Shown here piece by piece: positions 1 to 64,000 of a DNA stretch of 64,000 nucleotides. The stretch spans positions 32,001 through 96,000 of the forward strand of contig JAZLBQ010000007.1 in assembly GCA_045613785.1 (NCBI GenBank), in the 5' to 3' direction. A program made the position numbers and the translations under genes. Positions within the stretch are counted from its first letter, which is position 1; every line of letters starts with the position of its first letter. A model generated the notes under the pieces. It saw nothing but the letters and a program-made list of their open reading frames with translations. It was not told where the DNA came from and did not search any database. This DNA comes from Candidatus Enterousia sp. (GTDB lineage: Bacteria > Pseudomonadota > Alphaproteobacteria > Rs-D84).

Positions 1-758
1 CTCAATTTAATAAGAGCCGCAATAATTCTGCGTTGGACACCTGTTCCCATTTGTTCCAGGTTCATCATTCCCGCACTATCTTCGATATTCATAGATATGA
101 TGAATTTTAACATTTCTTCGGGTGTAATACGTCTTGGGCTAAGGTTTACACGCACACCTGCCGATAAAATTTCATTGCTGACTTCATGTCCAACTTTTTC
201 GATATATGGCATTGCAAAGTTCATCATAGGCAGAATTTTTTCTTCAAATTCCTTTTGGAATTTTGGGTTTCTGCAAATCATGCTGACCAGTCCGTTCAAT
301 GCAGAAGTTCCGGACATTTTTGTGTTTTCTTTGACATCAACAACCGCTGGCACATAAATTAAATTGCCCAAGAAGTCAGTTTTTGATCCACGTCTGCCAC
401 GAAATCCGCCACGTTCCAGTCCCTTGGCTGTGTATGCCTGAAAAGGTTTTGAGGGGGACAGACTTTTACGAATTTTTAGTTTCTTATAATCTGTCCGGTA
501 TTTTTTATCCAGGGTATAAAATTCGCTGTCTGTTAAATCATATTCAACTTCTATCCAGGCATTTTTATCATCGATATGTGCAGCATTATGCAAATCAGTT
601 GCCTCGAAACGGATATCGCCGTAAAAGCAACGAATAGCATCGACTATATTGCTTTTACCAACATTGTTTTCGCCAACAATAATTGTATAGTCCTGTAAAT
701 ATACAACTGCGTCCTGTATAGAACGAAAGTTATGAATATGAATATTGTTTATTTTCAT
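1..758 (-). CDS. OLD-family/AAA_15 ABC-type ATPase (ATP-dependent nuclease), partial; runs off the left edge
   Basis: Manual translation from ATG at 758: MKINNIHIHNFRSIQD...IIVGENNVGKSNIVDAI (Walker A)...LIYVPAV...MGTGVQRRII (ABC signature-like). No stop within the window, so it is absent from the ORF track. Confidence 0.85.
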   Translation of the reverse strand, partial: MKINNIHIHNFRSIQDAVVYLQDYTIIVGENNVGKSNIVDAIRCFYGDIRFEATDLHNAAHIDDKNAWIEVEYDLTDSEFYTLDKKYRTDYKKLKIRKSLSPSKPFQAYTAKGLERGGFRGRRGSKTDFLGNLIYVPAVVDVKENTKMSGTSALNGLVSMICRNPKFQKEFEEKILPMMNFAMPYIEKVGHEVSNEILSAGVRVNLSPRRITPEEMLKFIISMNIEDSAGMMNLEQMGTGVQRRIIAALIKL

Positions 759-759
759 T

Positions 760-1317
760 TTACTTTTTTTTGTATCTGATGTGAGTTTCTTCGATAATCA
801 GCATTCTTATCTGGACATGCTTTTCAAAATCACGACGAGCCTGTTCCTGTGTTAGCAGGTTTTTACGATTTTTATTATTTTTTCTATTATCGTATTTTCT
901 GTCGTAACGTTTGTGAGCCTGGTATTTCAACAGTCCTTGGATATAATGATTTTCTTCCCATAAAACAGAATACAGGTATTTTTTTGCCTGATTACGTGTC
1001 ATATTTGGAGCACGCATAAAGTAAGCCGACAAATAATCCGCAACCATTTTTACAAAAGCACCCAAGAAATTTGGATCTGTTGATTTTGCATCTCTGGAAT
1101 CCAGAGTTCTGATATATGTTTTTGTTTGCAAGATGATGAAATTTTCAATTTCTTTATCCCATCTAAAATCATAACGCCATTTGTTTCTGATGTTTTCAGA
1201 TATTGCATATGAATATCCGATTTTATCGTGACCGATTACTTCGCCCTGGATAAAACGAATATAGTTATGAAATAACTTTTCAGACGCACTGTTTTTTTGA
1301 GCTTGTTTTGCTGACAT
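760..1317 (-). CDS. Hypothetical basic protein
   Basis: 185-aa ORF; stop lies 1 nt from the ATPase start; K/R/N-rich C-terminus. Confidence 0.6.
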   Translation of the reverse strand: MSAKQAQKNSASEKLFHNYIRFIQGEVIGHDKIGYSYAISENIRNKWRYDFRWDKEIENFIILQTKTYIRTLDSRDAKSTDPNFLGAFVKMVADYLSAYFMRAPNMTRNQAKKYLYSVLWEENHYIQGLLKYQAHKRYDRKYDNRKNNKNRKNLLTQEQARRDFEKHVQIRMLIIEETHIRYKKK

Positions 1318-1417
1318 AATTTATAACCCTTGGTTCGTGTATTTACACTAATAATATAGAACAAAAAATAAATTTGTCAACTGTTAAAGAGGCGAATTAA
1401 ATGAAAAACACAGGTTT

Positions 1418-2143
1418 TTACGCCTGTGCCTTATTTTTAAGAATGTGGTATTCAATTTGAATCGCTGTTCCAATTCCTGATTCACGCATTTTTTTGGAAA
1501 AAGCGGTGCAATTATGAAATTCTGTTTCCAGTGTTCCCCATCCAGAATATTCCCAATCAATCAGCCCAACAATATCCATTGTCTTCATGTCCACAATAAT
1601 ATTATTGCAGATATCATTGTGGTTCCAACCGTCCCCTTCACCTGTTTTCAGATCTGCAATCTCTGCTGGATCTGCATTATGCATTGCGGCAATAAACTCT
1701 GCCAACTGGCGTCCCCACTTCCAACCATTCTTTGAAATCGCCTTCAATGACATACGGTTCAAATTTTTCCCTGGAATAAAATTATACTTATAGAACGTAA
1801 AACCACGTGATTCAATAATATCAATCCGAGGAATTTTCAGCGGAACGATTTTACCAAATGCATCAGTAATACGCTTTTCACGCATAATTTTTTCAATTGG
1901 GATTTGCTTGTCATAAAACTTTCGTATTTTGCACACATACTTGTTATTGACGATAAAGCCGATATTCCAGCCACCTTTGATAACACGCACACGCTTAAAT
2001 TCCGCACGGGGCAGGGCAGACCGTAATGCATTATATTTTTTTCTGTAATCATACAGGTCAACCCGTCTAATTTTTTCACGCAACTTGCGACTGGGGATAA
2101 AGCCTGCTAAAAAATCCAAAATTTCAAAATATAAACGCCACAT
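1418..2143 (-). CDS. Aminoglycoside phosphotransferase/choline kinase-like protein
   Basis: HNDICNNIIVD (Brenner-like) and GLIDWE motifs; likely start MWRLYF at 2143. Confidence 0.75.
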   Translation of the reverse strand: MWRLYFEILDFLAGFIPSRKLREKIRRVDLYDYRKKYNALRSALPRAEFKRVRVIKGGWNIGFIVNNKYVCKIRKFYDKQIPIEKIMREKRITDAFGKIVPLKIPRIDIIESRGFTFYKYNFIPGKNLNRMSLKAISKNGWKWGRQLAEFIAAMHNADPAEIADLKTGEGDGWNHNDICNNIIVDMKTMDIVGLIDWEYSGWGTLETEFHNCTAFSKKMRESGIGTAIQIEYHILKNKAQA

Positions 2144-2218
2144 CTTCAGAATAATCCTTGGTAAAAAGATAGTATAAATGGTATTGAAAAACAAGAAAAA
2201 AACAAGTATTTTATAGAT

Positions 2219-4411
2219 ATGTTTAATTCCGGCACAATTGTAAAGGTTCTTGTATCAAATATTCCAAACAGTGGCTATGACTATCGCCTGACTGTGCCTG
2301 CGGATATTGGAACATTTGTATCTGTCCGTGTTATGAACCGCCCATGTGTTGGGGTTATTTGGGGGCTAGGGGACAGTAAATTACCGCCTGAAAAAATCAA
2401 GGACATATCGGCTGTCTATCCAAATCGCCTGAATATCACAGACCTGCAATGGATTCAACGAATGTCCCAGTGGACATTGATGCCACTTGGTATGATATTG
2501 CGTTTAATTGTAAATATTCCAGACGCTTTTTCCCCGCCTGCAATGGAACAAATGTATTCTTTTAATGAGGGAACGTCTGTGCGTATGACAGACAATCGTC
2601 TGGCTGTTATGGACGCATTTGCATCAAATGACAACGAGCCAATGACAATATCTGATATACAAAATATATCAGGGGTATCGTCATCTGTTGTTCGCACAAT
2701 GATAAAGAACCAGTCCTTGTTGCCAGTGGCCAGTCGGCCAAAGAATCCCGACCAGTATGTTTATCAATACAGAGACATTGGTAATATTACCCTAAATCCG
2801 CAACAGTCAGCGGCTGCCGATACGATTGGTAAAGCGATAACCAAGGGTGGTTTTTCTGTGCATTTGCTGGACGGAATCACAGGCAGTGGTAAAACCCAGG
2901 TGTATTTTGATTCTGCTTGGCGTGCATACAGTGCTGGGAAATCTGTATTGTTGATGATGCCTGAAATTGCATTGACGGCACAGTTTATTACACGTTTTGA
3001 ATCACGCTTTGGTGCACCGCCGGTTGTCTGGCACAGTAATTTAACGGCTGCTCGTCGTCGTGAAATATGGCGTGGTGTTTTACAAGGCAAAATAAAAATG
3101 GTTGTTGGCACACGCAGTGCATTGTTTTTACCATGGCAAGATATTGGCTTGATTGTTATTGACGAAGAACACGATTCTTCATACAAGCAGGACGACATGG
3201 GCAACTATCACGCTCGTGATATGGCGATTTTGCGTGCAAAAATTGCGGGGTTCCCTGTTGTTTTGGCCAGTGCAACCCCTGCTGCTGAAACATTAGAAAA
3301 TGTATCTGTTGGAAAATATACACAATTGCGGCTTACATCACGATTTGGTGGTGCACAATTACCTAAAATAACAACGATTGATTTACGTGAACACCGTCCT
3401 GTTCCATACTTGGTTGACGGGGTCGAGCAAACAGGTTTTATCTCGCAGCCATTGTGTAAAGCACTAACAGAAACTTTACAAGCCGGCCATCAGGCAATGT
3501 TGTTTATCAATCGTCGTGGTTTTGCACCAATTGTTCAGTGTAAAAAATGTGGCTGGACAGCAACATGTCCTGATTGCAGTGTGGGTATGACTTATCATAA
3601 ACGCCTGGGAAAATTACTGTGCCATATGTGTGGTCGCACGGCTCCGTTAAATACCACATGTCCTGATTGTGGGCTAGATGTATCAATGCGTGGGGTTGGT
3701 TTGGAAAAGATTGAACAAGAAGTAAATATTCGATTTCCAACTGCACGCACTGCATTGGTTTCCAGTGATATCATCACCTCACGCCAGTCGTTAGAGCGTC
3801 TGGTAAATAAAATGGAATCAGGCGAAATAGATATTGTAATCGGCACACAAATCTTGGCCAAGGGGCATCATTTTCCAAACCTGACCTTGGTTGGTGTTGT
3901 TGACAGTGATATGGGCTTGTTTGGTACTGATTTTCGTGCTGCGGAACATACATTCCAACAACTGTTCCAGGTGGCAGGTCGTGCTGGTCGTGGCGAACAC
4001 CCAGGCCAAGTTCTATTACAATCTTATCAGCCAGACCATCCAGTGTTGACTGCAATCTGTGCAGGCGACCGTGATACATTTATGGCGACCGACATGGCAG
4101 GTCGTCGTGCGGCACAAATGCCACCGTATGGACAGTTGATTGCGATAATTGTCGAAGGCGAGCGAGAACCCATCCTGCAACGTTTTTGCAATGAATTGGC
4201 AATGGCTGCACCGAATTTAACAGGTGGTAAAATAATGGGGCCAATCACCGCCCAGATATACCAAATACGCAACTGGTATCGGATGAGATTTTTGGTTGCA
4301 GGTCCTGCAAATGCTGCACTGCAACCGATTGTTTCGCATTGGCTGGCCAAGGTAAAGCAGCCGGCGAATATTCGTGTAAAAATCGACGTAAATCCAATGA
4401 ATTTTATGTAG
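2219..4411 (+). CDS. priA: Primosomal protein N' (PriA)
   Basis: GITGSGKT, DEEHD, two CxxC zinc knuckles, QVAGRAGR, C-terminal IDVNP. Confidence 0.97.
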   Translation: MFNSGTIVKVLVSNIPNSGYDYRLTVPADIGTFVSVRVMNRPCVGVIWGLGDSKLPPEKIKDISAVYPNRLNITDLQWIQRMSQWTLMPLGMILRLIVNIPDAFSPPAMEQMYSFNEGTSVRMTDNRLAVMDAFASNDNEPMTISDIQNISGVSSSVVRTMIKNQSLLPVASRPKNPDQYVYQYRDIGNITLNPQQSAAADTIGKAITKGGFSVHLLDGITGSGKTQVYFDSAWRAYSAGKSVLLMMPEIALTAQFITRFESRFGAPPVVWHSNLTAARRREIWRGVLQGKIKMVVGTRSALFLPWQDIGLIVIDEEHDSSYKQDDMGNYHARDMAILRAKIAGFPVVLASATPAAETLENVSVGKYTQLRLTSRFGGAQLPKITTIDLREHRPVPYLVDGVEQTGFISQPLCKALTETLQAGHQAMLFINRRGFAPIVQCKKCGWTATCPDCSVGMTYHKRLGKLLCHMCGRTAPLNTTCPDCGLDVSMRGVGLEKIEQEVNIRFPTARTALVSSDIITSRQSLERLVNKMESGEIDIVIGTQILAKGHHFPNLTLVGVVDSDMGLFGTDFRAAEHTFQQLFQVAGRAGRGEHPGQVLLQSYQPDHPVLTAICAGDRDTFMATDMAGRRAAQMPPYGQLIAIIVEGEREPILQRFCNELAMAAPNLTGGKIMGPITAQIYQIRNWYRMRFLVAGPANAALQPIVSHWLAKVKQPANIRVKIDVNPMNFM

Positions 4412-4425
4412 AGTTAAAATTGCAG

Positions 4426-5052
4426 TTATCGAACTTTTTGTGCGATTTCTTCTGCTAACTTAGACGTATTCAATACTTGCTTTTGAATTTTGTCTTGCCC
4501 CAGTGCGGCGATAAATACTGTCACCATCATCGCAGGATAAACGACCGTGCCTGCACCTGTTTTTTCATATCCGAAAATCAAATTGTATGCAATCATACAC
4601 AGCATCGCAATCATATTGCCCAGATAAATACGACAGACATATACTTTCATTTTATGTATTGTCTGGTAAAGTTGTTTTAACTGTTCAATTTTTTTCTGTG
4701 TTTCTGCATCAACATTATTTTTAAAATCATTTTCCAGAATTTGAATAAATGCCCAGATTGCTCTGACAGAACCACGTTTAATTTCTGCAATTGCCAATTT
4801 TATCATCATATCACGGATATCACGGATAAAATCTGCTTGTGCATTTTGCCAATTAGTTGAATTTGTCTTGCTAGGTTCAGTTAAAAACTGGTGAGCCTCA
4901 TTTATCTGTTTAAATTTAGCCTCTGCATTTTTGTTGCCTGGATTTTTATCGGGATGATATTGAATTGCCAGCCGTCGCCAAGCCTTGCGAATATCATCAG
5001 GTGTTGCGTTTGGCTGTAAATTTAATAGTGAAAATGCTTCATCTTTCGTCAT
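4426..5052 (-). CDS. DnaJ-domain protein with two C-terminal TM segments
   Basis: J-domain with YHPDKN and KFKQINEA; likely start MTKDEAF; ends QKVR. Confidence 0.8.
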
Positions 5053-5170
5053 AAGCGGATAAATTAAAGTATAAAAAGGCATATGTCAAATAAATTCCCA
5101 GTTGCAAAAACGGAAAATCGGTATAGAATACAAAACTTAAAGTTTAATAATTTTTTGGGGGTAACAGGCT

Positions 5171-6532
5171 ATGCCAGCAAAAACAGTTCAAGATATAGTA
5201 GCATTATGTAAACGTCGTGGATTTATATTCACAGGCTCGGAAATTTATGGTGGATTGGGTGGTGCGTATGATTACGGTCCATACGGTGTTGAATTGATGA
5301 AGAATATCCGCAATGCATGGTGGAATTCTATGATATATTCACGTGATGACATCGAAGGCCTGGATGCTGCCTTGATATCAAACCGCCTGTTGTGGAAATA
5401 TTCTGGACACGAAGCAGGCTTTTCTGACCCGTTGGTAGAGTGCAAAAAGTGCGGCACTCGTATGCGTCAAGACAAGATGAAAGATATGTCAAAATGTGAT
5501 AATTGTGGCAGCACTGATATCACAGAACCACGTGCATACCAGTTGATGATGGGGCTGTCCATTGGTGCGACGGCGGATGGTGCGATAAATGCATACCTGC
5601 GTCCTGAAACAGCGACCACAACATATACAAATTTCAAGAACGTTCTGGACGCACGTCCACATAAATTACCATTTGGTATTGCTCAAATTGGCAAGGCGTT
5701 CCGTAATGAGATTTCTCCACGTGGATTTGTTTTCCGCATGCGTGAATTTGAACAGGCTGAAATGCAATACTTTGTCAATCCTGTGGACGATGAAAAGTTC
5801 CACAAAATGTGGATGGAACAGCGTATGGCCTGGTGGATTGATGTATTGGGAATTCCTGCGGAAAAATTACGTTTTATGCCACACGAAAAATTGGCACATT
5901 ATGCCAAGGCCGCTGTTGACATTGAATACGAATTCCCAGACGGCTTTGACGAAGTCGAAGGAATTCACAACCGTCAGGATTTTGACTTAGGCTCGCATAC
6001 CAAGGCACAGTCAGATTTCCAAATCCATGCAAATGTTTTGGAAAACACAGACAGCACAACCAAACTGTCGTATTCTGACCCACAAAGCGGCGAAAACTTC
6101 CTGCCATATGTAATTGAAACAGCGATGGGTGTAAATCGTGCTATGTTGGCTGTTATGATTCAGGCGTATGAAGAAGAAGACCTGGGCGATGGCAAAACTC
6201 GCACAGTGTTAAAGTTAAAACCAGCTCTGTCGCCAGTCAAGGCAGCGGTTATTCCATTGGCACGCAACGTTCCAGAATTGGTAAACATTTCAAATGATAT
6301 AGTAAAGCGTTTGCGTTCAATGGCAATTGGTCGCATAGAATTGGAAAATTCTGGCAACATTGGTAAAAACTATCGTCGTCATGACGAAATTGGAACGCCA
6401 GTGTGCATAACTGTTGACCATCAAACGCTGGAAGACAATACCGTAACTTTGCGTCATCGTGATACAATGGCTCAAGAACGTATTGCACTGACCGATGTTC
6501 CACAGCGAATTTTGGAAATAGTAAATGGTTAA
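5171..6532 (+). CDS. glyQS: Glycine-tRNA ligase, homodimeric alpha2 type
   Basis: LCKRRGF, YDYGPYG, YLRPETA, GKAFRNEISP, FRMREFEQ, DEIGTP anticodon-binding domain. Confidence 0.95.
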   Translation: MPAKTVQDIVALCKRRGFIFTGSEIYGGLGGAYDYGPYGVELMKNIRNAWWNSMIYSRDDIEGLDAALISNRLLWKYSGHEAGFSDPLVECKKCGTRMRQDKMKDMSKCDNCGSTDITEPRAYQLMMGLSIGATADGAINAYLRPETATTTYTNFKNVLDARPHKLPFGIAQIGKAFRNEISPRGFVFRMREFEQAEMQYFVNPVDDEKFHKMWMEQRMAWWIDVLGIPAEKLRFMPHEKLAHYAKAAVDIEYEFPDGFDEVEGIHNRQDFDLGSHTKAQSDFQIHANVLENTDSTTKLSYSDPQSGENFLPYVIETAMGVNRAMLAVMIQAYEEEDLGDGKTRTVLKLKPALSPVKAAVIPLARNVPELVNISNDIVKRLRSMAIGRIELENSGNIGKNYRRHDEIGTPVCITVDHQTLEDNTVTLRHRDTMAQERIALTDVPQRILEIVNG

Positions 6533-6557
6533 AAAATCCCCGTTTGGGGATTTTTTT
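6531..6557 (+). terminator. Intrinsic terminator (ATCCCC-loop-GGGGAT family)
   Basis: aaaaaatcccc gttt ggggattttttt. Confidence 0.8.
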
Positions 6558-6713
6558 ATGCAAAAAAACGCAAAAAACATAAAAAATAGTCAGTTTTGCA
6601 TAAAATTTTCGACAAAACGCTTGACTTTTATATAAAAAAACATAAAATCTGCATAAACTTTTCGCCAAAAGGCGTAAACAGAATAACAAAACACAACGTA
6701 AGAGAGAAAGAAG

Positions 6714-7013
6714 ATGAGCGAATTTGCAATCTTTCAAACCGGCGGCAAACAATATCGTGTTGCACAAGGCGATATTATCAAGGTTGAAAAACTGAATGCC
6801 GAAGGTTCGGTTGAATTTGACCAAGTTTTAATGGTTGGCGACAAAATTGGAACACCATTTGTTGAAGGTGCCAAGATTGTAGCCGAAGTAGTTGAACAGA
6901 AACGTGCTGACAAGATTTTGGTGTTCAAGAAAAAACGTCGCCAAAACTATCGCCGCACTGCGGGCCATCGTCAGTTCATCACTGTTTTGAAAATCAAAGA
7001 AATCAAAGCATAA
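6714..7013 (+). CDS. rplU: 50S ribosomal protein L21
   Basis: [13 protein letters not shown]...[16 protein letters not shown]. Confidence 0.98.
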
Positions 7014-7028
7014 TAAGGGGGCAGAACT

Positions 7029-7298
7029 ATGGCACATAAGAAAGCGGGTTCCGCATCAATGAATGGACGCGACTCTGCAGGACGCAGACTTGGCGTGAAA
7101 AAATCTGGTGGCAGTCGTGTAATCCCAGGTAACATCATCATCCGTCAGCGTGGCACATCTGTCCACCCAGGATTGAATGTTGGTATGGGTAAAGACCACA
7201 CAATCTTTGCAAAGATTGCCGGTATTGTGAAGTTTAAAAAGGGCAACGGCGACCGCAGAACAGTTTCTGTTATCCCAGAAGAAACAGAAGCAAAATAA
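7029..7298 (+). CDS. rpmA: 50S ribosomal protein L27
   Basis: MAHKKAG...[14 protein letters not shown]...[10 protein letters not shown]. Confidence 0.98.
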
Positions 7299-7299
7299 T

Positions 7300-7358
7300 A
7301 AAATCCCCGATTGGGGATTTTTTTTTGTGCAAAAAAACACCCGAACGGGTGTTTTTTT
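7300..7358. terminator. Two back-to-back terminators between convergent rpmA and ferredoxin genes
   Basis: aaaatcccc gatt ggggatttt and aaaaaaacaccc gaac gggtgttttttt. Confidence 0.8.
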
Positions 7359-7375
7359 ATAGTGTGATATCTTTT

Positions 7376-7558
7376 TTATTGAACGTCTGGTGCGATTGCT
7401 CCCATTGGACAAACTGCCGCACATGTTCCACAACTGATACATTTGCTGGTGTCGATAACATATTTACCTTCTGCCCCCTGTGAAATTGCGGCAACAGGAC
7501 ACATACCTGCACACGTTCCACAACCAATACATTTACTTGGGTCAATTTTATAAGCCAT
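7376..7558 (-). CDS. 2[4Fe-4S] ferredoxin (clostridial type)
   Basis: Two CxxCxxCxxxCP motifs in 60 aa. Confidence 0.93.
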   Translation of the reverse strand: MAYKIDPSKCIGCGTCAGMCPVAAISQGAEGKYVIDTSKCISCGTCAAVCPMGAIAPDVQ

Positions 7559-7592
7559 CTTTTTACTCCTATATATTTTTATGGTTTATTTC

Positions 7593-8300
7593 TTATTCAC
7601 GATTAAACAGACTCAACAAATATTGGAACATTGCGATAAAAGATATATACAAATGCAACGCCCCCAAAACAGCCATCTGATTCTTTTGCATATCATCGCC
7701 AATTACCGCATATGCACGTTTCAGATTTTGCATATCGTATGCGGTAAACAGTGCAAAAATCAAGACACCGATAAAGCATACAATTGTTCCAAATGTTCCG
7801 CCCAACATTGCTGGCCAGATAAAGGATAACAAACCAACCAAAATCAAGCCAATCATACCCATTGTCAAAAACACGCCCATAAAAGACAAGTCTTTGATAG
7901 TTTTATATCCAAACATAGCCATACAGGCAAACATAACCGCCGCCAAGACAAACGCAGTTATAATTGAAACAGGATTTACTGATAACGCAACTGCAATCAA
8001 TGGTGTCATAGTTACACCAATAACAACAGCATACAATGCCAACAACAGTGCTGCTGTCGAAGGTTTCATACTAAAAACACGCACCTGAGCCCAGATTGAC
8101 ACCGCCAATCCGCCAAATAACAGCACATAATACAGTCCTGACATACCGCCTGTCTGAAAATTAAACAAATACTGCAAGCCACCACCCCAAATAGTCAGAT
8201 ATGCGGCAACTGCGGTCAATCCGACTGCACCGAACATCAGTGCAAAAATACGTTTCAAATACAGGTCAATTCCACTTGTAGTTTTTTTTGCTATTTGCAT
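7593..8300 (-). CDS. Bax inhibitor-1/YccA family membrane protein
   Basis: 7 TM segments; FTAYDMQNLK; GALHLYISFI. Confidence 0.9.
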   Translation of the reverse strand: MQIAKKTTSGIDLYLKRIFALMFGAVGLTAVAAYLTIWGGGLQYLFNFQTGGMSGLYYVLLFGGLAVSIWAQVRVFSMKPSTAALLLALYAVVIGVTMTPLIAVALSVNPVSIITAFVLAAVMFACMAMFGYKTIKDLSFMGVFLTMGMIGLILVGLLSFIWPAMLGGTFGTIVCFIGVLIFALFTAYDMQNLKRAYAVIGDDMQKNQMAVLGALHLYISFIAMFQYLLSLFNRE

Positions 8301-8377
8301 CTTTATATTTCTCCTTGTTATTTAACAAATATATAATACAATAGTATGGTATTTTCAAGATTAAAAAGGATTTTAAT

Positions 8378-8608
8378 ATGGGTGGATTAAAAAAATATGA
8401 ACAGGAACGTGCTCAAAAGATCAGAGAACGTGGACCTCGTGAAGATCTTTCTGAAAAACAGAAAAAATCAGCAGTTGCTAAACATTTAACTAAACAGTTA
8501 GAAGCAGCGATAAAAAAATTAGAAGCAACCAAAGATCCAAAAAAAGAAGAGAAGTTAAATACTATTATTGCTGATATTCAAAAGACATTATCAACATTAC
8601 AACATTAA
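8378..8608 (+). CDS. Hypothetical Lys-rich coiled-coil protein
   Basis: 76-aa ORF with AAAGGA RBS. Confidence 0.65.
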   Translation: MGGLKKYEQERAQKIRERGPREDLSEKQKKSAVAKHLTKQLEAAIKKLEATKDPKKEEKLNTIIADIQKTLSTLQH

Positions 8609-8623
8609 ACTAAGGATATTATT

Positions 8624-8881
8624 ATGGCATCAACAGCAGCAAGATTTGCCATGCGTTCACGCGGCATAATCAAGGAATTAAAACAAGAAGACGAATGCAG
8701 GGTCAGCCACAATAATCGCAACGGTGTTATTTGTGCAATAAATACTCGGCACGCACAATATACACGTGAAATTGAAATGTTGCGTTCTTTGCCAAACCCA
8801 ACGCCTGCCCAGACAAAACGTTTGGCAACATTGGAACGCATTGTTCAAGATATGAGTAGCACAATTCAACGCACACGATAA
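8624..8881 (+). CDS. Hypothetical protein ending QRTR
   Basis: 85-aa ORF with AAGGA RBS. Confidence 0.65.
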   Translation: MASTAARFAMRSRGIIKELKQEDECRVSHNNRNGVICAINTRHAQYTREIEMLRSLPNPTPAQTKRLATLERIVQDMSSTIQRTR

Positions 8882-8905
8882 AAAAACATTTGGGCAGGGG
8901 GATTT

Positions 8906-9703
8906 ATGTCGATAACGATTAGCCCAATCTCGCCGGTTGCATTTTCTGTGCTGGGGTTGGATATTCGCTGGTATGCGCTGGCATATATAGCGGCATTTGT
9001 TGTTGGGTATTGGCTGGTGAAGCGTCTGACATCGAAATCCACCAGCGTAATCCACCTGACCAAGAAAGAACTGGACGACCTGTTGACTGCGATAATAATT
9101 GGCGTTATTGCTGGCGGTCGTTTAGGATATGTTCTGTTTTACGATTTTGGATATTTTATTACACATCCACTTCAGATTTTTGCTGTATGGCACGGCGGAA
9201 TGAGCTTTCATGGTGGGCTTATTGGTGTTATTTTGTCAGTTTTGTTATTTGCACGGAAAAATCACAAGAACGCAATGTTTATTCTTGATGTATTAGCTGT
9301 TGCAGCACCTATTGGCTTATTTTTTGGTCGCATTGCAAATTTTATAAATCAAGAGGTTATGGGGCGTCCAACCGACGTTCCTTGGGCGGTTGTTTTTGAT
9401 GGTGGGGTTCCAATTCCACGCCACCCCAGCCCACTATACGAAGCAGCAACCGAAGGCATTTTGTTATTTGTTATAATGTATAGTCTATATCGCTGGACAA
9501 ATTTACGTCGTTATCCTGGTGCGTTAGGCGGGATAATGGGTATGGGGTATGCGGTTTTTCGTATGTTTTGTGAACTATACCGTGCACCTGATGCACACAT
9601 TGGATTTCTGACGACATGGGGGCTAACAATGGGGCAGTTGTTGTCATTTATAATGTTTTTTGCAGGATTTATAATTTTTATGTTTGCAATTCGCAAAAAA
9701 TAA
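8906..9703 (+). CDS. lgt: Prolipoprotein diacylglyceryl transferase
   Basis: IRWYALAY, GGRLGYVLFY, GGMSFHGG, GRIANFINQE, HPSPLYEA. Confidence 0.97.
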   Translation: MSITISPISPVAFSVLGLDIRWYALAYIAAFVVGYWLVKRLTSKSTSVIHLTKKELDDLLTAIIIGVIAGGRLGYVLFYDFGYFITHPLQIFAVWHGGMSFHGGLIGVILSVLLFARKNHKNAMFILDVLAVAAPIGLFFGRIANFINQEVMGRPTDVPWAVVFDGGVPIPRHPSPLYEAATEGILLFVIMYSLYRWTNLRRYPGALGGIMGMGYAVFRMFCELYRAPDAHIGFLTTWGLTMGQLLSFIMFFAGFIIFMFAIRKK

Positions 9704-9755
9704 TGTAGAATAGTCGCCGTTGACCAGAAAAAAATCGGTTAGCGAAAAAGGTTTA

Positions 9756-9845
9756 GGATGGTTGGCAGAGCGGTCGAATGCGGCGGTCTTGAAAACCGTT
9801 GTGGGGGCAACTCCACCGGGGGTTCGAATCCCTCACCATCCGCCA
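9756..9845 (+). tRNA. tRNA-Ser(TGA)
   Basis: GGATGGT/ACCATCC acceptor; anticodon loop CTTGAAA; long variable arm; GGTTCGAATCC; encoded CCA. Confidence 0.96.
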
Positions 9846-9848
9846 GAA

Positions 9849-10857
9849 ATAAAAAATGTCCCTTGTGGGCATTTTTTTATTTCGGTGTCGGTGGTCGGAT
9901 GAGAACCCCGGGTTCGACAACAAGTAGATTTTGCAAATAAATTTGTATAAAGTATTTGACAAAAATACTTTGTGTGTTGTATGTTGTGGCGAGGTATAAA
10001 ATGAAAGTAGAACACAAGCACATATTGATTAATTCAAATAACATCAGAGAATATCGCAAACAGGGGGCTCTGGTTGGTGGCTCGCATACAAGCGGCTGGG
10101 ATTTCTTTAATAATAAAAAAGTTGCTGACAGCACTGTAACTGTGTATAACTACAGTTTTGAGCCAGAATTATGTATTCATTCTTCTGACAAAGTATATCA
10201 AGCGGCAAAAAAAATAAATTCCGAGCAAGAAAACATTGCTGTTCACGAGATTAAACATGCTAAAAATGCAGACCAAGGACTTCCTTTTCATCTGGCAAGC
10301 GGGGTGTGTTGGACGCATGTAGCATTATACTGTCTTGACGAGTTGTCTGCACGCATTGACGAGGCCTTATATTCAATCAACAACACAAAATTAAAGTCTG
10401 TCTATTCGCAGTTCCTAGATTGTCTTGGTGTTTCACAGCTTGAGCGTGCAGTTAGTATCGCATTAAAGAGATTTGCACCATTGTTCCAAGATTATTGCAT
10501 GAAAGGTGTGTCTAGCTTTGAAAATTCGGTTCAGATGGCAAATTTCTCTGAAAAAGATTTGCAAGCATTTTTACAAAGCCAGCAACGACTATATTCTTGT
10601 TCGTTTAAAATGTCGCGTCCTGTTTTATACTCTATCAGTTTCCATGAAGCTGTGGGGAATTATTTTAGGTTTGATTCGATTCCAGAAAAGAACGTATTTA
10701 GCAGACAGGCAGCACATGAACTACGCAGTTTTTGGACAAAGTGCGAGCCAGAAATTATGCGTCATTCCAAAGACTGTATTAGTCGGATGTTGCAAAAAAC
10801 ACGATAAAAGTTTTTGTACTTTTTATGATAAAAAATGTCCATTGTGGGCATTTTTTT
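9849..10857 (+). repeat. 30-bp direct repeat of the tRNA-Ser terminator (9849-9878 and 10828-10857) bracketing one gene
   Basis: ataaaaaatgtcc(c/a)ttgtgggcattttttt; one mismatch. Confidence 0.85.
10001..10807 (+). CDS. Hypothetical zincin-like (HExxH) protein ending QKTR
   Basis: AVHEIKHAKN...DELSA; start MKVEHK after GAGGT RBS. Confidence 0.65.
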   Translation: MKVEHKHILINSNNIREYRKQGALVGGSHTSGWDFFNNKKVADSTVTVYNYSFEPELCIHSSDKVYQAAKKINSEQENIAVHEIKHAKNADQGLPFHLASGVCWTHVALYCLDELSARIDEALYSINNTKLKSVYSQFLDCLGVSQLERAVSIALKRFAPLFQDYCMKGVSSFENSVQMANFSEKDLQAFLQSQQRLYSCSFKMSRPVLYSISFHEAVGNYFRFDSIPEKNVFSRQAAHELRSFWTKCEPEIMRHSKDCISRMLQKTR

Positions 10858-10919
10858 TATTTTGCTGGTTGAATTTGAAATCTTTGCACCTACATTATTA
10901 AAAGAACAAGGAGTCCGCA

Positions 10920-11159
10920 ATGGTTTTAATAAGAGATATGTTAGAAATCGGCAAGGAAAGAACAAAAATTCATGAACCCGTCAAGGCAACTTATACCATT
11001 TTTCACGATTGTTCTGGAACAGTCTTTCAAATAGACACATATGGTTCAGCAGACAGGGAATGCACAGGCAAGGTCAGTCAAACCATACAATTCGACAAAA
11101 AGTCCGCTATTATGCTTATCGAGAAATTAAAAAAGACCTTTAACCTGGATCAAGACTAA
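10920..11159 (+). CDS. Small conserved hypothetical protein of a family I recall from defence islands
   Basis: FQIDTYGSADR...GKVSQTIQFD motif; AAGGAG RBS. Confidence 0.65.
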   Translation: MVLIRDMLEIGKERTKIHEPVKATYTIFHDCSGTVFQIDTYGSADRECTGKVSQTIQFDKKSAIMLIEKLKKTFNLDQD

Positions 11160-11164
11160 AAACA

Positions 11165-11692
11165 ATGAAATTATCAAAAAGCGATTTTTATAATTGGGCA
11201 TATTCTGATTTGCTGGTAAACGTAAATCGTGGTCGCTTTGCAGAATATATTGTTGCAACCGCACTAGGGATTGCTGACACTGAACGCCAGGAATGGGAGG
11301 CATACGATTTGCAATTTCAAGATATTCGCATAGAAGTAAAAAGTTCAGCATATATCCAGGGCTGGAATCAGCATGGAAAAATATCCAAGTTAGTTTTTGG
11401 TATTCGGCCAACGTTTGCATATGATGACAATATCGCAAGGCGTCAGGACGCATCAATGCGTCAATCTGACGTTTATGTATTTTGTGTGTTAAAGCATACT
11501 GACCACAAAACAATTGCTCCCGAAGATATGACCCAGTGGGAATTTTATATTGTTCCAACCCGTCTGCTGAATGAAAAATGTCCAACGCAAAAGACAATAA
11601 CATTATCAGCACTAAAGCGTCTGTTCAATGTTTCACCTGTTGCATACCAAGATATTAAAAGCGAGATTGTAAAGTCTATGAAGCCTGCATAA
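11165..11692 (+). CDS. PD-(D/E)xK restriction-endonuclease-like protein
   Basis: RGRFAEYIVA...AYDL...IRIEVKSSAY...SDVYVFC. Confidence 0.75.
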   Translation: MKLSKSDFYNWAYSDLLVNVNRGRFAEYIVATALGIADTERQEWEAYDLQFQDIRIEVKSSAYIQGWNQHGKISKLVFGIRPTFAYDDNIARRQDASMRQSDVYVFCVLKHTDHKTIAPEDMTQWEFYIVPTRLLNEKCPTQKTITLSALKRLFNVSPVAYQDIKSEIVKSMKPA

Positions 11693-11772
11693 AACCGGGC
11701 TTTTTTAATATGACCAAAATTGTCCGTTGTGTTTTATATACTGTATTGTGAAATAACAAAACAGGATAAAAA

Positions 11773-12030
11773 ATGACAACACAGAAATTAAACAAGATTA
11801 CAAAAAAACTACATAACCTGGTTGCATCTGGATTTAGATTTTATAAAAACAAGCATTCCGGTGTATTGTTATCATACCTGGACAACATCTTGTCAAATGG
11901 GGCAGGGGCAACCTTTGCAGTTCGCACAAAGCAGTTATGTCTGAACTTCGAAGAATTTTGCACAGACCCAGAAACAGGCGAATATTATTTGAATCTAGAT
12001 TCTGAAAATTTGTCATTGATAGGGAAATAA
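11773..12030 (+). CDS. Hypothetical protein
   Basis: 85-aa ORF with AGGA RBS. Confidence 0.55.
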   Translation: MTTQKLNKITKKLHNLVASGFRFYKNKHSGVLLSYLDNILSNGAGATFAVRTKQLCLNFEEFCTDPETGEYYLNLDSENLSLIGK

Positions 12031-12149
12031 AAATCTGGACAATTATAACTGTTTTGATATACTAGTAAACGTGCAAAGACATGGTGTTTTTGTGCTGCGG
12101 ATTTAATCCTAACTTGTCCTGCATTAACGGACTAAACAAGGGGTATTTT

Positions 12150-12623
12150 ATGTTAAAAGTTACGGTCAGGCCACCGACCACTGATACAGGGGCAATTCAA
12201 TGTTTGTTTGATAATCTGGAATTTTTAATCGCACGTCGTTCAGATGTTTTATCTGTTCCAGAATATTATAATGTTTTAATTCCAGGCTGTTATATTGCAG
12301 GGCTGTATATTGGCACGCAACAACTTTGTCTGGGTGATTTGCTATCATTATGGCAAGACGTTCCTTGGCATAGTGGCACCAGATATTATTTCAGCATAAT
12401 TGGTTCACCGCTAAGTGGCAGTAATCAGGCACGATATTGGGACGCTGCGACGCAGACAATCAATAACACCTATTATCAAGAGGCTTCACGTGGTTTTGCT
12501 GGGTTGTGGGTTCCGGCAAATAAACATATTCAGGAAAACACCGCACCAAAGGGTCTGCGAACACGCCCGTCTGGTATTGATATCAAAACCTTGCTAGACA
12601 AGTTAAAACAGTATTCCAGATAA
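12150..12623 (+). CDS. Hypothetical protein ending QYSR
   Basis: Start MLKVTV after AAGGGG RBS; GSPLSGSN motif. Confidence 0.6.
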   Translation: MLKVTVRPPTTDTGAIQCLFDNLEFLIARRSDVLSVPEYYNVLIPGCYIAGLYIGTQQLCLGDLLSLWQDVPWHSGTRYYFSIIGSPLSGSNQARYWDAATQTINNTYYQEASRGFAGLWVPANKHIQENTAPKGLRTRPSGIDIKTLLDKLKQYSR

Positions 12624-12628
12624 CTATT

Positions 12629-12868
12629 CTAGGCTTCTTCGGCCGTTGTGCACATTTTTGCAAAATCAACAATAGAAGTTTCTGTTGCTTTTATAATTTT
12701 TGCGATTGTGCTGCACGATGGCCAACGTGGTGTTCCGTCTGGGGAAAACTGTTTACTTTTATTAAAAGTGGTCGCATCCAGTCCACTAAACTTTGCTAGT
12801 CCTGAACAGGTCATTCCTTGTTTCTTTGCTAATTTATCAATTGCATTCCATAACGCTTTGTGGGTCAT
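12629..12868 (-). CDS. Stand-alone HTH regulator (N-terminal domain of alphaproteobacterial HTH-S24 repressors)
   Basis: MTHKALWNAIDKLA...SGLAKFSGLDATTFNKSK...RWPS; paralog at 38937. Confidence 0.85.
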   Translation of the reverse strand: MTHKALWNAIDKLAKKQGMTCSGLAKFSGLDATTFNKSKQFSPDGTPRWPSCSTIAKIIKATETSIVDFAKMCTTAEEA

Positions 12869-13016
12869 AACCGTTCCCTCCCTTTTTTAGTGTCGTGTTG
12901 TGGACAAGATTAAAAGAAAACCGGGATGAATTATTCCTAAAAAGTTATCAAAATGCAAGACAAAAAAGTGTTGGTTTATCAAGAAACAACCTGTGGTTGA
13001 AGTTGCTTAAAGGATT

Positions 13017-13895
13017 TTAAGCAATATCGGAAATGTTTTGGTTTGGGTTGTCCAGCACTAAATCCGCCTGAAATTGAGTTCTAAACCAGGTTCTTTGTCG
13101 TTTTGCATACTGGTTTGTTTTTACAATCCAGTTTTCAATACACTGATTTTCATCAATTTCACCACGTATAAATCTGCACAGTTGTGATGCTCCGATTGCA
13201 CGGCTTTCATCCCAGCCTGAAACAATGACGGCCTGTGCTTCGTTCATTGCACCACCGGATAACATTTGTGGGATTCTTGCGGCAATTCGTTCACGTAGTA
13301 TTTCGGTAGGTGGACAGATTAGGATTTTTTTTGCATTTGGGATAACTGCACCACTTCGTGGAGCGTTTTGAAATTCGATTAAATGTTTGCCTGTTTCTAA
13401 AAAGACCTCCAATGCACGTGCAACACGCTGTGGATCTGTTGCTTTAAATTCGTCAGGCAGCATTTTGCGTGCAGTATCGATATCATCTGCAACCATTTTT
13501 CGTGCCTGGTTGCGATTATGCTGTGATATATCTGGCATTGGTGAAATACCGTTTATCAGTGCGTTTATGTAATATCCTGTTCCGCCGACGAAAATAGGTG
13601 TTTTTCCATTTTGTATTGCCCAGTCGTATTCACGTCTGGCCAGATTCAGATAGTCAGCCACTGAAATCTGTTCGGTCAGTGGCAATATAGAAAACAGCCT
13701 GTATGGAACGCCGTCGATTTCATCAGATATTGGACGGCCTGCAAATGGGCTGGCTGAAATATTTTCAATACCACGATAAATCTGAACACTGTCGCAGTTT
13801 ATGATTACCCCATCAATTTGTTGTGCCAAGCGATGGGCAAAATCTGATTTGCCAGATGCGGTTGGTCCAGTAATGATAAAAGCACCTTGTTTCAT
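13017..13895 (-). CDS. miaA: tRNA dimethylallyltransferase
   Basis: GPTASGKS, INCDSVQIY, VGGTGYY, YAKRQRTWFR; start MKQGAF at 13895. Confidence 0.96.
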   Translation of the reverse strand: MKQGAFIITGPTASGKSDFAHRLAQQIDGVIINCDSVQIYRGIENISASPFAGRPISDEIDGVPYRLFSILPLTEQISVADYLNLARREYDWAIQNGKTPIFVGGTGYYINALINGISPMPDISQHNRNQARKMVADDIDTARKMLPDEFKATDPQRVARALEVFLETGKHLIEFQNAPRSGAVIPNAKKILICPPTEILRERIAARIPQMLSGGAMNEAQAVIVSGWDESRAIGASQLCRFIRGEIDENQCIENWIVKTNQYAKRQRTWFRTQFQADLVLDNPNQNISDIA

Positions 13896-14004
13896 ATCGT
13901 GTTGATTATAGTAAACATATCCCAAAAGTAAATAAAATATTGTATTTTTGTAGAATCTGGTGCTAGTATTCACAGTGTCCAATAAAAACGAAAGGAAATA
14001 TATT

Positions 14005-15006
14005 ATGTCAAAATTGAGAGTTGCAATAAACGGTTTTGGTCGCATTGGTCGTTTAGTATTGCGTGCGGCATTGGAATCAGGTCGGGACGATATTGAATTT
14101 GTTGCTGTAAATGATTTAGCACCTGCGGAACAAAACGCTTACTTATTAAAGTATGATTCTGTCCACGGTAATTTGCCAATGGATGTAAAGCTGGACGGTG
14201 ATTACATCGTTGTTGGTAATCAAAGAATTAAATGTTTGGCTGAACGCAATCCTGCTGATTTGCCATGGGGTGAAATGGACATTGATATTGTTATGGAATG
14301 CACAGGCATTTTCACCGCTGCTGACAAGGCACGTGTTCATCTGGAAGCCGGGGCTAAGCGAGTATTGGTTTCTGCACCATCTGCCGGTGCTGACAAGACA
14401 ATTGTTTTTGGTGTAAACCAAGACACTTTGACATCTGATGATTTGATTGTTTCAAATGCATCTTGCACAACGAACTGCCTGGCACCGGTTGTTCAGGTTT
14501 TAAATGACAAGTTTGGTATTGTTTCAGGCTGGATGACAACTGTTCATGCATACACTGGCGACCAACAGTTGTTGGATAAAAATCACAAAGACTTCCGTCG
14601 TGCCCGTGCTGCGAACCTGTCTATGATTCCGACCAGCACCGGTGCTGCCAAGGCGATTGGTCTGGTTTTGCCTGAATTGGCTGGTAAATTAGACGGTATG
14701 GCAATACGTGTTCCAACACCAGATGTTTCTGTGGTTGAATTAGTTGTGAATTTGGAACGCAATGCCACTGTCGAAGAAATCAACAAGGCGATGTGCGATG
14801 CCCAATCTAAAACATTTGGCTATAATGATTTGCCATTGGTATCGATTGATTTTACACACGATGCACACAGTTCAATCTTTGATGCTGCCCAGACCAAGGT
14901 ATTGGGGGATAAATTGGCACATGTAACTGCCTGGTATGACAACGAATGGGGTTTTTCAAATCGTATGTGCGATACCGCAGTTGCAATGGGTCGTTTGATT
15001 AAATAA
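14005..15006 (+). CDS. gap: Type I glyceraldehyde-3-phosphate dehydrogenase
   Basis: INGFGRIGR, SNASCTTNCLAP, WYDNEWGFS. Confidence 0.98.
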   Translation: MSKLRVAINGFGRIGRLVLRAALESGRDDIEFVAVNDLAPAEQNAYLLKYDSVHGNLPMDVKLDGDYIVVGNQRIKCLAERNPADLPWGEMDIDIVMECTGIFTAADKARVHLEAGAKRVLVSAPSAGADKTIVFGVNQDTLTSDDLIVSNASCTTNCLAPVVQVLNDKFGIVSGWMTTVHAYTGDQQLLDKNHKDFRRARAANLSMIPTSTGAAKAIGLVLPELAGKLDGMAIRVPTPDVSVVELVVNLERNATVEEINKAMCDAQSKTFGYNDLPLVSIDFTHDAHSSIFDAAQTKVLGDKLAHVTAWYDNEWGFSNRMCDTAVAMGRLIK

Positions 15007-15047
15007 AAAATCAGATAAAAAAATTCCCCCAAACGGGGGATTTTTTT

Positions 15048-16163
15048 TTAACGCATTTTTTGTTGATTCTGTGCAAATAACAACTGTGGTTGCGTTGTCA
15101 TTGTTGGTTGTTTTGCAAAATTTGGCGAGTCTAACCAAATATTGCGAGTGTCCTTATCCTTGTTAAAATATTTTGCGATTGCCATATTTACCAGCATTTC
15201 ACGTGGATACATACCATAAGGCATAGGTTCACCCAAATATTTTATCAGTTGTTTACTGCTCATTGATTTTATGCGTTCTAATTCTTTTGCATATTCCGTT
15301 CGTGCAATTCTTTTAATATCTGCCGCAAATACATTTGACATATCGTAAGAGCTGAACAGATCTCCAATTTTTTCACGGTTATGTCCAGCATAGATATGAC
15401 GTCCGTTTTTATTTGGAATGAACTTACCGTTTTCGATGCTGCCCCGTCCCAGGTATAAAATTGCATGAAATGTGTTACGGCTGCCATGGTATCTTGGAAC
15501 AATCAAAATAGTTCCAGGATTCAAATTGTCCGCATTAAAATTCTTGCCTTCGAAACGTTTTGTTATCTGTTTTTTTACAGAATCAGGTGTATTTGCCGCA
15601 ACTTTGTTTCTGGCCAAGAATTTATCTTTTGCAGCCTGAAAAGCTGAATCAGATTGATATACAGTGCCTTCGTAAATGCAATCAGCATATTCGTTATTAG
15701 CGTATTTGCTACGCATTTTTTCTTTGAACTGAGAACATGCTGTTCTTGCTCCTTCTGGGATAATGTCCAAAGTGTCGCCTGTTTCCGCCAGTGCACGTGA
15801 CAACTGTGTATATTGCCCCCAAACACAGTGATATCCCACTGGTGCACCAGGCAACTCACGACGCACAGCAGCACTGTATCCACGTTTACCCAACAGTGGG
15901 TTTAACTTAGCCTGCGAACGCAACATATTTTTTACATAAATGTCGCTCAGGTTTTCTGCTTTGTCGTCCAAGCAAGAATCAGTATCGGTCTTTTGAAAAT
16001 TATACATTTTAGACAGTGTGACAGAATTTGCCAATTCTAGCTGGTAATAACTTAGCTTTTCTTCATCATCTGAATTTCTGTCGGGTAAAGTGTTTGCGTT
16101 TGCAGAAAAAGTGCCTGATAATGTTCCGGCCAGCAAATACGGAACAATACTTTTAAATTTCAT
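15048..16163 (-). CDS. Exported hypothetical protein with possible papain-like (NlpC/P60/CHAP-like) Cys-His dyad; ends QKMR
   Basis: Signal-like MKFKSIVPYLLAGTLSGTFSANA; GYHCVWG and PGTILIVP...FHAILYLG. Confidence 0.55.
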   Translation of the reverse strand: MKFKSIVPYLLAGTLSGTFSANANTLPDRNSDDEEKLSYYQLELANSVTLSKMYNFQKTDTDSCLDDKAENLSDIYVKNMLRSQAKLNPLLGKRGYSAAVRRELPGAPVGYHCVWGQYTQLSRALAETGDTLDIIPEGARTACSQFKEKMRSKYANNEYADCIYEGTVYQSDSAFQAAKDKFLARNKVAANTPDSVKKQITKRFEGKNFNADNLNPGTILIVPRYHGSRNTFHAILYLGRGSIENGKFIPNKNGRHIYAGHNREKIGDLFSSYDMSNVFAADIKRIARTEYAKELERIKSMSSKQLIKYLGEPMPYGMYPREMLVNMAIAKYFNKDKDTRNIWLDSPNFAKQPTMTTQPQLLFAQNQQKMR

Positions 16164-16501
16164 TTTTTTTCCTCTTTGCAATCAATTAAACGGCCACACA
16201 ACAGCAGAAATAAAATTTCTGTATGATATGGATTCTTTATTTTTGTTTTTGTTTTGATTGGTTCACCGCAATAAAAATCAATTTGCGATGTACATTCAGA
16301 CGTTTAAAAGAACAAACGCCCCGACTTGCTGTAATTACCGTTACCCGCAGCCCGCCCCGTTTCCAGGGAACCAAAGTTTGTATATACAATATATAACAAA
16401 AACCTGTGTTTTGTCAAGGGGTGGGCTAAAAAATATTTGATTATTTGTGTAAATTTTTTTGTGTTGTTATTTTTTTTCAAATGTTTTAAATTTTGATTAC
16501 T

Positions 16502-18733
16502 ATGGCAAAGGAAATTATTGAAAATATTGATTATCAGCAGTTGTCGGATGCATTGTCCGAACGCTATTTGTCTTATGCGGTCAGCACGATTGTATCCCGT
16601 GCGTTGCCTGATGTTCGTGATGGGTTAAAGCCGGTTCATCGCCGTATTTTATATTCGATGTTGCGTCAGAAATTGGCACCGAATGCTGCATTTCGTAAAT
16701 GTGCAACGGTGGTTGGTGACGTGTTAGGTCATTATCATCCACACGGCGACGCGTCTGTTTATGATGCAATGGTTCGCTTGGCTCAGGATTTTTCTGTTCG
16801 TTATCCTTTGGTAAACGGGCAGGGGAATTTTGGTAATATTGACGGCGATCCCCAGGCGGCATATCGATACACTGAATCCAAGATGACCGATGCTGCAATG
16901 TTGATTATGGACGGTCTGGACGAAGACAGTGTTGATATGATGCCTAACTTTGATGGCACAACGGTTGAGCCTGTTGTTATGCCTGGGGCGTTTCCGAATT
17001 TGCTGGCCAACGGTGGCATGGGTATTGCAGTTGGTATGGCGACAAATATTCCGACCCACAACGTGGCAGAGGTTTGCGATGCCTTAAACCTGGTAGTGGA
17101 CAAGCCTGATGCAACAACTGCCCAGATTATGAAAAAGATGGTCGGCCCTGATTTTCCGACAGGTGGGGTCCTGATTGACAGTTTTGATACCATTGTAAAA
17201 AATTATGACACAGGCAAGGGTGCATTTCGTATTCGTGCCCGCTGGGAAATCGAGAATCTGGAACGTGGCGGCTGGCAGGTTGTTATAACTGAAATTCCGT
17301 ATGGAATTGTAAAGTCCAAATTAGTTGAACAAATTGCTACATTAGTAGATGCCAAGAAATTGCCATTGGTTGATGATATTGTAGATGAATCAACGACTGA
17401 TATCCGAATTGTCATTACCCCGAAAAGTCGCAATATCCCTGCGGATAAAATGATGGCACACTTGTTTGCGATGACGGATTTGGAATATCGTTTTAATATG
17501 AATTTCAACGTCATAGATTCCAAGGGTGCACCACGTGTAATGCCGATTGGCGATGTTTTGCGTGAATTTGTTGCACATCAAAAAAATGTGCTACAACGTC
17601 GCACAAAATGGCGTTTGAATAATATTGCACGTCGTCTGGAAATCTTGGGTGGATTGCTGGTTGTATATCTGAATCTAGATCGTGTGATTGAGATTATCCG
17701 CAACGAAGACGATGCAAAATCTGTCTTGATGGCTGAATTTGAGTTGTCCGAAATTCAGGTAGAGGCAATATTGAACACACGCCTGCGTTCATTGCGTAAA
17801 CTAGAAGAAATGGAAATAAAGCGTGAAGACGCAGCCTTGCGTGCCGAGCAAGAAAAATTACAAGCATTATTGGCCAGCGAAGAAATCCAAAACGAACAGT
17901 TAAAGGTCTGGTTCAGTGATGTAAAAAAGCAATACGATAAAAAAACTGCACTGGGTCGTCGTCGCACAACATGGGCTGAACAAACCGAAGAAGTGGTTGT
18001 CAACGCAGACGAATTTATCGAAAAAGAACCTTTGACAATTATCTTGTCAACAATGGGCTGGATTCGTGCCGCCAAGGGACATTTGGATCTGAATTCATTG
18101 GATTTAAAGTTCAAAGAAGGTGATGAATTGCAAACCGCATTCCATGCCCAGTCAACCGATAAAATCAATCTGTTTGTTTCATCGGGAAAAATGTTTACAT
18201 TGTCTGCAAATGAATTACCGTCTGCTCGTGGATTTGGTGAATCTGTTCGAATGATGGCAGATATCGGTGCTGACGAAGAAATTGTTCAGGCATTTGTTCT
18301 GGACACTAATGCAAAATATTTGCTGGTTTCACGTCACGGCAATGGATTTATTATATCTGGTGAAAATTGCCTGGCTCAGACCAAGAACGGCAAACAGGTA
18401 ATGAACACAGAACCGAAAAATCCTGCCCATATGTGTGTTGTGGTGTCTGGGGACAGTATTGCAATGTCTGGTTCGAACGACAAGTTGTTGATATTTGCGA
18501 CCGACGAGATTCCAGAAATGACCCGTGGCAAGGGTGTAATACTGCAAAAATATAACGCAGAACGAACATTTGTCTTGGATATAATGTTCTTTGATGCGGC
18601 CGATGGTTTTGGATGGACGACGGGTCGTGGCACGACCAAGATGGAAGATTGGTCGCCATGGCGTGCCAAGCGTGCGTCCCAGGGTCGGACAGTTCCTGTT
18701 GGTTTTCCACGCAGTGGTAAATTCAGTAAATAA
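16502..18733 (+). CDS. parC: DNA topoisomerase IV subunit A
   Basis: RALPDVRDGLKPVHRR, YHPHGD, AAYRYTE; about 743 aa with a short CTD and no GyrA box. Confidence 0.93.
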   Translation: MAKEIIENIDYQQLSDALSERYLSYAVSTIVSRALPDVRDGLKPVHRRILYSMLRQKLAPNAAFRKCATVVGDVLGHYHPHGDASVYDAMVRLAQDFSVRYPLVNGQGNFGNIDGDPQAAYRYTESKMTDAAMLIMDGLDEDSVDMMPNFDGTTVEPVVMPGAFPNLLANGGMGIAVGMATNIPTHNVAEVCDALNLVVDKPDATTAQIMKKMVGPDFPTGGVLIDSFDTIVKNYDTGKGAFRIRARWEIENLERGGWQVVITEIPYGIVKSKLVEQIATLVDAKKLPLVDDIVDESTTDIRIVITPKSRNIPADKMMAHLFAMTDLEYRFNMNFNVIDSKGAPRVMPIGDVLREFVAHQKNVLQRRTKWRLNNIARRLEILGGLLVVYLNLDRVIEIIRNEDDAKSVLMAEFELSEIQVEAILNTRLRSLRKLEEMEIKREDAALRAEQEKLQALLASEEIQNEQLKVWFSDVKKQYDKKTALGRRRTTWAEQTEEVVVNADEFIEKEPLTIILSTMGWIRAAKGHLDLNSLDLKFKEGDELQTAFHAQSTDKINLFVSSGKMFTLSANELPSARGFGESVRMMADIGADEEIVQAFVLDTNAKYLLVSRHGNGFIISGENCLAQTKNGKQVMNTEPKNPAHMCVVVSGDSIAMSGSNDKLLIFATDEIPEMTRGKGVILQKYNAERTFVLDIMFFDAADGFGWTTGRGTTKMEDWSPWRAKRASQGRTVPVGFPRSGKFSK

Positions 18734-18763
18734 AAAATCCCCCGAAAAGGGGGATAATTTTTT

Positions 18764-18848
18764 TGGTGCGGGTAAGGAGACTCGAACTCCTATGGGTTGC
18801 CCCGCTGGAACCTAAATCCAGTGCGTCTACCAATTTCGCCATACCCGC
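18764..18848 (-). tRNA. tRNA-Leu(TAG)
   Basis: Reverse complement GCGGGTATGGCGAAATTGGTAGACGC...CTGGA TTTAGGT TCCAG...GTTCGAGTCTCCTTACCCGCACCA. Confidence 0.95.
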
Positions 18849-18953
18849 AGCGACTAAAAAAATGATTGTTTTTATATTCTATGATAAATTTTACTTGATT
18901 TCCAGTAAAATTTAACCTAAAATCGGTCGCAGAATAATATAAAGGCGAATAAA

Positions 18954-19133
18954 ATGGCATCTAAAAAAGGTAGCAAAGAAGTAGTTCAGTTAAAAAATGC
19001 AGAAACTGGGGTCTTCTACATCACAACCAAGAATACAAAGTCTGAAAATACTCAGGGCAAAATGAAATTCCGCAAGTATGACAAAAAATTGCGTAAACAC
19101 GTAATTTTCACAGAAGCGAAAATGCCTCACTAA
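18954..19133 (+). CDS. rpmG: 50S ribosomal protein L33 (Cys-free type)
   Basis: Manual translation, 59 aa: MASKKGSKEVVQL...TGVFYITTKN...KFRKYDKKLRKHVIFTEAK. Confidence 0.93.
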   Translation: MASKKGSKEVVQLKNAETGVFYITTKNTKSENTQGKMKFRKYDKKLRKHVIFTEAKMPH

Positions 19134-19287
19134 TATTTTCACAGACTTATTGGTGATAAAAAATCCTCCGATTGGGGGATTTTTATTTTTTTATAACCCG
19201 AATAAAAAAAATTTGAATAAAATATAAAAAATTGAAAAAAAAGACTTGCATTTATTCCGACAACAGTATAATATATACAACGCCCAA

Positions 19288-19364
19288 GGGGTTGTAGCTC
19301 AGTTGGTTAGAGCGTCTGCCTGTCACGCAGAAGGTCGCGGGTTCGAGCCCCGTCAATCCCGCCA
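19288..19364 (+). tRNA. tRNA-Asp(GTC)
   Basis: GGGGTTGTAGCTCAGTTGG...CTGTCAC...GGTTCGAGCCC...CAATCCCGCCA. Confidence 0.96.
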
Positions 19365-19568
19365 GGATTCACACCGTCGTCAGACGGTGTTTTTTTTGTA
19401 AAAAAAACGGGGCGAAGAAGCCGCAGGGTTCGGAACGCCAGTTGGCAAGAACAAGTGCCAACGCCGTTCGAGCCTTACGTAGTGAAAAGGGGCCCACCAC
19501 CAAAGTGGTGGGAATTTACAACCCCGTGGTCCCGCCAGGATTCACACCGTCGTCAGACGGTGTTTTTT
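19357..19568 (+). repeat. 39-bp perfect direct repeat (tRNA-Asp 3' end plus terminator; 19357-19395 and 19530-19568) enclosing a palindromic element
   Basis: tcccgccaggattcacaccgtcgtcagacggtgtttttt occurs twice, 173 bp apart. Confidence 0.92.
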
Positions 19569-19634
19569 CTTGTTTATTATTTGAAAAAATGTTTTATAAT
19601 CTTCTTATCGAATATAGAACCAAAAGGAGAAAAT

Positions 19635-20063
19635 ATGAATTTCAAAGGTTTTGCAATTGGTGCATTAGCGTTGGCCTTGATGGGGTGTAATGATAATACA
19701 CAAAATCCAGAAGTCTTAAAGGGATTAAACTTTGTTTCTGCTCAACCGGGTGCAGATATAACAATCGCATTTGATCCAAATGAAATGCGTGTATATGGTG
19801 GTGTTGTAAATCGTTATAACGGTGGTTATACTGCCGATGGCGATAACATTAAATTCGAAGGCTTTGCATCAACAATGATGATGGGTGCACCCGAAGCGAT
19901 GGAAACCGAACAAGAATACTTTGAATTTATGCCAACTGTTGAACGGTATGAATATTCAGAAGGTAAATTGACATTGATTGCGACTGACGGCAAAGAAATA
20001 ATCTTTACCCAGGTTGAAACATTACCGGGCGAAGTTTCCGAAGAACAGCCTCAGGCACAATAA
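19635..20063 (+). CDS. META-domain (HslJ-like) lipoprotein
   Basis: Lipobox ALMGC; GGVVNRYNGGY...FASTMMMG; AAGGAG RBS. Confidence 0.85.
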   Translation: MNFKGFAIGALALALMGCNDNTQNPEVLKGLNFVSAQPGADITIAFDPNEMRVYGGVVNRYNGGYTADGDNIKFEGFASTMMMGAPEAMETEQEYFEFMPTVERYEYSEGKLTLIATDGKEIIFTQVETLPGEVSEEQPQAQ

Positions 20064-20094
20064 AAAAATAAAGGCAACAAAAACAAAACGCCAT

Positions 20095-21294
20095 TTAAAT
20101 GGCGTTTTGTTTTATAACTTCATTGACTATTGGTGCAAAATATATATAAATAGCACAACCAACCACCGCCAGCGTCAATAGGGCACAGATTTTCAGGTAT
20201 TGGTCTAAATGGTTTGTCTTTTGTTTTACCCAGTTGATAATATCTTGAATCCAAACACCAATCAACATACCCATAACAACATAGAATAAACCTGTTACAT
20301 ATATTTGTTTGGGATAAAAGAAATACCAGAAATTATGCCAGAATGCATGTTGGTTAAAATGTAAAAACCATCCGAAAAAAAACTGTCCCAGATAATAGAA
20401 AAAGTTTAACAGTGTGAATCCCAGAAAATGGTTAGCCATAATAGAATAAGTGCTATTAGAAACCTTATAGATTGTTGGGCTATTGCCAATAGCCGGGGTC
20501 AGCAGCCGTGCAATTCGTAACCAAAATGCGATTCCCAGTATTCCGCCCGCAAAAGCGATATAAGAATAAGTCCCCCATGCAACAGAACACGTAAAAGTTT
20601 TCCCCATCATAAGTATTAGTGCGATTTTAGTTCCAACGACAATTGCGAAGTATTTCAGGTTTGATAGATTGTCATATTTTTCTAATACGTTTTTATAGTA
20701 AAAACCTATGGCAAAAAATGGGATAAAATATAACAATCTAGCCAAAACCAAGTGATTTTTTGCGACCCCGATTTCAGACATATATGCACCAAACATCCCG
20801 ATTAAAATGCATAAAATCAAGTATATAAATTCGTGTTTAATCAAGTGTCTAGTTATTCGTCTGAACAAGACATAAAATACTTGGGTCATAAACAGTGGGG
20901 CAACAAACCACGTCGCAAGGTTATAATCAAATTGGTGACCGTTTGTTAGTGGTTCTATAAATAGTTTCGACAAGTCAAAAGCATGAGCATAAGTAAATCC
21001 ATTAACGGACAAGAACTGCAAGAGCAATCCATATGCAATGTTGTATAGGTAAAGAGGAATAATTAGAGTTTTAAATTTTTTCCAAATATACAACAAAGGC
21101 CTATCAACATTTTGTTCTTTAAAGAAATATCCCGAACAGAAAACAAAAAGAGCGATGTTAAAAATAAACAGAGGGAAAATTTCATGAAACAAAGAAATGC
21201 CGACACCGTCTGTTATATGAGAAATAATAACCAGAACGATTCCGATTGCATATAAAATTCTGAATTGTAAATTGTCTTTTTTTGTATTATCCAT
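20095..21294 (-). CDS. Acyltransferase-3 (OafA-like) membrane O-acyltransferase
   Basis: GIVLVIISH, FVFCSGYF, WFVAPLF; multiple TM segments. Confidence 0.85.
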   Translation of the reverse strand: MDNTKKDNLQFRILYAIGIVLVIISHITDGVGISLFHEIFPLFIFNIALFVFCSGYFFKEQNVDRPLLYIWKKFKTLIIPLYLYNIAYGLLLQFLSVNGFTYAHAFDLSKLFIEPLTNGHQFDYNLATWFVAPLFMTQVFYVLFRRITRHLIKHEFIYLILCILIGMFGAYMSEIGVAKNHLVLARLLYFIPFFAIGFYYKNVLEKYDNLSNLKYFAIVVGTKIALILMMGKTFTCSVAWGTYSYIAFAGGILGIAFWLRIARLLTPAIGNSPTIYKVSNSTYSIMANHFLGFTLLNFFYYLGQFFFGWFLHFNQHAFWHNFWYFFYPKQIYVTGLFYVVMGMLIGVWIQDIINWVKQKTNHLDQYLKICALLTLAVVGCAIYIYFAPIVNEVIKQNAI

Positions 21295-21388
21295 ATCTTT
21301 ATTATGATTATAGAGTTTATTATAATAAGATTTCAATCCTAAAATGATGGGGCAGGGGGTAAAAAAGAATAAAATCACAGATAAATAC

Positions 21389-21417
21389 TTGACAATCAAA
21401 TAAAAACTATGTATAAT
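21389..21417 (+). promoter_or_regulatory. Consensus sigma70 promoter of tRNA-Glu
   Basis: TTGACA-17 bp-TATAAT. Confidence 0.85.
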
Positions 21418-21449
21418 TTGCCAGCGTTCGATATGAACAAGGCAGTTTT

Positions 21450-21525
21450 GGCCCCATCGTCTAGAGGCCTAGGACACCGCCCTTTCAAGGCGAGAACACC
21501 GGTTCGAATCCGGTTGGGGCTGCCA
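21450..21525 (+). tRNA. tRNA-Glu(TTC)
   Basis: GGCCCCATCGTCTAGAGGCCTAGGAC...CTTTCAA...GGTTCGAATCCGGTTGGGGCTGCCA. Confidence 0.96.
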
Positions 21526-21741
21526 AAATAAAATGACCATCCTTGCGGTGGTCTTTTTTATTTTGAATCAGCGGTCCCAACCGGATGCGCCCGAGTGCCG
21601 GCAGAAAACGCAGTTTTCGTGGGCGTCGCCCACAGGCACGCATGGCGAATACGCAGATAGATAATTAGCAAACCCGCAAAAACGGATATGTTTAATAGAG
21701 TTTTTGTGTCTAGGTTTGGTTATTGTATATCAAGGGGCGAA

Positions 21742-22790
21742 GTTGGGGCTGCCAAAATAGATAAAACCGCATTTTTGCGGTTTTTTTTTATTGGTTTTGC
21801 AATACTTTCAGCAGTTCGTAAGTTAGGTGTTGAAAACACATGCCGTTTTGCTGACTTACGAACTTTTAAAAAGAAAAGGTTAGAAATCTAACCTTTTTCT
21901 TTGTTCAAATTTATTGTGGGCATTATTCGTTTTCTGATTGAAACAATCGATTGGCGATAATCTTATTTGTATATTTTTCTTTGATTTTATTTATACCAGC
22001 ATTAAAACCACCTCGTAAATAAAGGTTTTCCATTTGTTGATATGTTTTTATATTGTCATATTCCGATGGCTCTAAAATGGCACTTATTACATAGTCTTTT
22101 TGATTGTGCCCGACTGCATCAATGTTTTCACCAACCTTACAAATGCCATCTATTTGTGCTTTTTCGTAAGTTTTTCCTTTCCCAGGGTCAATCATATGCA
22201 AACCGTCTGATAATTTTATTGAAACAAGTTGATGACCGTCTATCATTTTGCCTGAATTTTTATTTTTAATATCTTCTTTTTTTGCGGTAGCAATAATACT
22301 AAAATCTTTTAATCCAATTTCTTGTGCGTATTTAGAAAACAATTTAGCGCGCCCAGTGCACCCCGCAGCATTATATGGAATTTTTTGTTCGACAATATCA
22401 TCGCCAGATAATGAAAAATTAAAATTTTTATGGTCTGTTATTTCTGGGTGTTGTTCAAAATATTCATCACGAGATATAGCATTTTTCAAAGATGGTTCTA
22501 TATCATGAAAAAAATCATCGATTTTTTGCAGTACAATATTTACTTTTTCAATAATATCTTTATCTGTATTTGTCATAGATGAATTATAGCACGAAATTAA
22601 CAAATTTGCAAAAATACCTTAACTTCTTTCCCAAACATCAACAATTCGTGTATTATATCTGCTCGCAAATTGCACAGATGGGGCTGCCAGAATAGATAAA
22701 ACCGCATTTTTGCGGTTTTTTTATTTGTTTACTTTGCTTTTCTGTGGTTTGTAAGTCAGGCGGTAAAAACTATATCCGTTTTATCGACTT
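21742..22790 (+). repeat. Two further copies of the tRNA-Glu 3' end, each with a shared terminator and downstream motif (about 21742-21864 and 22679-22790)
   Basis: gttggggctgccaaaata is identical to 21513-21530; 44-bp tggggctgcca(a/g)aatagataaaaccgcatttttgcggttttttt at 21744 and 22679. Confidence 0.9.
21923..22576 (-). CDS. Transglutaminase-like/papain-fold protein
   Basis: Putative Cys-His-Asp triad: GCTGRAKLF, DGHQLV, MIDPG. Confidence 0.6.
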   Translation of the reverse strand: MTNTDKDIIEKVNIVLQKIDDFFHDIEPSLKNAISRDEYFEQHPEITDHKNFNFSLSGDDIVEQKIPYNAAGCTGRAKLFSKYAQEIGLKDFSIIATAKKEDIKNKNSGKMIDGHQLVSIKLSDGLHMIDPGKGKTYEKAQIDGICKVGENIDAVGHNQKDYVISAILEPSEYDNIKTYQQMENLYLRGGFNAGINKIKEKYTNKIIANRLFQSENE

Positions 22791-22803
22791 TTAATCTTTT
22801 CGA

Positions 22804-24186
22804 TTAAAGATATATTTCTTTATCTGTTTTTATGTTTCTGACAAACATTTCATCATGTGATACTAGTAATATAGCACCAGTATATTGATTCAAAGCTTCT
22901 TCTAATATCCCAATGCTTTTGATTTCAAGATTATTAGTTGGTTCGTCCAAAATCAATAAATCTGGTTGATTGTCACCGCCAAGAATTGTCGCTAATGTTG
23001 CTTTTAATAATTCTCCGCCAGATAATGTTCCAACCTTTTGTTGTGATGCGTTTCCACGAAAACCAAAGTTAGCCGCAATCGCATGAGCGTCGTGCTTAAG
23101 ACAATCTGAGATTTCTACGATATTTTCAATGATGGTTTTATTTTTATCTAAGACAGATAAAACTTGATCGACATATGCTATCTTGCCAGATGTTTTAACA
23201 GTTCCAGATTCTGGTTTTAACTCGCCACGAACGATTTTTAACAGTGTAGATTTTCCAGAGCCATTTTTCCCAACTAGTCTTACCCTTGATTTGCCATACA
23301 TGGTAAAATCAAAATCTTTAAATACAGTTTTATCTCCATATGCAAAGCATAAGTCAGATATATTTATCAATTCTTTACTGTAAAAGGATTTGTTGGGTAA
23401 AGGAATTTTTATCGTTTCATTTCGCATTTGTTCAGACAAAGATTGTTGAATCGATATTTGTTCGTTTAATTTCTTTTGAATAATTGCACGCTTTTTTGCT
23501 TCTGTTTCTTGGCTTTTACCTCGAAGAGCATTTGCGGCTATTCGGCTTCGTTTAGAATTGTCGATTTCTTTATGTTGTTTGAATTCATGGTGTTGTCTTG
23601 TATTTTGGGCAATATTTATTGTATTATTCAATCTAGCAATAGATTTTTGAGCGTTAGTATATTTGGAATATATATTGTCTTGCTCTATTCTTTTTTGTTC
23701 TAGATAGAAATCATAATTACCGCTATAGACTTTTAATTGTCCATTATGTATTTCAATTATTTTTTCCATTTGTTGTAAAAGTTCCCTGTCGTGTGAAACG
23801 ATAGCGACCCCGTGCGGATATGTGTTCAAACGGTCAAAAAATATCTGTTTTGCATCTGTGTCTAAATTATTAGTTGGTTCGTCCAACAGTAAAACATCTG
23901 CGTTAGATTCAAAAGCCCGCATAAGTGCAAACATTTGTTGTTCGCCACCACTTTTGGAATCTGATACATTTATTTGATTCAACAGGTAAACATTTGCATT
24001 TTTGTGAACTGTGCCAGAATCAGGCAATAAATCCCCACTCAACAACCGTAGTAGGGTTGTTTTTCCCGAACCATTATCGCCAATAATTGCCACGTGTTCT
24101 TTGTCATTAAACACGACAGAAATACCGTTCAATAAATTATTATTGTTGTATCCGAAAATACACTTTGATAAAGAAATTAAAGCCAT
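22804..24186 (-). CDS. ABC-F ATPase, probable ribosomal protection (ARE) type
   Basis: Two NBDs (GDNGSGKT/SGGE/LDEPTNNL; GKNGSGKS/LSGGE/LDEPTNNL); no TM segments; short NBD1 and long linker. Confidence 0.85.
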   Translation of the reverse strand: MALISLSKCIFGYNNNNLLNGISVVFNDKEHVAIIGDNGSGKTTLLRLLSGDLLPDSGTVHKNANVYLLNQINVSDSKSGGEQQMFALMRAFESNADVLLLDEPTNNLDTDAKQIFFDRLNTYPHGVAIVSHDRELLQQMEKIIEIHNGQLKVYSGNYDFYLEQKRIEQDNIYSKYTNAQKSIARLNNTINIAQNTRQHHEFKQHKEIDNSKRSRIAANALRGKSQETEAKKRAIIQKKLNEQISIQQSLSEQMRNETIKIPLPNKSFYSKELINISDLCFAYGDKTVFKDFDFTMYGKSRVRLVGKNGSGKSTLLKIVRGELKPESGTVKTSGKIAYVDQVLSVLDKNKTIIENIVEISDCLKHDAHAIAANFGFRGNASQQKVGTLSGGELLKATLATILGGDNQPDLLILDEPTNNLEIKSIGILEEALNQYTGAILLVSHDEMFVRNIKTDKEIYL

Positions 24187-24187
24187 A

Positions 24188-24328
24188 ATAAAACCCTTAT
24201 ATTGCAATCGAGTAGACACATATTTCTATGTGCGATTTATCAAAAATTACAATATTACATACACATCGGGTTTTATCCTTTGTTTATATTACACACACAA
24301 ATTGTATTACAAATATTGGTAAAATCAA
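24188..24328 (-). promoter_or_regulatory. Translational attenuator leader with M-C-M-stop uORF (24266-24255)
   Basis: TTGATT-16-TACAAT promoter; AAAGGA RBS then ATG TGT ATG TAA; 9-bp inverted repeat 24188-24196/24268-24276 masks the ABC-F RBS. Confidence 0.7.
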
Positions 24329-24384
24329 GCTTTTTCTCTAAAAACACCTTATTGTCTTTTGCAAATAGCAACGAGTTATTTTAT

Positions 24385-25128
24385 CTACTGTATTTCAATT
24401 TGGTCTATATCGACCAGCAGCCGATTTATCTCACGGCAAAGGTGTTCAAACTCTGGCTTTTTCTGATATGTGTATTCGTCCATATACAGGCTACGCTTTA
24501 TTTCAATCATAAATGAAATAACATTGGGATTATTTTTATAATAGCGTCCAGGGACGATTGAGCCTGCAAAAGGTTCGTTTACTCCATATGACCAGCCATT
24601 TCGCACACAGAAATCTGCTATCTTGTCAAAAATTATCTTGTTGTAGTGAGGATGTTCATAACCAATGCAAATATCTGGCTGCTTGTCAGTTTGTAGGCCT
24701 ATGCGATAGCTAGAAGGATAACTGTGCAAATCAATTATGATTGCATGATTATTGCAGGCCAGTGATTTATGTGTAATTGATTCTAATAAATTATGATGTG
24801 GGTAATAAAATTTATCCAGTAATTCCTGTCGTAGTTTTGCATCAGGGCTATGTTTAATAATTTTCCCAGAACAAGAGTGAGTATATATAACCCCCATACC
24901 ATATTGGCTAGCAGGTTCATCTTGGTCATCAACAAATCGTTCTGTATCAACGACTAGTCTGGATATTGGGGCGACCAGTTTGATAAATCTGGGATTGTCA
25001 AAGACCATTTCATCGGTATAAAGATCCGCCAGTTTATAGGCTTCGCTAGTTGCTTCTTCTATATCGCAAATGAACAAGTCTTGAAAATCGAGTTTTACAG
25101 ACGAATGAGGAATATTTACTATAATCAT
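24385..25128 (-). CDS. N-formylglutamate amidohydrolase family protein
   Basis: NIPHSS, DLYTDE, SRLVVDTERF, YYPHH, DLHSYP, PDICIG, NEPFAG, MIEIKRSLY. Confidence 0.9.
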   Translation of the reverse strand: MIIVNIPHSSVKLDFQDLFICDIEEATSEAYKLADLYTDEMVFDNPRFIKLVAPISRLVVDTERFVDDQDEPASQYGMGVIYTHSCSGKIIKHSPDAKLRQELLDKFYYPHHNLLESITHKSLACNNHAIIIDLHSYPSSYRIGLQTDKQPDICIGYEHPHYNKIIFDKIADFCVRNGWSYGVNEPFAGSIVPGRYYKNNPNVISFMIEIKRSLYMDEYTYQKKPEFEHLCREINRLLVDIDQIEIQ

Positions 25129-25210
25129 ATGATTGTCCTTGTTTGACTTTACTAGTTTATCATCTCTTTTTACTGTTGCAAGATTTGTTCGTTTAAATAT
25201 TCTTATCTGG

Positions 25211-25321
25211 TTGATTTTTTTGTGTTTTTCTGGTATAATAGACCATACAAAGCGGACGGTTTTTTGCCGTCTTTTTTATCCCTGCCAAGGCAGGGCTTTT
25301 TTATTACCCAAGGATTTTATA
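25211..25321 (+). promoter_or_regulatory. Promoter followed by two tandem hairpin-U tracts upstream of the lysozyme gene
   Basis: TTGATT-17-TATAAT; gacggt..gccgtc-T6; ccctgcc aa ggcaggg-c-T6. Confidence 0.65.
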
Positions 25322-25825
25322 ATGATAATAAGCAACAAAGGAATAGAATTGTTAAAGTGCCTAGAGGGAGCGGTCAAAGTCCACGGCCGACACGTTATAT
25401 ACGACGATGCAACAGGTCGTCCAATTTGTCCAGGGGGCATATTGCCACCTGGTGCAACAATCGGTTATGGGCATCTGATAACGCCCGAGCAAGATTTTTC
25501 AGACGGCATAACAGAAGAGGTCGCAACAGAATTGCTGCGTTCAGATATTGCACAAGCAGAGCAAGTGGTTCAAGAAAGTGTCAAAATTCATTTAATGCAA
25601 AATCAGTATGATGCGCTGGTATTACTGGTGTTTAACATTGGTGGTGGAAACTTTCGAAAATCAACTGTTTTGAGATATATAAATAATCCGAAATATCGCA
25701 GTGTAAAATACCCAACGTTGTCTGATGCGTGGCTGGCGTGGAATCGGTGTCGTGGTCAGGTTGTGCCAGGGTTGACCAGACGCAGGCAGTGTGAACTGAA
25801 TATTTATTATGGAAAACAGAACTAA
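25322..25825 (+). CDS. Phage-type lysozyme (GH24)
   Basis: GIELLKCLEG, YDD, TIGYGH, NQYDALV.LVFNIG, GLTRRR. Confidence 0.9.
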   Translation: MIISNKGIELLKCLEGAVKVHGRHVIYDDATGRPICPGGILPPGATIGYGHLITPEQDFSDGITEEVATELLRSDIAQAEQVVQESVKIHLMQNQYDALVLLVFNIGGGNFRKSTVLRYINNPKYRSVKYPTLSDAWLAWNRCRGQVVPGLTRRRQCELNIYYGKQN

Positions 25826-25912
25826 GTTCTTGTGATTTATGGTTGACAAAATTCGGTTATGTCCTATAATGTAAGTGTGTAAATAATCATATAAACTAAC
25901 GGAAAAGGCATA

Positions 25913-26152
25913 ATGAACAACAGAGAAATAAAAGATAAAAGCCAAGAAAAGTTTAAAATAATGGAATCTTTTAACAAAGCCTTTCTTAGTGTTTTGACTG
26001 CAGGTGGTGTTGCTATATCAACGCTGGCGTTGCTGACTCAAAAGCCAAATTCAGATCTGATGTTATTGATTGGCATATGGTTTACGGTTGCTGGTGCGGG
26101 TGGTATTTTATCTGATTGTATAACAAAACAGAAAGACCAAAGAATGCGTTAA
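25913..26152 (+). CDS. Small two-TM hypothetical protein ending QRMR
   Basis: 79 aa; own TTGACA-16-TATAAT promoter at 25843-25870. Confidence 0.65.
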   Translation: MNNREIKDKSQEKFKIMESFNKAFLSVLTAGGVAISTLALLTQKPNSDLMLLIGIWFTVAGAGGILSDCITKQKDQRMR

Positions 26153-26172
26153 CTATGATACAGGGGACAAAG

Positions 26173-27195
26173 ATGGCATCAAAAACAGCAACGGATGTTG
26201 AAAAATACTCTATATATCAGCAATTTAAGTCCGAACAAGGGCTTGAAAACGTTTATGCAACGATTGATGATTTGAAAACAATAATCTGCAAATTGCAGGG
26301 GTATCTGAATTTTATAAAAAGTCAGCCTGGGATTTCAGATTCCAAGAAAGAATTATTGTATGGTTTGGCTGTAAATGATTTGCCGCCAATAATTCAGTTT
26401 ATTATGAAAATGTATGAGCCTGAAATGTTTGTCAAGCGTTGTAGTCATGCAATAGCAGTAAACAAATTTAGACCAAAAGACCTATCTTTGCTGGATTTGG
26501 TTGTTCATCCTGATTTATTTCACATTCGTGGTCAATTTTCAACATTTTCCAGGGATCTGACTGATGCCAGAACACAAAGCAAAACACCGGATGAAATTCG
26601 AAGTCTTATAGTCTCGAAGATATCCAATATGACGGAGGTTTCGGAAATACTGACCAAAGAATTTATTAAAGCGATAGAAACACGTTCTGGTTTCCAACGT
26701 CGTCTGATTGCAAGTTCAAAACCAGACCGATTATTATGGGGGCAATTCCTTCAGGAAGTTGCTAGTGAAATAACAAAAAAGCTTGGTGTAAAACAGGAAG
26801 TTTTTGTTTGCTGTGTTCAAGAATGGGGGGCAGGTGCTGGTGTGCCAGAAGATTGTTTAGGGAATTATTTTTTAGCAGGTAACACGAAACTATCAATGAT
26901 TGTATTAAACCTAAATAATTTGTCATGTGTAGCATCTCGCAAAGGGGGCGAGGGCTTCTTTATTCGGTTTAGGATGTTTGTCGAAGTTTGTGTTGCATTT
27001 CTGCATGAGTTTTCTCATTTCTTGGACGACAGGTGTCCAGATTGTTCGGCACTTGGTGCACAGAAAAGCTTTGTTGCAAAACGCTATTATGATTCTAACA
27101 GCAACGTATATTATGACAATCCGACCGAGGTTTCTGCTCATATTGTTGGCAATTTGTTGCGTAAAAAGATGATGGAACGTTGCTTCGGAGATTAA
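26173..27195 (+). CDS. Hypothetical protein with C-terminal HExxH metallopeptidase-like domain
   Basis: FLHEFSHFLD...YDNPTEVSAH. Confidence 0.65.
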   Translation: MASKTATDVEKYSIYQQFKSEQGLENVYATIDDLKTIICKLQGYLNFIKSQPGISDSKKELLYGLAVNDLPPIIQFIMKMYEPEMFVKRCSHAIAVNKFRPKDLSLLDLVVHPDLFHIRGQFSTFSRDLTDARTQSKTPDEIRSLIVSKISNMTEVSEILTKEFIKAIETRSGFQRRLIASSKPDRLLWGQFLQEVASEITKKLGVKQEVFVCCVQEWGAGAGVPEDCLGNYFLAGNTKLSMIVLNLNNLSCVASRKGGEGFFIRFRMFVEVCVAFLHEFSHFLDDRCPDCSALGAQKSFVAKRYYDSNSNVYYDNPTEVSAHIVGNLLRKKMMERCFGD

Positions 27196-27220
27196 AAAAA
27201 AACGCCAGTTTTGGCGTTTT

Positions 27221-28417
27221 TTATCGTCCGTGAATATGTTTGCTAAGTTTGCCTGCCATTGCCCCAACGCCTAACACCGAAAGCGTAATCAAAACCAAAT
27301 ACCATCGCAAGGCTGCAAATCCACCAAATACTCCGATATACATCAGTCCTGTAAAACCAATCCAGCGTCCAATGAACAGTGCGAAATCACGGAAAACAAA
27401 GTATTCTATTTTATGGTTTTTTGTCACACATTTCGCATTTGATAAACTGTAGATACAAACCCCGTTGATTAAATCAATCAATATAATTGCTGTTGAATAA
27501 ACGAAATTATAGACCAAGAATGTTGCAGGAATTGTTTCGGACAAGAAAATCGTCATTGCCACAATTGTTGCCAGCATTGCCAGGCTAAGCACATATGGAT
27601 ACGATTTTTTGCGTCCCCATCGTCCAAAAGCCCACGACGTAGCGATTGAAAACATTGCGAACAGTGTTGTAAAAATGCCCAAATTTAAATCTGTCTTGAA
27701 CATATAGACCGTCCACATCGTTATAACCGTTCCCAACAAGCCAATGCCAAATCCACGCATAATTTCCATTGTGAACATTTTACGAATAACCGGAAAACGC
27801 ATCATACACTTAAAGAATCCGACAAAATCCACGGGTGTGCGACTTCTGTGGTGTGAAGGGGATAAAAATAGACTAAGTATAAATTCAACAATGGTCAGCC
27901 CCAATATTGCGTATGCCATTTCCGTATAAGAGCCTGTATCAATAAAGAATCCCAATACAACAGGTGCTAATATTTTAACAATATATACAACTGTATTTTT
28001 TACACCGATAAATTTATTCATAACATTTGGTGTGGCTTTTTCGCCAATCATTGCGTTCATTGGCAGGTGATACATCGCAGCCCCAATTCCAAACAACAAC
28101 CCCAGTGGAATAACATATTCAGCGACATTATTTTTTAATCCGATTATCAGCAACAACAAAATAATTTTAGGAACTAAATTCAGTTTAAAAACGGTTGTCT
28201 TGTCATACTTTTTGCACCAGTGGGCAAATGCAAAGAATCCAGCACAGGTTGCAGCGTATTCGAACAATTTATACATAGACACAGAAACGATTTCATTTGC
28301 AGACAACTGCATAATAAAAGAAACCAAAAAAGTCCCAAAAAATAAATCTGATACATTTCGCAAGCCTGCAAAGGCCGCCAATAACCGTAAGTCTGCTGAT
28401 AATTTTTGATGTTTCAT
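27221..28417 (-). CDS. MFS transporter
   Basis: 398 aa, about 12 TM segments; WAFGRWGRKK loop motif. Confidence 0.85.
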   Translation of the reverse strand: MKHQKLSADLRLLAAFAGLRNVSDLFFGTFLVSFIMQLSANEIVSVSMYKLFEYAATCAGFFAFAHWCKKYDKTTVFKLNLVPKIILLLLIIGLKNNVAEYVIPLGLLFGIGAAMYHLPMNAMIGEKATPNVMNKFIGVKNTVVYIVKILAPVVLGFFIDTGSYTEMAYAILGLTIVEFILSLFLSPSHHRSRTPVDFVGFFKCMMRFPVIRKMFTMEIMRGFGIGLLGTVITMWTVYMFKTDLNLGIFTTLFAMFSIATSWAFGRWGRKKSYPYVLSLAMLATIVAMTIFLSETIPATFLVYNFVYSTAIILIDLINGVCIYSLSNAKCVTKNHKIEYFVFRDFALFIGRWIGFTGLMYIGVFGGFAALRWYLVLITLSVLGVGAMAGKLSKHIHGR

Positions 28418-28526
28418 ATATATACAATCTCTCTCTTGGGGTGAATTTTATCATAAAAAATCATGGAAATAAATCATTATACGAAAAAATTGACTTTCGT
28501 GGCTTGTTTTGGATATAATATCTGGC

Positions 28527-28661
28527 ATGAGAAAGATATTTACAGGATTTTTAATTATTGCAGTTTTATTGATGTCGGTTTTGGCGGTGTCTGGTTGTGG
28601 GGTAAAGTCTGACCTGGCACGTCCTGACTCATCTTTTCCACGTGATTATCCAGTTTATTAA
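28527..28661 (+). CDS. Small lipoprotein, LptM/YifL-like
   Basis: Manual translation, 44 aa: MRKIFTGFLIIAVLLMSVLAVSGCGVKSDLARPDSSFPRDYPVY. Confidence 0.7.
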   Translation: MRKIFTGFLIIAVLLMSVLAVSGCGVKSDLARPDSSFPRDYPVY

Positions 28662-28687
28662 AAAAAATCCCAAAAAATGGGATTTTT

Positions 28688-28966
28688 TTATTGTGCAATT
28701 TTGTTTTTGATTTCACGAATACGAGCCAATATTTCCTTCAAATCGGCCTCGGTTGCCACTGGCACAGGGCGATTATTGATTTCGTCCGCCAAAACGATAC
28801 ACAGTGTTGCCAGCAAAGAATTCTCAGGCAGTGGTCCAATTTTGTCCAAAATATCACGAGCCCTTGCATCGACCAATCTGCCCAGTTCAATCAATCTGGC
28901 TTCTTGGCCATCTTCACAGCCCATTGGATAATTTTTGTTGACGATAGGAATTGAAACTACACTCAT
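28688..28966 (-). CDS. zapA: Cell division protein ZapA
   Basis: VSIPIVNKNYPMGCEDGQEARL...LADE. Confidence 0.85.
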   Translation of the reverse strand: MSVVSIPIVNKNYPMGCEDGQEARLIELGRLVDARARDILDKIGPLPENSLLATLCIVLADEINNRPVPVATEADLKEILARIREIKNKIAQ

Positions 28967-29175
28967 TTTTTCAACTTCTTTAATATTGACAGTGATTGGT
29001 CTATCATTTCGTTGGCACGTGCATTTTTTTCACGCAGGCCACGGACTTGTTCTGTTAGAATTGCCACTTCCAGGTCTGTTTGTTTGCCAGCATGAATTGC
29101 TGTGCCACGCAGGCGTGCGGCGGCATCTTCCAGTTTAGTTAGTTCTTGAAAAATTTGCTGTTTTAAATCTGCCAT
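28963..29175 (-). CDS. Short coiled-coil protein upstream of zapA (ZapB/DUF4164-like)
   Basis: 70-aa coiled coil; ATGA overlap with zapA. Confidence 0.65.
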   Translation of the reverse strand: MADLKQQIFQELTKLEDAAARLRGTAIHAGKQTDLEVAILTEQVRGLREKNARANEMIDQSLSILKKLKK

Positions 29176-29258
29176 ATTTACAGTCTAAGATATTTTTTAT
29201 ATGCGTTCAACCTTAAAATGTGATATAATGTTTGCGTCTATCGTGGGGGAAGTTTTAT

Positions 29259-30494
29259 ATGAAGACCAAAATTATCTATATTTCTGGAAGTGAAGTGTTT
29301 GAAATGTCCGAAATTCGTGCTGCCTTTGACCAGGTTCGTGCGACTTTGGGGCTGGATTCTGAAACTATTTTGTTCGGTGTGCCCGTTGACGCCGAAAACG
29401 CACTGACTGAGGTTGCGTCAGATGACGCCATCGAAACGATGCAGGATACAAATTTGGAAGCGGTTGAAACAGTGCCTGTTGACTGTGCAAGTGCTTGCGA
29501 TGTTATTGTTGATAAAATGGCGGAAATTGTCGAAGAGATTCCAGAACCCATCGAAGATTTGCCAGAATATGTCGAAGAAGTGGTTGTTCCTGAAACGGTA
29601 GTGGCAGAATCAGATAATCCAATAATCGAAGCTCCCCAAGAAGTTGTTGAAACAACTGAAAATATTGAAACCGTTGTTGCAGAGCCAGTTGCTGAATCGG
29701 CTGTTGTCGAAACACCAGATACAGTGATTCCAATTTTGTCTGTTTTATCAGTCAAAGGTTCTGCCGCACAGCCAATAGAAGCACCGGTCGAAAATGTTGC
29801 AGAACCTGTGGTTGATGTGGAATCTGTTGCTGCGGACACTATAACAGAAGAACCGGAAACAATCGTTTCTCAGGATGATGATATTGTTGAATCTGCCTCA
29901 GCAGATGTTGTTGAAGCGGGTATTGATCCTGTTTCAGTTATTGATGAAGCTCCGATTTCAGCAGTTGACTCAACCATTACTGTTGTTGAAAGTGTCAGCG
30001 TTGAAACAACTGACAACGAACCAGAAGCCCAGGCACCAGTCGCCGAAGATACTGAAAATATCGAAAATTTTGCAATTGACGATATGATTGACGAAGAAAT
30101 GCCAGTTGTTCCTGTTGAAAAAACACTGGAACAGTTGCTGGAAAGCATGACACCATTGCGTGAAGATGTCGAAACACACCTGGACAGCAATGTTGCCGAT
30201 CAGATGGCAGAAATGTCAACCTTTGACGAAGAAGACAATGATACAGATGCAACCCTGGCGAAATTGGCATCTGAATTTGCAGAAAAACAAGACACAATTA
30301 CCCCATCACCCAAGGGGACAACCCACGGAAAAATCAGCAAATTAAAAGGCATGATTCCGTTCTCAAAACAACGTCATCATGAAGACAACAGCTTGATGGG
30401 GGATTTGTTCAACTGGGCTGGAATGGCGGCCAATGATGATGAATATTCATTTTCTGGATTCTTTTCACCATTATCCAAGAGAACAGATGAATAA
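29259..30494 (+). CDS. Acidic, largely disordered hypothetical protein
   Basis: E/D/V/P/T-rich central region between ordered termini. Confidence 0.7.
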   Translation: MKTKIIYISGSEVFEMSEIRAAFDQVRATLGLDSETILFGVPVDAENALTEVASDDAIETMQDTNLEAVETVPVDCASACDVIVDKMAEIVEEIPEPIEDLPEYVEEVVVPETVVAESDNPIIEAPQEVVETTENIETVVAEPVAESAVVETPDTVIPILSVLSVKGSAAQPIEAPVENVAEPVVDVESVAADTITEEPETIVSQDDDIVESASADVVEAGIDPVSVIDEAPISAVDSTITVVESVSVETTDNEPEAQAPVAEDTENIENFAIDDMIDEEMPVVPVEKTLEQLLESMTPLREDVETHLDSNVADQMAEMSTFDEEDNDTDATLAKLASEFAEKQDTITPSPKGTTHGKISKLKGMIPFSKQRHHEDNSLMGDLFNWAGMAANDDEYSFSGFFSPLSKRTDE

Positions 30495-30502
30495 CATAAA
30501 AA

Positions 30503-30943
30503 ATGAATACAGATACGATTGCACGTTTATTAGAAAATTCTGGGTTTCACGGTGTTCACGTGGACCCCGATTTTATTTATGTCGAAGCCCCTTCGTGTAT
30601 TCTTCGCAGTTTTGAAACGTTTATTGACTATGCTTGGGTCGCTATCATTGCAATAACAGGTATGATGTTATTCGGCTGGGCAATTTCAATGATACGTGGT
30701 GCTAAAAATGATTTTTTTATGAATTTGCGAAATTTAATTTTAATTTTTGGCATATTATCAATAGCACATCCGATAATAAACTTTATCTATGGCGATGATT
30801 TATTTGCACGTGGTTGCAAGACTTTTTCTATACCTATGTCGCAGGTTTCTGATATTTTAGAATCACGCAATTCTAAGATTTCGGGGGTAAATGATAATTT
30901 GACTGAAAAATTCAATATTTATGATTCTGGGGCGTTGGATTAA
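30503..30943 (+). CDS. Hypothetical two-TM membrane protein
   Basis: 146 aa with two hydrophobic helices. Confidence 0.6.
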   Translation: MNTDTIARLLENSGFHGVHVDPDFIYVEAPSCILRSFETFIDYAWVAIIAITGMMLFGWAISMIRGAKNDFFMNLRNLILIFGILSIAHPIINFIYGDDLFARGCKTFSIPMSQVSDILESRNSKISGVNDNLTEKFNIYDSGALD

Positions 30944-30950
30944 AAATTGC

Positions 30951-31646
30951 CTAGAATCTGCCCTTGCTTAACCAAGGGGAAGTCCTATACGAAAATACAG
31001 TTCCAGACGCAGTAATCAGCAAGTGGTCAATCAACGAAACGTCCAGTGGTTTCAGCACTTGCTCTATGGCCAATGTGATTTCCACATCAGCAGTTGAAAA
31101 ATTATTATTCGACACAGGGTGGTTGTGAACCAAGATAATTCCGGCAGCGTTCAATCTGATTGCATTTTTAGTAATCTCACGAATATAAACAGCAGTTTCG
31201 TTTATTGTTCCACGTGTATGTGTTTCTTCGAACAATAACTTGCAATCGCCGTCTAGATATAAAATATGAAATTCTTCAACTTTTGAACCTGCTACAATAG
31301 TTCTGCAATAATCATATCTGAATTTTTCGTCTGCCAGAAATTTTCCACTCATTGCCCGTTCTGTATGTGAAACTAAATTCAACTCTGCAAACAATTTGAT
31401 TAAAATCGCAGTGCTACGCCCAACGCCAGGCACGGCCATTAAATCATCGATTGGGGCATGCAGAACAAAATAAACGCCACCAAAGACCTCTAATAATTTA
31501 CGTGCCAGTGGTCGAACATCACGTCTGGGGATTGAATACGTCAACAGCAATTCCAATTTTTCATAACTGGTCAATTTGCCATTTAGTAATTTTTCTTTCA
31601 GGCGTTCACGATGTCCGACATGAAATAATTCATCGGTCTTTGGCAT
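30951..31646 (-). CDS. radC: RadC/JAB-domain protein
   Basis: GHRERLK, LELLL, HhH VPGVG, LVHNHP, LIDHLLI. Confidence 0.9.
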   Translation of the reverse strand: MPKTDELFHVGHRERLKEKLLNGKLTSYEKLELLLTYSIPRRDVRPLARKLLEVFGGVYFVLHAPIDDLMAVPGVGRSTAILIKLFAELNLVSHTERAMSGKFLADEKFRYDYCRTIVAGSKVEEFHILYLDGDCKLLFEETHTRGTINETAVYIREITKNAIRLNAAGIILVHNHPVSNNNFSTADVEITLAIEQVLKPLDVSLIDHLLITASGTVFSYRTSPWLSKGRF

Positions 31647-31650
31647 AATA

Positions 31651-32412
31651 TTATATCATTTTTTCTGTGAATATGACCGCACCATCTTCTGTGATGCCGA
31701 TAGTATGTTCCCACTGTGCAGACAGACCGCCATCAACCGTGCGTGCCGTCCAGCCATCATCGTCAATTTTACAATCTGGTCGTCCTGTATTTATCATTGG
31801 TTCGATTGTAAAGACCAGTCCAGGAACCATTTTTACCTTGTCCCAGCGTTTGTCATAGAAGTGATATATTTGTGGTTCGTCGTGCATTACCTTGCCGATA
31901 CCGTGTCCGACAAAGTCTCGTGAAATTGAAAAGCCGTGTGGTTCAACAACCGCTTCGATTGTTTTGCCGATTTCAGACAAAGGCACCCCAGGTGCACAAA
32001 TTGAAATAGCGGCATTTAAAGCGTCCTGGCATACCTGAACCAGTTTTCGTGCCTGTGGCTTTACGTTGCCAATCATAAACATACGTGATGCGTCGCCGTG
32101 AAATCCTTTGTATTCTGCGGTCAAATCGACATTTACAATATCGCCGTCTTTTAATATAACTTCATCACTAGGGATTCCATGAACAATAACATCGTTGACA
32201 GATGTGCAAATGTGCTTTGGGTATCCGTGGTATCCTAAATCGGACGAGCGAGCCCCATTTTCCTTTAAGAACTGTGCGACCATACGGTCTATTTCACCGG
32301 TTGAAATACCTGCCTTGATGTATGGTGAAATGAAATCAAAACAGCGTGCGACAACATCGCCTGCGGCACGCAGTCTTTTAAAATCTTTTGGTGCATAAAC
32401 AGATGATAACAT
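31651..32412 (-). CDS. map: Methionine aminopeptidase type I
   Basis: SVNDVIVHGIP, GFHGDASR, GHGIG...HDEP, FTIEPMIN, SAQWEHT. Confidence 0.97.
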   Translation of the reverse strand: MLSSVYAPKDFKRLRAAGDVVARCFDFISPYIKAGISTGEIDRMVAQFLKENGARSSDLGYHGYPKHICTSVNDVIVHGIPSDEVILKDGDIVNVDLTAEYKGFHGDASRMFMIGNVKPQARKLVQVCQDALNAAISICAPGVPLSEIGKTIEAVVEPHGFSISRDFVGHGIGKVMHDEPQIYHFYDKRWDKVKMVPGLVFTIEPMINTGRPDCKIDDDGWTARTVDGGLSAQWEHTIGITEDGAVIFTEKMI

Positions 32413-32424
32413 ATCTTATTTTCC

Positions 32425-33414
32425 TTAGTTTCTTCGTTTTATGGCGAATTTTGCTGCCCGCATAGACAGTTTTAATGCGAAATCACGCAACAGTATTTCT
32501 CCGGGCATACCCTTGGTTCGTAATTGTCGTTCCAATTCGTTCAGCCTAATCAATACAGCAGATATTTCTTTATCAGGCCATATTCTGATAGCCTGTTTAA
32601 ATTTTTCTTCGACCTTCCAAAACAGTCGTGGTAATTGTCCGTTGACAACAGCATTTTGTAGTTTTTTGAAGTGTGCCCCCAGCAAACGCACCAGCATATT
32701 TGGGTCTTTATTATCATATAGCAACCTGTCTAGTGCCATCATTGTTTGTGGAATGTGTCCTGCAGACAAAGAATACAAGAAATCGTCCACATCAGCCGCC
32801 CCTGTGTCTGGCAGACATTTTTCGACATCATCCAATTCGACAATTTTTTTATCGTTTACATACAACGCAATTTTTGCCAAGAATCCACGTGTAATTCCAC
32901 GGTCGCCCCCCAAATGAGTGGTCATATATGTCATAGCATCTGGGGTAATTTGTTGAATCCCTGCGGCTGCTGACAGTTCACTGCGTATAATAGTTGCTAA
33001 CGTTTTTGCGTCATCAGTATAACAGGGCAGGGCAGCAATATCTTTTCCGCCTTCGAACATGCTGCGAAGACTTCCGCCAGAACGCAAATCGGTGCCAGTT
33101 ATAATAACGGTTGCACACAGTCCAGAATGTTCAACCAGTTCGATAATATGCTTTGTATCACTGTCGCCTGCGTTTGAAATAATTACCATCTTGCGACCGC
33201 CAAACATAGATGGGCTACACGCCTCTGCGAACAGGGCGTCTTGCTTTTCACGCAGTTCATCAGAATCCAGGGCGAATAAATTATCTTTTTCGATTTCCAG
33301 TTTTTTTATTGCTAAATCGCAATACTCATCAACCTGGCCTGCGTCAGGTCCGTATATCAGCACGGCACGAATTTTATCGATACCATTTTTAAAATCTGCG
33401 TCTTTCCACTTCAT
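32425..33414 (-). CDS. holA: DNA polymerase III delta subunit
   Basis: AVLIYGPDAG, SMFGGRK, LGGDRG; downstream of lptE. Confidence 0.85.
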   Translation of the reverse strand: MKWKDADFKNGIDKIRAVLIYGPDAGQVDEYCDLAIKKLEIEKDNLFALDSDELREKQDALFAEACSPSMFGGRKMVIISNAGDSDTKHIIELVEHSGLCATVIITGTDLRSGGSLRSMFEGGKDIAALPCYTDDAKTLATIIRSELSAAAGIQQITPDAMTYMTTHLGGDRGITRGFLAKIALYVNDKKIVELDDVEKCLPDTGAADVDDFLYSLSAGHIPQTMMALDRLLYDNKDPNMLVRLLGAHFKKLQNAVVNGQLPRLFWKVEEKFKQAIRIWPDKEISAVLIRLNELERQLRTKGMPGEILLRDFALKLSMRAAKFAIKRRN

Positions 33415-33902
33415 TATTTTTTATCTATATTTTCAGAATCAGAATAATGTTTATATGTTTCTGCAATTGTTCGTGCACTAATTTTTTCAGCCAGCACATT
33501 GATAGTATTTTTTACAGCGTTGTTATACGAAGCGTTCGAAGCGACCAGATATCTCACAAAAGTATATGATTCTGCAGCCATTTCAGTTCCTGTTGCAATT
33601 TGCTTTCCATCACACATCAGTGTGTATTTTGCAGTCAAGGAAACTTCTTGCCAGGCAGCGTCCCCAGTTCGTTCAATTGCCTTGTATTGGGTGTTTGGTG
33701 TGCTTAAATCCACGTTCAAAGTGCATTTTGCACCTGGTTCACGTTGTCCGCCAAATTTTGCCCACAACGCATTTCGCAATTCGATTCCATCGATTCCGCT
33801 GATTGGTTCAACATAAATATCAGTGTCTTGACCAGAAAACATAGGTTTAAATCCACACCCCATCAGCCCAAGGAACACAAAAAACAATAAAATTTTTTTC
33901 AT
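33414..33902 (-). CDS. lptE: LPS assembly lipoprotein LptE-like
   Basis: Lipobox LMGCGFKPMF; lptE-holA synteny. Confidence 0.75.
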   Translation of the reverse strand: MKKILLFFVFLGLMGCGFKPMFSGQDTDIYVEPISGIDGIELRNALWAKFGGQREPGAKCTLNVDLSTPNTQYKAIERTGDAAWQEVSLTAKYTLMCDGKQIATGTEMAAESYTFVRYLVASNASYNNAVKNTINVLAEKISARTIAETYKHYSDSENIDKK

Positions 33903-33971
33903 ACTAACGCCCGATTTCCTGTTGCAATTTATTTGTATATTACCTAGACTTTTTATAAATCGCAAGGGGGA

Positions 33972-35213
33972 ATGATGAATATTTTTATTATGATTCTTGT
34001 TTCTTTGTTTATGCTTGGTTATTACCTGATGGACAGTCCCAGTCAGCAGGTTGCACATCACAGCACGGAAATTGCGATTACACGTTCTGATTTGCGAACG
34101 GTGGCTCAGTGTGCGGCTGCCTTGCACAATGCCCAGATAAATGGCACAGAATTTGTTGATGTTTGTGTTGAGAATAATGAAATTGTCAGTGAATTTATCT
34201 GTCTGGACAAGAAGTTAAAGAAAACAGATTGTGAGATTGTCCGAAATAAGAAACCGGCGTTTAGTTATATTGTTACTGCAACTGCACCAATTAATCCGGA
34301 TAATTACAATGATATGATGGAGATATTAGAGCAGTATTATTCAGATGCAGGAACGTTTGGAATATTCCAAGACAAATCCATAATGTCTGGTGGCACATCT
34401 TCCAAGCGTGTAGTTCCTGGGGAAATAATATCACAAATGGAATTGGCTGATGGGCAACTGGTGTATTTTACCCAGTATGAAATACCAGATTCAGGCACGG
34501 CATCTGGCGGATTTGGAACGTCTGATATTGTATGTCCTGCTGGCACTGCCAAAACCTATCGTTTTGGTCGTTGGCAGTGCATAGGATATAATACAAAAAC
34601 GAATTGTGGCGGTGATATGATATGGGATTCTAATTTGTATGAGTGTGTTCCCGATGAAACACGTCGTCCTTTGTGTGCCAGTTCTCAGACTGCGGTAATG
34701 GTTGACAGTGTTTGGGAATGCATTGACCCATTTCCTGAAAAAAATTGTCCTAAAAATATGATTGCACGTTTGAATTATAACACACTGGAATGGGAATGTG
34801 TTGTTGATCCAGCGTCAAACACAACAGTGAAAAAATGCAGCAATATTGTCAGTGGGGGTAATTATGGGCAACTCGGGTCAACATTGCATGTTCCTCAGAC
34901 GTCTTGCACGGACTGCGAACGCCAGGTAATCGATACTGACAGTTGCACCAGTTATTGTGTTCCTGACCCGGCACGTATGTCTGATTCACGTTGTTATGCT
35001 GGTGTGGTGGACGAGTGTAGTGGGCCAAATCGTGCGTTTTATTTTGGTTTTCCAAATCGTGCCTATGCTGAAACGGTTGATGCTGTTTCAAACGTAAGTG
35101 TTCCGATTGGACGAACGCACTCGCAAAATCGTCGTTTTAATTGTTTAGATTGTGGAATGGGAACGATTGATACTGAACGTTCGCTGCCACCTTATGTTGC
35201 GATATGTAAATAG
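33972..35213 (+). CDS. Membrane-anchored cysteine-rich surface protein
   Basis: N-terminal TM; about 22 Cys; repeated C...(W/Y)(E/Q)C modules. Confidence 0.7.
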   Translation: MMNIFIMILVSLFMLGYYLMDSPSQQVAHHSTEIAITRSDLRTVAQCAAALHNAQINGTEFVDVCVENNEIVSEFICLDKKLKKTDCEIVRNKKPAFSYIVTATAPINPDNYNDMMEILEQYYSDAGTFGIFQDKSIMSGGTSSKRVVPGEIISQMELADGQLVYFTQYEIPDSGTASGGFGTSDIVCPAGTAKTYRFGRWQCIGYNTKTNCGGDMIWDSNLYECVPDETRRPLCASSQTAVMVDSVWECIDPFPEKNCPKNMIARLNYNTLEWECVVDPASNTTVKKCSNIVSGGNYGQLGSTLHVPQTSCTDCERQVIDTDSCTSYCVPDPARMSDSRCYAGVVDECSGPNRAFYFGFPNRAYAETVDAVSNVSVPIGRTHSQNRRFNCLDCGMGTIDTERSLPPYVAICK

Positions 35214-35217
35214 ATTG

Positions 35218-36147
35218 TTATTGTCTGTCAAATACGCAGAATAATTCCCAATGGTTGCTGCCAACAAATTGGTCAACAGGGATAAGCTTTTTAATTTCAT
35301 ATCCTGCATTTCTTAGGATTTTTGCGTCTGTCGAAAAAGTAATCGGATTGCAAGAAACGTAAATAATTCGTTTTACTTCGCTTTTTGCCAGTTCTTTGCA
35401 TTGTTTTTCTGCACCTGCACGTGGAGGGTCCATCACAACACAGTCGTATTTTTTTAGCATTCCAACTGTCAGTGGATTTTTGAATAAATCACGTTTTACG
35501 CCTGTGCCAACAATGTCAAAGCCGTCTGCGTTCAATGCAAATGTAAAGTTGCCCAGTCCACAAAACAAATCTGCCACAGATTTTGAATCCTTGGCATATT
35601 CCACCACCATGTTTCGCAGTGTGTTTGCACCTTCGATACTGGGCTGCAAGAATGCCCCAACAGGGTATTCAACCTGTGTGTCATCAAAAGATACAATGGG
35701 CTGCTTTTCTATTTTCAAAATTTTTTGATTCCAAGATACACGAATTGCAGGCAATTTAATTGCTGCATTGCGGAAATCTGCTGGCACATATGGAATATTT
35801 GAACTTATTGCAATGTCGATCCCGTTGTCGCATTTTGTTACCAAACATTGTGCACTGCCTGTCCATGGTAATTTTGCTAAATCGGGTATAATCTTGTTTA
35901 TTTCCGGGGCAACGTTTGGACAGTTGTCAACAGGGATAATATTTTTTGTTCCTTTTTCAAACAAACCAAATTCGCCAAATGAAACAGCGAATTCTGCACG
36001 TCTGCGAACACCTGGTAAGGTCCATATTGCATTATCCAGTGGTAATTTTTTTGGCAAACTGCCCATTTTTTGTTCACGATAATCAGGTGCAGTAAAATCA
36101 AATTTACAACCACCGCACCTACCAAAAAAAGGGCATTTTTTTATCAT
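35218..36147 (-). CDS. 23S rRNA m5U methyltransferase (RlmD/RumA-like, compact)
   Basis: CPFFGRCGGC, DLFCGLGNF, MDPPRAG, YVSCNP, DQF. Confidence 0.9.
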   Translation of the reverse strand: MIKKCPFFGRCGGCKFDFTAPDYREQKMGSLPKKLPLDNAIWTLPGVRRRAEFAVSFGEFGLFEKGTKNIIPVDNCPNVAPEINKIIPDLAKLPWTGSAQCLVTKCDNGIDIAISSNIPYVPADFRNAAIKLPAIRVSWNQKILKIEKQPIVSFDDTQVEYPVGAFLQPSIEGANTLRNMVVEYAKDSKSVADLFCGLGNFTFALNADGFDIVGTGVKRDLFKNPLTVGMLKKYDCVVMDPPRAGAEKQCKELAKSEVKRIIYVSCNPITFSTDAKILRNAGYEIKKLIPVDQFVGSNHWELFCVFDRQ

Positions 36148-36800
36148 CAGAAACTAACCCTTGCACCAACCCTAAATTGCTGTGCTGTTGGGTTTAAGTC
36201 TGCAACAACATCTGTTCCTGGGTTAAACATATAGAAATATCTGTATCCAAAATCTAGTGCGAATATCGAACTAAATTCAACACTGATTCCTGCCATTGCA
36301 GCTGCTACTGGCGAAATCTTTTTATCCAGTTTTACGCCGTCGTCTGCTGAATTCCAGGACAGACCAGCACCAACGCCAACGTATGGCACAATCATCTGGC
36401 TGCGAAAGATACGATATATATTATCAATTCTTGCGTCCCAGATTGCATTTACCATGAACGTATCGCCTGTCAACGACAAGGTGTTCCATTTTGCGTCTGT
36501 GCGAACATAGTTCCCTTCGATTCTAAAAGTGTCGTAAATACGCAGTCCTAGCATTGCTTCGAATCCAGACGTATTTTTGCCTTTTACGGTCACATCGTTG
36601 TCATCGGTAAAGTTCTGCCACATTGAAAAATCATACATTCCCCCGACATAAAAACGGTGCTGGCGTGCATATGCTTCGCTGTCCAAGCCGCTTGGGGTTT
36701 CTGGAACAGGCATTTTTATTTGTTCGACACGATATGGAATTGCTGCATTTACAGTCATTGGCAAAGCACACAAAATTGGCAACCAAAATTTAATTTTCAT
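36147..36800 (-). CDS. Outer membrane beta-barrel protein (opacity/OmpA-like)
   Basis: Signal peptide; VPYVGVGAG; LDFGYRY; C-terminal GARVSF. Confidence 0.85.
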   Translation of the reverse strand: MKIKFWLPILCALPMTVNAAIPYRVEQIKMPVPETPSGLDSEAYARQHRFYVGGMYDFSMWQNFTDDNDVTVKGKNTSGFEAMLGLRIYDTFRIEGNYVRTDAKWNTLSLTGDTFMVNAIWDARIDNIYRIFRSQMIVPYVGVGAGLSWNSADDGVKLDKKISPVAAAMAGISVEFSSIFALDFGYRYFYMFNPGTDVVADLNPTAQQFRVGARVSF

Positions 36801-36835
36801 AACTTTACACCCCTATACTTTATATCGTTTGTCTA

Positions 36836-37606
36836 TTAAAAATTCGCACGAACAGAAGCCATAATATTGCTGATGTTATCAACACCACCCCTGCGAACGT
36901 CCCAACCAAAGCCGTTTCCAATCATCATCTGATACTGATAAGCGATATCGATACCAACCAGTTCAGACAACATGATATTGAATCCCAGTGTAGCCCGTGG
37001 TGCTGCGATGACAAAGCCATCTGCACCATTTTTGCCTTCGAAATCATAGACGCCCAGTCCTGCACCGATTCCCATATAAGGAACAAATGTTCTGCGTCGT
37101 GTGATATCGCCTGATTGAACATACCGGCGTGCAAAATCAAAGTAAAGCATTCCGCCAACAGTCTGATATGTTGCCTGATGGTTTTCTAAATCAGAAAACT
37201 TGAACACGGATTCCTGAAAGTCAATTTCTGTCCGCACGTATGAAGACAGATTCCATCCCAGACCGATTTGTGTTGTATAACTGCCCGAACTTTCGTATTC
37301 GATTCCACCAAACTGTGCCTTGTCAGTTGCAAACCCCAGATTTAATCCGCCGCCCAAACGAACATACATTGATGTTGGGATAAACAGCTGGATATCGTCA
37401 GGCTGGACAGCACCTGCGATTTCATAAACTTCACGTCCCAGTTCACCAGGTGCATCAACGGGTGTTATGTCAATCGTATCACGTGCCCCAATCAAGTCCA
37501 AGCCTTCCAAGACTTCGGCCTGGAATTTTGCCGCATCATAATTTGCGTTTGCACCAAACATACTGGCGATTAGTGTTAAAACTGCAAAGCAAGAAATCTT
37601 TTTCAT
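36836..37606 (-). CDS. Outer membrane beta-barrel protein (opacity-like)
   Basis: Signal peptide; VRTEIDF; VPYMGIGAG; C-terminal VRANF. Confidence 0.85.
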   Translation of the reverse strand: MKKISCFAVLTLIASMFGANANYDAAKFQAEVLEGLDLIGARDTIDITPVDAPGELGREVYEIAGAVQPDDIQLFIPTSMYVRLGGGLNLGFATDKAQFGGIEYESSGSYTTQIGLGWNLSSYVRTEIDFQESVFKFSDLENHQATYQTVGGMLYFDFARRYVQSGDITRRRTFVPYMGIGAGLGVYDFEGKNGADGFVIAAPRATLGFNIMLSELVGIDIAYQYQMMIGNGFGWDVRRGGVDNISNIMASVRANF

Positions 37607-37698
37607 AATACTAAACCTATATAAATTATACCTTCTTTTGCAATTTTAACATAAAATGAAACTTGATTCCAGTCTGTTTTATTCGTAAAGTAATAGGT

Positions 37699-38526
37699 AT
37701 GAATAACAAAAAATCAGATAAAAAAATCGCATTAGTCGCTGGGGCATTAGACTTGCCGTTTTTTACCCGTGATGCTTTGGTTCGTGCAGGTTGGGACGTA
37801 TTTATTGTTGGTCTTCAGGGGTTTGTAGATATGAATTTGAATCCCGATATGGTTGTGCGTTTGGGCGGTGGCGGTCGTGCAATACGTGAGTTTCGACGTC
37901 GTGGCATAACGAAACTAACTTTTGTGGGGTCGTTGGGGCATCCGAATTTATCTGACTTGCGACCTGATTTATGGACATTTATTACATTGTTAAAGATTAT
38001 GAAACATCAACGGGGGTATGATTCAATGGCTGTCGCATTAAACAAAGTTCTAGAATCTCAGGGATTCGAAATTGTAGCTGCCCAGGATATTGCACCAGAA
38101 TTGGCATTTGAAACACCAGGGGTTCAGACCAAGGTCAAACCCACACGCACAGATGAAAAAAACATTGCTCGTGCGATAGAGGTTTCGCACACCATTGGTG
38201 CGGCAGACATTGGTGCGTCTGTGGTTGTTGATACCCAGGTCATTGCGGTAGAGGCAGCCGAAGGCACCGCCCGTATGTTGGAACGTGTTGTTGATATGCG
38301 TTCAAACAAACGTAAATCCAGTGGCGTTTTTGCCAAGATGACTAAACCTGGTCAGGATTTACGCATTGATATCCCTGCGATTGGTGTTGATACTGTTCGT
38401 GCAGTTGCTGCGGCACACCTGCGTGGAATAGTTGTAAATACCAAGACATGTTTTGTTGTTGATAAAACTGCGGTTATAAAATTGGCAAATGAATTAGGCG
38501 TATTTATATTGGCTCTGGACGAATAG
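37699..38526 (+). CDS. lpxI: UDP-2,3-diacylglucosamine pyrophosphatase LpxI
   Basis: ALVAGALDLP, DIGASVVV, AVEAAEGT, KPGQDLRIDIPAIG. Confidence 0.9.
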   Translation: MNNKKSDKKIALVAGALDLPFFTRDALVRAGWDVFIVGLQGFVDMNLNPDMVVRLGGGGRAIREFRRRGITKLTFVGSLGHPNLSDLRPDLWTFITLLKIMKHQRGYDSMAVALNKVLESQGFEIVAAQDIAPELAFETPGVQTKVKPTRTDEKNIARAIEVSHTIGAADIGASVVVDTQVIAVEAAEGTARMLERVVDMRSNKRKSSGVFAKMTKPGQDLRIDIPAIGVDTVRAVAAAHLRGIVVNTKTCFVVDKTAVIKLANELGVFILALDE

Positions 38527-38552
38527 TCGCATAATACAATCATAATAAAAAT

Positions 38553-38740
38553 AAAAAACACCGCCGTTTCCGGCGGTATTTCCGAGTGCCCCGAAAGGAA
38601 GGAAAGGAGAAAAAGAAATTGGACACTCTAAACTTATTCTTGGGGTCCAGAGTCCAGAGGAGAGAGAATGTAGGAGGGAGTCTGAACCTCTGGCCCCACA
38701 GATGTTTTCACACCTGGTCATTGGATTTCTTCCTTTGACG
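38553..38740 (-). ncRNA. Candidate sRNA with CU-rich (anti-SD) loops
   Basis: TTGACA-17-TATATT at 38774-38746; three hairpins with loops CUCCUCCC and UCUCCUUUCCUUCC; terminator accgccg gaaa cggcggt followed by a U tract. Confidence 0.6.
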
Positions 38741-38936
38741 ATTCGAATATAGTATACAAAAAACGATTTGTCAAGTGTTTTGTCAAAAAAAATTTTAGTA
38801 TTTGTTTTTGTGTTTGTTTTATGGATTGCTACCTAGGAAAAGCCGCTTATTGTTTTGGCGGTAAATCTGGAATAAAATCAACGTAAACTAGACGGGCGGG
38901 TTTTGTTCTAGTTAAATAAAACCAGGGAGAGAAAAA

Positions 38937-39179
38937 ATGACTCACGAAGATGTATGGCGTGCCATCGAAAGATTTGCAACAGAACATGGAATGTCTTGTT
39001 CTGGATTGGCAAAGTGTAGCGGTCTGGATCCGACTACATTTAACAAAAGTAAGCGTTGGTCCAAAGAAGGTCAACCACGCTGGCCATCGACGAACAGCAT
39101 ATCCAAGATATTATCGTCAACAGGGGCGAAGATTCAAGACTTTACCAAGTTTATTGATTCAACTGACCCTGCACGATAA
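38937..39179 (+). CDS. Stand-alone HTH regulator, paralog of 12629-12868
   Basis: MTHEDVWRAIERFA...SGLDPTTFNKSKR...RWPSTNSISKIL. Confidence 0.88.
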   Translation: MTHEDVWRAIERFATEHGMSCSGLAKCSGLDPTTFNKSKRWSKEGQPRWPSTNSISKILSSTGAKIQDFTKFIDSTDPAR

Positions 39180-39260
39180 TGCTGTTTTATGACTTACCAA
39201 ACCACAGTGTTAAATCATTGTGGTTTTTTATTGGACAATCTGAAATCCATTCGCTAAACT

Positions 39261-39686
39261 TTGTATATGTTATCAGGCGTTCGTATTTATACATCTGACT
39301 CCGTATGGCACCAGATTTTTACCGACTTTGGTGCGACGGTTATGGACGCACCAATAACTGGCTGCATAAATTTTGATGAAATTACCCCAAATTCTGTCAT
39401 TTCAGTGCTGGAATTAAAGTCTTTATTGTTAAATGCAACGGACACAGGCAGTGTTTTGCGTCTTGTGTTTGGCGGTGATGTTTCTTTGCCAAAAATTCAG
39501 GCTCAGATAGTTGCTTTTTTGCATAAATCAGGCGGAATGACGATTGCGGAATTAAAAAATGCACTGGGGTATGCACCTGATGTTGCCACGCATTCAATAG
39601 ACAACGCAATTTATTTATTGCGAAAAACATACGGTCGTTCTTTTATAAAAAACACAAACGGGGTTTACAGACTTGGCGAACTATAA
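39261..39686 (+). CDS. OmpR-type winged-helix protein without an intact receiver domain
   Basis: LGYAPDVATHSIDNAIYLLRK...GVYRL; start codon uncertain. Confidence 0.7.
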   Translation: MYMLSGVRIYTSDSVWHQIFTDFGATVMDAPITGCINFDEITPNSVISVLELKSLLLNATDTGSVLRLVFGGDVSLPKIQAQIVAFLHKSGGMTIAELKNALGYAPDVATHSIDNAIYLLRKTYGRSFIKNTNGVYRLGEL

Positions 39687-40338
39687 ATTATTATCTTTTG
39701 ATAAAATCCCCAGCACCCAGGATTATGCACTGGATTTGATTGCGTCTGGTCGTGCAACTGACCATACGGCGGTGCTGGCGGCGGCTCAGTCTGCAGGGCG
39801 TGGTCGTTTTCGTCGTTCGTGGGTTTCGCATCATGGAAATTTATATGTCAGTTTTATATTTTCTTCGCCTGAACGTGATGCTCGCTTATCGTATTGTGTT
39901 GCTGTGGCGGTGGCCGAAACAATTGCATCATTTGGTGTTCATCCAACCATAAAGTGGCCAAACGATATATTGGTTGATAATAAAAAGATTTCTGGGACTT
40001 TGATTGAATATTCTGGTTCGTTTGTTGTTGTTGGTATTGGAATCAATGTAAATTCAAATCCGACTGTTGAACGCTACAAAACGACCAAGATGGATAATTA
40101 TTCAGAAATTCCAATGAACGAATTACTAAATCGCTTGATGCGTAATTTAGACAAATGGCGGCGTGCTGATTTTCGGTCTGTTCGTGCACGGTGGATGGAA
40201 ATGGCTGCATGTATAAATCGTCCTGTTAAATACCAGGGTGAACCTGCGTTATTAGTTGGAATCAACGAAAATGGTGCATTGGTTTTGCGTCGTGATACTC
40301 GTTATTTACTGGTCTGGGGGGACGAGATTGTCGTTTGA
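39673..40338 (+). CDS. birA: Biotin-[acetyl-CoA-carboxylase] ligase (monofunctional)
   Basis: PSTQD, QSAGRGRFRRSWVS, KWPNDILV, KISGTLIE. Confidence 0.95.
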   Translation: MANYKLLSFDKIPSTQDYALDLIASGRATDHTAVLAAAQSAGRGRFRRSWVSHHGNLYVSFIFSSPERDARLSYCVAVAVAETIASFGVHPTIKWPNDILVDNKKISGTLIEYSGSFVVVGIGINVNSNPTVERYKTTKMDNYSEIPMNELLNRLMRNLDKWRRADFRSVRARWMEMAACINRPVKYQGEPALLVGINENGALVLRRDTRYLLVWGDEIVV

Positions 40339-40350
40339 AAAATTTTTTTC

Positions 40351-40486
40351 TTGACTTTTTGTCAAAAATATGATACCATACAACACATAAACAGCACAGA
40401 TTTTGCCCACAGCGTTAGTTGTGGCTTTTTTATTGCCCCACGTCCACGGACGTGGTTTTTTGTTTATAATCCCAAAAGGTAAAATA
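40351..40486 (+). promoter_or_regulatory. Promoter plus two tandem hairpin-U tracts upstream of the phage-like operon
   Basis: TTGACT-17-TACCAT; ccacagc gtta gttgtgg-c-T tract; ccacgtcc ac ggacgtgg-T6. Confidence 0.65.
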
Positions 40487-40903
40487 ATGCAAATGAGCAT
40501 AATAAATAATCCGGACACAACGGGCCGGTTGGCACTGCTATATAAAATTGCAAGAGTTGTCTATGCACAAACGGGAGCTGTCTCATTACCCTTGGTCGAA
40601 GCCTTTACATCAATGATAAAAAACATTGTTGATAAAACGGGAACGGACATTTCGATTGTGATTCAAGATTCGAATTTATTTCCCTCATTACGCAAATCAG
40701 ATATAAATCACAATCGGATATTTGTTTCGGCATCTAATCCAGGATTTCAAATGTGCTTGCGAACGGCAGGTCGAATTATGTCGGGCTGTTTAGGGGATTG
40801 TTGTTATGGTGCGACAAAATATCACTATGCGGATACAATACCTGATTGGGCATTATCACGTGGTTATATTGCAGACATTGATGGCATATTATTTTACACA
40901 TAA
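40487..40903 (+). CDS. Cell wall hydrolase (SleB/Hydrolase_2)-like, divergent
   Basis: IARVVYAQT...GATKYHYADTIPDWA...IDGILFY; the catalytic Glu position appears to be Gln. Confidence 0.6.
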   Translation: MQMSIINNPDTTGRLALLYKIARVVYAQTGAVSLPLVEAFTSMIKNIVDKTGTDISIVIQDSNLFPSLRKSDINHNRIFVSASNPGFQMCLRTAGRIMSGCLGDCCYGATKYHYADTIPDWALSRGYIADIDGILFYT

Positions 40904-40919
40904 TTAAAAAAGAAAATAC

Positions 40920-41117
40920 ATGAGAAATTTTTTCAAGGGTGGATATTTATCTGGATATCGCACCTATATAATTTCTGCAAGTGGGATTATATCTGCGGTT
41001 GCGGCATATCTGGTTGGAGATGCAGATTTATTTACAATGTTGCAGACAATATTTACATTAGCGGGGATATATTTTTTACGACGCTCTAATGAAAACAAAG
41101 GACAAGACAATGGATAA
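40920..41117 (+). CDS. Small holin-like membrane protein
   Basis: LSGYRTYI...two TM segments...GIYFLRR. Confidence 0.6.
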   Translation: MRNFFKGGYLSGYRTYIISASGIISAVAAYLVGDADLFTMLQTIFTLAGIYFLRRSNENKGQDNG

Positions 41118-41766
41118 AATACCAGAAAAATTTTTAAATTCTGATGGAACATTAAACAGTGAGATGTTGGTAAAATCATACACAGAATTGGAAAAGAAAT
41201 TAAACACAATGATATCGATTCCAACAGCAGATGATACGCCCGATATTCGTCAAAAATTTAATCGTGCAATTGGTGTTCCAGAAACGCCATCGCAATATCC
41301 AACAAATGAATTATACGACGACGAGAATTTGCGTCAGAAATTTTTTGATATTGGTTTAACATCAAAACAGGTAGAAAAGATTTATGACATTGCGAATGAA
41401 TTTTTAACACCGATTGTATCAGAAATTTTTTCTGTTCAAAATCAATCCAGTGCAATAAATGAATTAAGAAATTTTTTTGGCACAGAACAAAAAATGATAG
41501 ATGCCTTAACTGCGATTGAATCATTTGGAATACGTTTTTTGCCGCACGATGCATTTGTTGAATTATCGGCTACAGCCCAGGGAATTCAAAGCATTTATAA
41601 GATGATGCAAACAATGGAACCCAGTGTTCACACTGATAAAAATTCAAATGAAAATTTATCAGATTCTGATTTGCGACGCATGATGCAAGATCCAAAATAT
41701 TGGCGTGATAATGATACAGAATACATTCGCAAAATAGAAAACGGATTTAAAAAATTATATTCATAA
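41110..41766 (+). CDS. Phage capsid assembly (scaffolding) protein
   Basis: IPEKF...LVKSYTELEKKL; C-terminal MMQDPKYWRD...F.KLY. Confidence 0.75.
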   Translation: MDKIPEKFLNSDGTLNSEMLVKSYTELEKKLNTMISIPTADDTPDIRQKFNRAIGVPETPSQYPTNELYDDENLRQKFFDIGLTSKQVEKIYDIANEFLTPIVSEIFSVQNQSSAINELRNFFGTEQKMIDALTAIESFGIRFLPHDAFVELSATAQGIQSIYKMMQTMEPSVHTDKNSNENLSDSDLRRMMQDPKYWRDNDTEYIRKIENGFKKLYS

Positions 41767-41872
41767 ATATAAAAAATAACTTTTCTTCTTTACTAATTTT
41801 TTGATTTCAGATAAAATATGAATCAAGAACAAAACGAATTTGTTCTAACCAAACGTTAGAAGGAGAGAAGGG

Positions 41873-42334
41873 ATGGGATTTTTCTTTAGAAAATCTAAAA
41901 AAGTAGAAGAAGTAAAACCAGTTGTAAAACCAGCAACAAAGAAAGCAACTGCAAAAAAACCAGCTGCCAAGAAAGTGGCTGCAAAACCAGCTGCAAAAAA
42001 AGTAGCGGCAAAACCAGTTGCAAAAAAAGTAGCTGCAAAACCAGTTGCAAAGAAAGTGGCTGCAAAACCAGTTGCAAAAAAAGTGGCTGCAAAACCAGTT
42101 GCAAAGAAAGTAGCTGCAAAACCAGTTGCAAAAAAAGTAGCTGCAAAACCAGTTGCAAAGAAAGTAGCTGCAAAACCAGTTGCAAAAAAAGTAGCTGCAA
42201 AACCAGTTGCAAAGAAAGTAGCTGCAAAACCAGTCGCAAAAAAAGTGGTTGCAAAACCAGTCGCAAAAAAAGTGGTTGCAAAACCAGTTGCAAAGAAAGC
42301 TTGTGCGAAAAAAGCATGTGCTAAAAAGAAATAA
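41873..42334 (+). CDS. Histone H1-like (Hc2/BpH1-type) Lys/Ala-rich protein
   Basis: 12 KKV(A/V)AKP(V/A)A repeats; AGGAG RBS region; own terminator. Confidence 0.85.
   Translation: MGFFFRKSKKVEEVKPVVKPATKKATAKKPAAKKVAAKPAAKKVAAKPVAKKVAAKPVAKKVAAKPVAKKVAAKPVAKKVAAKPVAKKVAAKPVAKKVAAKPVAKKVAAKPVAKKVAAKPVAKKVVAKPVAKKVVAKPVAKKACAKKACAKKK
41969..42292 (+). repeat. 12 x 27-bp coding tandem repeat
   Basis: Unit aa(a/g)aaagt(a/g)gctgcaaaaccagttgca. Confidence 0.92.
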
Positions 42335-42543
42335 TAAATTCCCCACATCTGTGGGGATTTTTTTATAAAAGTATCAGTCAGATTATAAACATTGTCTGAC
42401 TGATATTTTTTTCTTTGGATAATCCTTGTTTTGGGGACCCATTACTTTTTATTTTTTTGGCACACGATGTGTATAACCAAAATACAAAATTTACCAGTGA
42501 TGCATTGCATCACTTTTAATTTTTATAACCAAAGGATTTTTAT

Positions 42544-42753
42544 ATGTCTGTTTCCATAGATAACGTATTTGTGAAACAATTCGAAGCGGATGTTCATTTG
42601 GCATATCAACAAATGGGCACAAAACTGCGTTCTACTGTTCGCAGTAAATCGGGTGTTATTGGTGCATCAACAACATTTCAAAAGGTCGGTCGTGGCACAG
42701 CCAGCACAAAATCACGTCATGGTATTGTTCCTGTGATGAATTTGAATCACTAA
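42544..42753 (+). pseudogene. Phage major capsid protein, N-terminal fragment only
   Basis: MSVSIDNVFVKQFEADVHLAYQQMGTKLRSTVR...FQKVG...KSRHG..P.MNL.H, then stop at 69 aa. Confidence 0.75.
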
Positions 42754-42926
42754 TAGATTACACACACCAGGTTATCCAGGATAAATTGGGGGGTGGGGCA
42801 GTATTGGGACTTTACAGAAATCTGCTGTCAGTTTTGGAAAATGCGCTGCCAAAATTGATAAATGATTATGGGCTGATAACAGAAACAGTTCCAAACGATA
42901 ATTGCGATGATTACGGAGTTTTATAA
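42750..42926 (+). pseudogene. Start-less 3' fragment of the gene preceding the terminase (small terminase position)
   Basis: Open frame LIDYTHQVIQDKLGG...DDYGVL-stop overlaps the terminase start; no ATG found upstream in frame. Confidence 0.5.
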
Positions 42927-43509
42927 ATTTCTGGACACCTGGAACGACCTGTTAGGATTCAAGACCCCAAAGCATCATCGTCAGATAATGAAGTTTCTAT
43001 ATGATGTTTTGTGTGAATCACCGCATCGTGGATTGCTGATGGCATTTCGTCATTCTGGTAAATCGACGGTTGTTGGTATATTTGCGGCATGTGTTTTATA
43101 TTTGCGTCCCCAGACCCGAATTTTGATTTTATCTGCGGAAACCGGGCTGTCATCACGAATGGTGTCGCATATCAGGCATATATTGGAAAATCATCCGTAT
43201 TGTCAATCAATGATTCCTGCGAATAAAAAAGAGTGGGCTAATGGTCGCATAACTATAAATCGTCCGATTGGCATTCGTGAACCGTCTGTAATTTGCCAAG
43301 GTATTCACGGCAATATAACCGGTATGCGTGCAGATTTAATAATTTGTGATGATATCGAAGTGCCAAACACATCAAACACCGCCCAAAAAAGGGAATTTTT
43401 GCGTGAACGCTTGCGTGAACTAGATTTTATACTATCGCCCAACGGTGCAATGATTTATATTGGCACACCGCATACACATGATACTATTTATCAAACGGGG
43501 CTTGACTAG
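42907..43509 (+). CDS. Phage terminase large subunit, ATPase half only
   Basis: LMAFRHSGKS (Walker A), ADLIICDDIE (Walker B), YIGTPH coupling motif, then stop. Confidence 0.85.
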   Translation: MITEFYKFLDTWNDLLGFKTPKHHRQIMKFLYDVLCESPHRGLLMAFRHSGKSTVVGIFAACVLYLRPQTRILILSAETGLSSRMVSHIRHILENHPYCQSMIPANKKEWANGRITINRPIGIREPSVICQGIHGNITGMRADLIICDDIEVPNTSNTAQKREFLRERLRELDFILSPNGAMIYIGTPHTHDTIYQTGLD

Positions 43510-44147
43510 TTCAGACTGCTGACAAACGTCCGCAATTTACCCAGCAGTTCACTGCCCGCATCGCCGAACATTGGCAGATAAGTTTCATATTCTGGCATAT
43601 CGGCTTGAACCTGTGCACGAACACGTTCAGATATTGGGTTAGTAATAATTTCATTTGCACTGTCCCATAATCTGTATGCGTTGTATGTTTGGATAACCAT
43701 ATTCCATTTAGGCATTAAATCAGGACGCTTGGCCAGGGCAGCACGAATACCTGGTTGCCATTCTTCGCCGAAATCTTGGACAATTGCCAGTCCCATAAAC
43801 ATATCCAATCCTGTTTGGTCTGGTGTAAAATTATTTAATCCTTCTTCCAGTTCGTTCCATTGATTTTTGGTCAGGCTAACCGAATGAATTTCTTCATTTG
43901 TCATCATGCCACCGTATGGCAATAACTCTGGTTCGATTGAATTGATATCTGTCTTACCGCTACGCAGATTTTCGATATGTTGCACCAACAATTTACCTGT
44001 TGGCATTTCTTTCAGCTCCTTGATAACATCATCAGAAGCCTCGTTCAAGAAAACAGGATTTACAGTTGCCCAGCCACCAATAATAACATGTTCTTGGCGA
44101 TACAGATTTAACAGTCTTAGTGCGGTTGTGCTGCTTTTTGTGTTCAT
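43506..44147 (-). CDS. Hypothetical protein, third gene of the dnaB operon
   Basis: 213-aa ORF with GGAGAG RBS. Confidence 0.7.
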   Translation of the reverse strand: MNTKSSTTALRLLNLYRQEHVIIGGWATVNPVFLNEASDDVIKELKEMPTGKLLVQHIENLRSGKTDINSIEPELLPYGGMMTNEEIHSVSLTKNQWNELEEGLNNFTPDQTGLDMFMGLAIVQDFGEEWQPGIRAALAKRPDLMPKWNMVIQTYNAYRLWDSANEIITNPISERVRAQVQADMPEYETYLPMFGDAGSELLGKLRTFVSSLN

Positions 44148-44170
44148 TTTCTCTCTCCATAAGATTGGGA

Positions 44171-45178
44171 TTATTCGATTACAATCATCACAACCTTGTG
44201 CATTGTTTGTGCAGTAATTTTTTCTTCTGGTGAAACGATTTGTCCGTAAACTTTACCTTTGGAATCGCTGCGAACACTAACGATTTGTGCAGATACAGAT
44301 GTTTCATCATCCAACGAATCAAAGTCTGCATCAAAAGCGACGGCTAAATCACCAGGCTGTGCCACAGCGGTTGAGTCTGCAAACACATATGATTTTTCAG
44401 GGATAAAACCGCCCAGGCGTTTAGTATTAGGCATAACTGCATAAACACCGGTTTTGCCTTCTAAAGTGCTTGGTGCGACAATCATTGTTTTATCAGATTT
44501 TTTGAAAGTGATTGCCTTGCCTGTAGGTGTTCCAAAGACTGGCACCAGTTTTTTACGTGCACTGTCATATAATTTTGCACCATACAAACTGCCGTGCATA
44601 TCAATGCCAGACATTGGATTTCCAGGTTCCAAGACAGATTTAACACGTTCTTTGACCTTGCTGATTTGTTTGTTTAATTCGCCAGATTTATACAAGTTTG
44701 CAATCTTGTCGAACAAATCTTCTGCCCCCAGTGCAAATGATTTTGCCAATGGTTCGATTTCGTTTTTATAGATTTCACGCTGACCGACTTCGATTTTATG
44801 GTAAACAGACAAAGTCATACCGGCGTCTTTTGCAGCCTGTGCAATAGTTTTACCTTTTTGCTGGCGGATTTTACGTAATCCGCTACCAAAGACCTTTAAA
44901 CCGCTGTCTTCGTTATCGTTCAATCGTCTTTTGATTTCGCTTTGCCATTGACCTGCGACATCATCAGATTCTTTGATGAAAATATCGGATAATTTGCAGC
45001 CCAAAATATTGCATATATTCAGCAGTTGTTTTTGGTTCAGACGTCTGACACCTTTTTCAATTTTTGAAACAGCAGACAAAGACAATCCGGCCTTGCGTGC
45101 CAATTCTGTCATCTTCATACCATTTGCCAATCGAATATTGCGAATATTATTTGGAAAGATAATTTCTTCTTGGGCCAT
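44171..45178 (-). CDS. Double XRE-HTH regulator with degenerate S24-like C-terminal domain
   Basis: Two HTH_3-like units (ELARKAGLSLSAVSKIEKG; AAKDAGMTLSVYHKIEVG); VPVFG...YAV...PGDLAV. Confidence 0.85.
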   Translation of the reverse strand: MAQEEIIFPNNIRNIRLANGMKMTELARKAGLSLSAVSKIEKGVRRLNQKQLLNICNILGCKLSDIFIKESDDVAGQWQSEIKRRLNDNEDSGLKVFGSGLRKIRQQKGKTIAQAAKDAGMTLSVYHKIEVGQREIYKNEIEPLAKSFALGAEDLFDKIANLYKSGELNKQISKVKERVKSVLEPGNPMSGIDMHGSLYGAKLYDSARKKLVPVFGTPTGKAITFKKSDKTMIVAPSTLEGKTGVYAVMPNTKRLGGFIPEKSYVFADSTAVAQPGDLAVAFDADFDSLDDETSVSAQIVSVRSDSKGKVYGQIVSPEEKITAQTMHKVVMIVIE

Positions 45179-45253
45179 TGCAAACTCCTAAATGACTATT
45201 ACTTGACAAAATAATAGTCAATTTTTAACAACGGTGCAAGGAAATAATTATAA

Positions 45254-46819
45254 TTACAATGGCATATCGTCTGGAATTGCATCAGGGTCGATTGCTGTTG
45301 GTTCGGCATAAGCGTCATCAACAAATCCTGAATTTGATTGAGTAGGTGCTGGCTGTGCAAAATCGTTTTCACCACGAGCTTCAAAATCGTTCAGGTTGTC
45401 GAACAAACTGTAATCTCCAAAGAACGCTGTTCGCACAGTTTCTGGTCGTCCATGACGGTTTTTACCGATGATGATATCAGCCTTACCACGTGCCCGTTCT
45501 AATCTGTTTTGCCAAGAATCATGTGCTGATGAATTTACATTATTTGACATACGTTCGTTTGGATCACGGTTTTGCAGATAGTATTCTTCACGATATGTAA
45601 ACATAACGATGTCAGCGTCCTGTTCAATAGATCCAGATTCACGCAAGTCTGACAACATTGGTCGTTTATCATCACGAGATTCCACACTACGTGACAGCTG
45701 AGACAATGCGATAACAGGCACATCTAATTCTTTGGCCAACATTTTTAGACCTCTGGTAATTTCAGAAATTTCCTGAACACGATTATCGCTGTGTTTTCCG
45801 CCTGGGGATGTCATCAACTGTAAATAGTCCAAAACAATCAGTGCGATTCCGCCGTGTTTGCGTGCCAACCGTCTGGCTCTAGTTCGCATCATAGGCACAG
45901 ACATACCTGGTGTATCATCGATGAACAGTGGCACTTTGCCGATTGCAGCAGAATATTGCGACATTTTCAAGAAATCTTCATCAGTCAATTTACCTTCACG
46001 CATTGCTGTTGCGGGAACTTTTGATTGCGAAGACAGCACACGTGCCGCCAGCTGTGAAGCCGACATTTCAAGGCTGAAAAACACAACAGCACCCTTGTAA
46101 TTTTTATTTGCTCGTCCGTATGCGATGGCATTTGCGGCATTAAACGCAATATTCATTGCCAATGTTGTTTTACCCATCGCAGGTCGTCCTGCAATAATAA
46201 TCAAGTCCGAATGATGCAACCCACTGATTGAACCGTCCAGTGCGTCCAAGCCAGTTGTCAGACCTGACAATTGACCGTCTGCCTTGTATGCGATTTCTGC
46301 TTCGTTCAATGCACTTGCCAATGCGGCAGAAATAGGTGTGACCTCACGCTCAGAAGCCCCTGTTGTTGCCATTTCGAACAGTTTTTGTTCTGCCATTTCG
46401 ATTTGGCGTGCCACAGGCGTGTCCAGATCCTCGACAAAAGCCTTGCCTACGATATCCTGACCCAAGGCGATTAAATCACGACGCATTGCGTGTTCATAAA
46501 CAATACGTCCATATTGCTCAACGTTGACAACGGTTGTTCCTGCACTGGCCAACTGGCTTAGATAATCAACACCACCAACAGATTCCAAAACGCCTTGTTG
46601 GTCCAGATAGTTTTTTGCAGTAATGATATCGAACGGGATACCGGCGGCAAACTGCCGATTTGCCAACTTAAAAATTTCTTGGTGTGCGGGGTGGGTAAAG
46701 TGTTCCGCCCGCAGGAATTCACCCACACGTTCCAACGCACGATTGTCCATCAGCACAGCGGCCAACACGGCCTGTTCTGCTTCCAAGTTTTCAGGCAATT
46801 TTTTGGGGGTAAAATCCAT
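45254..46819 (-). CDS. dnaB: Replicative DNA helicase
   Basis: NLEAEQAVL, AGRPAMGKT, FSLEMS, LDYLQL, LSQLSR, DLRESGSIEQDAD; start MDFTPK after AAGGA. Confidence 0.98.
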   Translation of the reverse strand: MDFTPKKLPENLEAEQAVLAAVLMDNRALERVGEFLRAEHFTHPAHQEIFKLANRQFAAGIPFDIITAKNYLDQQGVLESVGGVDYLSQLASAGTTVVNVEQYGRIVYEHAMRRDLIALGQDIVGKAFVEDLDTPVARQIEMAEQKLFEMATTGASEREVTPISAALASALNEAEIAYKADGQLSGLTTGLDALDGSISGLHHSDLIIIAGRPAMGKTTLAMNIAFNAANAIAYGRANKNYKGAVVFFSLEMSASQLAARVLSSQSKVPATAMREGKLTDEDFLKMSQYSAAIGKVPLFIDDTPGMSVPMMRTRARRLARKHGGIALIVLDYLQLMTSPGGKHSDNRVQEISEITRGLKMLAKELDVPVIALSQLSRSVESRDDKRPMLSDLRESGSIEQDADIVMFTYREEYYLQNRDPNERMSNNVNSSAHDSWQNRLERARGKADIIIGKNRHGRPETVRTAFFGDYSLFDNLNDFEARGENDFAQPAPTQSNSGFVDDAYAEPTAIDPDAIPDDMPL

Positions 46820-46838
46820 GACACAATCCTTTTCTTCT

Positions 46839-47132
46839 ATGCCCATAGTATATGAAAAAAACGCTTTTTCAACGCCTTTTTTATCGGGATATAAAACCTT
46901 GAAAATTCCGATAGTTAGTCCTGAGGGCGAACCTGCATGGCCTGAATTGTTTCCACTTTCCAGGATTCATCAATTACAAGAAACAGTTGGACATCGCCAC
47001 TTTTCGTCTCAGATGATGCTGGAATTTGTTCCGCCAAATCGCATTCGCCTAGATCCTGGAAGTTTGCATTTTTACGACAGCGAATTTGACCGTCGGTCGG
47101 CAAATCAGTCTTGGAACATTTGCGTCAGATAA
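46839..47132 (+). pseudogene. Continuation of the terminase large subunit, truncated
   Basis: PFLSGYKTLKIPI..EGEPAWPELF...FSSQMML...RLDP; start at ATG 46839 or TTG 46899; similarity is lost at about 47104. Confidence 0.7.
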
Positions 47133-47257
47133 CAATTGAACGTCCAATTGGTTCAAACGCCACTGATAATGAATTACGCTGGTTTGCTGCTCAGTCAGCA
47201 CTGGTCCGTCACATAGAATCTCTTGTTTCCCAGGGCAGGGGGTGTTCAAATGTTTAA
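47099..47257 (+). pseudogene. Start-less C-terminal part of a Bbp19-like phage protein
   Basis: GKSVLEHLRQITIERP...ELRWFAAQSALVRHIESLV; in-frame TGA at 47087 and no start codon. Confidence 0.6.
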
Positions 47258-47486
47258 CCTGGAATTTTTACGCAACAGTTGGTTTTTGATTGCATTTATT
47301 GGTGGGCTGATTTATTGGGCAGCTCGCCAAGATTTATCTGTTGCGGAACACGAACACTTTGACAGTCGTATAACCTCGCTGGAAAATCGCACGACGATAC
47401 TGGAAACTGGTATTGGTCAGATTCAGATAAAAATAGACGACATCAAAGAAGATTTAAATTTAATAAAAAGTGCCGTTATAAAGTAA
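47250..47486 (+). CDS. Small TM plus coiled-coil phage-like protein
   Basis: MFNLEFLRNSWFLIAFIGGLIYW...RITSLENRTTILE. Confidence 0.65.
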   Translation: MFNLEFLRNSWFLIAFIGGLIYWAARQDLSVAEHEHFDSRITSLENRTTILETGIGQIQIKIDDIKEDLNLIKSAVIK

Positions 47487-47517
47487 AGCACGGCCAAAAC
47501 TATAAAGGAAAAGAATT

Positions 47518-48030
47518 ATGGCACGCAGCATCAGATTCCGCCGTGGAACGGCAGTTCAGCATGAAACATTTACCGGTGCCCAGGGGGAAATCACAGTTGA
47601 CACGACAAACAACACCCTACGGGTTCACGATGGTTTAACGCTTGGTGGCACCATCTTGGCGAAACGCAGTGAAATTCCAGATTTTTCTGGGGTTGACTAC
47701 GTTATTGCCTGGCAAAACCCCAGCCCAGAAAACAATTACACCTGGTATCGGAAATATAAATCTGGTTGGGTTGAACAGGGGGGCAGTGATTTTACCCCCA
47801 GAACCATAAATGCAGGCACGGGAACAGCCTGGTATGTCCCAATGCCGGTCCCGATGAGTGATACAAAATACAACATTCAAATATCATTTGACAACGGGAA
47901 CTTGGTCCCTGCTGTGAATAATAACAATCTGACAACCACAACCCAGGTTTATTTGGGCTGTAAAAACCAGGGCAGTGCAAATGTCACCAGCCAGGTTCAA
48001 TATTGGTATGTCTGCGGAATATCTGCATAA
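47518..48030 (+). CDS. Short tail-fibre-like protein (Mtd N-terminal motif plus WYRKY.SGWVEQGG domain)
   Basis: IRFRRGT..H..FTGAQGEITVDT....LRVHDG...GG. Confidence 0.8.
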   Translation: MARSIRFRRGTAVQHETFTGAQGEITVDTTNNTLRVHDGLTLGGTILAKRSEIPDFSGVDYVIAWQNPSPENNYTWYRKYKSGWVEQGGSDFTPRTINAGTGTAWYVPMPVPMSDTKYNIQISFDNGNLVPAVNNNNLTTTTQVYLGCKNQGSANVTSQVQYWYVCGISA

Positions 48031-48055
48031 CAAACAAAACCGGGGAAACCCGGTT

Positions 48056-49642
48056 TTACTTTAATTTTATACCTGTCCATTCCGTAACATTTTTAATTTG
48101 TTCGTCATTTTTGCTTTCTGCGACGTTTGTTGCGGCTAATGTCATCTCGTTAGTCAAACGCAATTCACGTGCAGGATTTACATAAACACACTTGAAATCA
48201 GACGGCACAACATTTATCAACGTCTGGTTTTTAACAGCCATTGCCCAGAACCAAACATCGTCCGCCAACGGTGCCAACTTTTGAAACATTGGCTGATTTA
48301 AGACGTCTTTATCCAATACGTGTGGCGGATACAAAACACCGCCAACCCCGGTCAAGAAGTTCAGATAAGACGGTGTTTTATTTTTCGTCTGATGTTCCCA
48401 CTTGTTATACGGGCGCAAATTCCCACGTTTATCAAACAATATTTTATGCGCACGCAGGCAATGAATCTGATTTGGTGTTTTCAGGTATGCATTGTATAAT
48501 TTTTCAACCAACCAATCAGGATAATAAATATCGTCATCAACGGTTATTATTATATCATTTGGAAATTCCTTTAATGACGGCACCAGTTTTGTATAAGACC
48601 GAATATCATCACACCATTTGATTGTTAAACCCTTGTCCAGAAACTGCAATACAGATTCCGGTAAATCTGCTTCTTTGTTTGGGAATTTATCCGCACCCAA
48701 CCACAAAACAATCATATCGGGTTTTAATGTCTGGGTCAGCAAAGAATACAATGTAAAATGAATATCAGACATCCGTTGTGGAAATGACGTCAACGACATA
48801 ATAATCCGTGGATTGCGTCCTGAATTTTTATCAATGCCAACATCGTTAAAATTTTTAATCTGTTCGTCAATCGCATTGCGGTCAATGTGCGGAATTGAAT
48901 CAATCTGTGATTGCCGCCAATTTGCCAACGTCCATGGATTAGAACGGTCCCACGTAATTCCACGTTTTACAATTTGTCCCGGGTTGCCGGCAATAACAAC
49001 ATTTGTTTCCACATAGTTCCGATAGCAAACAGCCCCACCTGAAACGATTGAATTATCGTGAATGTTTGCACGCTTGGTTATTCTGACGCCTTCGCCCACC
49101 CAAACATGATTACCAATAACAACAGGACCAGTTGGTGTATTCAAAATTTCCAATGTTTTCACATCCAGCACCGAATGACCATCCGATGCCCATATGTTAA
49201 TCGAATTTGAAAACATACAATCGTTTCCAATTATGCAACCACTGCGTTCTGGCAGTTTTATTGTTGTTCCATAAAATGTTGAACCTCGTCCAATTTTACA
49301 AATCTGTCCATCACCACAACGAATGTCGATATTTACATTATAAAACTTTGGCGAAGAACCGATTTCAACCAACGCATTATCATTTTCAATCGTGATTGCT
49401 GAATTTGTTGCCACGATTGGCAATTCCAGTTTAACTGTATTGTTATTACCACGGATTTTGATTTTCAAACCGTTTATGGTTTCGTTTTTACGCATTGGCC
49501 GTTCAACACCATTTTCAACAATGATAATCCGGTTGTTTTGACCAACGTTTTTCTGTGTCTTGCGATAACTGATAATCTTAACCCCTAACAAATAAATATG
49601 TCGGCGGCCATTTGGGTATCTGACTTTTTTGAAAATCTTCAT
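48056..49642 (-). CDS. Fusion of a hexapeptide acetyltransferase and a GT-A glycosyltransferase
   Basis: SDGH, IGNHVWVGE, AGNP; then SLTSFPQR, SYTKLVP, TVDDDIYY, GVGGVLYPP, DDVWF. Confidence 0.85.
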   Translation of the reverse strand: MKIFKKVRYPNGRRHIYLLGVKIISYRKTQKNVGQNNRIIIVENGVERPMRKNETINGLKIKIRGNNNTVKLELPIVATNSAITIENDNALVEIGSSPKFYNVNIDIRCGDGQICKIGRGSTFYGTTIKLPERSGCIIGNDCMFSNSINIWASDGHSVLDVKTLEILNTPTGPVVIGNHVWVGEGVRITKRANIHDNSIVSGGAVCYRNYVETNVVIAGNPGQIVKRGITWDRSNPWTLANWRQSQIDSIPHIDRNAIDEQIKNFNDVGIDKNSGRNPRIIMSLTSFPQRMSDIHFTLYSLLTQTLKPDMIVLWLGADKFPNKEADLPESVLQFLDKGLTIKWCDDIRSYTKLVPSLKEFPNDIIITVDDDIYYPDWLVEKLYNAYLKTPNQIHCLRAHKILFDKRGNLRPYNKWEHQTKNKTPSYLNFLTGVGGVLYPPHVLDKDVLNQPMFQKLAPLADDVWFWAMAVKNQTLINVVPSDFKCVYVNPARELRLTNEMTLAATNVAESKNDEQIKNVTEWTGIKLK

Positions 49643-49656
49643 TTTGTATCCTTTGT

Positions 49657-50439
49657 TTATGCAATATTGCTCGGTTCTCCATATTGTTTAATATATTGTT
49701 CATATTTTTCTTTATATGCAGCTTCTTCTGGTCTAAAACTGTGCCACGAACCAACCCAATACACATTTTTGCGTTTTACTTGTGCAGGATTGCCTGCAAT
49801 CATTACATTATTGCCCGGCATTTCCTTTGTAACGACGGCTTTTGTTGCAACTATACAGTCGTTACCAATTTTTGCTTTTTTAAGAATTGTTGCCCCTGCA
49901 CCAATCCATACGTGGTCGCCAATGATTAAATCGTGTGGGGTGTCAACATATTCGTGTGTTTCTGAATCAAAAACCAAATGTGGAATTTCGCCCAGTCTGA
50001 ACAAAATATCCTTGGACATCAGACAGCGTTTACCAACGTGCAGTTTGCAATGATGTTGTTCAACCAAGATTTCTATAGCTACTATACATGCCCCTTCATC
50101 AATAAATATTTCAGAATTACTTATTTCTATATGGTTTCCAATATTGATGTGAACTGACTGGATTTCGCTTGATGGCATAATATGGATTTTATTATTGTTT
50201 CCACGGATATGAATATTCAGTTTTCCTCCACGCACAGATTTTCCAACAGTTATTTTATTATTATTTCCATAAATTGCGACACGGGCACGAATGGTTTCGT
50301 TATCAATATCGATTTGATTGTTTACTCCGGCATTAAGGATAATATTTTTTTGCTTTTTGCGATAAGAAAAAACCTTTATTCCTAAAAAGTAGATATGTCT
50401 GCGACCATTTTTGAAACGCACTTTTTTGAAAATTTTCAT
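49657..50439 (-). CDS. Hexapeptide-repeat O-acetyltransferase
   Basis: IGDHVWIGAGATILK, IAGNPA. Confidence 0.88.
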   Translation of the reverse strand: MKIFKKVRFKNGRRHIYFLGIKVFSYRKKQKNIILNAGVNNQIDIDNETIRARVAIYGNNNKITVGKSVRGGKLNIHIRGNNNKIHIMPSSEIQSVHINIGNHIEISNSEIFIDEGACIVAIEILVEQHHCKLHVGKRCLMSKDILFRLGEIPHLVFDSETHEYVDTPHDLIIGDHVWIGAGATILKKAKIGNDCIVATKAVVTKEMPGNNVMIAGNPAQVKRKNVYWVGSWHSFRPEEAAYKEKYEQYIKQYGEPSNIA

Positions 50440-50478
50440 TTTTTCTTCCTTTGCTTTACATGCTTACGCATAAAGCGT

Positions 50479-51240
50479 TCATGATTTTTGTGTCGGGATA
50501 AAGTGTGAAAATATTCGTTCCAACCAAAATTGTAGTTTCTTTCCTGTGGACACTTTATCCTGGTTATGTGCAGTGATATATTTAAATTCCAGGTCACCAT
50601 TCGCCCTGTGTTCGCCAGGTGTTGGATACAGTGGCACAGTTTCAATTCCAAATTTCCACGCACAATAGTTGTATGATAATTGGTCTCTCTTTGAATGTTT
50701 TTCAACAAAATACCACCACAGTTCCAATAAATGCTTTATTTTGTTATGCTGTCTGAACATAACATTTGTTTCTGCCAGTCCCTTATTTGATGGATAACCA
50801 TCACGTTGTAGAATTCGCATTTGCGTGTCAACGACATTGTCGATATCAATTTTGAGCTTTTTTATTATTTCTGCTTCGTCAAAGATACAGTTGCGTTGTG
50901 GATGCAATGGGATACTTATTAAAACATCATCTGCAATCAGTTTATTGACCTTGCTGAAAATATTAGAATTATTCACAGAAATATTCCCGTCCAGCCACAA
51001 ACTATATTCATATTCAGGAAACAGTATGTGTGCATTTATTTTGTGCCAGCGTGCATTTTTGACATTTGTTGATTTGTTATATGCCAACGGTCTGACATCC
51101 CAGTGTTCGTATTTTCCACGTTCAATCAGATCTTGATTGTCTGTAAACAATACATAGTCCCAATTTGGATTTACATATTTATGTACCGGCACATTATCGT
51201 AACCGCCAGTAATACAAGTATAGCAAACTTTCTTGCCCAT
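50479..51240 (-). CDS. DUF616-type glycosyltransferase (C-terminus possibly frameshifted)
   Basis: YTCITGGYD, FTD, SLWLDGN, HPQRNCIFDEA, RDQLS. Confidence 0.85.
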   Translation of the reverse strand: MGKKVCYTCITGGYDNVPVHKYVNPNWDYVLFTDNQDLIERGKYEHWDVRPLAYNKSTNVKNARWHKINAHILFPEYEYSLWLDGNISVNNSNIFSKVNKLIADDVLISIPLHPQRNCIFDEAEIIKKLKIDIDNVVDTQMRILQRDGYPSNKGLAETNVMFRQHNKIKHLLELWWYFVEKHSKRDQLSYNYCAWKFGIETVPLYPTPGEHRANGDLEFKYITAHNQDKVSTGKKLQFWLERIFSHFIPTQKS

Positions 51241-51249
51241 CTCTCACAC

Positions 51250-52188
51250 CTATTTTGCGTGTTTTATGCGGTGAATAAATCCAACCGGCAGAAAACCAAA
51301 AAGTTCAACCCGATATTTTAATTCTGCTGCACCGCCAAATGTATCTGTCATACGGTATATTTTTATAATCTGTAATCCCAGGATACGCAATTGAAATATC
51401 GGCTTATATAATAATTTTTTTTCTGGTATCTTTGGCATACGTCCCAACCAATTTTGCAAGATTGGAAATAGTTTTTCGTCTTCGATATGTTGCAACAAGA
51501 ACGCTTTGTTCAACACTTTTTGTGCAATAGACTTCTTTACAAATGGACAACCTAAACGCAGTATCATCAACGGTTCGTGATACATTAAATGGTATGTTTC
51601 GTCCAAATATTTTTCTGTATCTAAGTATGCTGAAAATTTATAGCCACGTCGAACCGCCCGATTTGTTAATTGAAATTCATATTTTGCACAAATAACAGAT
51701 TTTCCTGCTTCTTTTTTTACACTGCAAATAAAATCGTTAAAAAATTCCGCTGTTGCAACGTGTTGACTTAACCCCACAAACCACGATTGCAGATGTTCAC
51801 AAATATTTTTTTCACGGTATGAAATCAACCCTGTTAAATCAACCCCACGTGATTCCAGGTCTTCTACAATGGGCTTCAAATCAAACAGTGGTCCCAACAC
51901 AGAATCATTGACCAGATAAACCCAATCATATTTTTCTAGTAATTTATTATCACGGGCCCAGATATACGCACGCTTATACGAACCAAAATCATATTCGCCG
52001 TGACGCACCGCATTTGCGTATAAAACATTTGGTATTTGCCTTACCTTTTCAATTTCGACATCGGTCGCATCATTGTCCATAACAAAGACAATATCCCCCA
52101 ATCCTGACAAATGATTTAAATAATACAACAAACTATCATCGATAATTGCATCTTTGTCATAACCTGCAAACAAAAATAAGCGTTTCAT
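51250..52188 (-). CDS. Rhamnan synthesis protein F (RgpF)-like
   Basis: FLFAGYD, YDFGSYKR, LVNDSVLGP, HLQSWF, PFVKK. Confidence 0.85.
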   Translation of the reverse strand: MKRLFLFAGYDKDAIIDDSLLYYLNHLSGLGDIVFVMDNDATDVEIEKVRQIPNVLYANAVRHGEYDFGSYKRAYIWARDNKLLEKYDWVYLVNDSVLGPLFDLKPIVEDLESRGVDLTGLISYREKNICEHLQSWFVGLSQHVATAEFFNDFICSVKKEAGKSVICAKYEFQLTNRAVRRGYKFSAYLDTEKYLDETYHLMYHEPLMILRLGCPFVKKSIAQKVLNKAFLLQHIEDEKLFPILQNWLGRMPKIPEKKLLYKPIFQLRILGLQIIKIYRMTDTFGGAAELKYRVELFGFLPVGFIHRIKHAK

Positions 52189-52301
52189 ACAATGCTCCTC
52201 ATAACTATAAAAACAAAAACATCATAAGAACAAAAGCCAATGATGTCAAGGTTGCTGTTTTTTGTTTTTATCCCTTCAGGTTTTGTGATATAATACTGGG
52301 T

Positions 52302-53264
52302 ATGAGAAAAAGAAACGGACTTATTTTTACACTATTATCAATGTTGGTGGCGACACCTGCATTTTCTGATTGGCAGTATCCTGGAACCTATGTCGGTGAT
52401 GGGTGGTATTCTGATGATGGAACACGGTTTGTTATATCTGCCCGTGGCGGTGCGTCATTTGGTATGGGTGGCGTGAAAAATGGGCTGGGGGCGGCATCAG
52501 TTGGTTACTATGTATTGCCTGATTCTGACCAGATTATTCCATGGGGGCAATGTGCCATAACAAACAGTTGTGATGACTTGACCTTTGCGGGTTATGCCGA
52601 AATGGGGCAGTTGCCAGCAGCCAAAGATTTTGATAGCTTTGCATTTGCGGCTGGTGCCAGTATTGGTTGGACAATTCCAAATCGTCCTCAGTGGCGTATT
52701 GAGGCGGGCTGGGATCATATTGCAGAAAGTGAATATAATTCATCGCCAATGTTTAAGGGTGAATTGGATTTAATTGGTGGCACACTGGGCAGGACATATA
52801 TCGAAAGTTTATCTGTAAATTCTGAGGTTTCAACCGATGTTATCAGCGTAATGGCTTTTTACGATTTTTTTGACGGTCTGCAAAAGCCCTCACGTCAGGT
52901 TATCCCATACATTGGTTTTGGTATTGGCTATGCCGACACGACGGCAATATTAAACCTGTATGACCCATATGGTGATATTTCTGCACAACAAGAATTTTCT
53001 CAATATGGCGAACCTGATGACTATGGTCTAACACAGTTTTATCGTTCTGAATATACAACTCCGAATGTTGCAGGTTTGTTATCATTGGGCTTGTCGTATG
53101 GAATAAATGAAACAATGTTCTTGGATTTTGGTGTTCGTGGGATATATTTGCCACGTGTAAAGTGGGAATTAGTCAACACAGAGCAAGACCGTCATCGTGA
53201 AGTATTCAGTGTTGATAACCTGATATATATAAATGCGATGATAGGATTGCGATTTGAATTTTAA
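52302..53264 (+). CDS. Outer membrane beta-barrel protein (opacity-like)
   Basis: Signal peptide; WRIEAG; IPYIGFGIG; C-terminal GLRFEF. Confidence 0.85.
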   Translation: MRKRNGLIFTLLSMLVATPAFSDWQYPGTYVGDGWYSDDGTRFVISARGGASFGMGGVKNGLGAASVGYYVLPDSDQIIPWGQCAITNSCDDLTFAGYAEMGQLPAAKDFDSFAFAAGASIGWTIPNRPQWRIEAGWDHIAESEYNSSPMFKGELDLIGGTLGRTYIESLSVNSEVSTDVISVMAFYDFFDGLQKPSRQVIPYIGFGIGYADTTAILNLYDPYGDISAQQEFSQYGEPDDYGLTQFYRSEYTTPNVAGLLSLGLSYGINETMFLDFGVRGIYLPRVKWELVNTEQDRHREVFSVDNLIYINAMIGLRFEF

Positions 53265-53369
53265 TCTCCGCCCCTTTGGGCGGATTTTTATTTAGTGAAT
53301 TTAATTTCATGGCAATTTTCCAAGATAAGATTAGGAAAAATAAAAACCTGCGATTGCAGGTTTAAATTA

Positions 53370-53447
53370 TGGGGCGGATAACCGGACTCGAACCGGCGAC
53401 ATTTGGTACCACAAACCAACGCTCTAACCAACTGAGCTATATCCGCC
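53370..53447 (-). tRNA. tRNA-His(GTG) with encoded G-1 and C73
   Basis: G-GCGGATA...TTGTGGT...GGTTCGAGTCCGG-TTATCCGC-C-CCA. Confidence 0.95.
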
Positions 53448-53475
53448 ATACTTTGGGTCAAAAGACCTATTTTTT

Positions 53476-53550
53476 TGGTGGAGCTGATCGGACTCGAACC
53501 GACGAGATGCGTGTTGCATGCCATCAAGTGTCCAACCCGTTCGCAACCCT
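53476..53550 (-). pseudogene. Degenerate full-length copy of tRNA-Ala(GGC)
   Basis: 3' 30 nt identical to the tRNA; anticodon loop retained; D-arm and variable region altered. Confidence 0.75.
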
Positions 53551-53557
53551 TTTGTTT

Positions 53558-53633
53558 TGGTGGAGCTGATCGGACTCGAACCGACGACCCCTTGCATGCC
53601 ATGCAAGTGCTCTACCAACTGAGCTACAACCCC
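53558..53633 (-). tRNA. tRNA-Ala(GGC)
   Basis: GGGGTTGTAGCTCAG...ATGGCAT...GGTTCGAGTCC...CAGCTCCACCA; G3:U70. Confidence 0.96.
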
Positions 53634-53713
53634 AATGCCGTCTTATTTTATATGTCTTGATGACAAAAGTCAAATCAAATTGCGACAAAATCGGAAAATA
53701 TTTTCGTGTCAGC

Positions 53714-53846
53714 AAAAATCCTTAAACTTTTGGGGCTTTTATTTGCTTGCAATAATGGTGCCTGTTTTTCCTGCCATTCGCACAGGCACCCCAGCGAACC
53801 AACAACCTGGACAATGAGGTCAAAAACCAGGCGGCAGAGGACTTTA
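53714..53846. ncRNA. Candidate structured RNA (possibly 6S-like)
   Basis: Ends pair (aaaatcct/aggacttt); stems ggtgcctgt/acaggcacc and cctgg/ccagg; GC-rich island in an AT-rich spacer. Confidence 0.4.
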
Positions 53847-53983
53847 CACTATAAATAAGACTTTGTTCCGGCTTGTCAAGGGGTAGGCAGTGCTTTTTTT
53901 ACAAAGATTCTTAAATTCATATTTATTCTTGCCAAATGTCAAATCAATTTGCTAATCTCTGATATGTCTTTAAGGAGTATTAT

Positions 53984-54544
53984 ATGGATTATCAAATATT
54001 AAAGGCCGAAGTTGAACAAAAAACGGCACAAACAATCGAAGTATTAAAAAATGAATATGCGGGGTTACGCACGGGGCGTGCATCTGTTCATTTGTTGGAC
54101 GCTATTCGTGTTCCTGTTTATGGTTCTGAAATGCCAATCAACCAGGTTGCAACAGTTTCGACACCTGACAATCAGACATTGTCTGTAACTGTTTGGGACA
54201 TTACAAATGCACCTGCAGTTGAAAAGGCGATTCGTGATTCTGGCTTGGGTTTGAATCCGATGACTGCTGGCGGTGTTATTCGTCTGAACATGCCACCATT
54301 GACCGAAGAACGTCGTCGTGAATTGACCAAGGTTGCTGGCAAATATGCCGAAGAAGCCAAGATTTCGATGCGTAATATCCGTCAGGACGCAATGAGTAAA
54401 ATCAAACGTGCCGTCACAGACAAGGAAATATCCGAAGACGATCAGCGTAAATACGAAGATGATATTCAAAAGGTATTTGACAAGCGTGGCACCGAAGTTG
54501 ATGCATTGGCTCGTGAAAAAGAATCCGACATTATGTCTGTCTAA
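53984..54544 (+). CDS. frr: Ribosome recycling factor
   Basis: LRTGRAS, SGLGLNP, PPLTEERRREL. Confidence 0.97.
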   Translation: MDYQILKAEVEQKTAQTIEVLKNEYAGLRTGRASVHLLDAIRVPVYGSEMPINQVATVSTPDNQTLSVTVWDITNAPAVEKAIRDSGLGLNPMTAGGVIRLNMPPLTEERRRELTKVAGKYAEEAKISMRNIRQDAMSKIKRAVTDKEISEDDQRKYEDDIQKVFDKRGTEVDALAREKESDIMSV

Positions 54545-54568
54545 TAATACAAAGAATCTGGAAAGAAT

Positions 54569-55348
54569 ATGTTTAGATTACTTAAAAAGAAAACTGCGAC
54601 TGTTGCACCTGTTTCTGCTGATGCACCCGTGCCACAGCATATCGCATTTATATGCGATGGCAATCGTCGCTGGGCGGAAATGCGTGGTTTGCCACCGCTA
54701 ATGGGGCACCAGGCAGGCATTGCAAATTTTGAAAACTTGGTTGATTGGTTTTTTGCGCGTGGTGTATCAACGATAACTTTTTTCTGTTTTTCAACGGAAA
54801 ATTGGAATCGTTCTCAGGACGAAGTTGATTTCTTGATGGATTTATTCCGCACAGAATTGAACAAGAATATGGAACACGCCCTGGAAAAGAATATTCGCTG
54901 TCGTGTTATTGGTTCTCGTGATCGCTTGCCTGCTGATTTGGCACGTCAGTGCGATGAACTAGAAGAACGCACAGCTGAAAACACAGGTGGCACGGTTGCT
55001 TTTGCGATAAACTATGGCGGTCAACAAGAAATAGTTGATGCAGTAAATGCTGCGATTGCATCTGGTCAGCCTGTAACAATGGAAACATTTGAAACCTATC
55101 TGGATACGGGGGATCTGTTGCCAATTGATTTGATGGTTCGCACCAGCAATGAAAACCGTATTTCTAACTTCTTGTTATGGAAATTGGCGTATGCAGAATT
55201 GTTGTTTGTTCCAGAACATTGGCCAGATATGGTCAAAGACGAAAACAAATGGCAATATGTTTTGAATGAATTTGCTAAACGTAATCGTCGCTTTGGTGGT
55301 GGTAAAAAGGCAGATTATTGTGGTAAAAATCAAGGTAAAGGGAAATAA
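54569..55348 (+). CDS. uppS: Undecaprenyl diphosphate synthase
   Basis: HIAFICDGNRRWA, FSTENWNR, NYGG, RTSNENRISNFLLW. Confidence 0.96.
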   Translation: MFRLLKKKTATVAPVSADAPVPQHIAFICDGNRRWAEMRGLPPLMGHQAGIANFENLVDWFFARGVSTITFFCFSTENWNRSQDEVDFLMDLFRTELNKNMEHALEKNIRCRVIGSRDRLPADLARQCDELEERTAENTGGTVAFAINYGGQQEIVDAVNAAIASGQPVTMETFETYLDTGDLLPIDLMVRTSNENRISNFLLWKLAYAELLFVPEHWPDMVKDENKWQYVLNEFAKRNRRFGGGKKADYCGKNQGKGK

Positions 55349-55349
55349 T

Positions 55350-55994
55350 ATGTCAAATACAAAGCAAAGAATTGTTGTTGCTGCTGCAATGGTTGCTGTT
55401 GCGGGGCTTGCGGCATTGGGTGAATATTTTGGTATTCATTTGGTTCGATTTTTAGGGATTGCAATTGTTGTTGCAATGATTGCAGAATATATTGTCCAGC
55501 TACGTCGTGCACCAAAGGATTTGCTAATTCAGAATCAATTGGTGTTTGCTGGCTTTGCATTACTGTTGTTGTTTATGTTGTTATCAGCAAACGCAGTATT
55601 TGCCCGTCCGTGGATTGTCTTGCTGCTGTTTATGATAATCTGTGGTGCTGATGTTGGTGCCTGGTTTTTTGGTCGTCTGATTGGCGGGGACAAGATGTGG
55701 GAACGTCTGTCGTCTGGCAAAACATGGTCAGGTCAGATTGCAGGAATTTTGTGCGGCACATTTGCGGCTGTAATGTATGGCTTGCTGGGTGCGGATACAT
55801 TTATGCCACAGTTGTTGTGGATTGGAATCGGTGTGTCATTGTTGTCGCAATACGGCGATTTAACTGCCAGTTGGATTAAACGCAAACTGGGCATCAAAGA
55901 CTTTGGTACAATTTTACCGGGGCACGGTGGTATCATCGACAGATTTGATGGCTGGATTTATGTTTTGCCAATTATCTGGTTTATTATGTTGTAA
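55350..55994 (+). CDS. cdsA: Phosphatidate cytidylyltransferase
   Basis: DVGAWFFG, KTWSG, GDLTASWIKR..GIKDFG..LPGHGGIIDRFD. Confidence 0.95.
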   Translation: MSNTKQRIVVAAAMVAVAGLAALGEYFGIHLVRFLGIAIVVAMIAEYIVQLRRAPKDLLIQNQLVFAGFALLLLFMLLSANAVFARPWIVLLLFMIICGADVGAWFFGRLIGGDKMWERLSSGKTWSGQIAGILCGTFAAVMYGLLGADTFMPQLLWIGIGVSLLSQYGDLTASWIKRKLGIKDFGTILPGHGGIIDRFDGWIYVLPIIWFIML

Positions 55995-56024
55995 TGGTTA
56001 TCTTATAAGGAAAAGGGGATTAGT

Positions 56025-57092
56025 ATGCAGATTTTATTGACCGTTGTCGCATTATTGATTGTTCTGGGCGTGGTTGTTTTTGTGCACGAACTTGGGCATT
56101 TTCTAGCGGCACGTTGGGCTGGTGTGCGTGTTGATACCTTTTCCATTGGTTTTGGACCTGCAATTATAAAATGGCATGATAAACATGGCACGCTGTGGAA
56201 AATTGCATGTTTGCCATTGGGTGGGTATGTTTCCATCTATGGTCAAGAAGACATGTTCAACCGCAAAAAATATGCAGACTTGCCAGCAGATAAAAAGGTT
56301 GGTCATTACCTGTCTGTCCCTGCCTGGAAACAGTTTATTATAATTGCTGCCGGTGTCTGCATGAACTTTTTATTGGCTTGGGGGATTTATACGTCGTTAT
56401 TCATGTTCCAGCCACGTTTGGTTGCAAATTCTCAATTACCAGTTGTCGGCCAAGTTATCCAAGAATCTGTTGCATTTAATGCAGGTGTAAAACCGGGCGA
56501 CACGATTGTCCGCATAGATAACGCCAAGATAACTAATTGGGGGGATTTAATTCTGGCCAAAGAACTGGCGTCTAATCGTGATGCAGAAGTTTTAATTGTG
56601 CGTAATGATGCCTTGGTTCAGGTTAAATTAGCACCATCTGAACGCTGGGGGATTGTTGCAGACGGTGCACGTCGTGCCGACCCAGAACGTCAAGGTTTAT
56701 TCCGTGCAATGTATTCTGGTGCACGTAAAACTTACTATGAATCAAAAACATTATTGGTTGTTTTGAAACAAATAATCACGGGCGAGCGTTCATCAAAGCA
56801 GCTGGGGTCGTTTATCACTATTGCTCAATATTCTGGTTTGGCGATGGCGGCAGGTTTCTTTACATTATTGTCGTTGATTGCGTTATTGTCTGTAAACTTG
56901 GGCATTTTGAATTTATTACCATTACCGGTTTTGGACGGTGGATACCTGCTGATATTGATTATCGAAGGCATTACACGTCGTAAACTTCAAGGGCGTGGTA
57001 TGGAAATCGCAATTATGGTTGGTTGGGTATTGATTCTTGGTTTGTTTATCCTGACCATGTGGAATGATTTAGCACGTGTATTTGGGTTATAA
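56025..57092 (+). CDS. rseP: RIP metalloprotease RseP
   Basis: HELGH, FSIGFG, PLGGYV, PDZ domain, NLLPLPVLDGG. Confidence 0.96.
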   Translation: MQILLTVVALLIVLGVVVFVHELGHFLAARWAGVRVDTFSIGFGPAIIKWHDKHGTLWKIACLPLGGYVSIYGQEDMFNRKKYADLPADKKVGHYLSVPAWKQFIIIAAGVCMNFLLAWGIYTSLFMFQPRLVANSQLPVVGQVIQESVAFNAGVKPGDTIVRIDNAKITNWGDLILAKELASNRDAEVLIVRNDALVQVKLAPSERWGIVADGARRADPERQGLFRAMYSGARKTYYESKTLLVVLKQIITGERSSKQLGSFITIAQYSGLAMAAGFFTLLSLIALLSVNLGILNLLPLPVLDGGYLLILIIEGITRRKLQGRGMEIAIMVGWVLILGLFILTMWNDLARVFGL

Positions 57093-57094
57093 TT

Positions 57095-59368
57095 ATGCAA
57101 AAGATTTCTTTACTAACATTAGTTTCTTGTTTCGTTGCATCGAATTTATACGGTGCAACGGTTTCACGCATTAATGTATCAGGTAATCAGCGTATGGATT
57201 CTGAATCTATTCGTATTTTGTCTGATGTGAAAGTTGGTGATAACGTTGGTGAATCTAGGTCGAATCAAATTGCTAAGAAATTACAGGAAAGTGGTTATTT
57301 TTCCAAAATCAACGTCCAAATGTCTGGCAACACGTTGAATATATCTGTAACAGAATCACCGATTGTAAATATGGTTACTGTCGAAGGTAATGACGAAGTT
57401 TCGACAGATGATTTAAAGAAAGAAATCAAAACAGCCGAACGGACATCATACAATGCATCAACCATTGGTGCAGACGTTCAGCGTATGTTGACAGTCTATC
57501 AACGCCAGGGTTATTTTGGCACCAAGATAGAACCTCAGCGTATTGACTTGCCTGACAATCGTGTAAACATCGTCTATGAAATTACCGAAGGGCACCCAAC
57601 CTGGATTACAGACATTGATTTTGTTGGAAATGAAAAGTTTTCAGATCGCATGCTGCGTGGTGAAATTTTGTCTCGTGAACACGCCTGGTGGCGTTTTATG
57701 ACCCAGTTTGATACATATGATTCTGACCGTATTCAATATGATGGTCAAATGTTGCGTCAGTTTTATTTGCGTAATGGTTATGTCGATTTTTCGGTAAAAA
57801 ATACAGCCGGCACATTTACGCCTGACCGCCAGTATTATTCGGTTGTATTCACTGTTGACGAAGGCGATCAATATAAGTTTGGCAAAATAACCGTTGACAA
57901 TCCATTTTCTGATATTCCAACCGATATTTTGACAGACGTTATTGTTATGGATTCCAAAGACGTTTATAACGTTGACCAGGTTGATGAAACAATGTCGGCT
58001 CTGCGTAGTGCGGTTGCTGATTATGGGTATGCCTTTATCCAGGTTGAACCAATTCCAACCAAAAATGACGATGAAAAAACAATTGATTTGGTATTCAAAA
58101 TACAAAAGACCAATCGAATATATTTAAATTCAATCAATATTCTGGGCAACGTTCGCACATTTGATTCAGTGATAGAGCATATATTGCCTATGCGTTCAGG
58201 CGACCCTTTTTCATTACAGACAATCGAAGAAGGACGTCAAAAGCTGATGCGAACCCGTTATTTCAAAGATGTCCAAATGATTCCGACCCGTGTAGCGGAT
58301 TCCAATATGATGAATTTGGATGTCAAGGTCGAAGAACAACCGACAGGCGAATTGTCTGGTGGATTTGGCTGGTCTAATATCAACGGATTTATGGTTGATG
58401 CTGGCATCACAGAAAATAACTTTATGGGGCGTGGTCAGATTGTTCAATTGCGTGCCTCTATTGCCCAGTATCAGAAACAGGCATTATTTAGTTTTACTGA
58501 ACCTTACTTGTTTGGTCGTGCATTATCTGGTGGATTTGATGTTTCATATACAATGTATGATTATTCCTCATTGGGCAGTTTTGGTTATGATCGTGACAGT
58601 TTAACGATTGCGGGTCGCCTGGGGTGGCGTTTGACAGACCACTGGACACAAAATGTTCGTCTGTCTGCATCTTTTGACCAGAACTATGATATATATTCTG
58701 GCTGGCGTGATGCAAATCTTTACACATTGGGAACGAATTTTAGATATTATAATCTTGATACAAACTTTACCCAGAACACACACACAGGTGTTGTTGCAAA
58801 CCTAGGCATTGCATATACGGGATTTGGTGGCACAGAAAGTTATATGCGATACAGTGGTGATATTGTTGGTATGGTAAATTTCTGGGACGATCGCTGGCAG
58901 TTGCGTTCATCACTGGATTTTGGGTATATCCAACCGCTGGGGGACGATGATTATGTATCTCGTGTTTATCGCTATTTCTTAGGCGGTGAATCATTGCGTG
59001 GTTTTGATGTGGCGGGTGTTGGCTCTCGTTTGTGGTATAGCAATACGTATGCGCTGGGTGGATTGTGGAAAATCAACGGTTCAACGCAGTTAAATTTCCC
59101 AATATTTATTCCAGATGAATATCAGATAAAAGGCTTTGTGTTTGCAGATTATGGTATTCTGGGCAAGCCACCAAAAACAGACTATTATTATCCACGTGGT
59201 TCAACATTTGAAAACCATATTGATGACGATTTGCGGACATCGGTTGGTTTTGGAATCTATTGGAATACGCCGATGGGGCCAATGAATTTCAGTTGGGGCT
59301 GGCCGTTAAAGATGAACAAATACGACCGAGAACAACGTTTCTTACTATCGTTTGAAACCCAGTTTTAG
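57095..59368 (+). CDS. bamA: Outer membrane protein assembly factor BamA
   Basis: POTRA repeats, LGGESLRGF, TPMGP, C-terminal F. Confidence 0.96.
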   Translation: MQKISLLTLVSCFVASNLYGATVSRINVSGNQRMDSESIRILSDVKVGDNVGESRSNQIAKKLQESGYFSKINVQMSGNTLNISVTESPIVNMVTVEGNDEVSTDDLKKEIKTAERTSYNASTIGADVQRMLTVYQRQGYFGTKIEPQRIDLPDNRVNIVYEITEGHPTWITDIDFVGNEKFSDRMLRGEILSREHAWWRFMTQFDTYDSDRIQYDGQMLRQFYLRNGYVDFSVKNTAGTFTPDRQYYSVVFTVDEGDQYKFGKITVDNPFSDIPTDILTDVIVMDSKDVYNVDQVDETMSALRSAVADYGYAFIQVEPIPTKNDDEKTIDLVFKIQKTNRIYLNSINILGNVRTFDSVIEHILPMRSGDPFSLQTIEEGRQKLMRTRYFKDVQMIPTRVADSNMMNLDVKVEEQPTGELSGGFGWSNINGFMVDAGITENNFMGRGQIVQLRASIAQYQKQALFSFTEPYLFGRALSGGFDVSYTMYDYSSLGSFGYDRDSLTIAGRLGWRLTDHWTQNVRLSASFDQNYDIYSGWRDANLYTLGTNFRYYNLDTNFTQNTHTGVVANLGIAYTGFGGTESYMRYSGDIVGMVNFWDDRWQLRSSLDFGYIQPLGDDDYVSRVYRYFLGGESLRGFDVAGVGSRLWYSNTYALGGLWKINGSTQLNFPIFIPDEYQIKGFVFADYGILGKPPKTDYYYPRGSTFENHIDDDLRTSVGFGIYWNTPMGPMNFSWGWPLKMNKYDREQRFLLSFETQF

Positions 59369-59429
59369 GTCTTGACGGATATTGGAAAAATTGCGTATAA
59401 TTTGAACATAAGGAAAAGGGGGAATACCA

Positions 59430-59576
59430 ATGAAAAAATTACTTTTAGGTCTGTTTGTTGCAGTATGCTTGGCTGGTTGTGGCCAGGTTTATGACCGTGA
59501 ACCTGTTGGTGTTGGCTTTGATAATAATGAATTAAAACTTAGTCCTTGTGCCTGCATAATGGTTTACCAGGCGTAA
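59430..59576 (+). CDS. Small lipoprotein, VirB7-like
   Basis: Manual translation, 48 aa: MKKLLLGLFVAVCLAGCGQ...ELKLSPCAC. Confidence 0.65.
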   Translation: MKKLLLGLFVAVCLAGCGQVYDREPVGVGFDNNELKLSPCACIMVYQA

Positions 59577-59604
59577 AATCCTTTCGAACGGGCAGGGGGG
59601 ACAT

Positions 59605-60309
59605 TTGAATTATCCAGACGAATTTAACACACCGACATTTCCTGCGGGGCCTCGCATTGCATCGTCCCGTGCTGTTTCTATTGCGATAATGGCAGTGTTA
59701 TTTTTGATTATGTGTGCGTGTGGATTTTTATTATGGGCTCAACGCTCTGCCCAGGTTCACCCATTTTTAGTATCCATCAATAATATAACTGGACAGTGGG
59801 ATATCATAGGTCATCATCACAATCGAACACGTGAAATTACAACAACACAATCATTACAAGAATCGGTTATTGGAAAATTTTTAACCAGTTGGTTTTGGAT
59901 ATCGGGCAATGAACGCCTGAATGCGGCACTGTGGAAGCGGTGTGATTATGCCGCAGATTGTAATCCTGAATCTCAAACTTCAAATGAAACAGGGCCTGTG
60001 GCGTGTTCATTATATTGTTTAACAGGTGGTGGAATATTTTCCAGTTTTACTTCTGATGTTATGCCGGATTATGAACGGCGTGCAGCATCTGGTGAAACTT
60101 GGATGGTTGACATGTCAACTGTTCAGTTTGTTCCACTTGGGACAATTGGTGCAAATGGTGGTTCTTGGCAAATTCGTGCAACAATTATGTCGAACCTAAG
60201 CGAGCCGATAAATATATTGGCCTATGCCCAGGTATCACGCAACACAGAAACATATCCACAAACATTGGGTTATTACATTTCGGACTTTAATGCGTATAAG
60301 ATGAACTAA
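59605..60309 (+). CDS. VirB8-like bitopic membrane protein
   Basis: TM, then VHPFLVSINNITG; ESVIGKFL; C-terminal LGYYISDF. Confidence 0.55.
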   Translation: MNYPDEFNTPTFPAGPRIASSRAVSIAIMAVLFLIMCACGFLLWAQRSAQVHPFLVSINNITGQWDIIGHHHNRTREITTTQSLQESVIGKFLTSWFWISGNERLNAALWKRCDYAADCNPESQTSNETGPVACSLYCLTGGGIFSSFTSDVMPDYERRAASGETWMVDMSTVQFVPLGTIGANGGSWQIRATIMSNLSEPINILAYAQVSRNTETYPQTLGYYISDFNAYKMN

Positions 60310-60950
60310 TGAGGAAGTTGATATTATTTTTATCAGGCTTGATATTATTGGCAGTAATGTTTGGTGTCATTACTGTGTCTGGCTTGATATATGATACCAG
60401 TGCCAAGACCACTGTTGAAACGTATTTCTTTCAGCCTGCTGATAATAATTTGCGTCGTCCTGGTGTTCCTGTATCACCATCAGATTTGGGGGACGAAGCG
60501 ATGCGTCAACGCCTTATTTCAAAATATATCACAGAATATTTTTATGTGACCCCCGATACGACAGATTTAGAACGCAGAAAATCTGGACAGACTGCATTGG
60601 CACGCATGTCAACACGTGCAGCATTTGATACATGGTTGGCAACTGCTGTTCCTGAAATAGAAGAATTATCTACCCAGGGTGCATTACGCACGGTTTCTTT
60701 GATTTCTGCGACCCAGCGTCCAAATGAAAAGTATTGGGAAATAGTTTATGAATTAAAGACCTGGTCAAAATCGAATAATTTTTCGGTTTTGCCGACAACA
60801 GACCGCGGCATTTTGTATCTGGATATCTTTTATCAGCCTGGTATGCGTGCCATGGTTGGGAAAAAGACCATCGAACAATATCTTGAATCCGGGGGCGATC
60901 CTGCTGTTGTGTTCAGATTTGGTGTCTTAGATGTTGCATCACAGAACTAA
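60309..60950 (+). CDS. Second VirB8-like bitopic membrane protein
   Basis: TM; LISKYITEYF; LARMS; WEIVYELKT; stop/start overlap with the previous gene. Confidence 0.5.
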   Translation: MRKLILFLSGLILLAVMFGVITVSGLIYDTSAKTTVETYFFQPADNNLRRPGVPVSPSDLGDEAMRQRLISKYITEYFYVTPDTTDLERRKSGQTALARMSTRAAFDTWLATAVPEIEELSTQGALRTVSLISATQRPNEKYWEIVYELKTWSKSNNFSVLPTTDRGILYLDIFYQPGMRAMVGKKTIEQYLESGGDPAVVFRFGVLDVASQN

Positions 60951-60969
60951 CGGGGTTAAAATAAGAATA

Positions 60970-61749
60970 ATGTTTATGCGTTTGTTTACAATTTTATTTC
61001 TGACTATAATTATACCCGTCTGTGGATACGCAGCGTCTGATGCGTTTGATTTTGAAAATTTTGCAATTATTGACAGCACGGACGCAGACCTAACGACAGA
61101 ACCTGTTGCACTAAATTCTGATGCTGATGTTGTGGGGGTTGGCGGATTTGATGTTGCGGGTATTATGTTGGGGATGTCATTTGACGATGTTTATTCTCTG
61201 TTTTTCAAGCAAAATGGTTTATATGCACCACGTCGTCAAAACGGTATAATTTATACAATACATCCTGATTGGAAATATAACTTGGATTATGAGTGTCGCA
61301 ATCAAGGAACGGTAATTCCATCAGAATTGGAAAAGTGCATAAACAGCCTGGCACGTGCCCGTGGATTATTGTATGTGTCCCAGGTTCATCTTGTTCGTGA
61401 AAACACTGGTGAAACATTGACTGTATATTTTACCAGCAACGCAACAGATAACGTTGTTTACCGTGTTGTTTATAATAACGACGTTAACGTGCAAGAAGGT
61501 GCGTCTGAAAAGTTTGCCAAACAACGTGAAAACAAAATATTATCTTTTTGGCAAAGTGTGTTGGATAAATATGGTGCACCAAATTCTGGCACTGACCGTT
61601 GGATATCCAGCACCAGTTCATATGATCCAATGCTGATTGCGTATTATGGTGCATTAGATTTAATTGACAATGGTCGTAATGCATCTGACCAGGTAAAAAA
61701 CAGTCAGTCGGCACGTGAAAATTTCCGGGCAAAACCTTATGCATTCTAG
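60970..61749 (+). CDS. Exported hypothetical protein
   Basis: Signal peptide; FDVAGIMLGMS...DKYGAP motif. Confidence 0.65.
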   Translation: MFMRLFTILFLTIIIPVCGYAASDAFDFENFAIIDSTDADLTTEPVALNSDADVVGVGGFDVAGIMLGMSFDDVYSLFFKQNGLYAPRRQNGIIYTIHPDWKYNLDYECRNQGTVIPSELEKCINSLARARGLLYVSQVHLVRENTGETLTVYFTSNATDNVVYRVVYNNDVNVQEGASEKFAKQRENKILSFWQSVLDKYGAPNSGTDRWISSTSSYDPMLIAYYGALDLIDNGRNASDQVKNSQSARENFRAKPYAF

Positions 61750-62089
61750 GTCGTCATATCAGCGTGGTTTATTTGCGGAATTTCTGGCACGCACATATTT
61801 GCGACTGCACGGTTTTAGGATAATCAAATCCAGATATATAACCGGTCGGCACACGAACCGTGCTGAAATTGATATTATTGCCCGTCGTGGGAAACTGTTG
61901 CTTTTCATAGAGGTAAAAAATCGCCCTAGTGTATTAAAATCATTCGAGGCAATCACTGCCGTCCAGGCTTCACGTTTGCGTCGTGCTGCCGAAACTTATA
62001 TTGTTCAAACAGGCTGGACAGGCGATGCACGCTTTGATGTTATTTCTGTATCTGGTTATAAAATAAAATGGATAAAAAATTGCATATAA
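61739..62089 (+). CDS. yraN: YraN (UPF0102) family nuclease-like protein
   Basis: GLFAE, EIDIIARRG, FIEVK, RFDVI. Confidence 0.9.
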   Translation: MHSRSSYQRGLFAEFLARTYLRLHGFRIIKSRYITGRHTNRAEIDIIARRGKLLLFIEVKNRPSVLKSFEAITAVQASRLRRAAETYIVQTGWTGDARFDVISVSGYKIKWIKNCI

Positions 62090-62154
62090 ATATTGCGATT
62101 TGGATATAAATCCTATATAATGACAAATGTTGATCATAACAAAAAGGAGAACAT

Positions 62155-62304
62155 ATGAAAAAAGTTATGTTAGCATTGTTTGCTGTTTTGACATTGGCAG
62201 CTTGCACTGGTTCATATAAATCAGGTAATTGTGAATATGATTTCTTGCTGCACAAAGATATTTCAGTTTCAAAAATCATCGGCAATATGACCGGCGGTTG
62301 TTAA
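62155..62304 (+). CDS. Small lipoprotein, YhfL/DUF4223-like
   Basis: Manual translation, 49 aa: MKKVMLALFAVLTLAACTGSYKSGNCEYDFLLHKDISVSKIIGNMTGGC; AAGGAG RBS; terminator follows. Confidence 0.75.
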   Translation: MKKVMLALFAVLTLAACTGSYKSGNCEYDFLLHKDISVSKIIGNMTGGC

Positions 62305-62389
62305 TAAAAATCCCCCGATTGGGGGATTTTTTTGTGCTTTTATTTTTTTTGCGACAAAATAAATACCCCACCATTAGGTGGGGATATTA

Positions 62390-63637
62390 TTATTTTTGTC
62401 TTGAAAAACTGTAATCCATCAACAAGTGATTTGGATTATATTTTTTATTCATGATTGCCAACGTGTCTTCAACGATAACCAGTTCTTCGTTAGTTGGAAT
62501 CATAAATACCTTTACAGGGCTGTCAGGTGTGCTGATAACGCTTTCGCCAAATCCCTTGCGAGCCAATGTCTCAGCGTTCTTTTTGACATCTAACTTGATA
62601 CCGATGTTTTCCAGTCCTGTGCAGAAACGTTCACGCAGATATTCGTCATTTTCGCCAACACCTGCTGTAAATACAACTGCATCAACACGTCCCAGTTCTG
62701 CCATATAAGCACCGATGTATTTTTTTACATTTTGAACTTCGGTTTCGATGGCCAAGCGGCACAAATCATTTGTTCCCTTGTTTTCTTCTACATCACGACG
62801 GTCTGCATAGCATTCTGTGATACCTTTTAATCCAGAATCCTTGTTTAAATGAGTCTGCATTTGTGCAGGGCTCAGTTTTAGTTGTTCCATCACATACAAT
62901 ACAACACCTGGATCCAAATCGCCTGGGCGTGTTCCCATTGTCAAACCCGACAGTGGTGTCATACCCAACGAAGTATCTACGGAAATACCATTTCGAATAG
63001 CAGTTGCAGATGCCCCTGAACCGATGTGCATTGTAATCAAGTTGCAGTCTTTTGCTGGTTTTCCCAACATAGCTGCTGCACGTTTCGAAACATACAAGTG
63101 GCTTGTTCCGTGGAATCCATAGCGACGAACGCCTAATTCTTTATACCATGCGTTTGGCACGGCATAGCGGTATGAATAGTCTGGCATTGTCTGATGGAAT
63201 GCAGTATCAAACACTGCGACCTGCTTTGCATTTGGCAACAACTGTTTAGCAGTCATAATACCACGCAGTGCAGGTGGGTTATGCAATGGTGCCAAAGGCG
63301 ACAATTTATCAATAGTCTTGATAACTTCATCTGTAATTTCAACTGAAGAAGCGAATTTATCACCCCCCATAACAACACGATGACCGACACCGCCGATTTC
63401 GTTCAAATCAACAGAAGCTTCACGCAGCATAAACAGAACTACGTTCAAAGCCTCGTCGTGATTTTTCATAGAAGTTTCCTTCTTTTGCTTTGTTCCATCT
63501 GGATACTTTTGAGTAACAAAGGAATCAGGCAAGCCAATTTTTTCAACATTACCACCAACGATGGCTGATTTTGTATCTGCGTCAAAGACCTGATATTTCA
63601 GGGACGAAGACCCACAGTTCAGTGCAAGTATATACAT
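62390..63637 (-). CDS. ackA: Acetate kinase
   Basis: LNCGSSSLK, GHRVV.GG, APLHNP, FDTAFHQT, RYGFHGTSH, FTAGVGEN, PTNEEL. Confidence 0.98.
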   Translation of the reverse strand: MYILALNCGSSSLKYQVFDADTKSAIVGGNVEKIGLPDSFVTQKYPDGTKQKKETSMKNHDEALNVVLFMLREASVDLNEIGGVGHRVVMGGDKFASSVEITDEVIKTIDKLSPLAPLHNPPALRGIMTAKQLLPNAKQVAVFDTAFHQTMPDYSYRYAVPNAWYKELGVRRYGFHGTSHLYVSKRAAAMLGKPAKDCNLITMHIGSGASATAIRNGISVDTSLGMTPLSGLTMGTRPGDLDPGVVLYVMEQLKLSPAQMQTHLNKDSGLKGITECYADRRDVEENKGTNDLCRLAIETEVQNVKKYIGAYMAELGRVDAVVFTAGVGENDEYLRERFCTGLENIGIKLDVKKNAETLARKGFGESVISTPDSPVKVFMIPTNEELVIVEDTLAIMNKKYNPNHLLMDYSFSRQK

Positions 63638-63690
63638 ATTTCATCCTTTTTTCTTCTTCGCCCCCAGCATAGCAAACGATATTATTGTTT

Positions 63691-64000
63691 TCAACAGTAA
63701 ACTCGGAATTTTACGTCCCAATTTTCATCATTTACATATGTTGTTTCACCTGTTTCTTTGTGGCTAACCCAGTATTGTTCATATCCGACCATAAGGCAAA
63801 CATGAAGGCCATTTTCATCTGTGTGCGTATTAGGTATAGGGTTGGTTCGGTTGCCGATTCCAAAAGCGTTTACAACATCGCCAACTTGATAGCCTGCATC
63901 AGAGGCTTTACAAACCAGGGTAGTTTGAATAAATTCAGGTTGTTTATCAGTATTGATGATAAAGTCCAGAAACGCACACTTGCTGTTGATTGGCACAGTG
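63691..64000 (-). CDS. C-terminal part of a hypothetical protein entering from the right edge
   Basis: Open frame up to the window edge; LVCKASDAGYQVGD...W...F.VY. Confidence 0.55.
   Translation of the reverse strand, partial: TVPINSKCAFLDFIINTDKQPEFIQTTLVCKASDAGYQVGDVVNAFGIGNRTNPIPNTHTDENGLHVCLMVGYEQYWVSHKETGETTYVNDENWDVKFRVYC

Follow-up and report, generated by a model that had tools for sequence, protein, structure and literature searches.

The signals that direct substrates to VirB/D4 type IV secretion systems (T4SS) have the consensus R-x7-R-x-R-x-R, and we know of no signal of this kind that is a sharp tetrapeptide fixed to the last residue or that requires a glutamine. Shorter consensus sequences, of three to four residues and active only at the very C-terminal end of proteins otherwise unrelated, are represented by the peroxisomal PTS1 (-SKL) and by the ER signals -KDEL and -KKXX, each with one receptor, and known AAA+ protease tags end in small non-polar residues. 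In Agrobacterium, as described in PMC10025392, an arginine consensus motif is common to the C-termini of VirB/D4 substrates; positive charges matter in VirF, of which the 19 C-terminal residues are enough for transfer. Effectors of the Dot/Icm system and of the Xanthomonas X-T4SS have C-terminal signals that are Glu-rich or hydrophobic, or the XVIPCD domain.

Here we consider a C-terminal motif, Q-x-x-R, that is common to many unrelated proteins of a small-genome gut bacterium and that looks like an address or recognition tag. The original prediction had singled out six genes between positions 4426 and 26152 of a 64,000-nucleotide stretch of DNA (the window) and read their common ending as an effector tag of orphan proteins. 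The genome under study (G000) was compared with the relatives G003, G006, G013, G015 and G040, which are covered as partial samples. All gene sets, and hence every count given below, come from our own crude caller (codon log-odds with greedy removal of overlaps), which yields 1034 ORFs genome-wide in G000, 81 in the whole window and 27 inside 4426-26152.

The six tails in the window

The translations of the six ORFs end in AQKVR, IQRTR, LQKTR, KQYSR, QQKMR and DQRMR, as had been claimed. Five of the six have the form Q-[KR]-x-R, and the variation in codons is likewise borne out (CAA or CAG for glutamine; CGA, AGA or CGT for arginine). Beyond these six, no ORF among the 81 called in the window ends in Q-x-x-R.

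The genes have little in common apart from this ending. A J-domain protein of 218 aa (4426..5082, minus strand; Pfam DnaJ, E 2.9e-21) carries Q-K-V-R at 4429-4440, followed by the stop codon at 4426-4428; based on its topology, with two hydrophobic segments (19-mers starting at residues 147 and 176), its C-terminus is probably cytoplasmic. The helical orphan of 85 aa (8624..8881, plus strand), with Q-R-T-R at 8867-8878, belongs to no Pfam family; at the same site in G003, between the Bax-inhibitor-like gene and lgt, there are small ORFs that end in LNRTR, ATLKR and NKQKSR. Directly after a tRNA-Ser gene (9756-9845) lies an orphan of 283 aa (9956..10807, plus strand; Q-K-T-R at 10793-10804) that contains HEIKH, an HExxH pattern. 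It too is without a Pfam family, its own 90% cluster is its sole match among 5.8 billion protein clusters, and a search of the PDB gave nothing below E 0.4. The 180-aa orphan (12081..12623, plus strand), with Q-Y-S-R at 12609-12620, is the sole carrier in the window that lacks K or R at -3; it has neither a Pfam family nor a match in the sampled relatives.

Two proteins remain. The first, of 377 aa, has a Sec-type N-terminus (15048..16181, minus strand; Q-K-M-R at 15051-15062) and is possibly NlpC/P60/CHAP-like, an ESM Atlas lead pointing to NlpC/P60 at 0.92. Orthologues are present in 11 of 41 genomes, G000 counted, with the tails QKQR, QKTM, QKTL, QKLR, QDRV, QKTR, QRTI, IRTK, AFTR and KRDK. 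Across 47 full-length representatives of this family, Q stands at -4 in 14, T at -2 in 15 and R at -1 in 14. The second, of 79 aa (25913..26152, plus strand; Q-R-M-R at 26138-26149), has hydrophobic 19-mers starting at residues 22 and 48 and no Pfam family, and the next ORF (26116-27195) begins within its gene.

Enrichment, conservation and carriers of the motif

Genome-wide, Q-x-x-R ends 22 of the 1034 ORFs of G000, where position-specific composition predicts 5.0 (Fisher p 1.6e-10), far above chance. The two other baselines, global composition and the rate of internal Q-x-x-R, predict 1.7 and 1.6. About 5 of the 22 carriers are nevertheless expected by chance. When 2937 pairs of C-terminal residues were scanned for coupling, Q(-4)/R(-1) was the strongest, above the outer-membrane beta-signal, whose pairs G(-6)/F(-1) and Y(-3)/F(-1) were picked up by the same scan and provide a positive control. 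The position is exact: moving the motif inward by 1 to 5 residues gives counts of 4, 0, 1, 1 and 2, and for Q at -3, -6, -7 or -8 combined with a terminal R, 4 cases each were counted where 3.1-3.8 are expected. Q-x-x-K shows no enrichment in G000 (16 seen, ~14 expected). The excess persists at all length and score cut-offs tried, with 10 carriers against 1.5 expected among the 556 ORFs of at least 200 aa (p 3.0e-7), and ORFs with a match in the sampled relatives show the coupling by themselves (7 against 1.24 expected, p 9e-5). Local clustering is mild, with at most 5 carriers per 25 consecutive genes (permutation p 0.008).

The original prediction placed the constraint at the level of the protein, and this holds: the tails are without shared DNA, their arginine codons vary, and the 22 carriers share no domain and include only one paralogue pair. 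The 130 bases downstream of each of the 22 stops have no repeat in common. Four families keep the tail at the very end even though their linkers carry indels. Among 120 ThyX homologues, terminal R is found in 91, K or R at -3 in 100 and Q or E at -4 in 98, and the end pattern is kept although the tail after the PxxF motif is 11 to 34 residues long. For the dCTP-deaminase-like enzyme, 29 orthologues together with the G000 protein end in QKKR (7), EKQK (7), QKQK (6), QKQR (2) or one of six other tails; linkers contain indels, and the arginine codons are CGG, AGA, CGA, CGT or CGC. In a 184-aa family, 10 of 11 orthologues (29-56% identity) end in Q-[NH]-V-R, with V and R invariant. Each family has its own flavour, namely QKQR in ThyX, Q[NH]VR in the 184-aa family, Q[RKH]T[ILMR] in the 377-aa family and [RK]xR without Q in a 260-aa family. 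In several unrelated families, purifying selection at the protein level maintains the tail.

An extended pattern surrounds the tetrapeptide. Among the 22 carriers, a hydrophobic residue occupies -10 in 14 (7.7 expected), an acidic residue -11 in 8 (3.2 expected) and a basic residue -3 in 14 (4.3 expected), and the net charge over the last 20 residues is +2.0 as against +0.5. The terminal codons of the carriers are A-rich (AGA/CGA in 13 of 22 against 22% genome-wide; CAA in 19 of 22 against 54%), and there is therefore nucleotide-level pressure at gene ends as well.

The supposed restriction to orphans fails, since 9 of the 22 carriers match Pfam at E<=0.01. The families are DnaJ, Thy1, DCD, GT2, GNAT, DUF3419 (twice) and DUF7192, with DUF2659 just under its cut-off. 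The ThyX carrier sits on a phage-like contig, and orthologues of the dCTP-deaminase-like carrier occur in 92 of the 151 genomes of the genus. The motif is nonetheless commoner in accessory genes: it ends 15 of the 374 ORFs without a match in four sampled relatives and 7 of the 660 with one (p 0.0027). Carriers are mostly soluble, a hydrophobic 19-mer being found in 4 of 22 as against 33% of all ORFs. By our reading of the predictions, the C-terminus should be cytoplasmic in about 18 of the 22, and should lie outside the cytoplasm in three or four, including the 377-aa Sec-type protein, a 457-aa protein on contig C25 and the DUF2659/YfgM-like protein.

The strict form proved specific to the lineage, as had been suggested, with 22/1034 in G000 and 9/1531 in four congeners. 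It is not enriched in single relatives (2/625 in G006, 0/306 in G013, 1/227 in G015 and 1/383 in G040). Pooling the congeners shows enrichment of two looser forms, [KR]-x-R and [QE]-[KR]-x-[KR], that is absent from one genome of another family. Several families have Q at -4 in G000 and another residue in congeners (LQRIR/LKRIR, PQKIR/PSRVR and IQRTR/LNRTR, G000 first), a difference that looks directional.

Candidate readers of the tail

The T4SS-like locus that had been placed at 59.4-61 kb amounts to a sub-threshold match: a VirB8-like ORF (59605..60309, plus strand; Pfam VirB8, E 1.8e-4, 21.9 bits against a cut-off of 23.2) that is only a putative member of the motif's system, next to ORFs 60309-60950 and 60931-61749, neither with a Pfam family. 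Clear T4SS genes lie elsewhere in G000, scattered, and comprise VirB3/VirB4, VirD4, VirB9, VirB10 and a VirB11-sized ATPase. The proposed co-occurrence of the motif with virB4/virD4 does not discriminate, VirD4 being present in 4/4 and VirB4 in 3/4 of the relatives searched, where the strict motif is unenriched. The VirD4 proteins of G006 and G015 share 86% and 88% identity with the one in G000, in a comparison that takes in the C-terminal tail, so that a change of specificity is not evident; because VirB/D4 genes with a near-identical VirD4 also occur in genomes without the strict motif, a T4SS role is possible, and the link consists in a resemblance to the positively charged, arginine-containing VirB/D4 signals. 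The gene convergent with virD4 encodes SspB (Pfam SspB, E 1.5e-27).

We tentatively favor, at a probability of roughly 0.3, the hypothesis that Q-x-x-R is a recognition tag read in the cytoplasm, with VirD4 as the leading candidate reader. The tail would be a short linear motif anchored at the free C-terminus, Q-[KR]-x-R here and [QE]-[KR]-x-[KR] or [KR]-x-R genus-wide, usually preceded by a predicted amphipathic helix (acidic at -11, hydrophobic at -10, -9 and -6). Many accessory proteins would have gained it convergently, and one cytoplasmic machine would bind it in trans, most likely VirD4, which is the coupling protein of the scattered VirB/D4 system. Our data show that the motif is enriched, constrained as protein and anchored to the terminus, and that a T4SS with VirD4 exists; that there is a single reader we infer, and that it is VirD4 is a guess. 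What survives of the original effector-tag reading is a real, protein-level, accessory-biased motif, without the confinement to orphans, the T4SS locus or the co-occurrence. Several observations sit awkwardly with VirD4 in particular: the carriers include unlikely effectors (ThyX on its phage contig and the dCTP-deaminase-like enzyme of 92/151 genomes), three or four have a predicted C-terminus outside the cytoplasm, and VirD4 (4/4) and VirB4 (3/4) persist in relatives where the strict motif is unenriched.

It is possible, though doubtful, that the tails have no common reader, each family keeping a basic, polar cap for its own reasons while a lineage-wide preference at gene ends adds the cross-family excess, either through the context of translation termination or because A-rich mRNA is selected for ahead of the stop codon. 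In 55% of ORFs an A precedes the stop codon, 249 of the 1034 ORFs end in Lys, AGA/CGA encode 54 of 88 terminal arginines but make up 22% of Arg codons overall, and both the family flavours and the distribution of carrier C-termini over more than one compartment fit such an account. Composition should, however, also couple Q(-4) with terminal Lys and other Q offsets with Arg, and neither is seen; Arg is kept through synonymous changes that include the non-A-rich CGG, CGT and CGC, G040 is equally Lys-rich at its ends (118/383) without a motif excess, and the difference at -4 between G000 and its congeners looks directional. Chance, a gene-calling artefact or a DNA-repeat footprint that supplies the last codons is close to refuted. 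Our caller is a crude one, and several of the carriers are short and score low for coding, but the rejected ORFs of at least 60 aa show no excess (9/2827, ~10.8 expected from their own margins), the signal is strong overall, among long ORFs and among those with matches in relatives, no shared repeat follows the stops, and the codons vary. The copies of a hairpin repeat that were located lie downstream of other genes, with the tails VERAK, FPPLR, PDRHE, FTAAN and RNNLG.

A C-terminal degron or adaptor-binding tag is rather unlikely; it would deliver proteins, many of which are foreign or accessory, to a cytoplasmic AAA+ protease (ClpXP with SspB, Lon or FtsH) and so control their lifetime. Such proteases read free C-termini, the carriers are soluble and inner-membrane proteins with predicted cytoplasmic ends, both of which FtsH handles, SspB is encoded in G000, and the tail occurs on a phage enzyme and on accessory genes. 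Yet the bacterial C-terminal degrons that are known have non-polar last residues, for example those of the ssrA LAA type, whereas this motif ends in Arg and its last four positions are by definition without a hydrophobic residue; moreover, the proteases are highly conserved, so a degron would be expected to be as frequent in G006, G013 and G040 as in G000, which does not hold for the strict form, and a destabilizing tag kept long-term on a metabolic enzyme found in 92/151 genomes needs a special reason. It is less probable still that the tail acts in cis, forming the basic end of a C-terminal amphipathic helix that, like the membrane-targeting helices of MinD and FtsA, would anchor the protein to the inner membrane or to nucleic acid. 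The hydrophobic residues at -10, -9 and -6 and the basic ones at -3 and -1 do fit one face with a cationic end, and from their family roles GT2, the two DUF3419 proteins, the J-domain membrane protein, ThyX and the DCD-like enzyme are expected to act at the membrane or on nucleotides. This leaves unexplained, however, the Q at -4, Arg rather than Lys at the end, and the exact terminal placement evident from the shifted counts, and in the sole model made (AlphaFold, 184-aa family, mean pLDDT 85.7), the final helix stops short of the last four residues, whose confidence is lower (72).

Comparison with known C-terminal signals

If VirD4 is the reader, the tail would share several features with VirB/D4 signals as described in PMC10025392. 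Those of Agrobacterium VirF, VirE2, VirE3 and VirD5 and of Mesorhizobium Msi059 and Msi061 are unprocessed, terminal and borne by unrelated proteins; they are hydrophilic and net positive with arginines that matter, which Q-x-x-R resembles in sequence; and the host here is likewise alphaproteobacterial, with VirB4, VirB9, VirB10 and VirD4. In contrast to Q-x-x-R, VirB/D4 signals are a loose arginine pattern over some 20 residues, and here relatives with a near-identical VirD4 lack the strict motif, and a phage enzyme and exported proteins are among the carriers. Dot/Icm (type IVB) and X-T4SS signals are also C-terminal, and are described as read by a coupling protein or complex (PMC8047123, PMC10025392). 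XVIPCD, however, is a domain of ~120 residues, whereas the Q-x-x-R carriers have no shared domain, and the T4SS substrate signals described in PMC8047123 are rich either in glutamic acid and serine or in tiny polar residues, whereas this motif consists of glutamine and basic residues.

AAA+ degrons such as the ssrA tag and the ClpX C-motifs, with their adaptor SspB, are similar in being short, at a free C-terminus and on unrelated cytoplasmic proteins, and SspB is encoded here, but Q-x-x-R differs from them in its terminal Arg. The beta-signal, which our scan detects in both G000 and G006, demonstrates that a true sorting signal does surface in such counts; unlike Q-x-x-R, it ends in Phe, is carried by beta-barrels and has BamA as its periplasmic reader. 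Although they are eukaryotic and differ in sequence and machinery, PTS1 and -KDEL/-KKXX would be the nearest analogues in form, if Q-x-x-R is a tag.

A coupled motif at the extreme C-terminus

The assembly of the Candidatus Enterousia sp. genome under study (G000) comprises 1,044,118 bases in 26 contigs, with the window at G000:C7:32001-96000. Open reading frames (ORFs) were called with our own codon log-odds caller, which was trained on long ORFs and removed overlaps greedily; it yielded 1034 ORFs, which together span 89% of the assembly. Translation bore out the six C-termini in the window that the original prediction had read as a candidate secretion signal, five of the six being Q-[KR]-x-R and their codons differing. 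Genome-wide, Q-x-x-R ends 22 of the 1034 ORFs, compared with 5.0 expected if positions -4 and -1 were independent (Fisher p 1.6e-10). Composition as a whole would predict 1.7 such ends, and the rate of Q-x-x-R inside proteins 1.6. The coupling is offset-specific: Q(-4) accompanies a terminal R in 22 ORFs (5.0 expected) and Q(-5) does so in 11 (4.9 expected), whereas Q at -3, -6, -7, or -8 does so in four each (3.1-3.8 expected). It is also specific to the very C-terminal end, as the same pattern moved inward by one to five residues is found 4, 0, 1, 1, and 2 times. Furthermore, terminal Lys shows no such coupling among G000 ORFs (Q-x-x-K 16 seen, ~14 expected). In an open scan of 2937 residue pairs over the last eight positions, Q(-4)/R(-1) ranks first, and the next specific pairs, G(-6)/F(-1) and Y(-3)/F(-1), are those of the known outer-membrane beta-signal. 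Recovery of the beta-signal indicates that the scan detects a true sorting signal, and within G000 Q-x-x-R is statistically the stronger of the two. Counted as a DNA pattern in G000, the motif matched in frame 39 times, compared with 21-30 matches for other spacings; this was too noisy, and the count was dropped as a cheap multi-genome survey.

The residues around the pair are also non-random. K or R occupies -3 in 14 of the 22 carriers (4.3 expected), and -2 is mostly polar or small-aliphatic. Further upstream, an acidic residue stands at -11 in 8 carriers (3.2 expected) and a hydrophobic one at -10 in 14 (7.7 expected), with hydrophobic residues also at -9 and -6, a spacing that is that of a predicted amphipathic helix. 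The net charge over the last 20 residues is +2.0 in carriers and +0.5 in other ORFs. An AlphaFold model of the 184-aa carrier family, with a mean pLDDT of 85.7, has its final helix stop at residue 180, and the last four residues lie beyond it with lower confidence. The terminal Arg is encoded by AGA (7), CGT (6), CGA (6), CGC (2), and CGG (1). A nucleotide-level bias is also present, for G000 gene ends over-use A-ending codons in general: AGA or CGA encodes the terminal Arg in 54 of 88 ORFs against 22% among all Arg codons, CAA encodes Q(-4) in 19 of 22 carriers against 54%, and A directly precedes the stop in 55% of G000 ORFs.

The carriers have no Pfam family in common, and all-against-all BLASTP of the 22 (E<=1) found a single paralogue pair, two DUF3419 proteins. 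The 130 bases 3' of the 22 carrier stops hold no common repeat beyond the stereotyped terminators of this genome. A hairpin repeat of ~105 bases that starts at the stop codon occurs in five G000 copies (C24:100784, C26:28815, C26:19026, C26:16120, and C1:38666), all behind non-carrier genes with other tails; a DNA-repeat footprint was rejected as the source of the motif, as no copy lies at any carrier. The stereotyped intrinsic terminators themselves (A-run, CCCCC, four-base loop, GGGGG, T-run) stand behind dozens of G000 genes and are often common to convergent genes, for example at window 15010-15047 and 18734-18765.

Carrier families, relatives, and genomic setting

Conservation of the tail in relatives provides the strongest evidence for its function. 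Among 120 homologues of the carrier ThyX (59-96% identity), R is final in 91, K/R stands at -3 in 100 and Q/E at -4 in 98, and the full Q-x-x-R is found in 60; the stretch from the PxxF motif to the end varies from 11 to 34 residues, with the terminal pattern kept in each length class. Of 151 genomes of the genus, 92 have the dCTP-deaminase-like enzyme, whose tails at 30 loci (29 relatives and G000's own) read QKKR (7), EKQK (7), QKQK (6), and QKQR (2), the remainder being EKQR, VKQR, EKVR, GKKR, EKTR, QKMK, EKIR, and GIIR. Linker lengths vary among these loci, and the tail codons carry synonymous changes. In the 184-aa family, which is present in 14 of 151 genomes, the orthologues (29-56% identity) end in Q-[NH]-V-R in 10 of 11 cases and in ENVR in the other, and the tail V and R are among just 16 invariant columns. 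The 377-aa exported family keeps a related yet different end, Q-[RKH]-T-[I/L/M/R]. Among protein database sequences of the 260-aa family, R is terminal in 39 of 58, with K/R(-3) accompanying it in 21, and Q(-4) is found only in G000 and its closest relative. Several families have Q(-4) in G000 where congeners show K, S, or N.

Five relatives were sampled in part, with coverage of each ranging from roughly one quarter to two thirds, and their ORFs were called by the same caller. Four are congeners, whose median protein identity to G000 is 82-83% (G006 and G015), 72% (G013), and 67% (G003); the fifth, G040, belongs to another family (43%). Q-x-x-R ends 6 of 373 ORFs in G003 (2.5 expected), 2 of 625 in G006 (1.3 expected), 0 of 306 in G013, 1 of 383 in G040, and 1 of 227 in G015, a sample too small on its own to differ from G000. 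The strict motif is more frequent in G000 than in the four pooled congeners (22/1034 vs. 9/1531, p 7e-4), in which the looser forms are nevertheless enriched: [KR]-x-R 45 times against 24.2 expected (p 3.5e-6) and [QE]-[KR]-x-[KR] 30 times against 10.6 (p 8e-7). Neither looser form is enriched in G040 (7 vs. 4.9 and 2 vs. 4.0, respectively). A further genome, G100, was left out of these counts because its 3/98 comes from 100 kb picked around two known carriers and is biased accordingly. Based on these samples, the basic tail motif appears to be genus-wide and sharpened in the species of G000.

Thirteen of the 22 carriers have no Pfam match at E<=0.01, and the other nine match DnaJ, Thy1 (ThyX), DCD (the dCTP-deaminase-like enzyme), GT2, GNAT, DUF3419 (two), DUF7192, and DUF2659, the last just below the Pfam cut-off. 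PDB sequence searches with the 377-aa, 184-aa, and 283-aa proteins returned nothing better than E 0.4, and a fold search with the 184-aa model found no match at E<=0.001. Carriers are over-represented among ORFs without a match in the sampled relatives (15/374 vs. 7/660 with one, p 0.0027), and the Q/R coupling is significant in each class separately. In a genome search, relatives of the J-domain carrier were found in 12 of 151 genomes and those of the 260-aa family in 30. A hydrophobic 19-mer occurs in 4 of 22 carriers, compared with 33% of all ORFs, and by our own reading of the sequences the C-terminus is cytoplasmic in about 18 of 22. That reading puts the C-terminus of three or four carriers outside the cytoplasm, these being Sec-type or having a periplasmic C-terminal domain (the 377-aa Sec-type protein, a C25-encoded protein of 457 aa, the DUF2659/YfgM-like protein, and perhaps a 112-aa ORF on C10), a number near the five carriers expected by chance.

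The carriers do not form one island: they stand singly among housekeeping genes (ffh, rlmE, hisS-prfA, rpsP-rimM, metG, groEL) and are mildly clustered in the window. The carrier ThyX sits on C21 (40.6 kb; loci L121 and L122), a contig that is phage-like by PHROGs and encodes a major head protein, Erf, a RecE-like exonuclease, a helicase/primase, a DNA methyltransferase, HNH endonucleases, and an endolysin. ThyX homologues recur on 34-48 kb contigs in public data, a recurrence suggestive of a phage family associated with these bacteria.

Several features of the surroundings can be recorded here. At window 9756-12868, tRNA-Ser (9756-9845) precedes six consecutive ORFs that lack a Pfam family and include two Q-x-x-R carriers; this series, which may be a small island at the tRNA, closes with a small HTH-like ORF at 12629-12868 on the reverse strand that has a paralogue at 38937-39179. 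Tandem small helical proteins of 65-87 aa lie between a Bax-inhibitor-like gene and lgt, with two copies in G000 (window 8378-8881) and four in G003 (G003:C2:213928-214931), and have a C-terminal pattern of approximately L-x-x-T-[IL]-x-R in both species. The DUF7192 carrier (tail QQVR) at G000 C7:112710-118351 (locus L126) adjoins McrBC-like genes (McrBC and an AAA_5 ATPase) in a possible defence locus, where another AAA_5 ATPase ends in RNTR. A 153-aa protein at window 41873-42334 consists almost entirely of AKKVAAKPV-type repeats and has a histone-H1-like composition. Finally, window 20000-24300 is low in GC (0.34 vs. ~0.40), encodes a multi-pass membrane protein (434 aa), a 226-aa ORF, and a double ABC ATPase (471 aa), and, beside tRNA-Glu (21450-21525), may be foreign DNA.

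Candidate readers of the motif

G000 encodes a VirB/D4 type IV secretion system (T4SS) and a coupling protein, with genes scattered over at least four loci: VirB3/VirB4 at C26:60031-62753, VirD4 at C26:105735-107984 (with an SspB gene convergent with virD4), VirB9/VirB10 at C4:72390-75581, and a VirB11-sized ATPase at C3:661-1140; TrbL/VirB6 was not found in G000 (Pfam PF04610). The T4SS-like locus that the original prediction placed at 59.4-61 kb of the window yielded only a sub-threshold VirB8 match. Nor does the frequency of the motif track the T4SS or VirD4 from genome to genome: searches of four relatives recovered VirD4 from each and VirB4 from three, the remaining genome being 79% complete, yet the strict motif ends 2/625, 0/306, 1/227, and 1/383 ORFs in G006, G013, G015, and G040. 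Because VirD4 also occurs in genomes that lack the strict motif, co-occurrence cannot support a T4SS link. Additionally, G000 VirD4 is 88% identical to that of G015, 86% to G006, 74% to G003, and 49% to G040, and finding near-identical VirD4 proteins where the strict motif is missing counts against a simple T4SS link. A C-terminal extension of VirD4 is common to the genus and absent from G040; the looser motif does track the genus, and this extension with it, but as a single outgroup genome is involved this is no more than a hint. A complex prediction for VirD4 residues 150-749 with the 184-aa carrier scored 0.00, gave no answer, and weighs neither way. A TPR protein near virD4 was rejected as a reader; its TPR part is probably periplasm-facing, since a basic stretch at its N-terminus precedes a hydrophobic segment.

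The motif is tied to the free end, is kept through indels on a flexible tail, has been acquired separately in many families, and shifts its consensus from species to species, which is the appearance expected of a tag that co-evolves with a trans-acting reader. We place first the possibility that a VirD4-type coupling protein reads the tag, at a probability of roughly three in ten, because there is a sourced precedent: PMC10025392 describes VirD4-type coupling proteins of an alphaproteobacterium as using extreme C-termini that carry positive charge and Arg. The co-occurrence result, the near-identity of VirD4, the phage ThyX, and the presence of a widespread metabolic enzyme among the carriers all count against it. 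Selection on protein ends without any common reader is a doubtful explanation, but only a little more so, and the A-rich codon usage of gene ends may be set beside it. A degron seems unlikely to us. The last two or three residues of ssrA-like/ClpX C-terminal degrons are non-polar (LAA type), whereas all 22 motif carriers end in Arg and -2 is polar in 10 of them. A membrane- or nucleic-acid-binding end is less probable again. An artefact is scarcely credible: every motif count rests on a home-made gene caller, but the ORFs it rejected show no Q-x-x-R excess (9/2827), and the excess persists at every cut-off tried.

The coupling-protein reading can be put more specifically, namely that the end-anchored [QE]-[KR]-x-[KR] of the genus, in the G000 species Q-[KR]-x-R, serves the scattered VirB/D4 T4SS as its substrate signal. 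We think this improbable as a whole. If true, it would be the first such signal with a tetrapeptide consensus, would nominate ~20-30 candidate injected proteins per genome of an uncultured, reduced-genome gut symbiont, and would mean that a phage adopted the tag for one of its enzymes. Whatever the reader, the motif is common to enzymes, membrane proteins, orphans, and a phage protein, and is kept through indels and synonymous changes. The host group comprises widespread, uncultured gut bacteria with very small genomes, according to PMC12306168. If one machine reads the motif, it would open the cell biology of this group to direct study, in the form of an effector list or a regulated-turnover set, depending on the reader. 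If there is no reader, it would be a clear instance of selection acting on protein ends in one lineage, unpredicted by current terminal-bias models.

Comparison with known C-terminal signals

We class Q-x-x-R as a candidate C-terminal recognition tag, which is a known kind of signal. Eukaryotes have well-known short tags that are recognized at the very C-terminal end; to our knowledge, bacterial ones are rare beyond degrons and the beta-signal. No account of such a motif was found in the literature on this bacterial group, as represented mostly by titles and abstract openings. The C-end rule (CendR) motif, [RK]-x-x-[RK], has a basic residue at -4, unlike the present motif, in which -4 is Q in all 22 carriers by definition and E/Q in the looser form. 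XVIPCD effectors have in common a C-terminal domain of ~120 residues, whereas the only carriers that BLASTP pairs at E<=1 are the DUF3419 proteins.

The closer comparison is with the VirB/D4 substrate signal, which occupies the last ~20 residues of otherwise unrelated proteins and is not removed; general features of T4SS C-terminal signals are treated in PMC8047123. Similarly, the motif lies at the encoded C-terminus of 22 ORFs with one paralogue pair among them, and is end-anchored across linker indels. VirB/D4 substrates are cytoplasmic before transfer and have no Sec signal. Their signal has a net positive charge in which arginines are important, and the motif tails agree with it in their terminal Arg, basic -3 residue, and charge of +2.0.

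Follow-up and report, generated by a model that had tools for sequence, protein, structure and literature searches.

The region at 40.4-48.0 kb of the window (the whole stretch of DNA that was analyzed, 64,000 nucleotides in length) holds the remnant particle genes of G000, a genome of Candidatus Enterousia in the order Rs-D84 that is represented by a 1.04-Mb MAG of 26 contigs with 96.5% completeness, and this region is very probably a copy, now in decay, of an ancient set of particle genes, fixed in the chromosome, that came from a T7-like podovirus, was inherited vertically and was kept by selection. The source appears to have been an RNAP-less podovirus of the HTVC010P/Hodr type, the heirs of which, in the Rs-D84 order and in many other Alphaproteobacteria, would be under purifying selection. 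G000 is the dying copy of a host-kept, gene-transfer-agent-like element: the gene content, conservation, selection, deletions and relaxation are directly established, and particle formation, random packaging and transfer are parts of the reading that we infer. In small-genome gut relatives the intact set has probably been kept for a very long time for cell-to-cell movement of DNA, and G000 provides a natural example of the loss of such a device, caught midway between the intact state of most species and the complete loss found in the species G159. The cluster is not a chance arrangement, since the same genes recur across hundreds of related genomes. No description of a podovirus-type element of Rs-D84 was found in the literature on Enterousia, Rs-D84, gene transfer agents (GTAs) or podoviruses, in agreement with the initial annotation, which had called it previously undescribed.

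Features of the particle gene region and its flanks (window coordinates)
Feature	Position	Strand	Evidence or remark
Cro/C1-type HTH protein, 80 aa	38937..39179	+	PF13443 7.8e-4, below Pfam cut-off
141-aa protein without assigned function, then birA-like biotin-protein ligase	39261..40338	+	PF03099 4e-19
SleB-type cell-wall hydrolase-like protein	40403..40903	+	orthology (tblastn) to relatives' versions
Holin-like membrane protein, 65 aa	40920..41117	+	two hydrophobic stretches, charged tail
T7-type capsid assembly (scaffold) protein	41089..41766	+	PF05396 2.7e-10; phrog_3742 1e-12
Lys/Ala-repeat HC2-like histone-like protein	41873..42334	+	PF07382 5e-6, below Pfam cut-off
Major capsid protein stub, residues 1-69 of about 275	42544..42753	+	PF19821 positions 1-66/293, 7.6e-17
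Fibre adaptor remnant (T7 gp17 N-terminal-like), last 71 residues	42711..42923	+	tblastn to G015 adaptor
Deletion junction 1	42745..42753		3,964 bp of G015 missing
Large terminase ATPase piece, 200 aa, intact	42907..43509	+	phrog_38 272-459, 4e-42; PF03237 4.8e-6
213-aa protein without family match	43506..44147	-	first gene of block separating terminase pieces
335-aa regulator, two XRE-type HTH domains	44171..45178	-	PF01381 2e-21, two stretches
Replicative helicase DnaB	45254..46846	-	PF03796 6e-99; PF00772 1e-30
Terminase nuclease piece stub, about 90 N-terminal residues out of about 270, followed by an out-of-frame tail	46818..47132	+	phrog_38 468-539, 1.7e-5
Deletion junction 2	47090..47120		1,924 bp of G015 missing
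Bbp19-like remnant, residues about 17-70	47099..47260	+	tblastn to G015 Bbp19, 57% identity, 1.3e-19
Small protein, N-terminal membrane helix, coiled-coil-like tail	47223..47486	+	phrog_736 (function not known), weak, 1.3e-3
Mtd_N-type tail fibre, 170 aa	47518..48030	+	PF18454 4.3e-15; phrog_9648 9e-11

The initial annotation had listed a hydrolase, holin, scaffold, capsid fragment, two-part terminase, Bbp19 fragment, transmembrane protein and Mtd-type fibre, all on the + strand, and the coordinates of all of these were confirmed, as was, in a Pfam search of the window ORFs, the interruption of the phage genes by the histone-like gene and the dnaB block. The names stand to different degrees: the scaffold, capsid stub, terminase and fibre have family matches, the hydrolase and Bbp19 are recognized only through orthology, and the holin and the transmembrane protein have orthologues in relatives but no significant family match. 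Its statements about missing parts also held, with no phage polymerase among the Pfam matches of the window ORFs, the only two integrase-type (PF00589) matches of the G000 genome located on other contigs, nothing beyond short, imperfect, chance-sized direct repeats as candidate att sites in 37000-50000, and the lysozyme situated elsewhere in the window (PF00959, 25133-25825, 3e-29).

On the left, the 141-aa gene and birA are core genes that border the element and are syntenic in 11-12 same-genus loci, and upstream of them the 80-aa HTH protein occupies the same position in 11 same-genus loci with 85-95% identity and a dN/dS of 0.01-0.02; this conserved neighbor, still kept by the element-less G159, is a possible regulator of the element. 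The hydrolase, which likely starts at Met29 (40487), gave no significant Pfam or PHROG match in G000, and its identity comes from orthologues: that of G028 matches PF07486 at 1.1e-5, just under the cut-off, and the phrog_938 endolysin at 3.9e-9, and those of the high-GC relatives L162 and L163 match PF07486 at 6e-18 and 5e-14. Terminator-like hairpins are found at 40407-40455. The adjoining holin-like gene keeps its place beside that of the hydrolase at 12 loci of the genus and at several of other families, and its product, which had no Pfam or PHROG family match in G000 or among relatives' orthologues, is labeled a putative holin on the sole basis of its size and two hydrophobic stretches. 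The histone-like gene consists of 12.7 copies of a 27-nt tandem repeat and is a cellular-type gene inside the cluster; its G015 copy matches PF07382 above the cut-off, at 1.6e-13.

The large terminase is in two pieces. The ATPase piece, in which visual inspection shows what we take to be Walker A, Walker B and coupling motifs, is a stand-alone frame of 198-228 aa in 37 relatives and was found in 38 of 41 genomes including G000 (30/30 among the high-quality ones). The nuclease piece in G000 is a stub formed by the C-terminal part of ORF 46623-47132 and aligns by tblastn to residues 1-169 of a 357-aa ORF of G015, the closest species; the full nuclease matches PF22530, the T7 terminase RNaseH-like family, at 4.5e-4 in G015 (below the Pfam cut-off) and at 1.7e-8 in G028. 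All four high-GC relatives have the terminase uninterrupted as one ORF, so the two-piece split is derived. Between the pieces lies a block of cellular genes, the first of which encodes a 213-aa protein that gave no family match in Pfam and PHROG searches and is present in 12/12 same-genus loci; this gene and that of the 335-aa regulator (dN/dS 0.05-0.10) are kept by the element-less G159 and G122. No S24 peptidase domain was detected in the whole G000 genome. The dnaB gene of the block gives the single match in the entire G000 assembly and is the cell's only copy, and the sequence CATG (46817-46820) interlocks two starts, that of the nuclease piece and an alternative one of dnaB at Met10. At the right end, the small membrane protein is 92% identical to that of G015, with a dN/dS of 0.02-0.11 and orthologues in relatives, and it is possibly spanin-like, with no significant Pfam or PHROG match in G000 and none among relatives' orthologues. 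The Mtd-type fibre is 88% identical to that of G015, its C-terminal part differs among species, and two more paralogues lie elsewhere in the G000 genome.

The intact element of relatives comprises the hydrolase, holin, scaffold, capsid, a 77-aa protein, tail tube A and B, a small protein, the fibre adaptor, the ATPase and nuclease terminase proteins, portal, Bbp19, the membrane protein and the Mtd-type fibre; Pfam and PHROG searches found in it no integrase, replication genes, recognizable small terminase or internal core (ejection) proteins. In all 12 same-genus loci the element follows birA and the dnaB block separates its two terminase pieces; five other families carry a rearranged element, and there the cellular genes lodged inside the cluster are ftsZ and amiC, as dnaB is in Enterousia. 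In two of four high-GC copies (L162 and L163), scaffold and capsid are separated by GGDEF-EAL or MCP genes. The capsid and both tube genes (A and B) were present in all 20 loci fetched, the nuclease in 19 and the portal in 18. The capsid profile matches 293 of 328 Rs-D84 genomes in 28 of 30 genera, 211 of the 224 high-quality genomes among them, and beyond the order, at E<=1e-40, it matches 32 of the 199 other Alphaproteobacteria sampled; the 13 high-quality Rs-D84 genomes without a match indicate that the element is dispensable.

Selection on the element resembles that on its neighbors: dN/dS is 0.01-0.28 in element genes, against 0.02-0.15 in the group formed by dnaB, birA and the HTH regulator, and these values are rough because dS runs from 0.4 to above 2 and is partly saturated. 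The capsid (0.01-0.07), portal (0.02-0.06) and ATPase piece (0.02-0.08) have the lowest ranges, followed by the tube genes (0.07-0.13), the nuclease (0.09-0.18) and the scaffold (0.09-0.28), and the core genes dnaB and birA give 0.02-0.07 and 0.03-0.15. The tree of the element and that of core genes have six of eight internal splits in common, including every split with support of at least 90, and AU tests reject the core tree with element data (p=0.031) and the element tree with core data (p=0.0004). The comparisons that the initial annotation had proposed thus favor its reading of a vertically inherited podovirus-type set, partly deleted in this strain, which is supported by locus, trees, dN/dS and deletions: all same-genus loci agree in position and gene order, capsid and portal are intact in most or all of the fetched ones, and purifying selection is like that on neighboring core genes. 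On congruence, all well-supported splits agree but strict identity of topology is rejected.

In its intact form the element would work as a gene transfer agent, as we infer from these genes. A subpopulation of cells would assemble small, short-tailed heads, the two-piece terminase would fill them with host DNA with no sequence specificity, the hydrolase and holin would lyse the producer cell, and the fibre would attach to kin cells, leading to DNA uptake, possibly via ComEC and DprA. ComEC and DprA are present in 5/5 genomes tested, and they are also found in 10 and 11, respectively, of 14 control genomes and persist in element-less genomes. The alternative that survives best, which we consider possible though clearly the less probable, is that the family is kept by the host for a selected role other than gene transfer, which might be interaction with host or partner cells, killing of competitors, programmed lysis with DNA release, or exclusion of related phages. 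The failure of the searches to detect ejection proteins or a small terminase could equally mean a function besides DNA delivery; the same doubt has been raised for RcGTA-type genes in reduced endosymbiont genomes, in the available part of that account (PMC9254644), and Rs-D84 bacteria, according to the part of the source available, miss many pathways and probably depend on partners (PMC12306168). However, the most constrained genes include those for the capsid, the portal and both pieces of the terminase, which suggests that DNA packaging itself is selected, unlike in tailocins, and the retention of ComEC and DprA, common genes though they are, points the same way.

The initial annotation was exactly right that the element is partly deleted in G000, and two deletions within the element, of 3,964 and 1,924 bp by comparison with G015, could be mapped. 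At the first junction, blastn aligns window 40000-42753 with G015rc 2562-5283 and window 42745-47089 with G015rc 9248-13603, and the ends have only about 4 bp (AATC) in common; at the second, the window to 47089 corresponds to G015rc to 13603 and from 47121 to G015rc from 15528. The lost sequence comprised the 77-aa gene, the genes of tube A, tube B, the small protein and the portal, the capsid from residue 70 to residue 275, two thirds each of the adaptor and the nuclease, and the beginning of Bbp19; tblastn with the G015 proteins found the deleted genes nowhere else in the G000 assembly. The capsid stub also matches the phrog_3437 major head protein, and its protein is 100% identical to those of G015, G023 and G024 (dN=0 and dS=0.64 against G015). 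The adaptor remnant, which has no Pfam match, aligns to residues 123-193 of the G015 adaptor (79% identity, 6e-33, tblastn), itself a phrog_1640 tail protein (1.5e-12), and the Bbp19 remnant has no significant Pfam or PHROG match in G000, the G015 protein matching PF25181 at 1.9e-13. The two deletions would leave G000 unable to build any particle. Its surviving element genes are under relaxed constraint: with one sister species and two outgroups as the basis of the test, element genes have 81 G000-specific against 34 G015-specific residue changes and core genes 47 against 69 (Fisher p=6e-6), the scaffold having 25 against 7, and synonymous changes are balanced between G000 and G015 in both classes (65/59 in the element, 117/106 in core genes).

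Some leftovers are exempt from this relaxation, namely the capsid stub (0 in G000 versus 0 in G015), the ATPase piece (8 versus 6), the membrane protein (2 versus 1) and the fibre (1 versus 2). One could therefore suppose that the last three are kept in G000 for a new, particle-independent job, and the Mtd-like paralogues at two other genome sites would be compatible with this, but we regard it as unlikely: the counts are small, a recent loss would have left too little time for visible decay, the excess of roughly 58 residue changes would, by a rough estimate, represent only a minor part of the branch that followed the divergence from G015, and the ATPase piece is wholly lost in G159. Still less probable is that the deletions are artefacts of metagenome assembly or binning, for example collapse of strain variants, and that the element of the real organism is intact. 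The deletions are read from the assembly alone, a MAG of 26 contigs at 96.5% completeness (3.5% of markers missing), and the identity of the capsid stub protein to those of relatives would suit an artefact. Against this, both junctions lie within one 142.5-kb contig with continuous G015 homology on either side, the missing genes are on no other contig, and the lineage-specific excess of residue changes in retained element genes but not in core genes is not expected from assembly error. Moreover, a fully element-less species with the same locus exists, as G159 (97% complete) keeps dnaB, the regulator, the 213-aa gene, birA, the 141-aa gene and HTH80 there, and no element genes, the ATPase piece included, were found in it. 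An ordinary dead prophage, that is, a recently integrated podovirus decaying neutrally beside dnaB and the histone-like gene by accident, would account for the debris that G000 alone presents (capsid, nuclease and Bbp19 stubs) and for the excess residue changes in the leftover genes, but it is refuted at the family level by order-wide presence (capsid in 211/224 high-quality genomes, the same genes across six families), by synteny (the same locus in 12/12 same-genus species) and by low dN/dS (0.01-0.28), with no nearby integrase or flanking repeats and with trees agreeing at all strongly supported nodes, and is thus very improbable.

The reading as a host-kept, GTA-like element can be set against known systems. 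The RcGTA-type agents (Rhodogtaviriformidae; Rhodobacter, Caulobacter) are similar, as far as the available part of the source describes them, in that their head, tail, packaging and lysis genes come from a phage and are not accompanied by genes for replication or integration, and in vertical inheritance, purifying selection, scattering among host genes and alphaproteobacterial hosts (PMC12946183). RcGTA derives from a siphovirus-like HK97 set, whereas the Rs-D84 element is short-tailed, combines a T7-type scaffold and a T7-type terminase nuclease with a PF19821 capsid, a PF12236 portal and tail tube A and B, has its terminase in two pieces, and is known from genes alone. One precedent for a podovirus-like GTA is FpGTA of Faecalibacterium prausnitzii (Nat Commun 2026, PMC12946183), which, from the portion of that text available, is alike in its gut host, its podovirus-like nature, its more than one locus and its holin and endolysin; its host belongs to the Bacillota and its packaging was shown experimentally, and the Rs-D84 element is likened to it by description, again from genes alone. 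RcGTA-type remnants in endosymbionts (George et al. 2022, PMC9254644) also combine purifying selection with very small alphaproteobacterial genomes and unexplained retention, but by the available part of that report they keep head genes and lose tail genes, whereas the Rs-D84 family is different and relatives keep their tail genes.

Among phages, Bordetella phage BPP-1 is the source of the Pfam families Mtd_N and Phage_Bbp19 and has in common the Mtd N-terminal fibre domain and a Bbp19-like protein; the link is one of family names, with only the N-terminal 36-40 fibre residues matching Mtd, and no reverse transcriptase or diversity-generating cassette of the BPP-1 kind is among the Pfam matches of the window ORFs. 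The RNAP-less T7-like phages have the same structural module, and the capsid is 45% identical to that of Pelagibacter phage EXVC031P Hodr. Closer still is L153, an uncultured 35-kb IMG/VR contig with a capsid 62% identical to that of the element, which is a true phage relative. L153 and MT838907.1 have the order portal, Bbp19, scaffold, capsid, 77-aa protein, tube A and tube B. L153 encodes two internal proteins (748 and 1,036 aa), RusA, a small terminase of the Sf6 type and an HTH protein, all of them missing from the Rs-D84 element, which is chromosomally fixed and interleaved with dnaB, ftsZ and amiC.

We interpret the cluster at 40.4-48.0 kb of the window as a copy, in the course of being lost, of a podovirus-derived set of particle genes found in the order Rs-D84, which we call the element. 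ORF calling recovered every one of the plus-strand genes that the initial annotation had listed there, from hydrolase and holin through scaffold, capsid fragment, two-part terminase and Bbp19-like fragment to the membrane protein and Mtd-type fibre, and the profile matches are collected in the table. For the hydrolase, holin, Bbp19 stub and small membrane protein, no family match of the window copies was significant in Pfam or PHROG, and a direct Pfam search was empty for the Bbp19, adaptor and nuclease stubs and for the hydrolase, the names hydrolase and Bbp19 being given through orthologues that match the families. The dnaB gene within the cluster is the sole copy in the assembly of this genome, G000 (1,044,118 bp in 26 contigs, 96.5% complete), which marks it as the host cell's helicase rather than cargo of a phage, and the idea that the dnaB block is a phage replication module is rejected on that ground. 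A phage-borne dnaB is likewise rejected because the gene and its two neighbours stay at the locus in two relatives that lack the element, G159 and G122. The divergent dnaB and nuclease piece share four starting bases, a single CATG carrying both the alternative start Met10 of dnaB on the minus strand and the nuclease-piece start on the plus strand; the dnaB alignment starts at residue 10 in seven of 11 relatives.

Features of the cluster, its relatives and other loci mentioned in the text (unprefixed positions are those of the window; C, contig of G000; G015rc, coordinates of the G015 locus; L, fetched locus or contig)
Feature	Position	Strand or placement	Evidence or remark
Scaffold, T7-type		+	PF05396, 2.7e-10
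HC2-like Lys/Ala-repeat gene		scaffold-capsid interval	12.7 copies of a 27-nt unit
Capsid stub, 69 aa		+	positions 1-66 only of the 293-position PF19821, 7.6e-17
Large terminase ATPase piece, 200 aa		+	phrog_38 positions 272-459, 4e-42
213-aa gene (no known function), dual-HTH regulator, dnaB		opposite strand, between the two terminase pieces	
CATG with both starts	46817-46820	dnaB (-), nuclease piece (+)	
Terminase nuclease piece, short		+	phrog_38 positions 468-539, 1.7e-5
Mtd_N fibre		+	profile match, 4.3e-15
Phage-type lysozyme	25133-25825	+	PF00959, 3e-29
First block aligned to G015	40000-42753		G015rc 2562-5283
Second block aligned to G015	42745-47089		G015rc 9248-13603
Third block aligned to G015	47121-48006		G015rc 15528-16423
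Downstream gene pair, first	48056-49642	-	
Downstream gene pair, second	49657-50439	-	
Mtd-fibre-like paralogue	C21:2168-2590	-	69% identity to G015 fibre over 146 residues
Mtd-fibre-like paralogue	C7:96090-96263	-, just past window end	57% identity, first 58 residues
ComEC-type gene	C4:94490-95308		
DprA-type gene	C24:79200-79820		
Terminase spacer, L044	~9494-9732	-	
Terminase spacer, L046	~9396-9690	-	
Terminase spacer, L051	10366-10746		
GGDEF-EAL sensor and methyl-accepting chemotaxis protein genes, L162	4918-9450	scaffold-capsid interval	
GGDEF-EAL sensor protein gene, L163	6699-9080	scaffold-capsid interval	

The intact form of the element is seen in the relatives. Of 41 genomes including G000, 38 carry the ATPase piece of the large terminase (30/30 high-quality and 24/24 same-genus genomes), and the strong matches all lie in frames of 198-228 aa, with a single in-frame TAG inside the matched span in three. 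When the 20 kb around this piece was compared in 20 genomes, one common layout was found in all 12 same-genus loci. From the left it runs through HTH80 (an 80-aa Cro/C1-type HTH gene), a 141-aa gene, birA, hydrolase, holin, scaffold, the HC2-like gene, a capsid of ~275 aa, a 77-aa gene, tube A, tube B, a 115-aa gene, the fibre adaptor and the terminase ATPase, then through the opposite-strand block of the 213-aa gene, the 335-aa dual-HTH regulator and dnaB, and ends with the terminase nuclease, portal, Bbp19, membrane protein and Mtd fibre. Five other families keep the element genes in a rearranged order, with ftsZ, amiC and similar cellular genes inside the cluster. The intact capsid and portal that the initial annotation proposed to look for in relatives are there: capsid, tube A and tube B occur in 20/20 loci, the nuclease in 19/20 and the portal in 18/20, and the two loci without a portal match are a 9-kb contig and a stretch ending at ftsZ. 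Across the order, the capsid profile is matched in 293 of 328 genomes, 211 of the 224 of high quality and 28 of 30 genera.

The earlier description of the element as partly deleted in this strain is borne out by alignment to the closest species, G015, where the gaps between the three aligned blocks mean that 3,964 bp and 1,924 bp are missing from G000. The first gap takes capsid residues 70-275, the 77-aa gene, tube A, tube B, the 115-aa gene and adaptor residues 1-122, while the second takes most of the nuclease, the portal and Bbp19 residues 1-16. The deleted genes were sought across the G000 assembly and found on no contig, and at junction 1 the ends share only ~4 bp, too few to assign a deletion mechanism. 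With capsid, tube and portal genes deleted, particle production is not expected in G000. Taken together, the genes left behind show relaxed constraint. With lineage-specific changes polarised by the outgroups G024 and G006, the retained element genes have 81 residue changes specific to G000 vs 34 specific to G015, whereas the core genes have 47 vs 69 (Fisher p=6e-6), and synonymous changes in the two lineages are balanced (65/59 in the element, 117/106 in the core). The excess is carried by the scaffold (25 vs 7), the holin and the adaptor stub (8 vs 1 each), the hydrolase (14 vs 9) and Bbp19 (9 vs 4), with none in the capsid stub, ATPase piece, membrane protein or fibre. We infer that the loss of function in G000 is real and fairly recent, and the window shows this loss in progress, with mapped deletion ends and a measurable relaxation of the leftovers.

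Complete loss was sought among five capsid-less same-genus genomes that are at least 91% complete. G254 and G059 are set aside as losses, as both retain portal and ATPase piece and the missing capsid is probably an assembly gap, and G090 is set aside as well, since dnaB is also missing from its assembly, a sign that the capsid too falls in an assembly gap. In the remaining two, G159 and G122, dnaB is kept and capsid, portal and ATPase piece are missing. The locus order in G159 is dnaB, regulator, 213-aa gene, ~3.9 kb, birA, 141-aa gene and HTH80, without any element gene. In this sister-genus-level species, 97% complete, the ~3.9 kb (in L215, G159:C14:1-16000) occupies the place expected for the head and tail genes. 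The intact sister species, G000 and the fully element-less species form a natural series from which the role of the element could be approached, for example through comparison of recombination rates or of virome read patterns.

The proposal that the genes are vertically inherited agrees with the shared locus and the breadth of the capsid among high-quality genomes, and with maximum-likelihood trees of 11 species, one built from 2,401 columns of concatenated element proteins and the other from 1,527 columns of neighbouring core proteins. The two trees have 6 of 8 internal splits in common, including every split with support of at least 90; AU tests reject an identical topology (p=0.031, p=0.0004), and the conflict is confined to three deep, weakly supported placements. 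Neutral decay, the alternative to purifying selection, would not be expected to leave the element with dN/dS values of 0.01-0.28, which are near the range of core genes (dnaB 0.02-0.07; birA 0.03-0.15). Values are lowest for capsid (0.01-0.07), portal (0.02-0.06) and ATPase piece (0.02-0.08) and higher for the tube genes (0.07-0.13), nuclease (0.09-0.18) and scaffold (0.09-0.28), all being rough pairwise Nei-Gojobori estimates within the genus at dS of 0.4 to >2.

The large terminase of the element is encoded in two pieces, the ATPase and the RNaseH-like nuclease being separate ORFs in every Rs-D84 genome examined, unlike the one-polypeptide T7-type terminase, and in the window the nuclease piece is truncated. 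In four of four high-GC relatives (L162, L163, L167 and L209) the terminase is one unbroken ORF, which indicates that the split is derived within Rs-D84. Where the pieces are adjacent, in loci L044, L046 and L051 from three other families, they lie in different frames with a spacer of 237-380 bp. An intron or intein that would join them is rejected, as no Rfam match at E<=0.01 falls in these spacers, and it is also opposed by the different frames and by the three opposite-strand genes that intervene in Enterousia. The Rfam matches in these loci are two tRNAs and one weak unrelated sRNA, all outside the spacers. The spacer carries a near-consensus sigma-70 promoter-like site (in L046, TTGACA, 17 nt, TATAAT) and one or two hairpins whose loops are CU-rich and anti-Shine-Dalgarno-like, with a U-run after each, and looks like a small RNA gene.

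As to the class of system, a capsid-forming satellite or PICI-like island, a mobile element that exploits a helper phage, does not fit, as the element has a fixed locus and its own tail genes, and neither integrase nor att repeats. The absence of both had been stated at the outset and holds: G000 has only two tyrosine recombinases, both on other contigs, and a repeat search of 37000-50000 gave nothing beyond the HC2 array and imperfect pairs of 14-28 nt, a size expected by chance. A T7-like podovirus differs in having replication and early genes, a small terminase and internal core proteins, none of which are found in the cluster and flanks of G015, of the other-family genome G028 or of the window. 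Such traits are found in the phage relative L153, an IMG/VR contig with RusA, an Sf6-type small terminase and two large internal proteins, all of which the element is without. The RcGTA head-tail cluster has an HK97-type capsid and a siphovirus-like tail. By its profile families the element differs from this type (Rhodogtaviriformidae), having capsid PF19821, portal PF12236 and scaffold PF05396, with a T7-type tail of tube A and tube B (phrog_394, phrog_376), unlike the RcGTA tail.

What the element shares with GTAs is a set of structural, packaging and lysis genes without a replication, integration or lysogeny-control module of its own (Pfam and PHROG; G015, G028 and the window), together with vertical inheritance and purifying selection, though with the AU result noted for topology. 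The podovirus-type GTA-like reading of the initial annotation thus gains support from sequence comparison, and the most fitting description of the element family is a new GTA-like particle system of podovirus descent that its hosts retain. A small terminase is undetected by Pfam and PHROG in the G015 and G028 clusters, which is a hint, and the sole pointer, that random host DNA may be packaged. ComEC and DprA genes are present in 5/5 genomes tested, element-less ones included, which would be permissive only for DNA delivery; in the ~1 Mb G000 both lie on other contigs. SOS control in G000 is not supported, there being no GTTC-N7-GTTC site, which we take to be the SOS box consensus, in the window vs 1.6 expected by chance, and no match to a Peptidase_S24 or LexA-type domain in the whole G000 genome.

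By capsid, the nearest phages are a Pelagibacter podophage at 45% identity and uncultured contigs at ~60%, and against the ESM Atlas only generic phage-capsid clusters are matched. Much of the same reduced gene set is found in L162, L163, L167 and L209, and a strong capsid match occurs in 32 of 199 other genomes from an even sample of the class Alphaproteobacteria, so that the domesticated family is probably far wider than Rs-D84. In two of these high-GC contigs, L162 and L163 (IMG/VR, GC 69-72%), a GGDEF-EAL sensor protein gene lies between scaffold and capsid, joined in L162 by a methyl-accepting chemotaxis protein gene, which extends host-gene interleaving to distant lineages. A close relative, L132 (MT838907.1; 5,084 bp, GC 51%), comes from human faeces and is filed in GenBank as 'Bacteriophage sp.'; its capsid is 62% identical and its genes are portal, Bbp19, scaffold, capsid, a 77-aa gene, tube A and the start of tube B. 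Some 20 IMG/VR 'viral' contigs with capsid identity of 76-90% include fragments of Enterousia chromosomes, as seen in the two examined (L133 and L145, GC 41-43%), one of which has a dnaB-sized gap between the terminase pieces. Element fragments filed as viral contigs, and a close relative filed as a bacteriophage, can mislead virome surveys.

The claim that the system is previously undescribed agrees with listings and cited passages of the literature on Enterousia, Rs-D84 and podovirus-like or domesticated GTAs, in which we found no account of it. To our knowledge only a handful of independent GTA domestications exist, and the functional alphaproteobacterial ones known to us are RcGTA-type or BaGTA. 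A conserved set of podovirus origin that spans an entire order of ~1 Mb gut bacteria, and apparently extends further, would be a further GTA lineage, with the unusual traits of a large terminase in two pieces and of essential dnaB and ftsZ lodged in the cluster. In the parts of the 2025 Enterousia paper drawn on here (PMC12306168), the genus is placed in the order Rs-D84, all members of which have reduced genomes in which respiration, the TCA cycle and many transporters have been lost, and phage, capsid and gene transfer are never mentioned. That ~1.5% of such stripped genomes is spent on virus-particle genes implies a strong benefit. The cited passages on FpGTA of Faecalibacterium present it as the first podovirus-like GTA-like element (PMC12946183), and RcGTA-type genes retained in reduced endosymbiont genomes, as described in part of another study (PMC9254644), are a conceptual parallel. 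A fuller proposal, to which we give somewhat less than an even chance, makes the Rs-D84 element an active podovirus-derived GTA of independent origin with a two-protein packaging motor, kept since particle-mediated recombination would offset decay in small, dependent populations with ~1 Mb genomes. If this were true, the partly deleted G000 and the fully deleted G159 would be natural knock-outs, and their rates of recombination and gene loss, compared with those of intact sisters, would be a direct test of the purpose that a GTA serves.

Several further observations concern genes beyond the cluster. The initial annotation had placed the lysozyme elsewhere, and a phage-type gene is indeed found 15 kb upstream; in a very small sample, homologues are present in G013 and G024, both element-bearing Enterousia tested, and absent from the element-less G159 and G122 and from the other-family G028, and the lysozyme may be a dispersed lysis component lost along with the element. 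FtsZ/tubulin (PF00091) has no match in G000 or in 24 further Enterousia genomes with a completeness of 90% or more, but is matched in 14 of the 16 genomes that represent the order's other families, and at several loci of those families ftsZ sits within the cluster of particle genes. Cell division in Enterousia may be independent of FtsZ, a protein not mentioned in the cited parts of the Enterousia paper (PMC12306168). Two Mtd-fibre-like paralogues are found in G000. Downstream of the fibre is a pair of minus-strand genes whose N-termini of ~30 residues are nearly alike and then diverge, the 260-aa protein of the pair having hexapeptide-transferase repeats, and after this pair come glycosyltransferase-like genes (TOD1/MUCI70-like and RgpF-like).

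Follow-up and report, generated by a model that had tools for sequence, protein, structure and literature searches.

Candidatus Enterousia very probably carries an old T7-like gene set that is inherited with the chromosome and whose large terminase gene has long been split around dnaB; in the genome studied here, two recent deletions have inactivated this set. The split is lineage-wide, and what is new here is that this copy is broken by the two deletions. The host belongs to the order Rs-D84, gut Alphaproteobacteria of about 1 Mb, and its genome is a 26-contig metagenome assembly of 1.04 Mb that is 96.5% complete. The features of the window, by which we mean the whole stretch of 64,000 nucleotides that was analyzed, are listed in Table 1.

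Table 1. Features at the split terminase locus (positions within the window).
Feature	Position	Strand	Description and evidence
T7-type capsid assembly (scaffold) protein	41089-41766	+	Intact; PF05396, E 2.7e-10; full-length alignment with the relative's scaffold
Lysine-rich KKVAAKP-repeat protein (histone H1/HC2-like)	41873-42334	+	Between scaffold and capsid; PF07382 matched weakly, with 27 bits against a cut-off of 40
Major capsid stub	42544-42753	+	First 70 codons of about 275-291 (full length in the relative, 275-291 aa); PF19821 positions 1-66 of 293
Deletion 1 junction	42745-42753		3,960 bp missing, capsid codon 71 to fibre-protein codon 122; AATCAC microhomology
Fibre/tail N-terminal protein remnant	42786-42926	+	C-terminal part of 183 aa; tblastn, residues 100-183 of 183; 100% aa identity to L044 over 46 codons
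TerN	42907-43509	+	200 aa, N-terminal part of T7-type large terminase (ATPase core); ORF intact, ends in IGTPHTHDTIYQTGLD before the stop codon
hyp213	43506-44147	-	Conserved, all-helical; stop codon overlaps TerN stop (CTAG)
XRE-family regulator (xre)	44171-45178	-	335 aa, two HTH domains; PF01381 with 2 stretches
dnaB, cellular replicative helicase	45254-46819	-	Conserved start ATG 46819-46817; longest ORF begins at 46846
dnaB promoter-like site	46845-46872	-	TTGAAA-16-TACTAT; sequence scan; inside TerC codons 10-19
TerC stub	46818-47132	+	95 TerC codons, then 9 out-of-frame codons; nuclease domain gone
Deletion 2 junction	47099-47104		1,881 bp missing, TerC codon 96 to end, portal and p68 start; microhomology
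p68 remnant	47111-47257	+	Small gene without its start; comparison with the relative's gene map
Conserved 87-aa cluster gene	47223-47486	+	Intact; 100% aa identity to L044; dN/dS 0.10 in relatives
Tail protein with Mtd_N domain	47518-48030	+	Intact; PF18454, E 4.3e-15

The initial annotation had described a terminase split at the end of its ATPase domain around the dnaB operon. Its first part was recovered as an open reading frame ending just after the GTPH stretch, as claimed. TerN matched the large-terminase family phrog_38 at positions 272-459 of 760 (E 4e-42) and exceeded the cut-off of NF033889 (termin_lrg_T7; 228.7 bits, cut-off 150, positions 1-190 of 500). The frame carrying PFLSGYKTLKIPI lies on the same strand and matched phrog_38 positions 468-539, while TerC of the relative L025, scored alone, aligned to NF033889 positions 231-500 with 85.6 bits, which is below this whole-protein cut-off. 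Because the phrog_38 and NF033889 matches of TerN and TerC are consecutive, and because their alignments to the unsplit homologue P0007 (471 aa) abut (residues 6-200 with TerN, 202-448 with TerC of L025), the two represent adjacent parts of one terminase. No residues are lost at the break, which maps to positions 200/201 of P0007. Across 33 TerN sequences, that of the window among them, the columns G51 K52 S53, D148 D149 E151 and G186 T187 P188 H189 are invariant; we take them to be Walker A, Walker B with the catalytic glutamate and the coupling motif of a P-loop ATPase; TerN retains these motifs of a T7-type large terminase in full. ATPase and nuclease are encoded by separate ORFs in the window and in every examined Rs-D84 locus holding both. 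Two aspects of the earlier description had to be revised. The break does not mark the end of the ATPase domain, as it falls within the ATPase fold, in the coil after the GTPH strand, and TerC adds one more strand and two helices. Furthermore, the second part is only a stub of a protein that comprises 277-294 aa in relatives.

The gap between the two parts contains antisense dnaB, an XRE regulator and a hypothetical gene, as had been annotated. The hypothetical protein, hyp213, gave no family match in profile searches and no fold match for its predicted structure (model pLDDT 82.8). Both accompanying genes are conserved in relatives with dN/dS values of 0.197 (hyp213) and 0.076 (xre). DnaB passed the cut-offs of the equivalog NF006606 (614.5 bits, cut-off 540) and of TIGR00665 (507.4 bits, cut-off 385.25) and failed that of phage_DnaB (408.1 bits, cut-off 498.65). 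A second dnaB, for which a search had been recommended, was not found; the gene is the sole DnaB_C match in the genome and encodes the cellular replicative helicase. Its conserved start codon is Met10 of the longest ORF. The 3.3-kb block leaves no spare DNA, since the stop codons of TerN and hyp213 overlap and the starts of dnaB and TerC interlock as CATG. The TerC start in this motif, the ATG at 46818-46820, is 97-100% conserved. A TTG at 46899, previously considered as a possible start of the second part, is replaced by CTG, TTA or CTT in relatives. The overlap of TerC with the likely dnaB promoter was recovered as described: the promoter-like site is near-invariant in 74 loci, third codon positions included, and every base of its -35 hexamer is 95-100% identical across them. 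The dnaB promoter region, read on its antisense strand, provides the first approx. 20 TerC codons. In G049, a genome without TerC, dnaB is preceded by a similar sequence, GGCGTTGA...TTTTTCATA. Repeats flanking the block were not found, in agreement with the initial annotation.

Comparison with relatives revealed the same gene order, TerN, hyp213, xre, dnaB and TerC, in all 73 Candidatus Enterousia loci covering the region. The 80 comparison loci were picked by TerN similarity, so that genomes with a damaged TerN, G044 being one example, are under-sampled. TerN is present in 38 of 41 relatives with open frames of 198-228 aa, and TerC in all 24 genomes from the genus and in 11 of the 16 from other families; it is full length in all 71 loci reaching it. 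Of 200 other genomes in the genus, 189 have the portal gene. In relatives, dN/dS amounted to 0.096 for TerN, 0.146 for TerC, 0.070 for the portal and 0.067 for the capsid as compared to 0.123 for birA, which adjoins the cluster in each of the 57 loci extending that far. The suggestion that relatives might share the split with both halves under purifying selection is borne out by these data. Judged by gene order and substitution rates, the split in this lineage is old, stable and selected. The proposal of a stably split two-polypeptide terminase therefore holds for the lineage and not for the window genome, where the TerC nuclease, the portal and the capsid-to-fibre region are deleted. Judged by gene order, the birA neighborhood, the occurrence of the portal and dN/dS values of 0.07-0.20, the T7-like structural cluster of the relatives has a fixed chromosomal place and appears to be passed on with the host lineage. 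In family f3, the only ftsZ of the cell is nested between the two terminase genes, at the place taken by dnaB in Enterousia.

It is extremely improbable that this arrangement is a defunct prophage in which a mobile cassette with a phage-type dnaB recently interrupted the terminase gene. The cluster genes are phage-like and the block contains an XRE regulator typical of phages, but the invariant gene order, the constant neighborhood of birA, the single dnaB of cellular type, the lack of flanking repeats and purifying selection on all genes contradict a recent insertion. Moreover, TerN and TerC are separate ORFs even without the intervening block, as seen in five loci of other families where they are adjacent; the four g3 loci holding both genes also have them as separate ORFs.

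The structure modeling of the two halves that had been proposed earlier predicted a TerN-TerC complex with a score of 0.88, compared to 0.00 for the best control; the mark set for this score is reached by 116 of 157 solved complexes and by 2 of 215 mismatched pairs. The prediction runs agreed in at least 98% of contacts with partner pLDDT values of at least 79. TerC strand residues 13-20 are predicted to pair with TerN strand 41-48, and all TerC residues predicted to contact TerN (chain residues 8-61) lie inside the part retained in the stub. The prediction may recall solved single-chain T7-type terminases (8dgc, 4bij) rather than show binding of two chains. Going by the predicted complex, TerN and TerC of the relatives most likely reassemble into one motor.

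Rejoining of the halves by programmed excision, an intron, an intein or translational bypass comes close to being impossible. TerN-TerC spacers of 174-380 nt in the five loci of other families would be compatible with rejoining, but no Rfam intron was detected in six loci at the gathering threshold or in two spacers at E values up to 1. TerN ends approx. 10 residues past the GTPH motif, and an intein half would be too large for this remainder. In Enterousia, the gap is filled by the three antisense genes with their overlapping stops and starts. Excision, which the initial annotation had raised as a more speculative option, would delete the only dnaB, and the block overlaps the stop and start of the two halves and lacks junction repeats.

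To map the deletions, the window was compared by blastn with its nearest relative, L044 (93-95% nucleotide identity). Besides parts of the capsid and fibre genes, deletion 1 removed p77, tail tube A, tail tube B and p115. Deletion 2 took the rest of TerC, the whole portal gene (411 aa) and the first 16 codons of p68. Relative to L044, synonymous and non-synonymous changes numbered 42 and 3 in TerN, 12 and 3 in the TerC stub, 8 and 0 in the capsid stub and 6 and 0 in the fibre remnant. Since the remnants show no relaxed selection, the deletions are recent. The window TerC ends before all columns that are invariant in the RNase H-like nuclease domain of relatives (W97 D98 P99, E163 N165, D242 D243). 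The genome lacks the portal, for which no match was found anywhere in it, as well as tail tube A and B, p77 and p115, and capsid, fibre and TerC are truncated. Judged from its gene content, this genome is unable to form a working terminase or particle.

A similar loss was found in a second species. G044 retains capsid residues 12-211, TerN residues 68-205, the dnaB block, TerC residues 1-66 and Mtd residues 30-189 inside a 145-kb contig; its TerN lacks residues 1-67 including Walker A. Both arms are gone and the dnaB block with its adjoining stubs is kept, with end points that differ from those in the window; this loss occurred independently. Anchoring to an essential gene, which had been thought to prevent loss of the locus, is contradicted by both genomes. 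What anchoring to dnaB does is to force loss as two separate deletions that stop short of the block, because the essential block itself cannot be deleted. In G049, the dnaB block is present without terminase flanks, and the stubs are therefore not strictly needed for dnaB.

We considered whether the deletions are assembly or binning artefacts, arising from a chimeric contig or collapsed strain variants, while the element of the organism is intact. The genome is a metagenome assembly of many contigs, searches of other public assemblies recovered neither junction sequence, and the remnants are not decayed; the junctions may stem from a deletion variant within a mixed population or from an assembly error. 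An artefact is nevertheless improbable, as both junctions are located deep inside a 142.5-kb contig, the microhomology of approx. 6-8 bases was judged much too short to confuse assembly by k-mers, no contig of the assembly contains the missing 5.8 kb, and the same kind of two-arm loss occurred in G044.

Unless the deletions are artefactual, packaging by the terminase of the window is ruled out by the absent nuclease domain and portal. It is accordingly very improbable that TerN and the second part form a working two-polypeptide terminase in this genome, held in place by the essential dnaB. An intact TerN ORF with its invariant motifs, an arrangement conserved and selected in relatives and the retention of the whole predicted TerN contact region in the stub would fit such an enzyme. 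The stub, however, ends ahead of every invariant nuclease column, the genome lacks most of the capsid, the portal and both tail tube genes (A and B), and G044 has also lost both arms, including the Walker A part of TerN.

Slightly less improbable, and still doubtful in the extreme, is that TerN and the TerC stub have been retained for a new function in the cell, as an ATPase without nuclease, after loss of nuclease and particle. Such a role would agree with the complete predicted TerN interface in the stub and with the excess of synonymous over non-synonymous changes in TerN, but recent deletions explain the low dN/dS equally well. In addition, the truncated TerN of G044 lacks Walker A, and the overlap with the dnaB promoter explains retention of the stub without a protein function.

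Inactivation of an inherited set by two deletions thus being preferred, the following history is proposed. The lineage would have inherited a stripped-down, tamed T7-like particle set consisting of scaffold, capsid, tail tube A and B, fibre, portal, tail protein and large terminase. The gene of this terminase would have been cut long ago in the surface loop after the GTPH strand, giving TerN (approx. 200 aa) and TerC (approx. 280 aa), and in Enterousia the antisense block of hyp213, xre and dnaB fills the gap. In the window genome, two recent microhomology-mediated deletions, one on each side of the block, would then have inactivated the set and left the TerN ORF and the 95-codon TerC stub beside dnaB. 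Stubs overlapping dnaB-operon signals would stay behind after loss of the arms.

A further-reaching and rather unlikely idea is that the Rs-D84 cluster is a working podovirus-type gene transfer agent with a two-chain motor, in which nesting of the only dnaB (Enterousia) or the only ftsZ (f3) is functional. If so, cells making particles would shut off their replication or division, the two being coupled by overlapping transcription, head-on and divergent, and the nested XRE protein would be the switch. The window genome and G044 would then be natural knock-outs, in which the essential block forced loss arm by arm.

Among known systems, the closest is the T7-type large terminase (T7 gp19/DNA maturase B, PDB 4bij; PhiV-1 TerL, PDB 8dgc), whose family profile NF033889 is matched by TerN and by the TerC of relatives; the unsplit P0007 matched the structures 8dgc_E and 4bij_A. 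The ATPase motifs are conserved here and the RNase H-like nuclease columns in relatives. In contrast to this enzyme, the Rs-D84 terminase is encoded by two ORFs, is cut in the loop after the GTPH strand and has host genes in the gap, and the nuclease half of the window copy is deleted. Unsplit chromosomal homologues occur in other Alphaproteobacteria, among them those named by their sources as Roseospira marina, Caenispirillum bisanense and Roseospirillum parvum; they align to 89-100% of TerN with 45-54% identity. Among the matches listed, 120 such proteins have lengths of 405-534 aa, and some are encoded on contigs as long as 2.9 Mb; they are single-chain, unlike the two-ORF terminase of Rs-D84.

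The two exons of the herpesvirus terminase gene UL15 flank antisense UL16 and UL17 and are rejoined by mRNA splicing into one polypeptide. Like UL15, the gene studied here is a terminase ATPase/nuclease gene interrupted by several kb with opposite-strand genes; unlike UL15, it has no detectable intron, and its halves have their own stop and start codons.

The Enterousia gene set is T7-type and presumably differs in this from the RcGTA type. Gene transfer agents used for comparison were the RcGTA-type of Alphaproteobacteria, BaGTA and the podovirus-like FpGTA of Faecalibacterium (PMC12946183, PMC9662315); in the literature searched, no report of Enterousia particles was found. With gene transfer agents, the relatives share a phage-derived head, tail and packaging gene set at a fixed chromosomal place, with genus- and order-wide distribution and purifying selection. 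The window copy departs from them in its missing capsid, tube, portal and nuclease, and the lineage as a whole is set apart from these agents by its two-piece terminase and by the essential host genes nested in the cluster.

Two pieces of a T7-type large terminase lie on the same strand of the window, separated by a block of three antisense genes (see the table). The N-terminal piece (TerN) aligned with positions 272-459 of 760 of phrog_38 (E 4e-42) and with positions 1-190 of 500 of NF033889 (228.7 bits, cut-off 150), which identifies it at the sequence level as the N-terminal part of such an enzyme. A second frame on this strand, with PFLSGYKTLKIPI..., matched positions 468-539 of phrog_38. 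Reading frames and profile matches thus agree with the initial annotation, which had placed antisense dnaB, an XRE regulator and a hypothetical gene (hyp213) between the two parts. The dnaB product scored above the cut-off of the cellular replicative-helicase equivalogs and below that of the phage DnaB model. It gave the only DnaB_C match in the genome (1.04 Mb, 26 contigs, 96.5% complete), so that no second dnaB was found. Comparison of hyp213 with Pfam, PHROG and NCBIfam gave no match, and the protein atlas no usable one. Its AlphaFold model was all-helical (pLDDT 82.8); Foldseek retrieved nothing from the PDB at E up to 0.001, and the best VIA-align hit (Z = 6.0) was limited to a 53-residue helical hairpin. 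A repeat search at the block borders detected only scattered short chance pairs and no flanking repeats at 43509 or 46818, as had been claimed. Taken together, the earlier observation was partly confirmed and its interpretation partly supported.

Coordinates of the terminase pieces, the intervening block and related features (positions without prefix refer to the window; L and G prefixes denote comparison loci and genomes)
Feature	Coordinates	Strand	Remarks
TerN ORF	42907-43509	+	200 aa, C-terminus ...IGTPHTHDTIYQTGLD
hyp213	between TerN and TerC	opposite	213 aa
XRE protein	between TerN and TerC	opposite	335 aa, two HTH domains
dnaB	between TerN and TerC	opposite	cellular replicative-helicase type
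TerN/hyp213 stop codon overlap	43506-43509		CTAG
Conserved dnaB start	46819-46817	opposite	ATG, Met10 of longest ORF
ATG in TerC frame	46818-46820	+	opposite strand to dnaB
dnaB promoter	46872-46845	opposite	TTGAAA-16-TACTAT, promoter-like site
KKVAAKP-repeat gene	41873-42334		153 aa
Adjoining gene pair	48056-50439	-	528 and 260 aa
Deletion 1	L044 642-4601		3,960 bp
Deletion 2	L044 8966-10846		1,881 bp
Cluster remains in G044	L129, G044:C1:28000-47000		
dnaB contig of G049	L130, G049:C24:1-9847		
ftsZ/TerN-TerC gap, genus g3	L035:11139-12821		
ftsZ/TerN-TerC gap, genus g3	L038:13384-15096		
ftsZ/TerN-TerC gap, genus g3	L040:6764-8347		
ftsZ/TerN-TerC gap, genus g3	L043:3632-5425		
ftsZ/TerN-TerC gap, genus g3	L036:1598-3349		

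Enterousia has been placed in the order Rs-D84, gut Alphaproteobacteria with genomes of about 1 Mb; the words phage, terminase and FtsZ do not occur in that publication (PMC12306168). Around the terminase pieces, the window contains a T7-type scaffold gene, a capsid fragment and an Mtd_N tail protein. A full set is present in the relative L025, where scaffold, a lysine-rich protein, capsid (291 aa), p77, tail tubes A and B, p115 and a fibre N-terminal protein are encoded on the plus strand upstream of TerN. TerN is followed by the antisense block, the C-terminal terminase piece TerC (277-294 aa), a portal gene (411 aa, PF12236), two small genes and the Mtd_N protein. The gene between scaffold and capsid in the window encodes a protein consisting almost entirely of KKVAAKP repeats, with a weak histone H1/HC2-like match and long repeat-driven ORFs on the opposite strand; it may serve to condense DNA in the particle. 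Two adjoining genes beyond TerC have the N-terminus MKIFKKVR..NGRRHIY.LG.K in common and resemble paralogous sugar-modifying enzymes; the larger product (528 aa; 92% amino acid identity to the nearest relative, L044) is more diverged than its neighbours.

Sequence comparison revealed that the split is widespread. TerN was present in 38/41 relatives (24/24 of the genus and 13/16 of other families in the order), always in open frames 198-228 aa long except for two weak unrelated matches, and TerC in 24/24 genomes of the genus and 11/16 of other families. Among 80 Enterousia loci picked by TerN similarity, the order TerN, hyp213, xre, dnaB, TerC was found in all 73 holding the five genes, and TerC was full-length in all 71 whose DNA extends that far; every partial or missing entry was located at a contig end. 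Median pairwise dN/dS, restricted to pairs with dS of 0.05-1.5 (for TerN, 299 of 3,160 pairs), was 0.096 for TerN and 0.146 for TerC, compared with 0.070 for portal, 0.067 for capsid, 0.059 for dnaB and 0.123 for birA. The relatives hence share the same split with both halves under purifying selection, a point on which the initial annotation had made its reading depend. The split is old, common to the lineage and under selection, and in the relatives the arrangement has been inherited and selected.

In five loci of other families (L033, L037, L039, L041 and L042) the halves are adjacent yet separate ORFs with 174-380 nt between them, and no introns were detected in these spacers. Single-chain homologues of 405-534 aa with 45-54% identity to TerN exist in other Alphaproteobacteria, some possibly of Rs-D84 origin. 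In alignments to one of them, the 471-aa P0007, TerN corresponded to residues 6-200 and TerC to residues 202-448. TerN and TerC are therefore adjacent parts of one enzyme, and the break is clean with nothing missing at the cut. In the AlphaFold model of P0007 (pLDDT 90), the break falls within a coil (186-206) between the strand carrying GTPH (176-185) and a further strand (207-211), which is followed by helices (228-247) and a beta-rich nuclease. The split, described initially as lying at the end of the ATPase domain, is indeed near that end, but inside the fold and not at a domain border.

Terminase and block interlock at both borders. The stop codons of TerN and hyp213 overlap in the window, and a 4-nt overlap of this kind was found in 49/74 loci. 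At the other border, dnaB alignments begin at residue 10 of the longest ORF in 5/9 same-genus loci, and the 18 nt upstream of this Met10 are absent from several loci. The TerC-frame ATG is conserved at 97-100% (74 loci), and consequently the two starts interlock as CATG; the TTG at 46899, previously considered as TerC start, is not conserved. The dnaB promoter proposed earlier was recovered by a promoter scan and is almost invariant, which extends to the third positions of TerC codons 17-21. In codons 22-32, by contrast, third-position identity is only 35-91%, in most cases under 70%. The first approximately 20 TerC residues are encoded on the antisense strand of the dnaB promoter region and lack an equivalent in the unsplit protein.

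Complex prediction with window TerN and a relative's full-length TerC gave a score of 0.88 compared with 0.00 for the best control, a mark reached by 116/157 solved complexes and 2/215 mismatched pairs. Contact agreement between runs was at least 98%, and partner pLDDT was at least 79. In the model, TerC strand 13-20 is added to TerN strand 41-48, and all predicted TerC contact residues belong to the stub retained in the window. The score of this prediction, which had been proposed as a check, suggests that in relatives the two chains would reassemble. Counting against it, the pass may merely echo the likeness to single-chain T7-type terminases, because structures of these have already been solved.

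Comparison of the window with L044 (93-95% nucleotide identity) displayed three aligned blocks and two gaps. Deletion 1 extends from capsid codon 71 to fibre-protein codon 122 and removed p77, tail tubes A and B and p115 completely. Deletion 2 begins at TerC codon 96, takes out the entire portal gene and ends in codon 16 of the small gene p68. The window TerC thus retains 95 homologous codons, runs on out of frame for another 9 and ends ahead of all invariant nuclease columns. The missing DNA and genes were not found elsewhere in the assembly. The only other capsid-like match, on contig C21, was rejected as the missing arm, being part of a separate contig of phage-like content. C21 (40.6 kb; L127, L128), which is not part of the window, resembles a phage or prophage in its own right; its genes encode a major head protein, an Erf-like annealing protein, a RecE-like exonuclease, a helicase/primase, a DNA methyltransferase, a thymidylate synthase and an HNH endonuclease. 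This genome has lost the nuclease, portal and tube as well as most of the capsid. The portal is present in 189/200 other genomes of the genus and in 146/150 genomes at least 90% complete, this genome counted as a miss. The proposal of a stably split terminase accordingly holds for the relatives by gene order and dN/dS, but not for the window, where nuclease and portal are deleted.

Synonymous divergence from L044 is 0.2-0.4, and the remnants are almost without amino acid changes (synonymous/non-synonymous: TerN 42/3, TerC stub 12/3, capsid stub 8/0, fibre remnant 6/0), a pattern similar to that of dnaB (102.5/4.5). Since no frameshifts were found in the remaining cluster genes either, nearly all divergence predates the loss of selection. 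Judged from these substitutions, both deletions are recent; the window holds a recently inactivated copy of the cluster. The exact junction 30-mer and 26-mer had no match in assembled genome contigs, nor the 30-mer in metagenome contigs, a weak test as relatives are at least 5% diverged. The absence of both junctions from other public assemblies would fit an assembly artefact or a variant within the population. Either is improbable, given that the two junctions are embedded in a 142.5-kb contig and that their microhomology (AATCAC in one, GG.AAA in the other) is far below an assembler's k-mer length.

A comparable loss was found in genome G044, where remains of the cluster are located inside a 145-kb contig in the order capsid residues 12-211, TerN 68-205, dnaB block, TerC 1-66 and Mtd 30-189. 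Two deletions, one per arm, each end short of the dnaB block. The dnaB of G044 shares 96% identity with its L025 counterpart, and the window dnaB 88%; as these identities and the deletion end points differ, the two losses are separate events. G044 is a second Enterousia species in which both arms were lost independently. A new role for the retained TerN and TerC stub is argued against by the G044 TerN, which has lost the portion carrying Walker A. Genome G049 (96% complete, 6% contaminated) harbors dnaB-xre-hyp213 on a 9.8-kb contig with related GGCGTTGA...TTTTTCATA sequence upstream of dnaB, and terminase pieces are missing from both sides of the block. The rest of this genome gave no match to a portal or to a TerN/TerC-type terminase either, and G049 may represent a complete loss or an older arrangement. 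A terminase match on its contig C34 was dismissed as an unrelated single-chain phage enzyme of 477 aa (25% identity to TerC over 123 residues). Among other genomes without a portal match, the region of the high-quality G011 is cut at a contig end, and G046 (likewise of high quality) and G166 were set aside because dnaB was without match too and the region is probably unassembled.

The initial annotation had assumed that anchoring to an essential gene prevents loss of the locus. This is contradicted by the window and G044, each of which lost both arms: being wrapped around dnaB gives no protection, and the element is dispensable. We know of no decayed copies before these two. The element would be lost only arm by arm, because the sole dnaB cannot be deleted, and stubs next to the block would persist since they overlap dnaB-operon signals. 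The essential block sets how the loss proceeds, by two separate deletions that leave a stub at each border.

In genus g3 of another family (f3) of the order, the TerN-TerC gap holds ftsZ (PF00091, PF12327) and a portal gene, so that the split there encloses an essential cell-cycle gene other than dnaB. This ftsZ was the only FtsZ_C match in each of four genomes checked. The FtsZ/tubulin GTPase domain (PF00091) was found in 14/16 genomes of other families in the order and in 0/25 Enterousia genomes, this genome included (search control: 13/14 known genomes matched). As tblastn with g3 FtsZ likewise retrieved nothing from this genome, Enterousia may be without a recognisable FtsZ.

Our literature search found no description of the Enterousia phage-like cluster or of a split terminase, and the accessible part of a jumbo-phage review does not mention the latter. 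A two-gene terminase long kept under selection provides a natural test of ATPase-nuclease coupling. Furthermore, the cluster would extend the few known kinds of gene-transfer-agent-like elements by a T7-type, podovirus-like candidate, from a lineage that is abundant in gut and rumen and has tiny genomes. To our knowledge, all known large terminases carry ATPase and nuclease on one chain. Among enzyme families, the T7-type large terminase comes closest; the window has its ATPase features but neither its nuclease nor its single-chain features. Antisense genes inside a terminase gene have an analogy in herpesvirus UL15, whose intron contains such genes. The closest system is the gene transfer agent, the Enterousia cluster being known from its genes alone.
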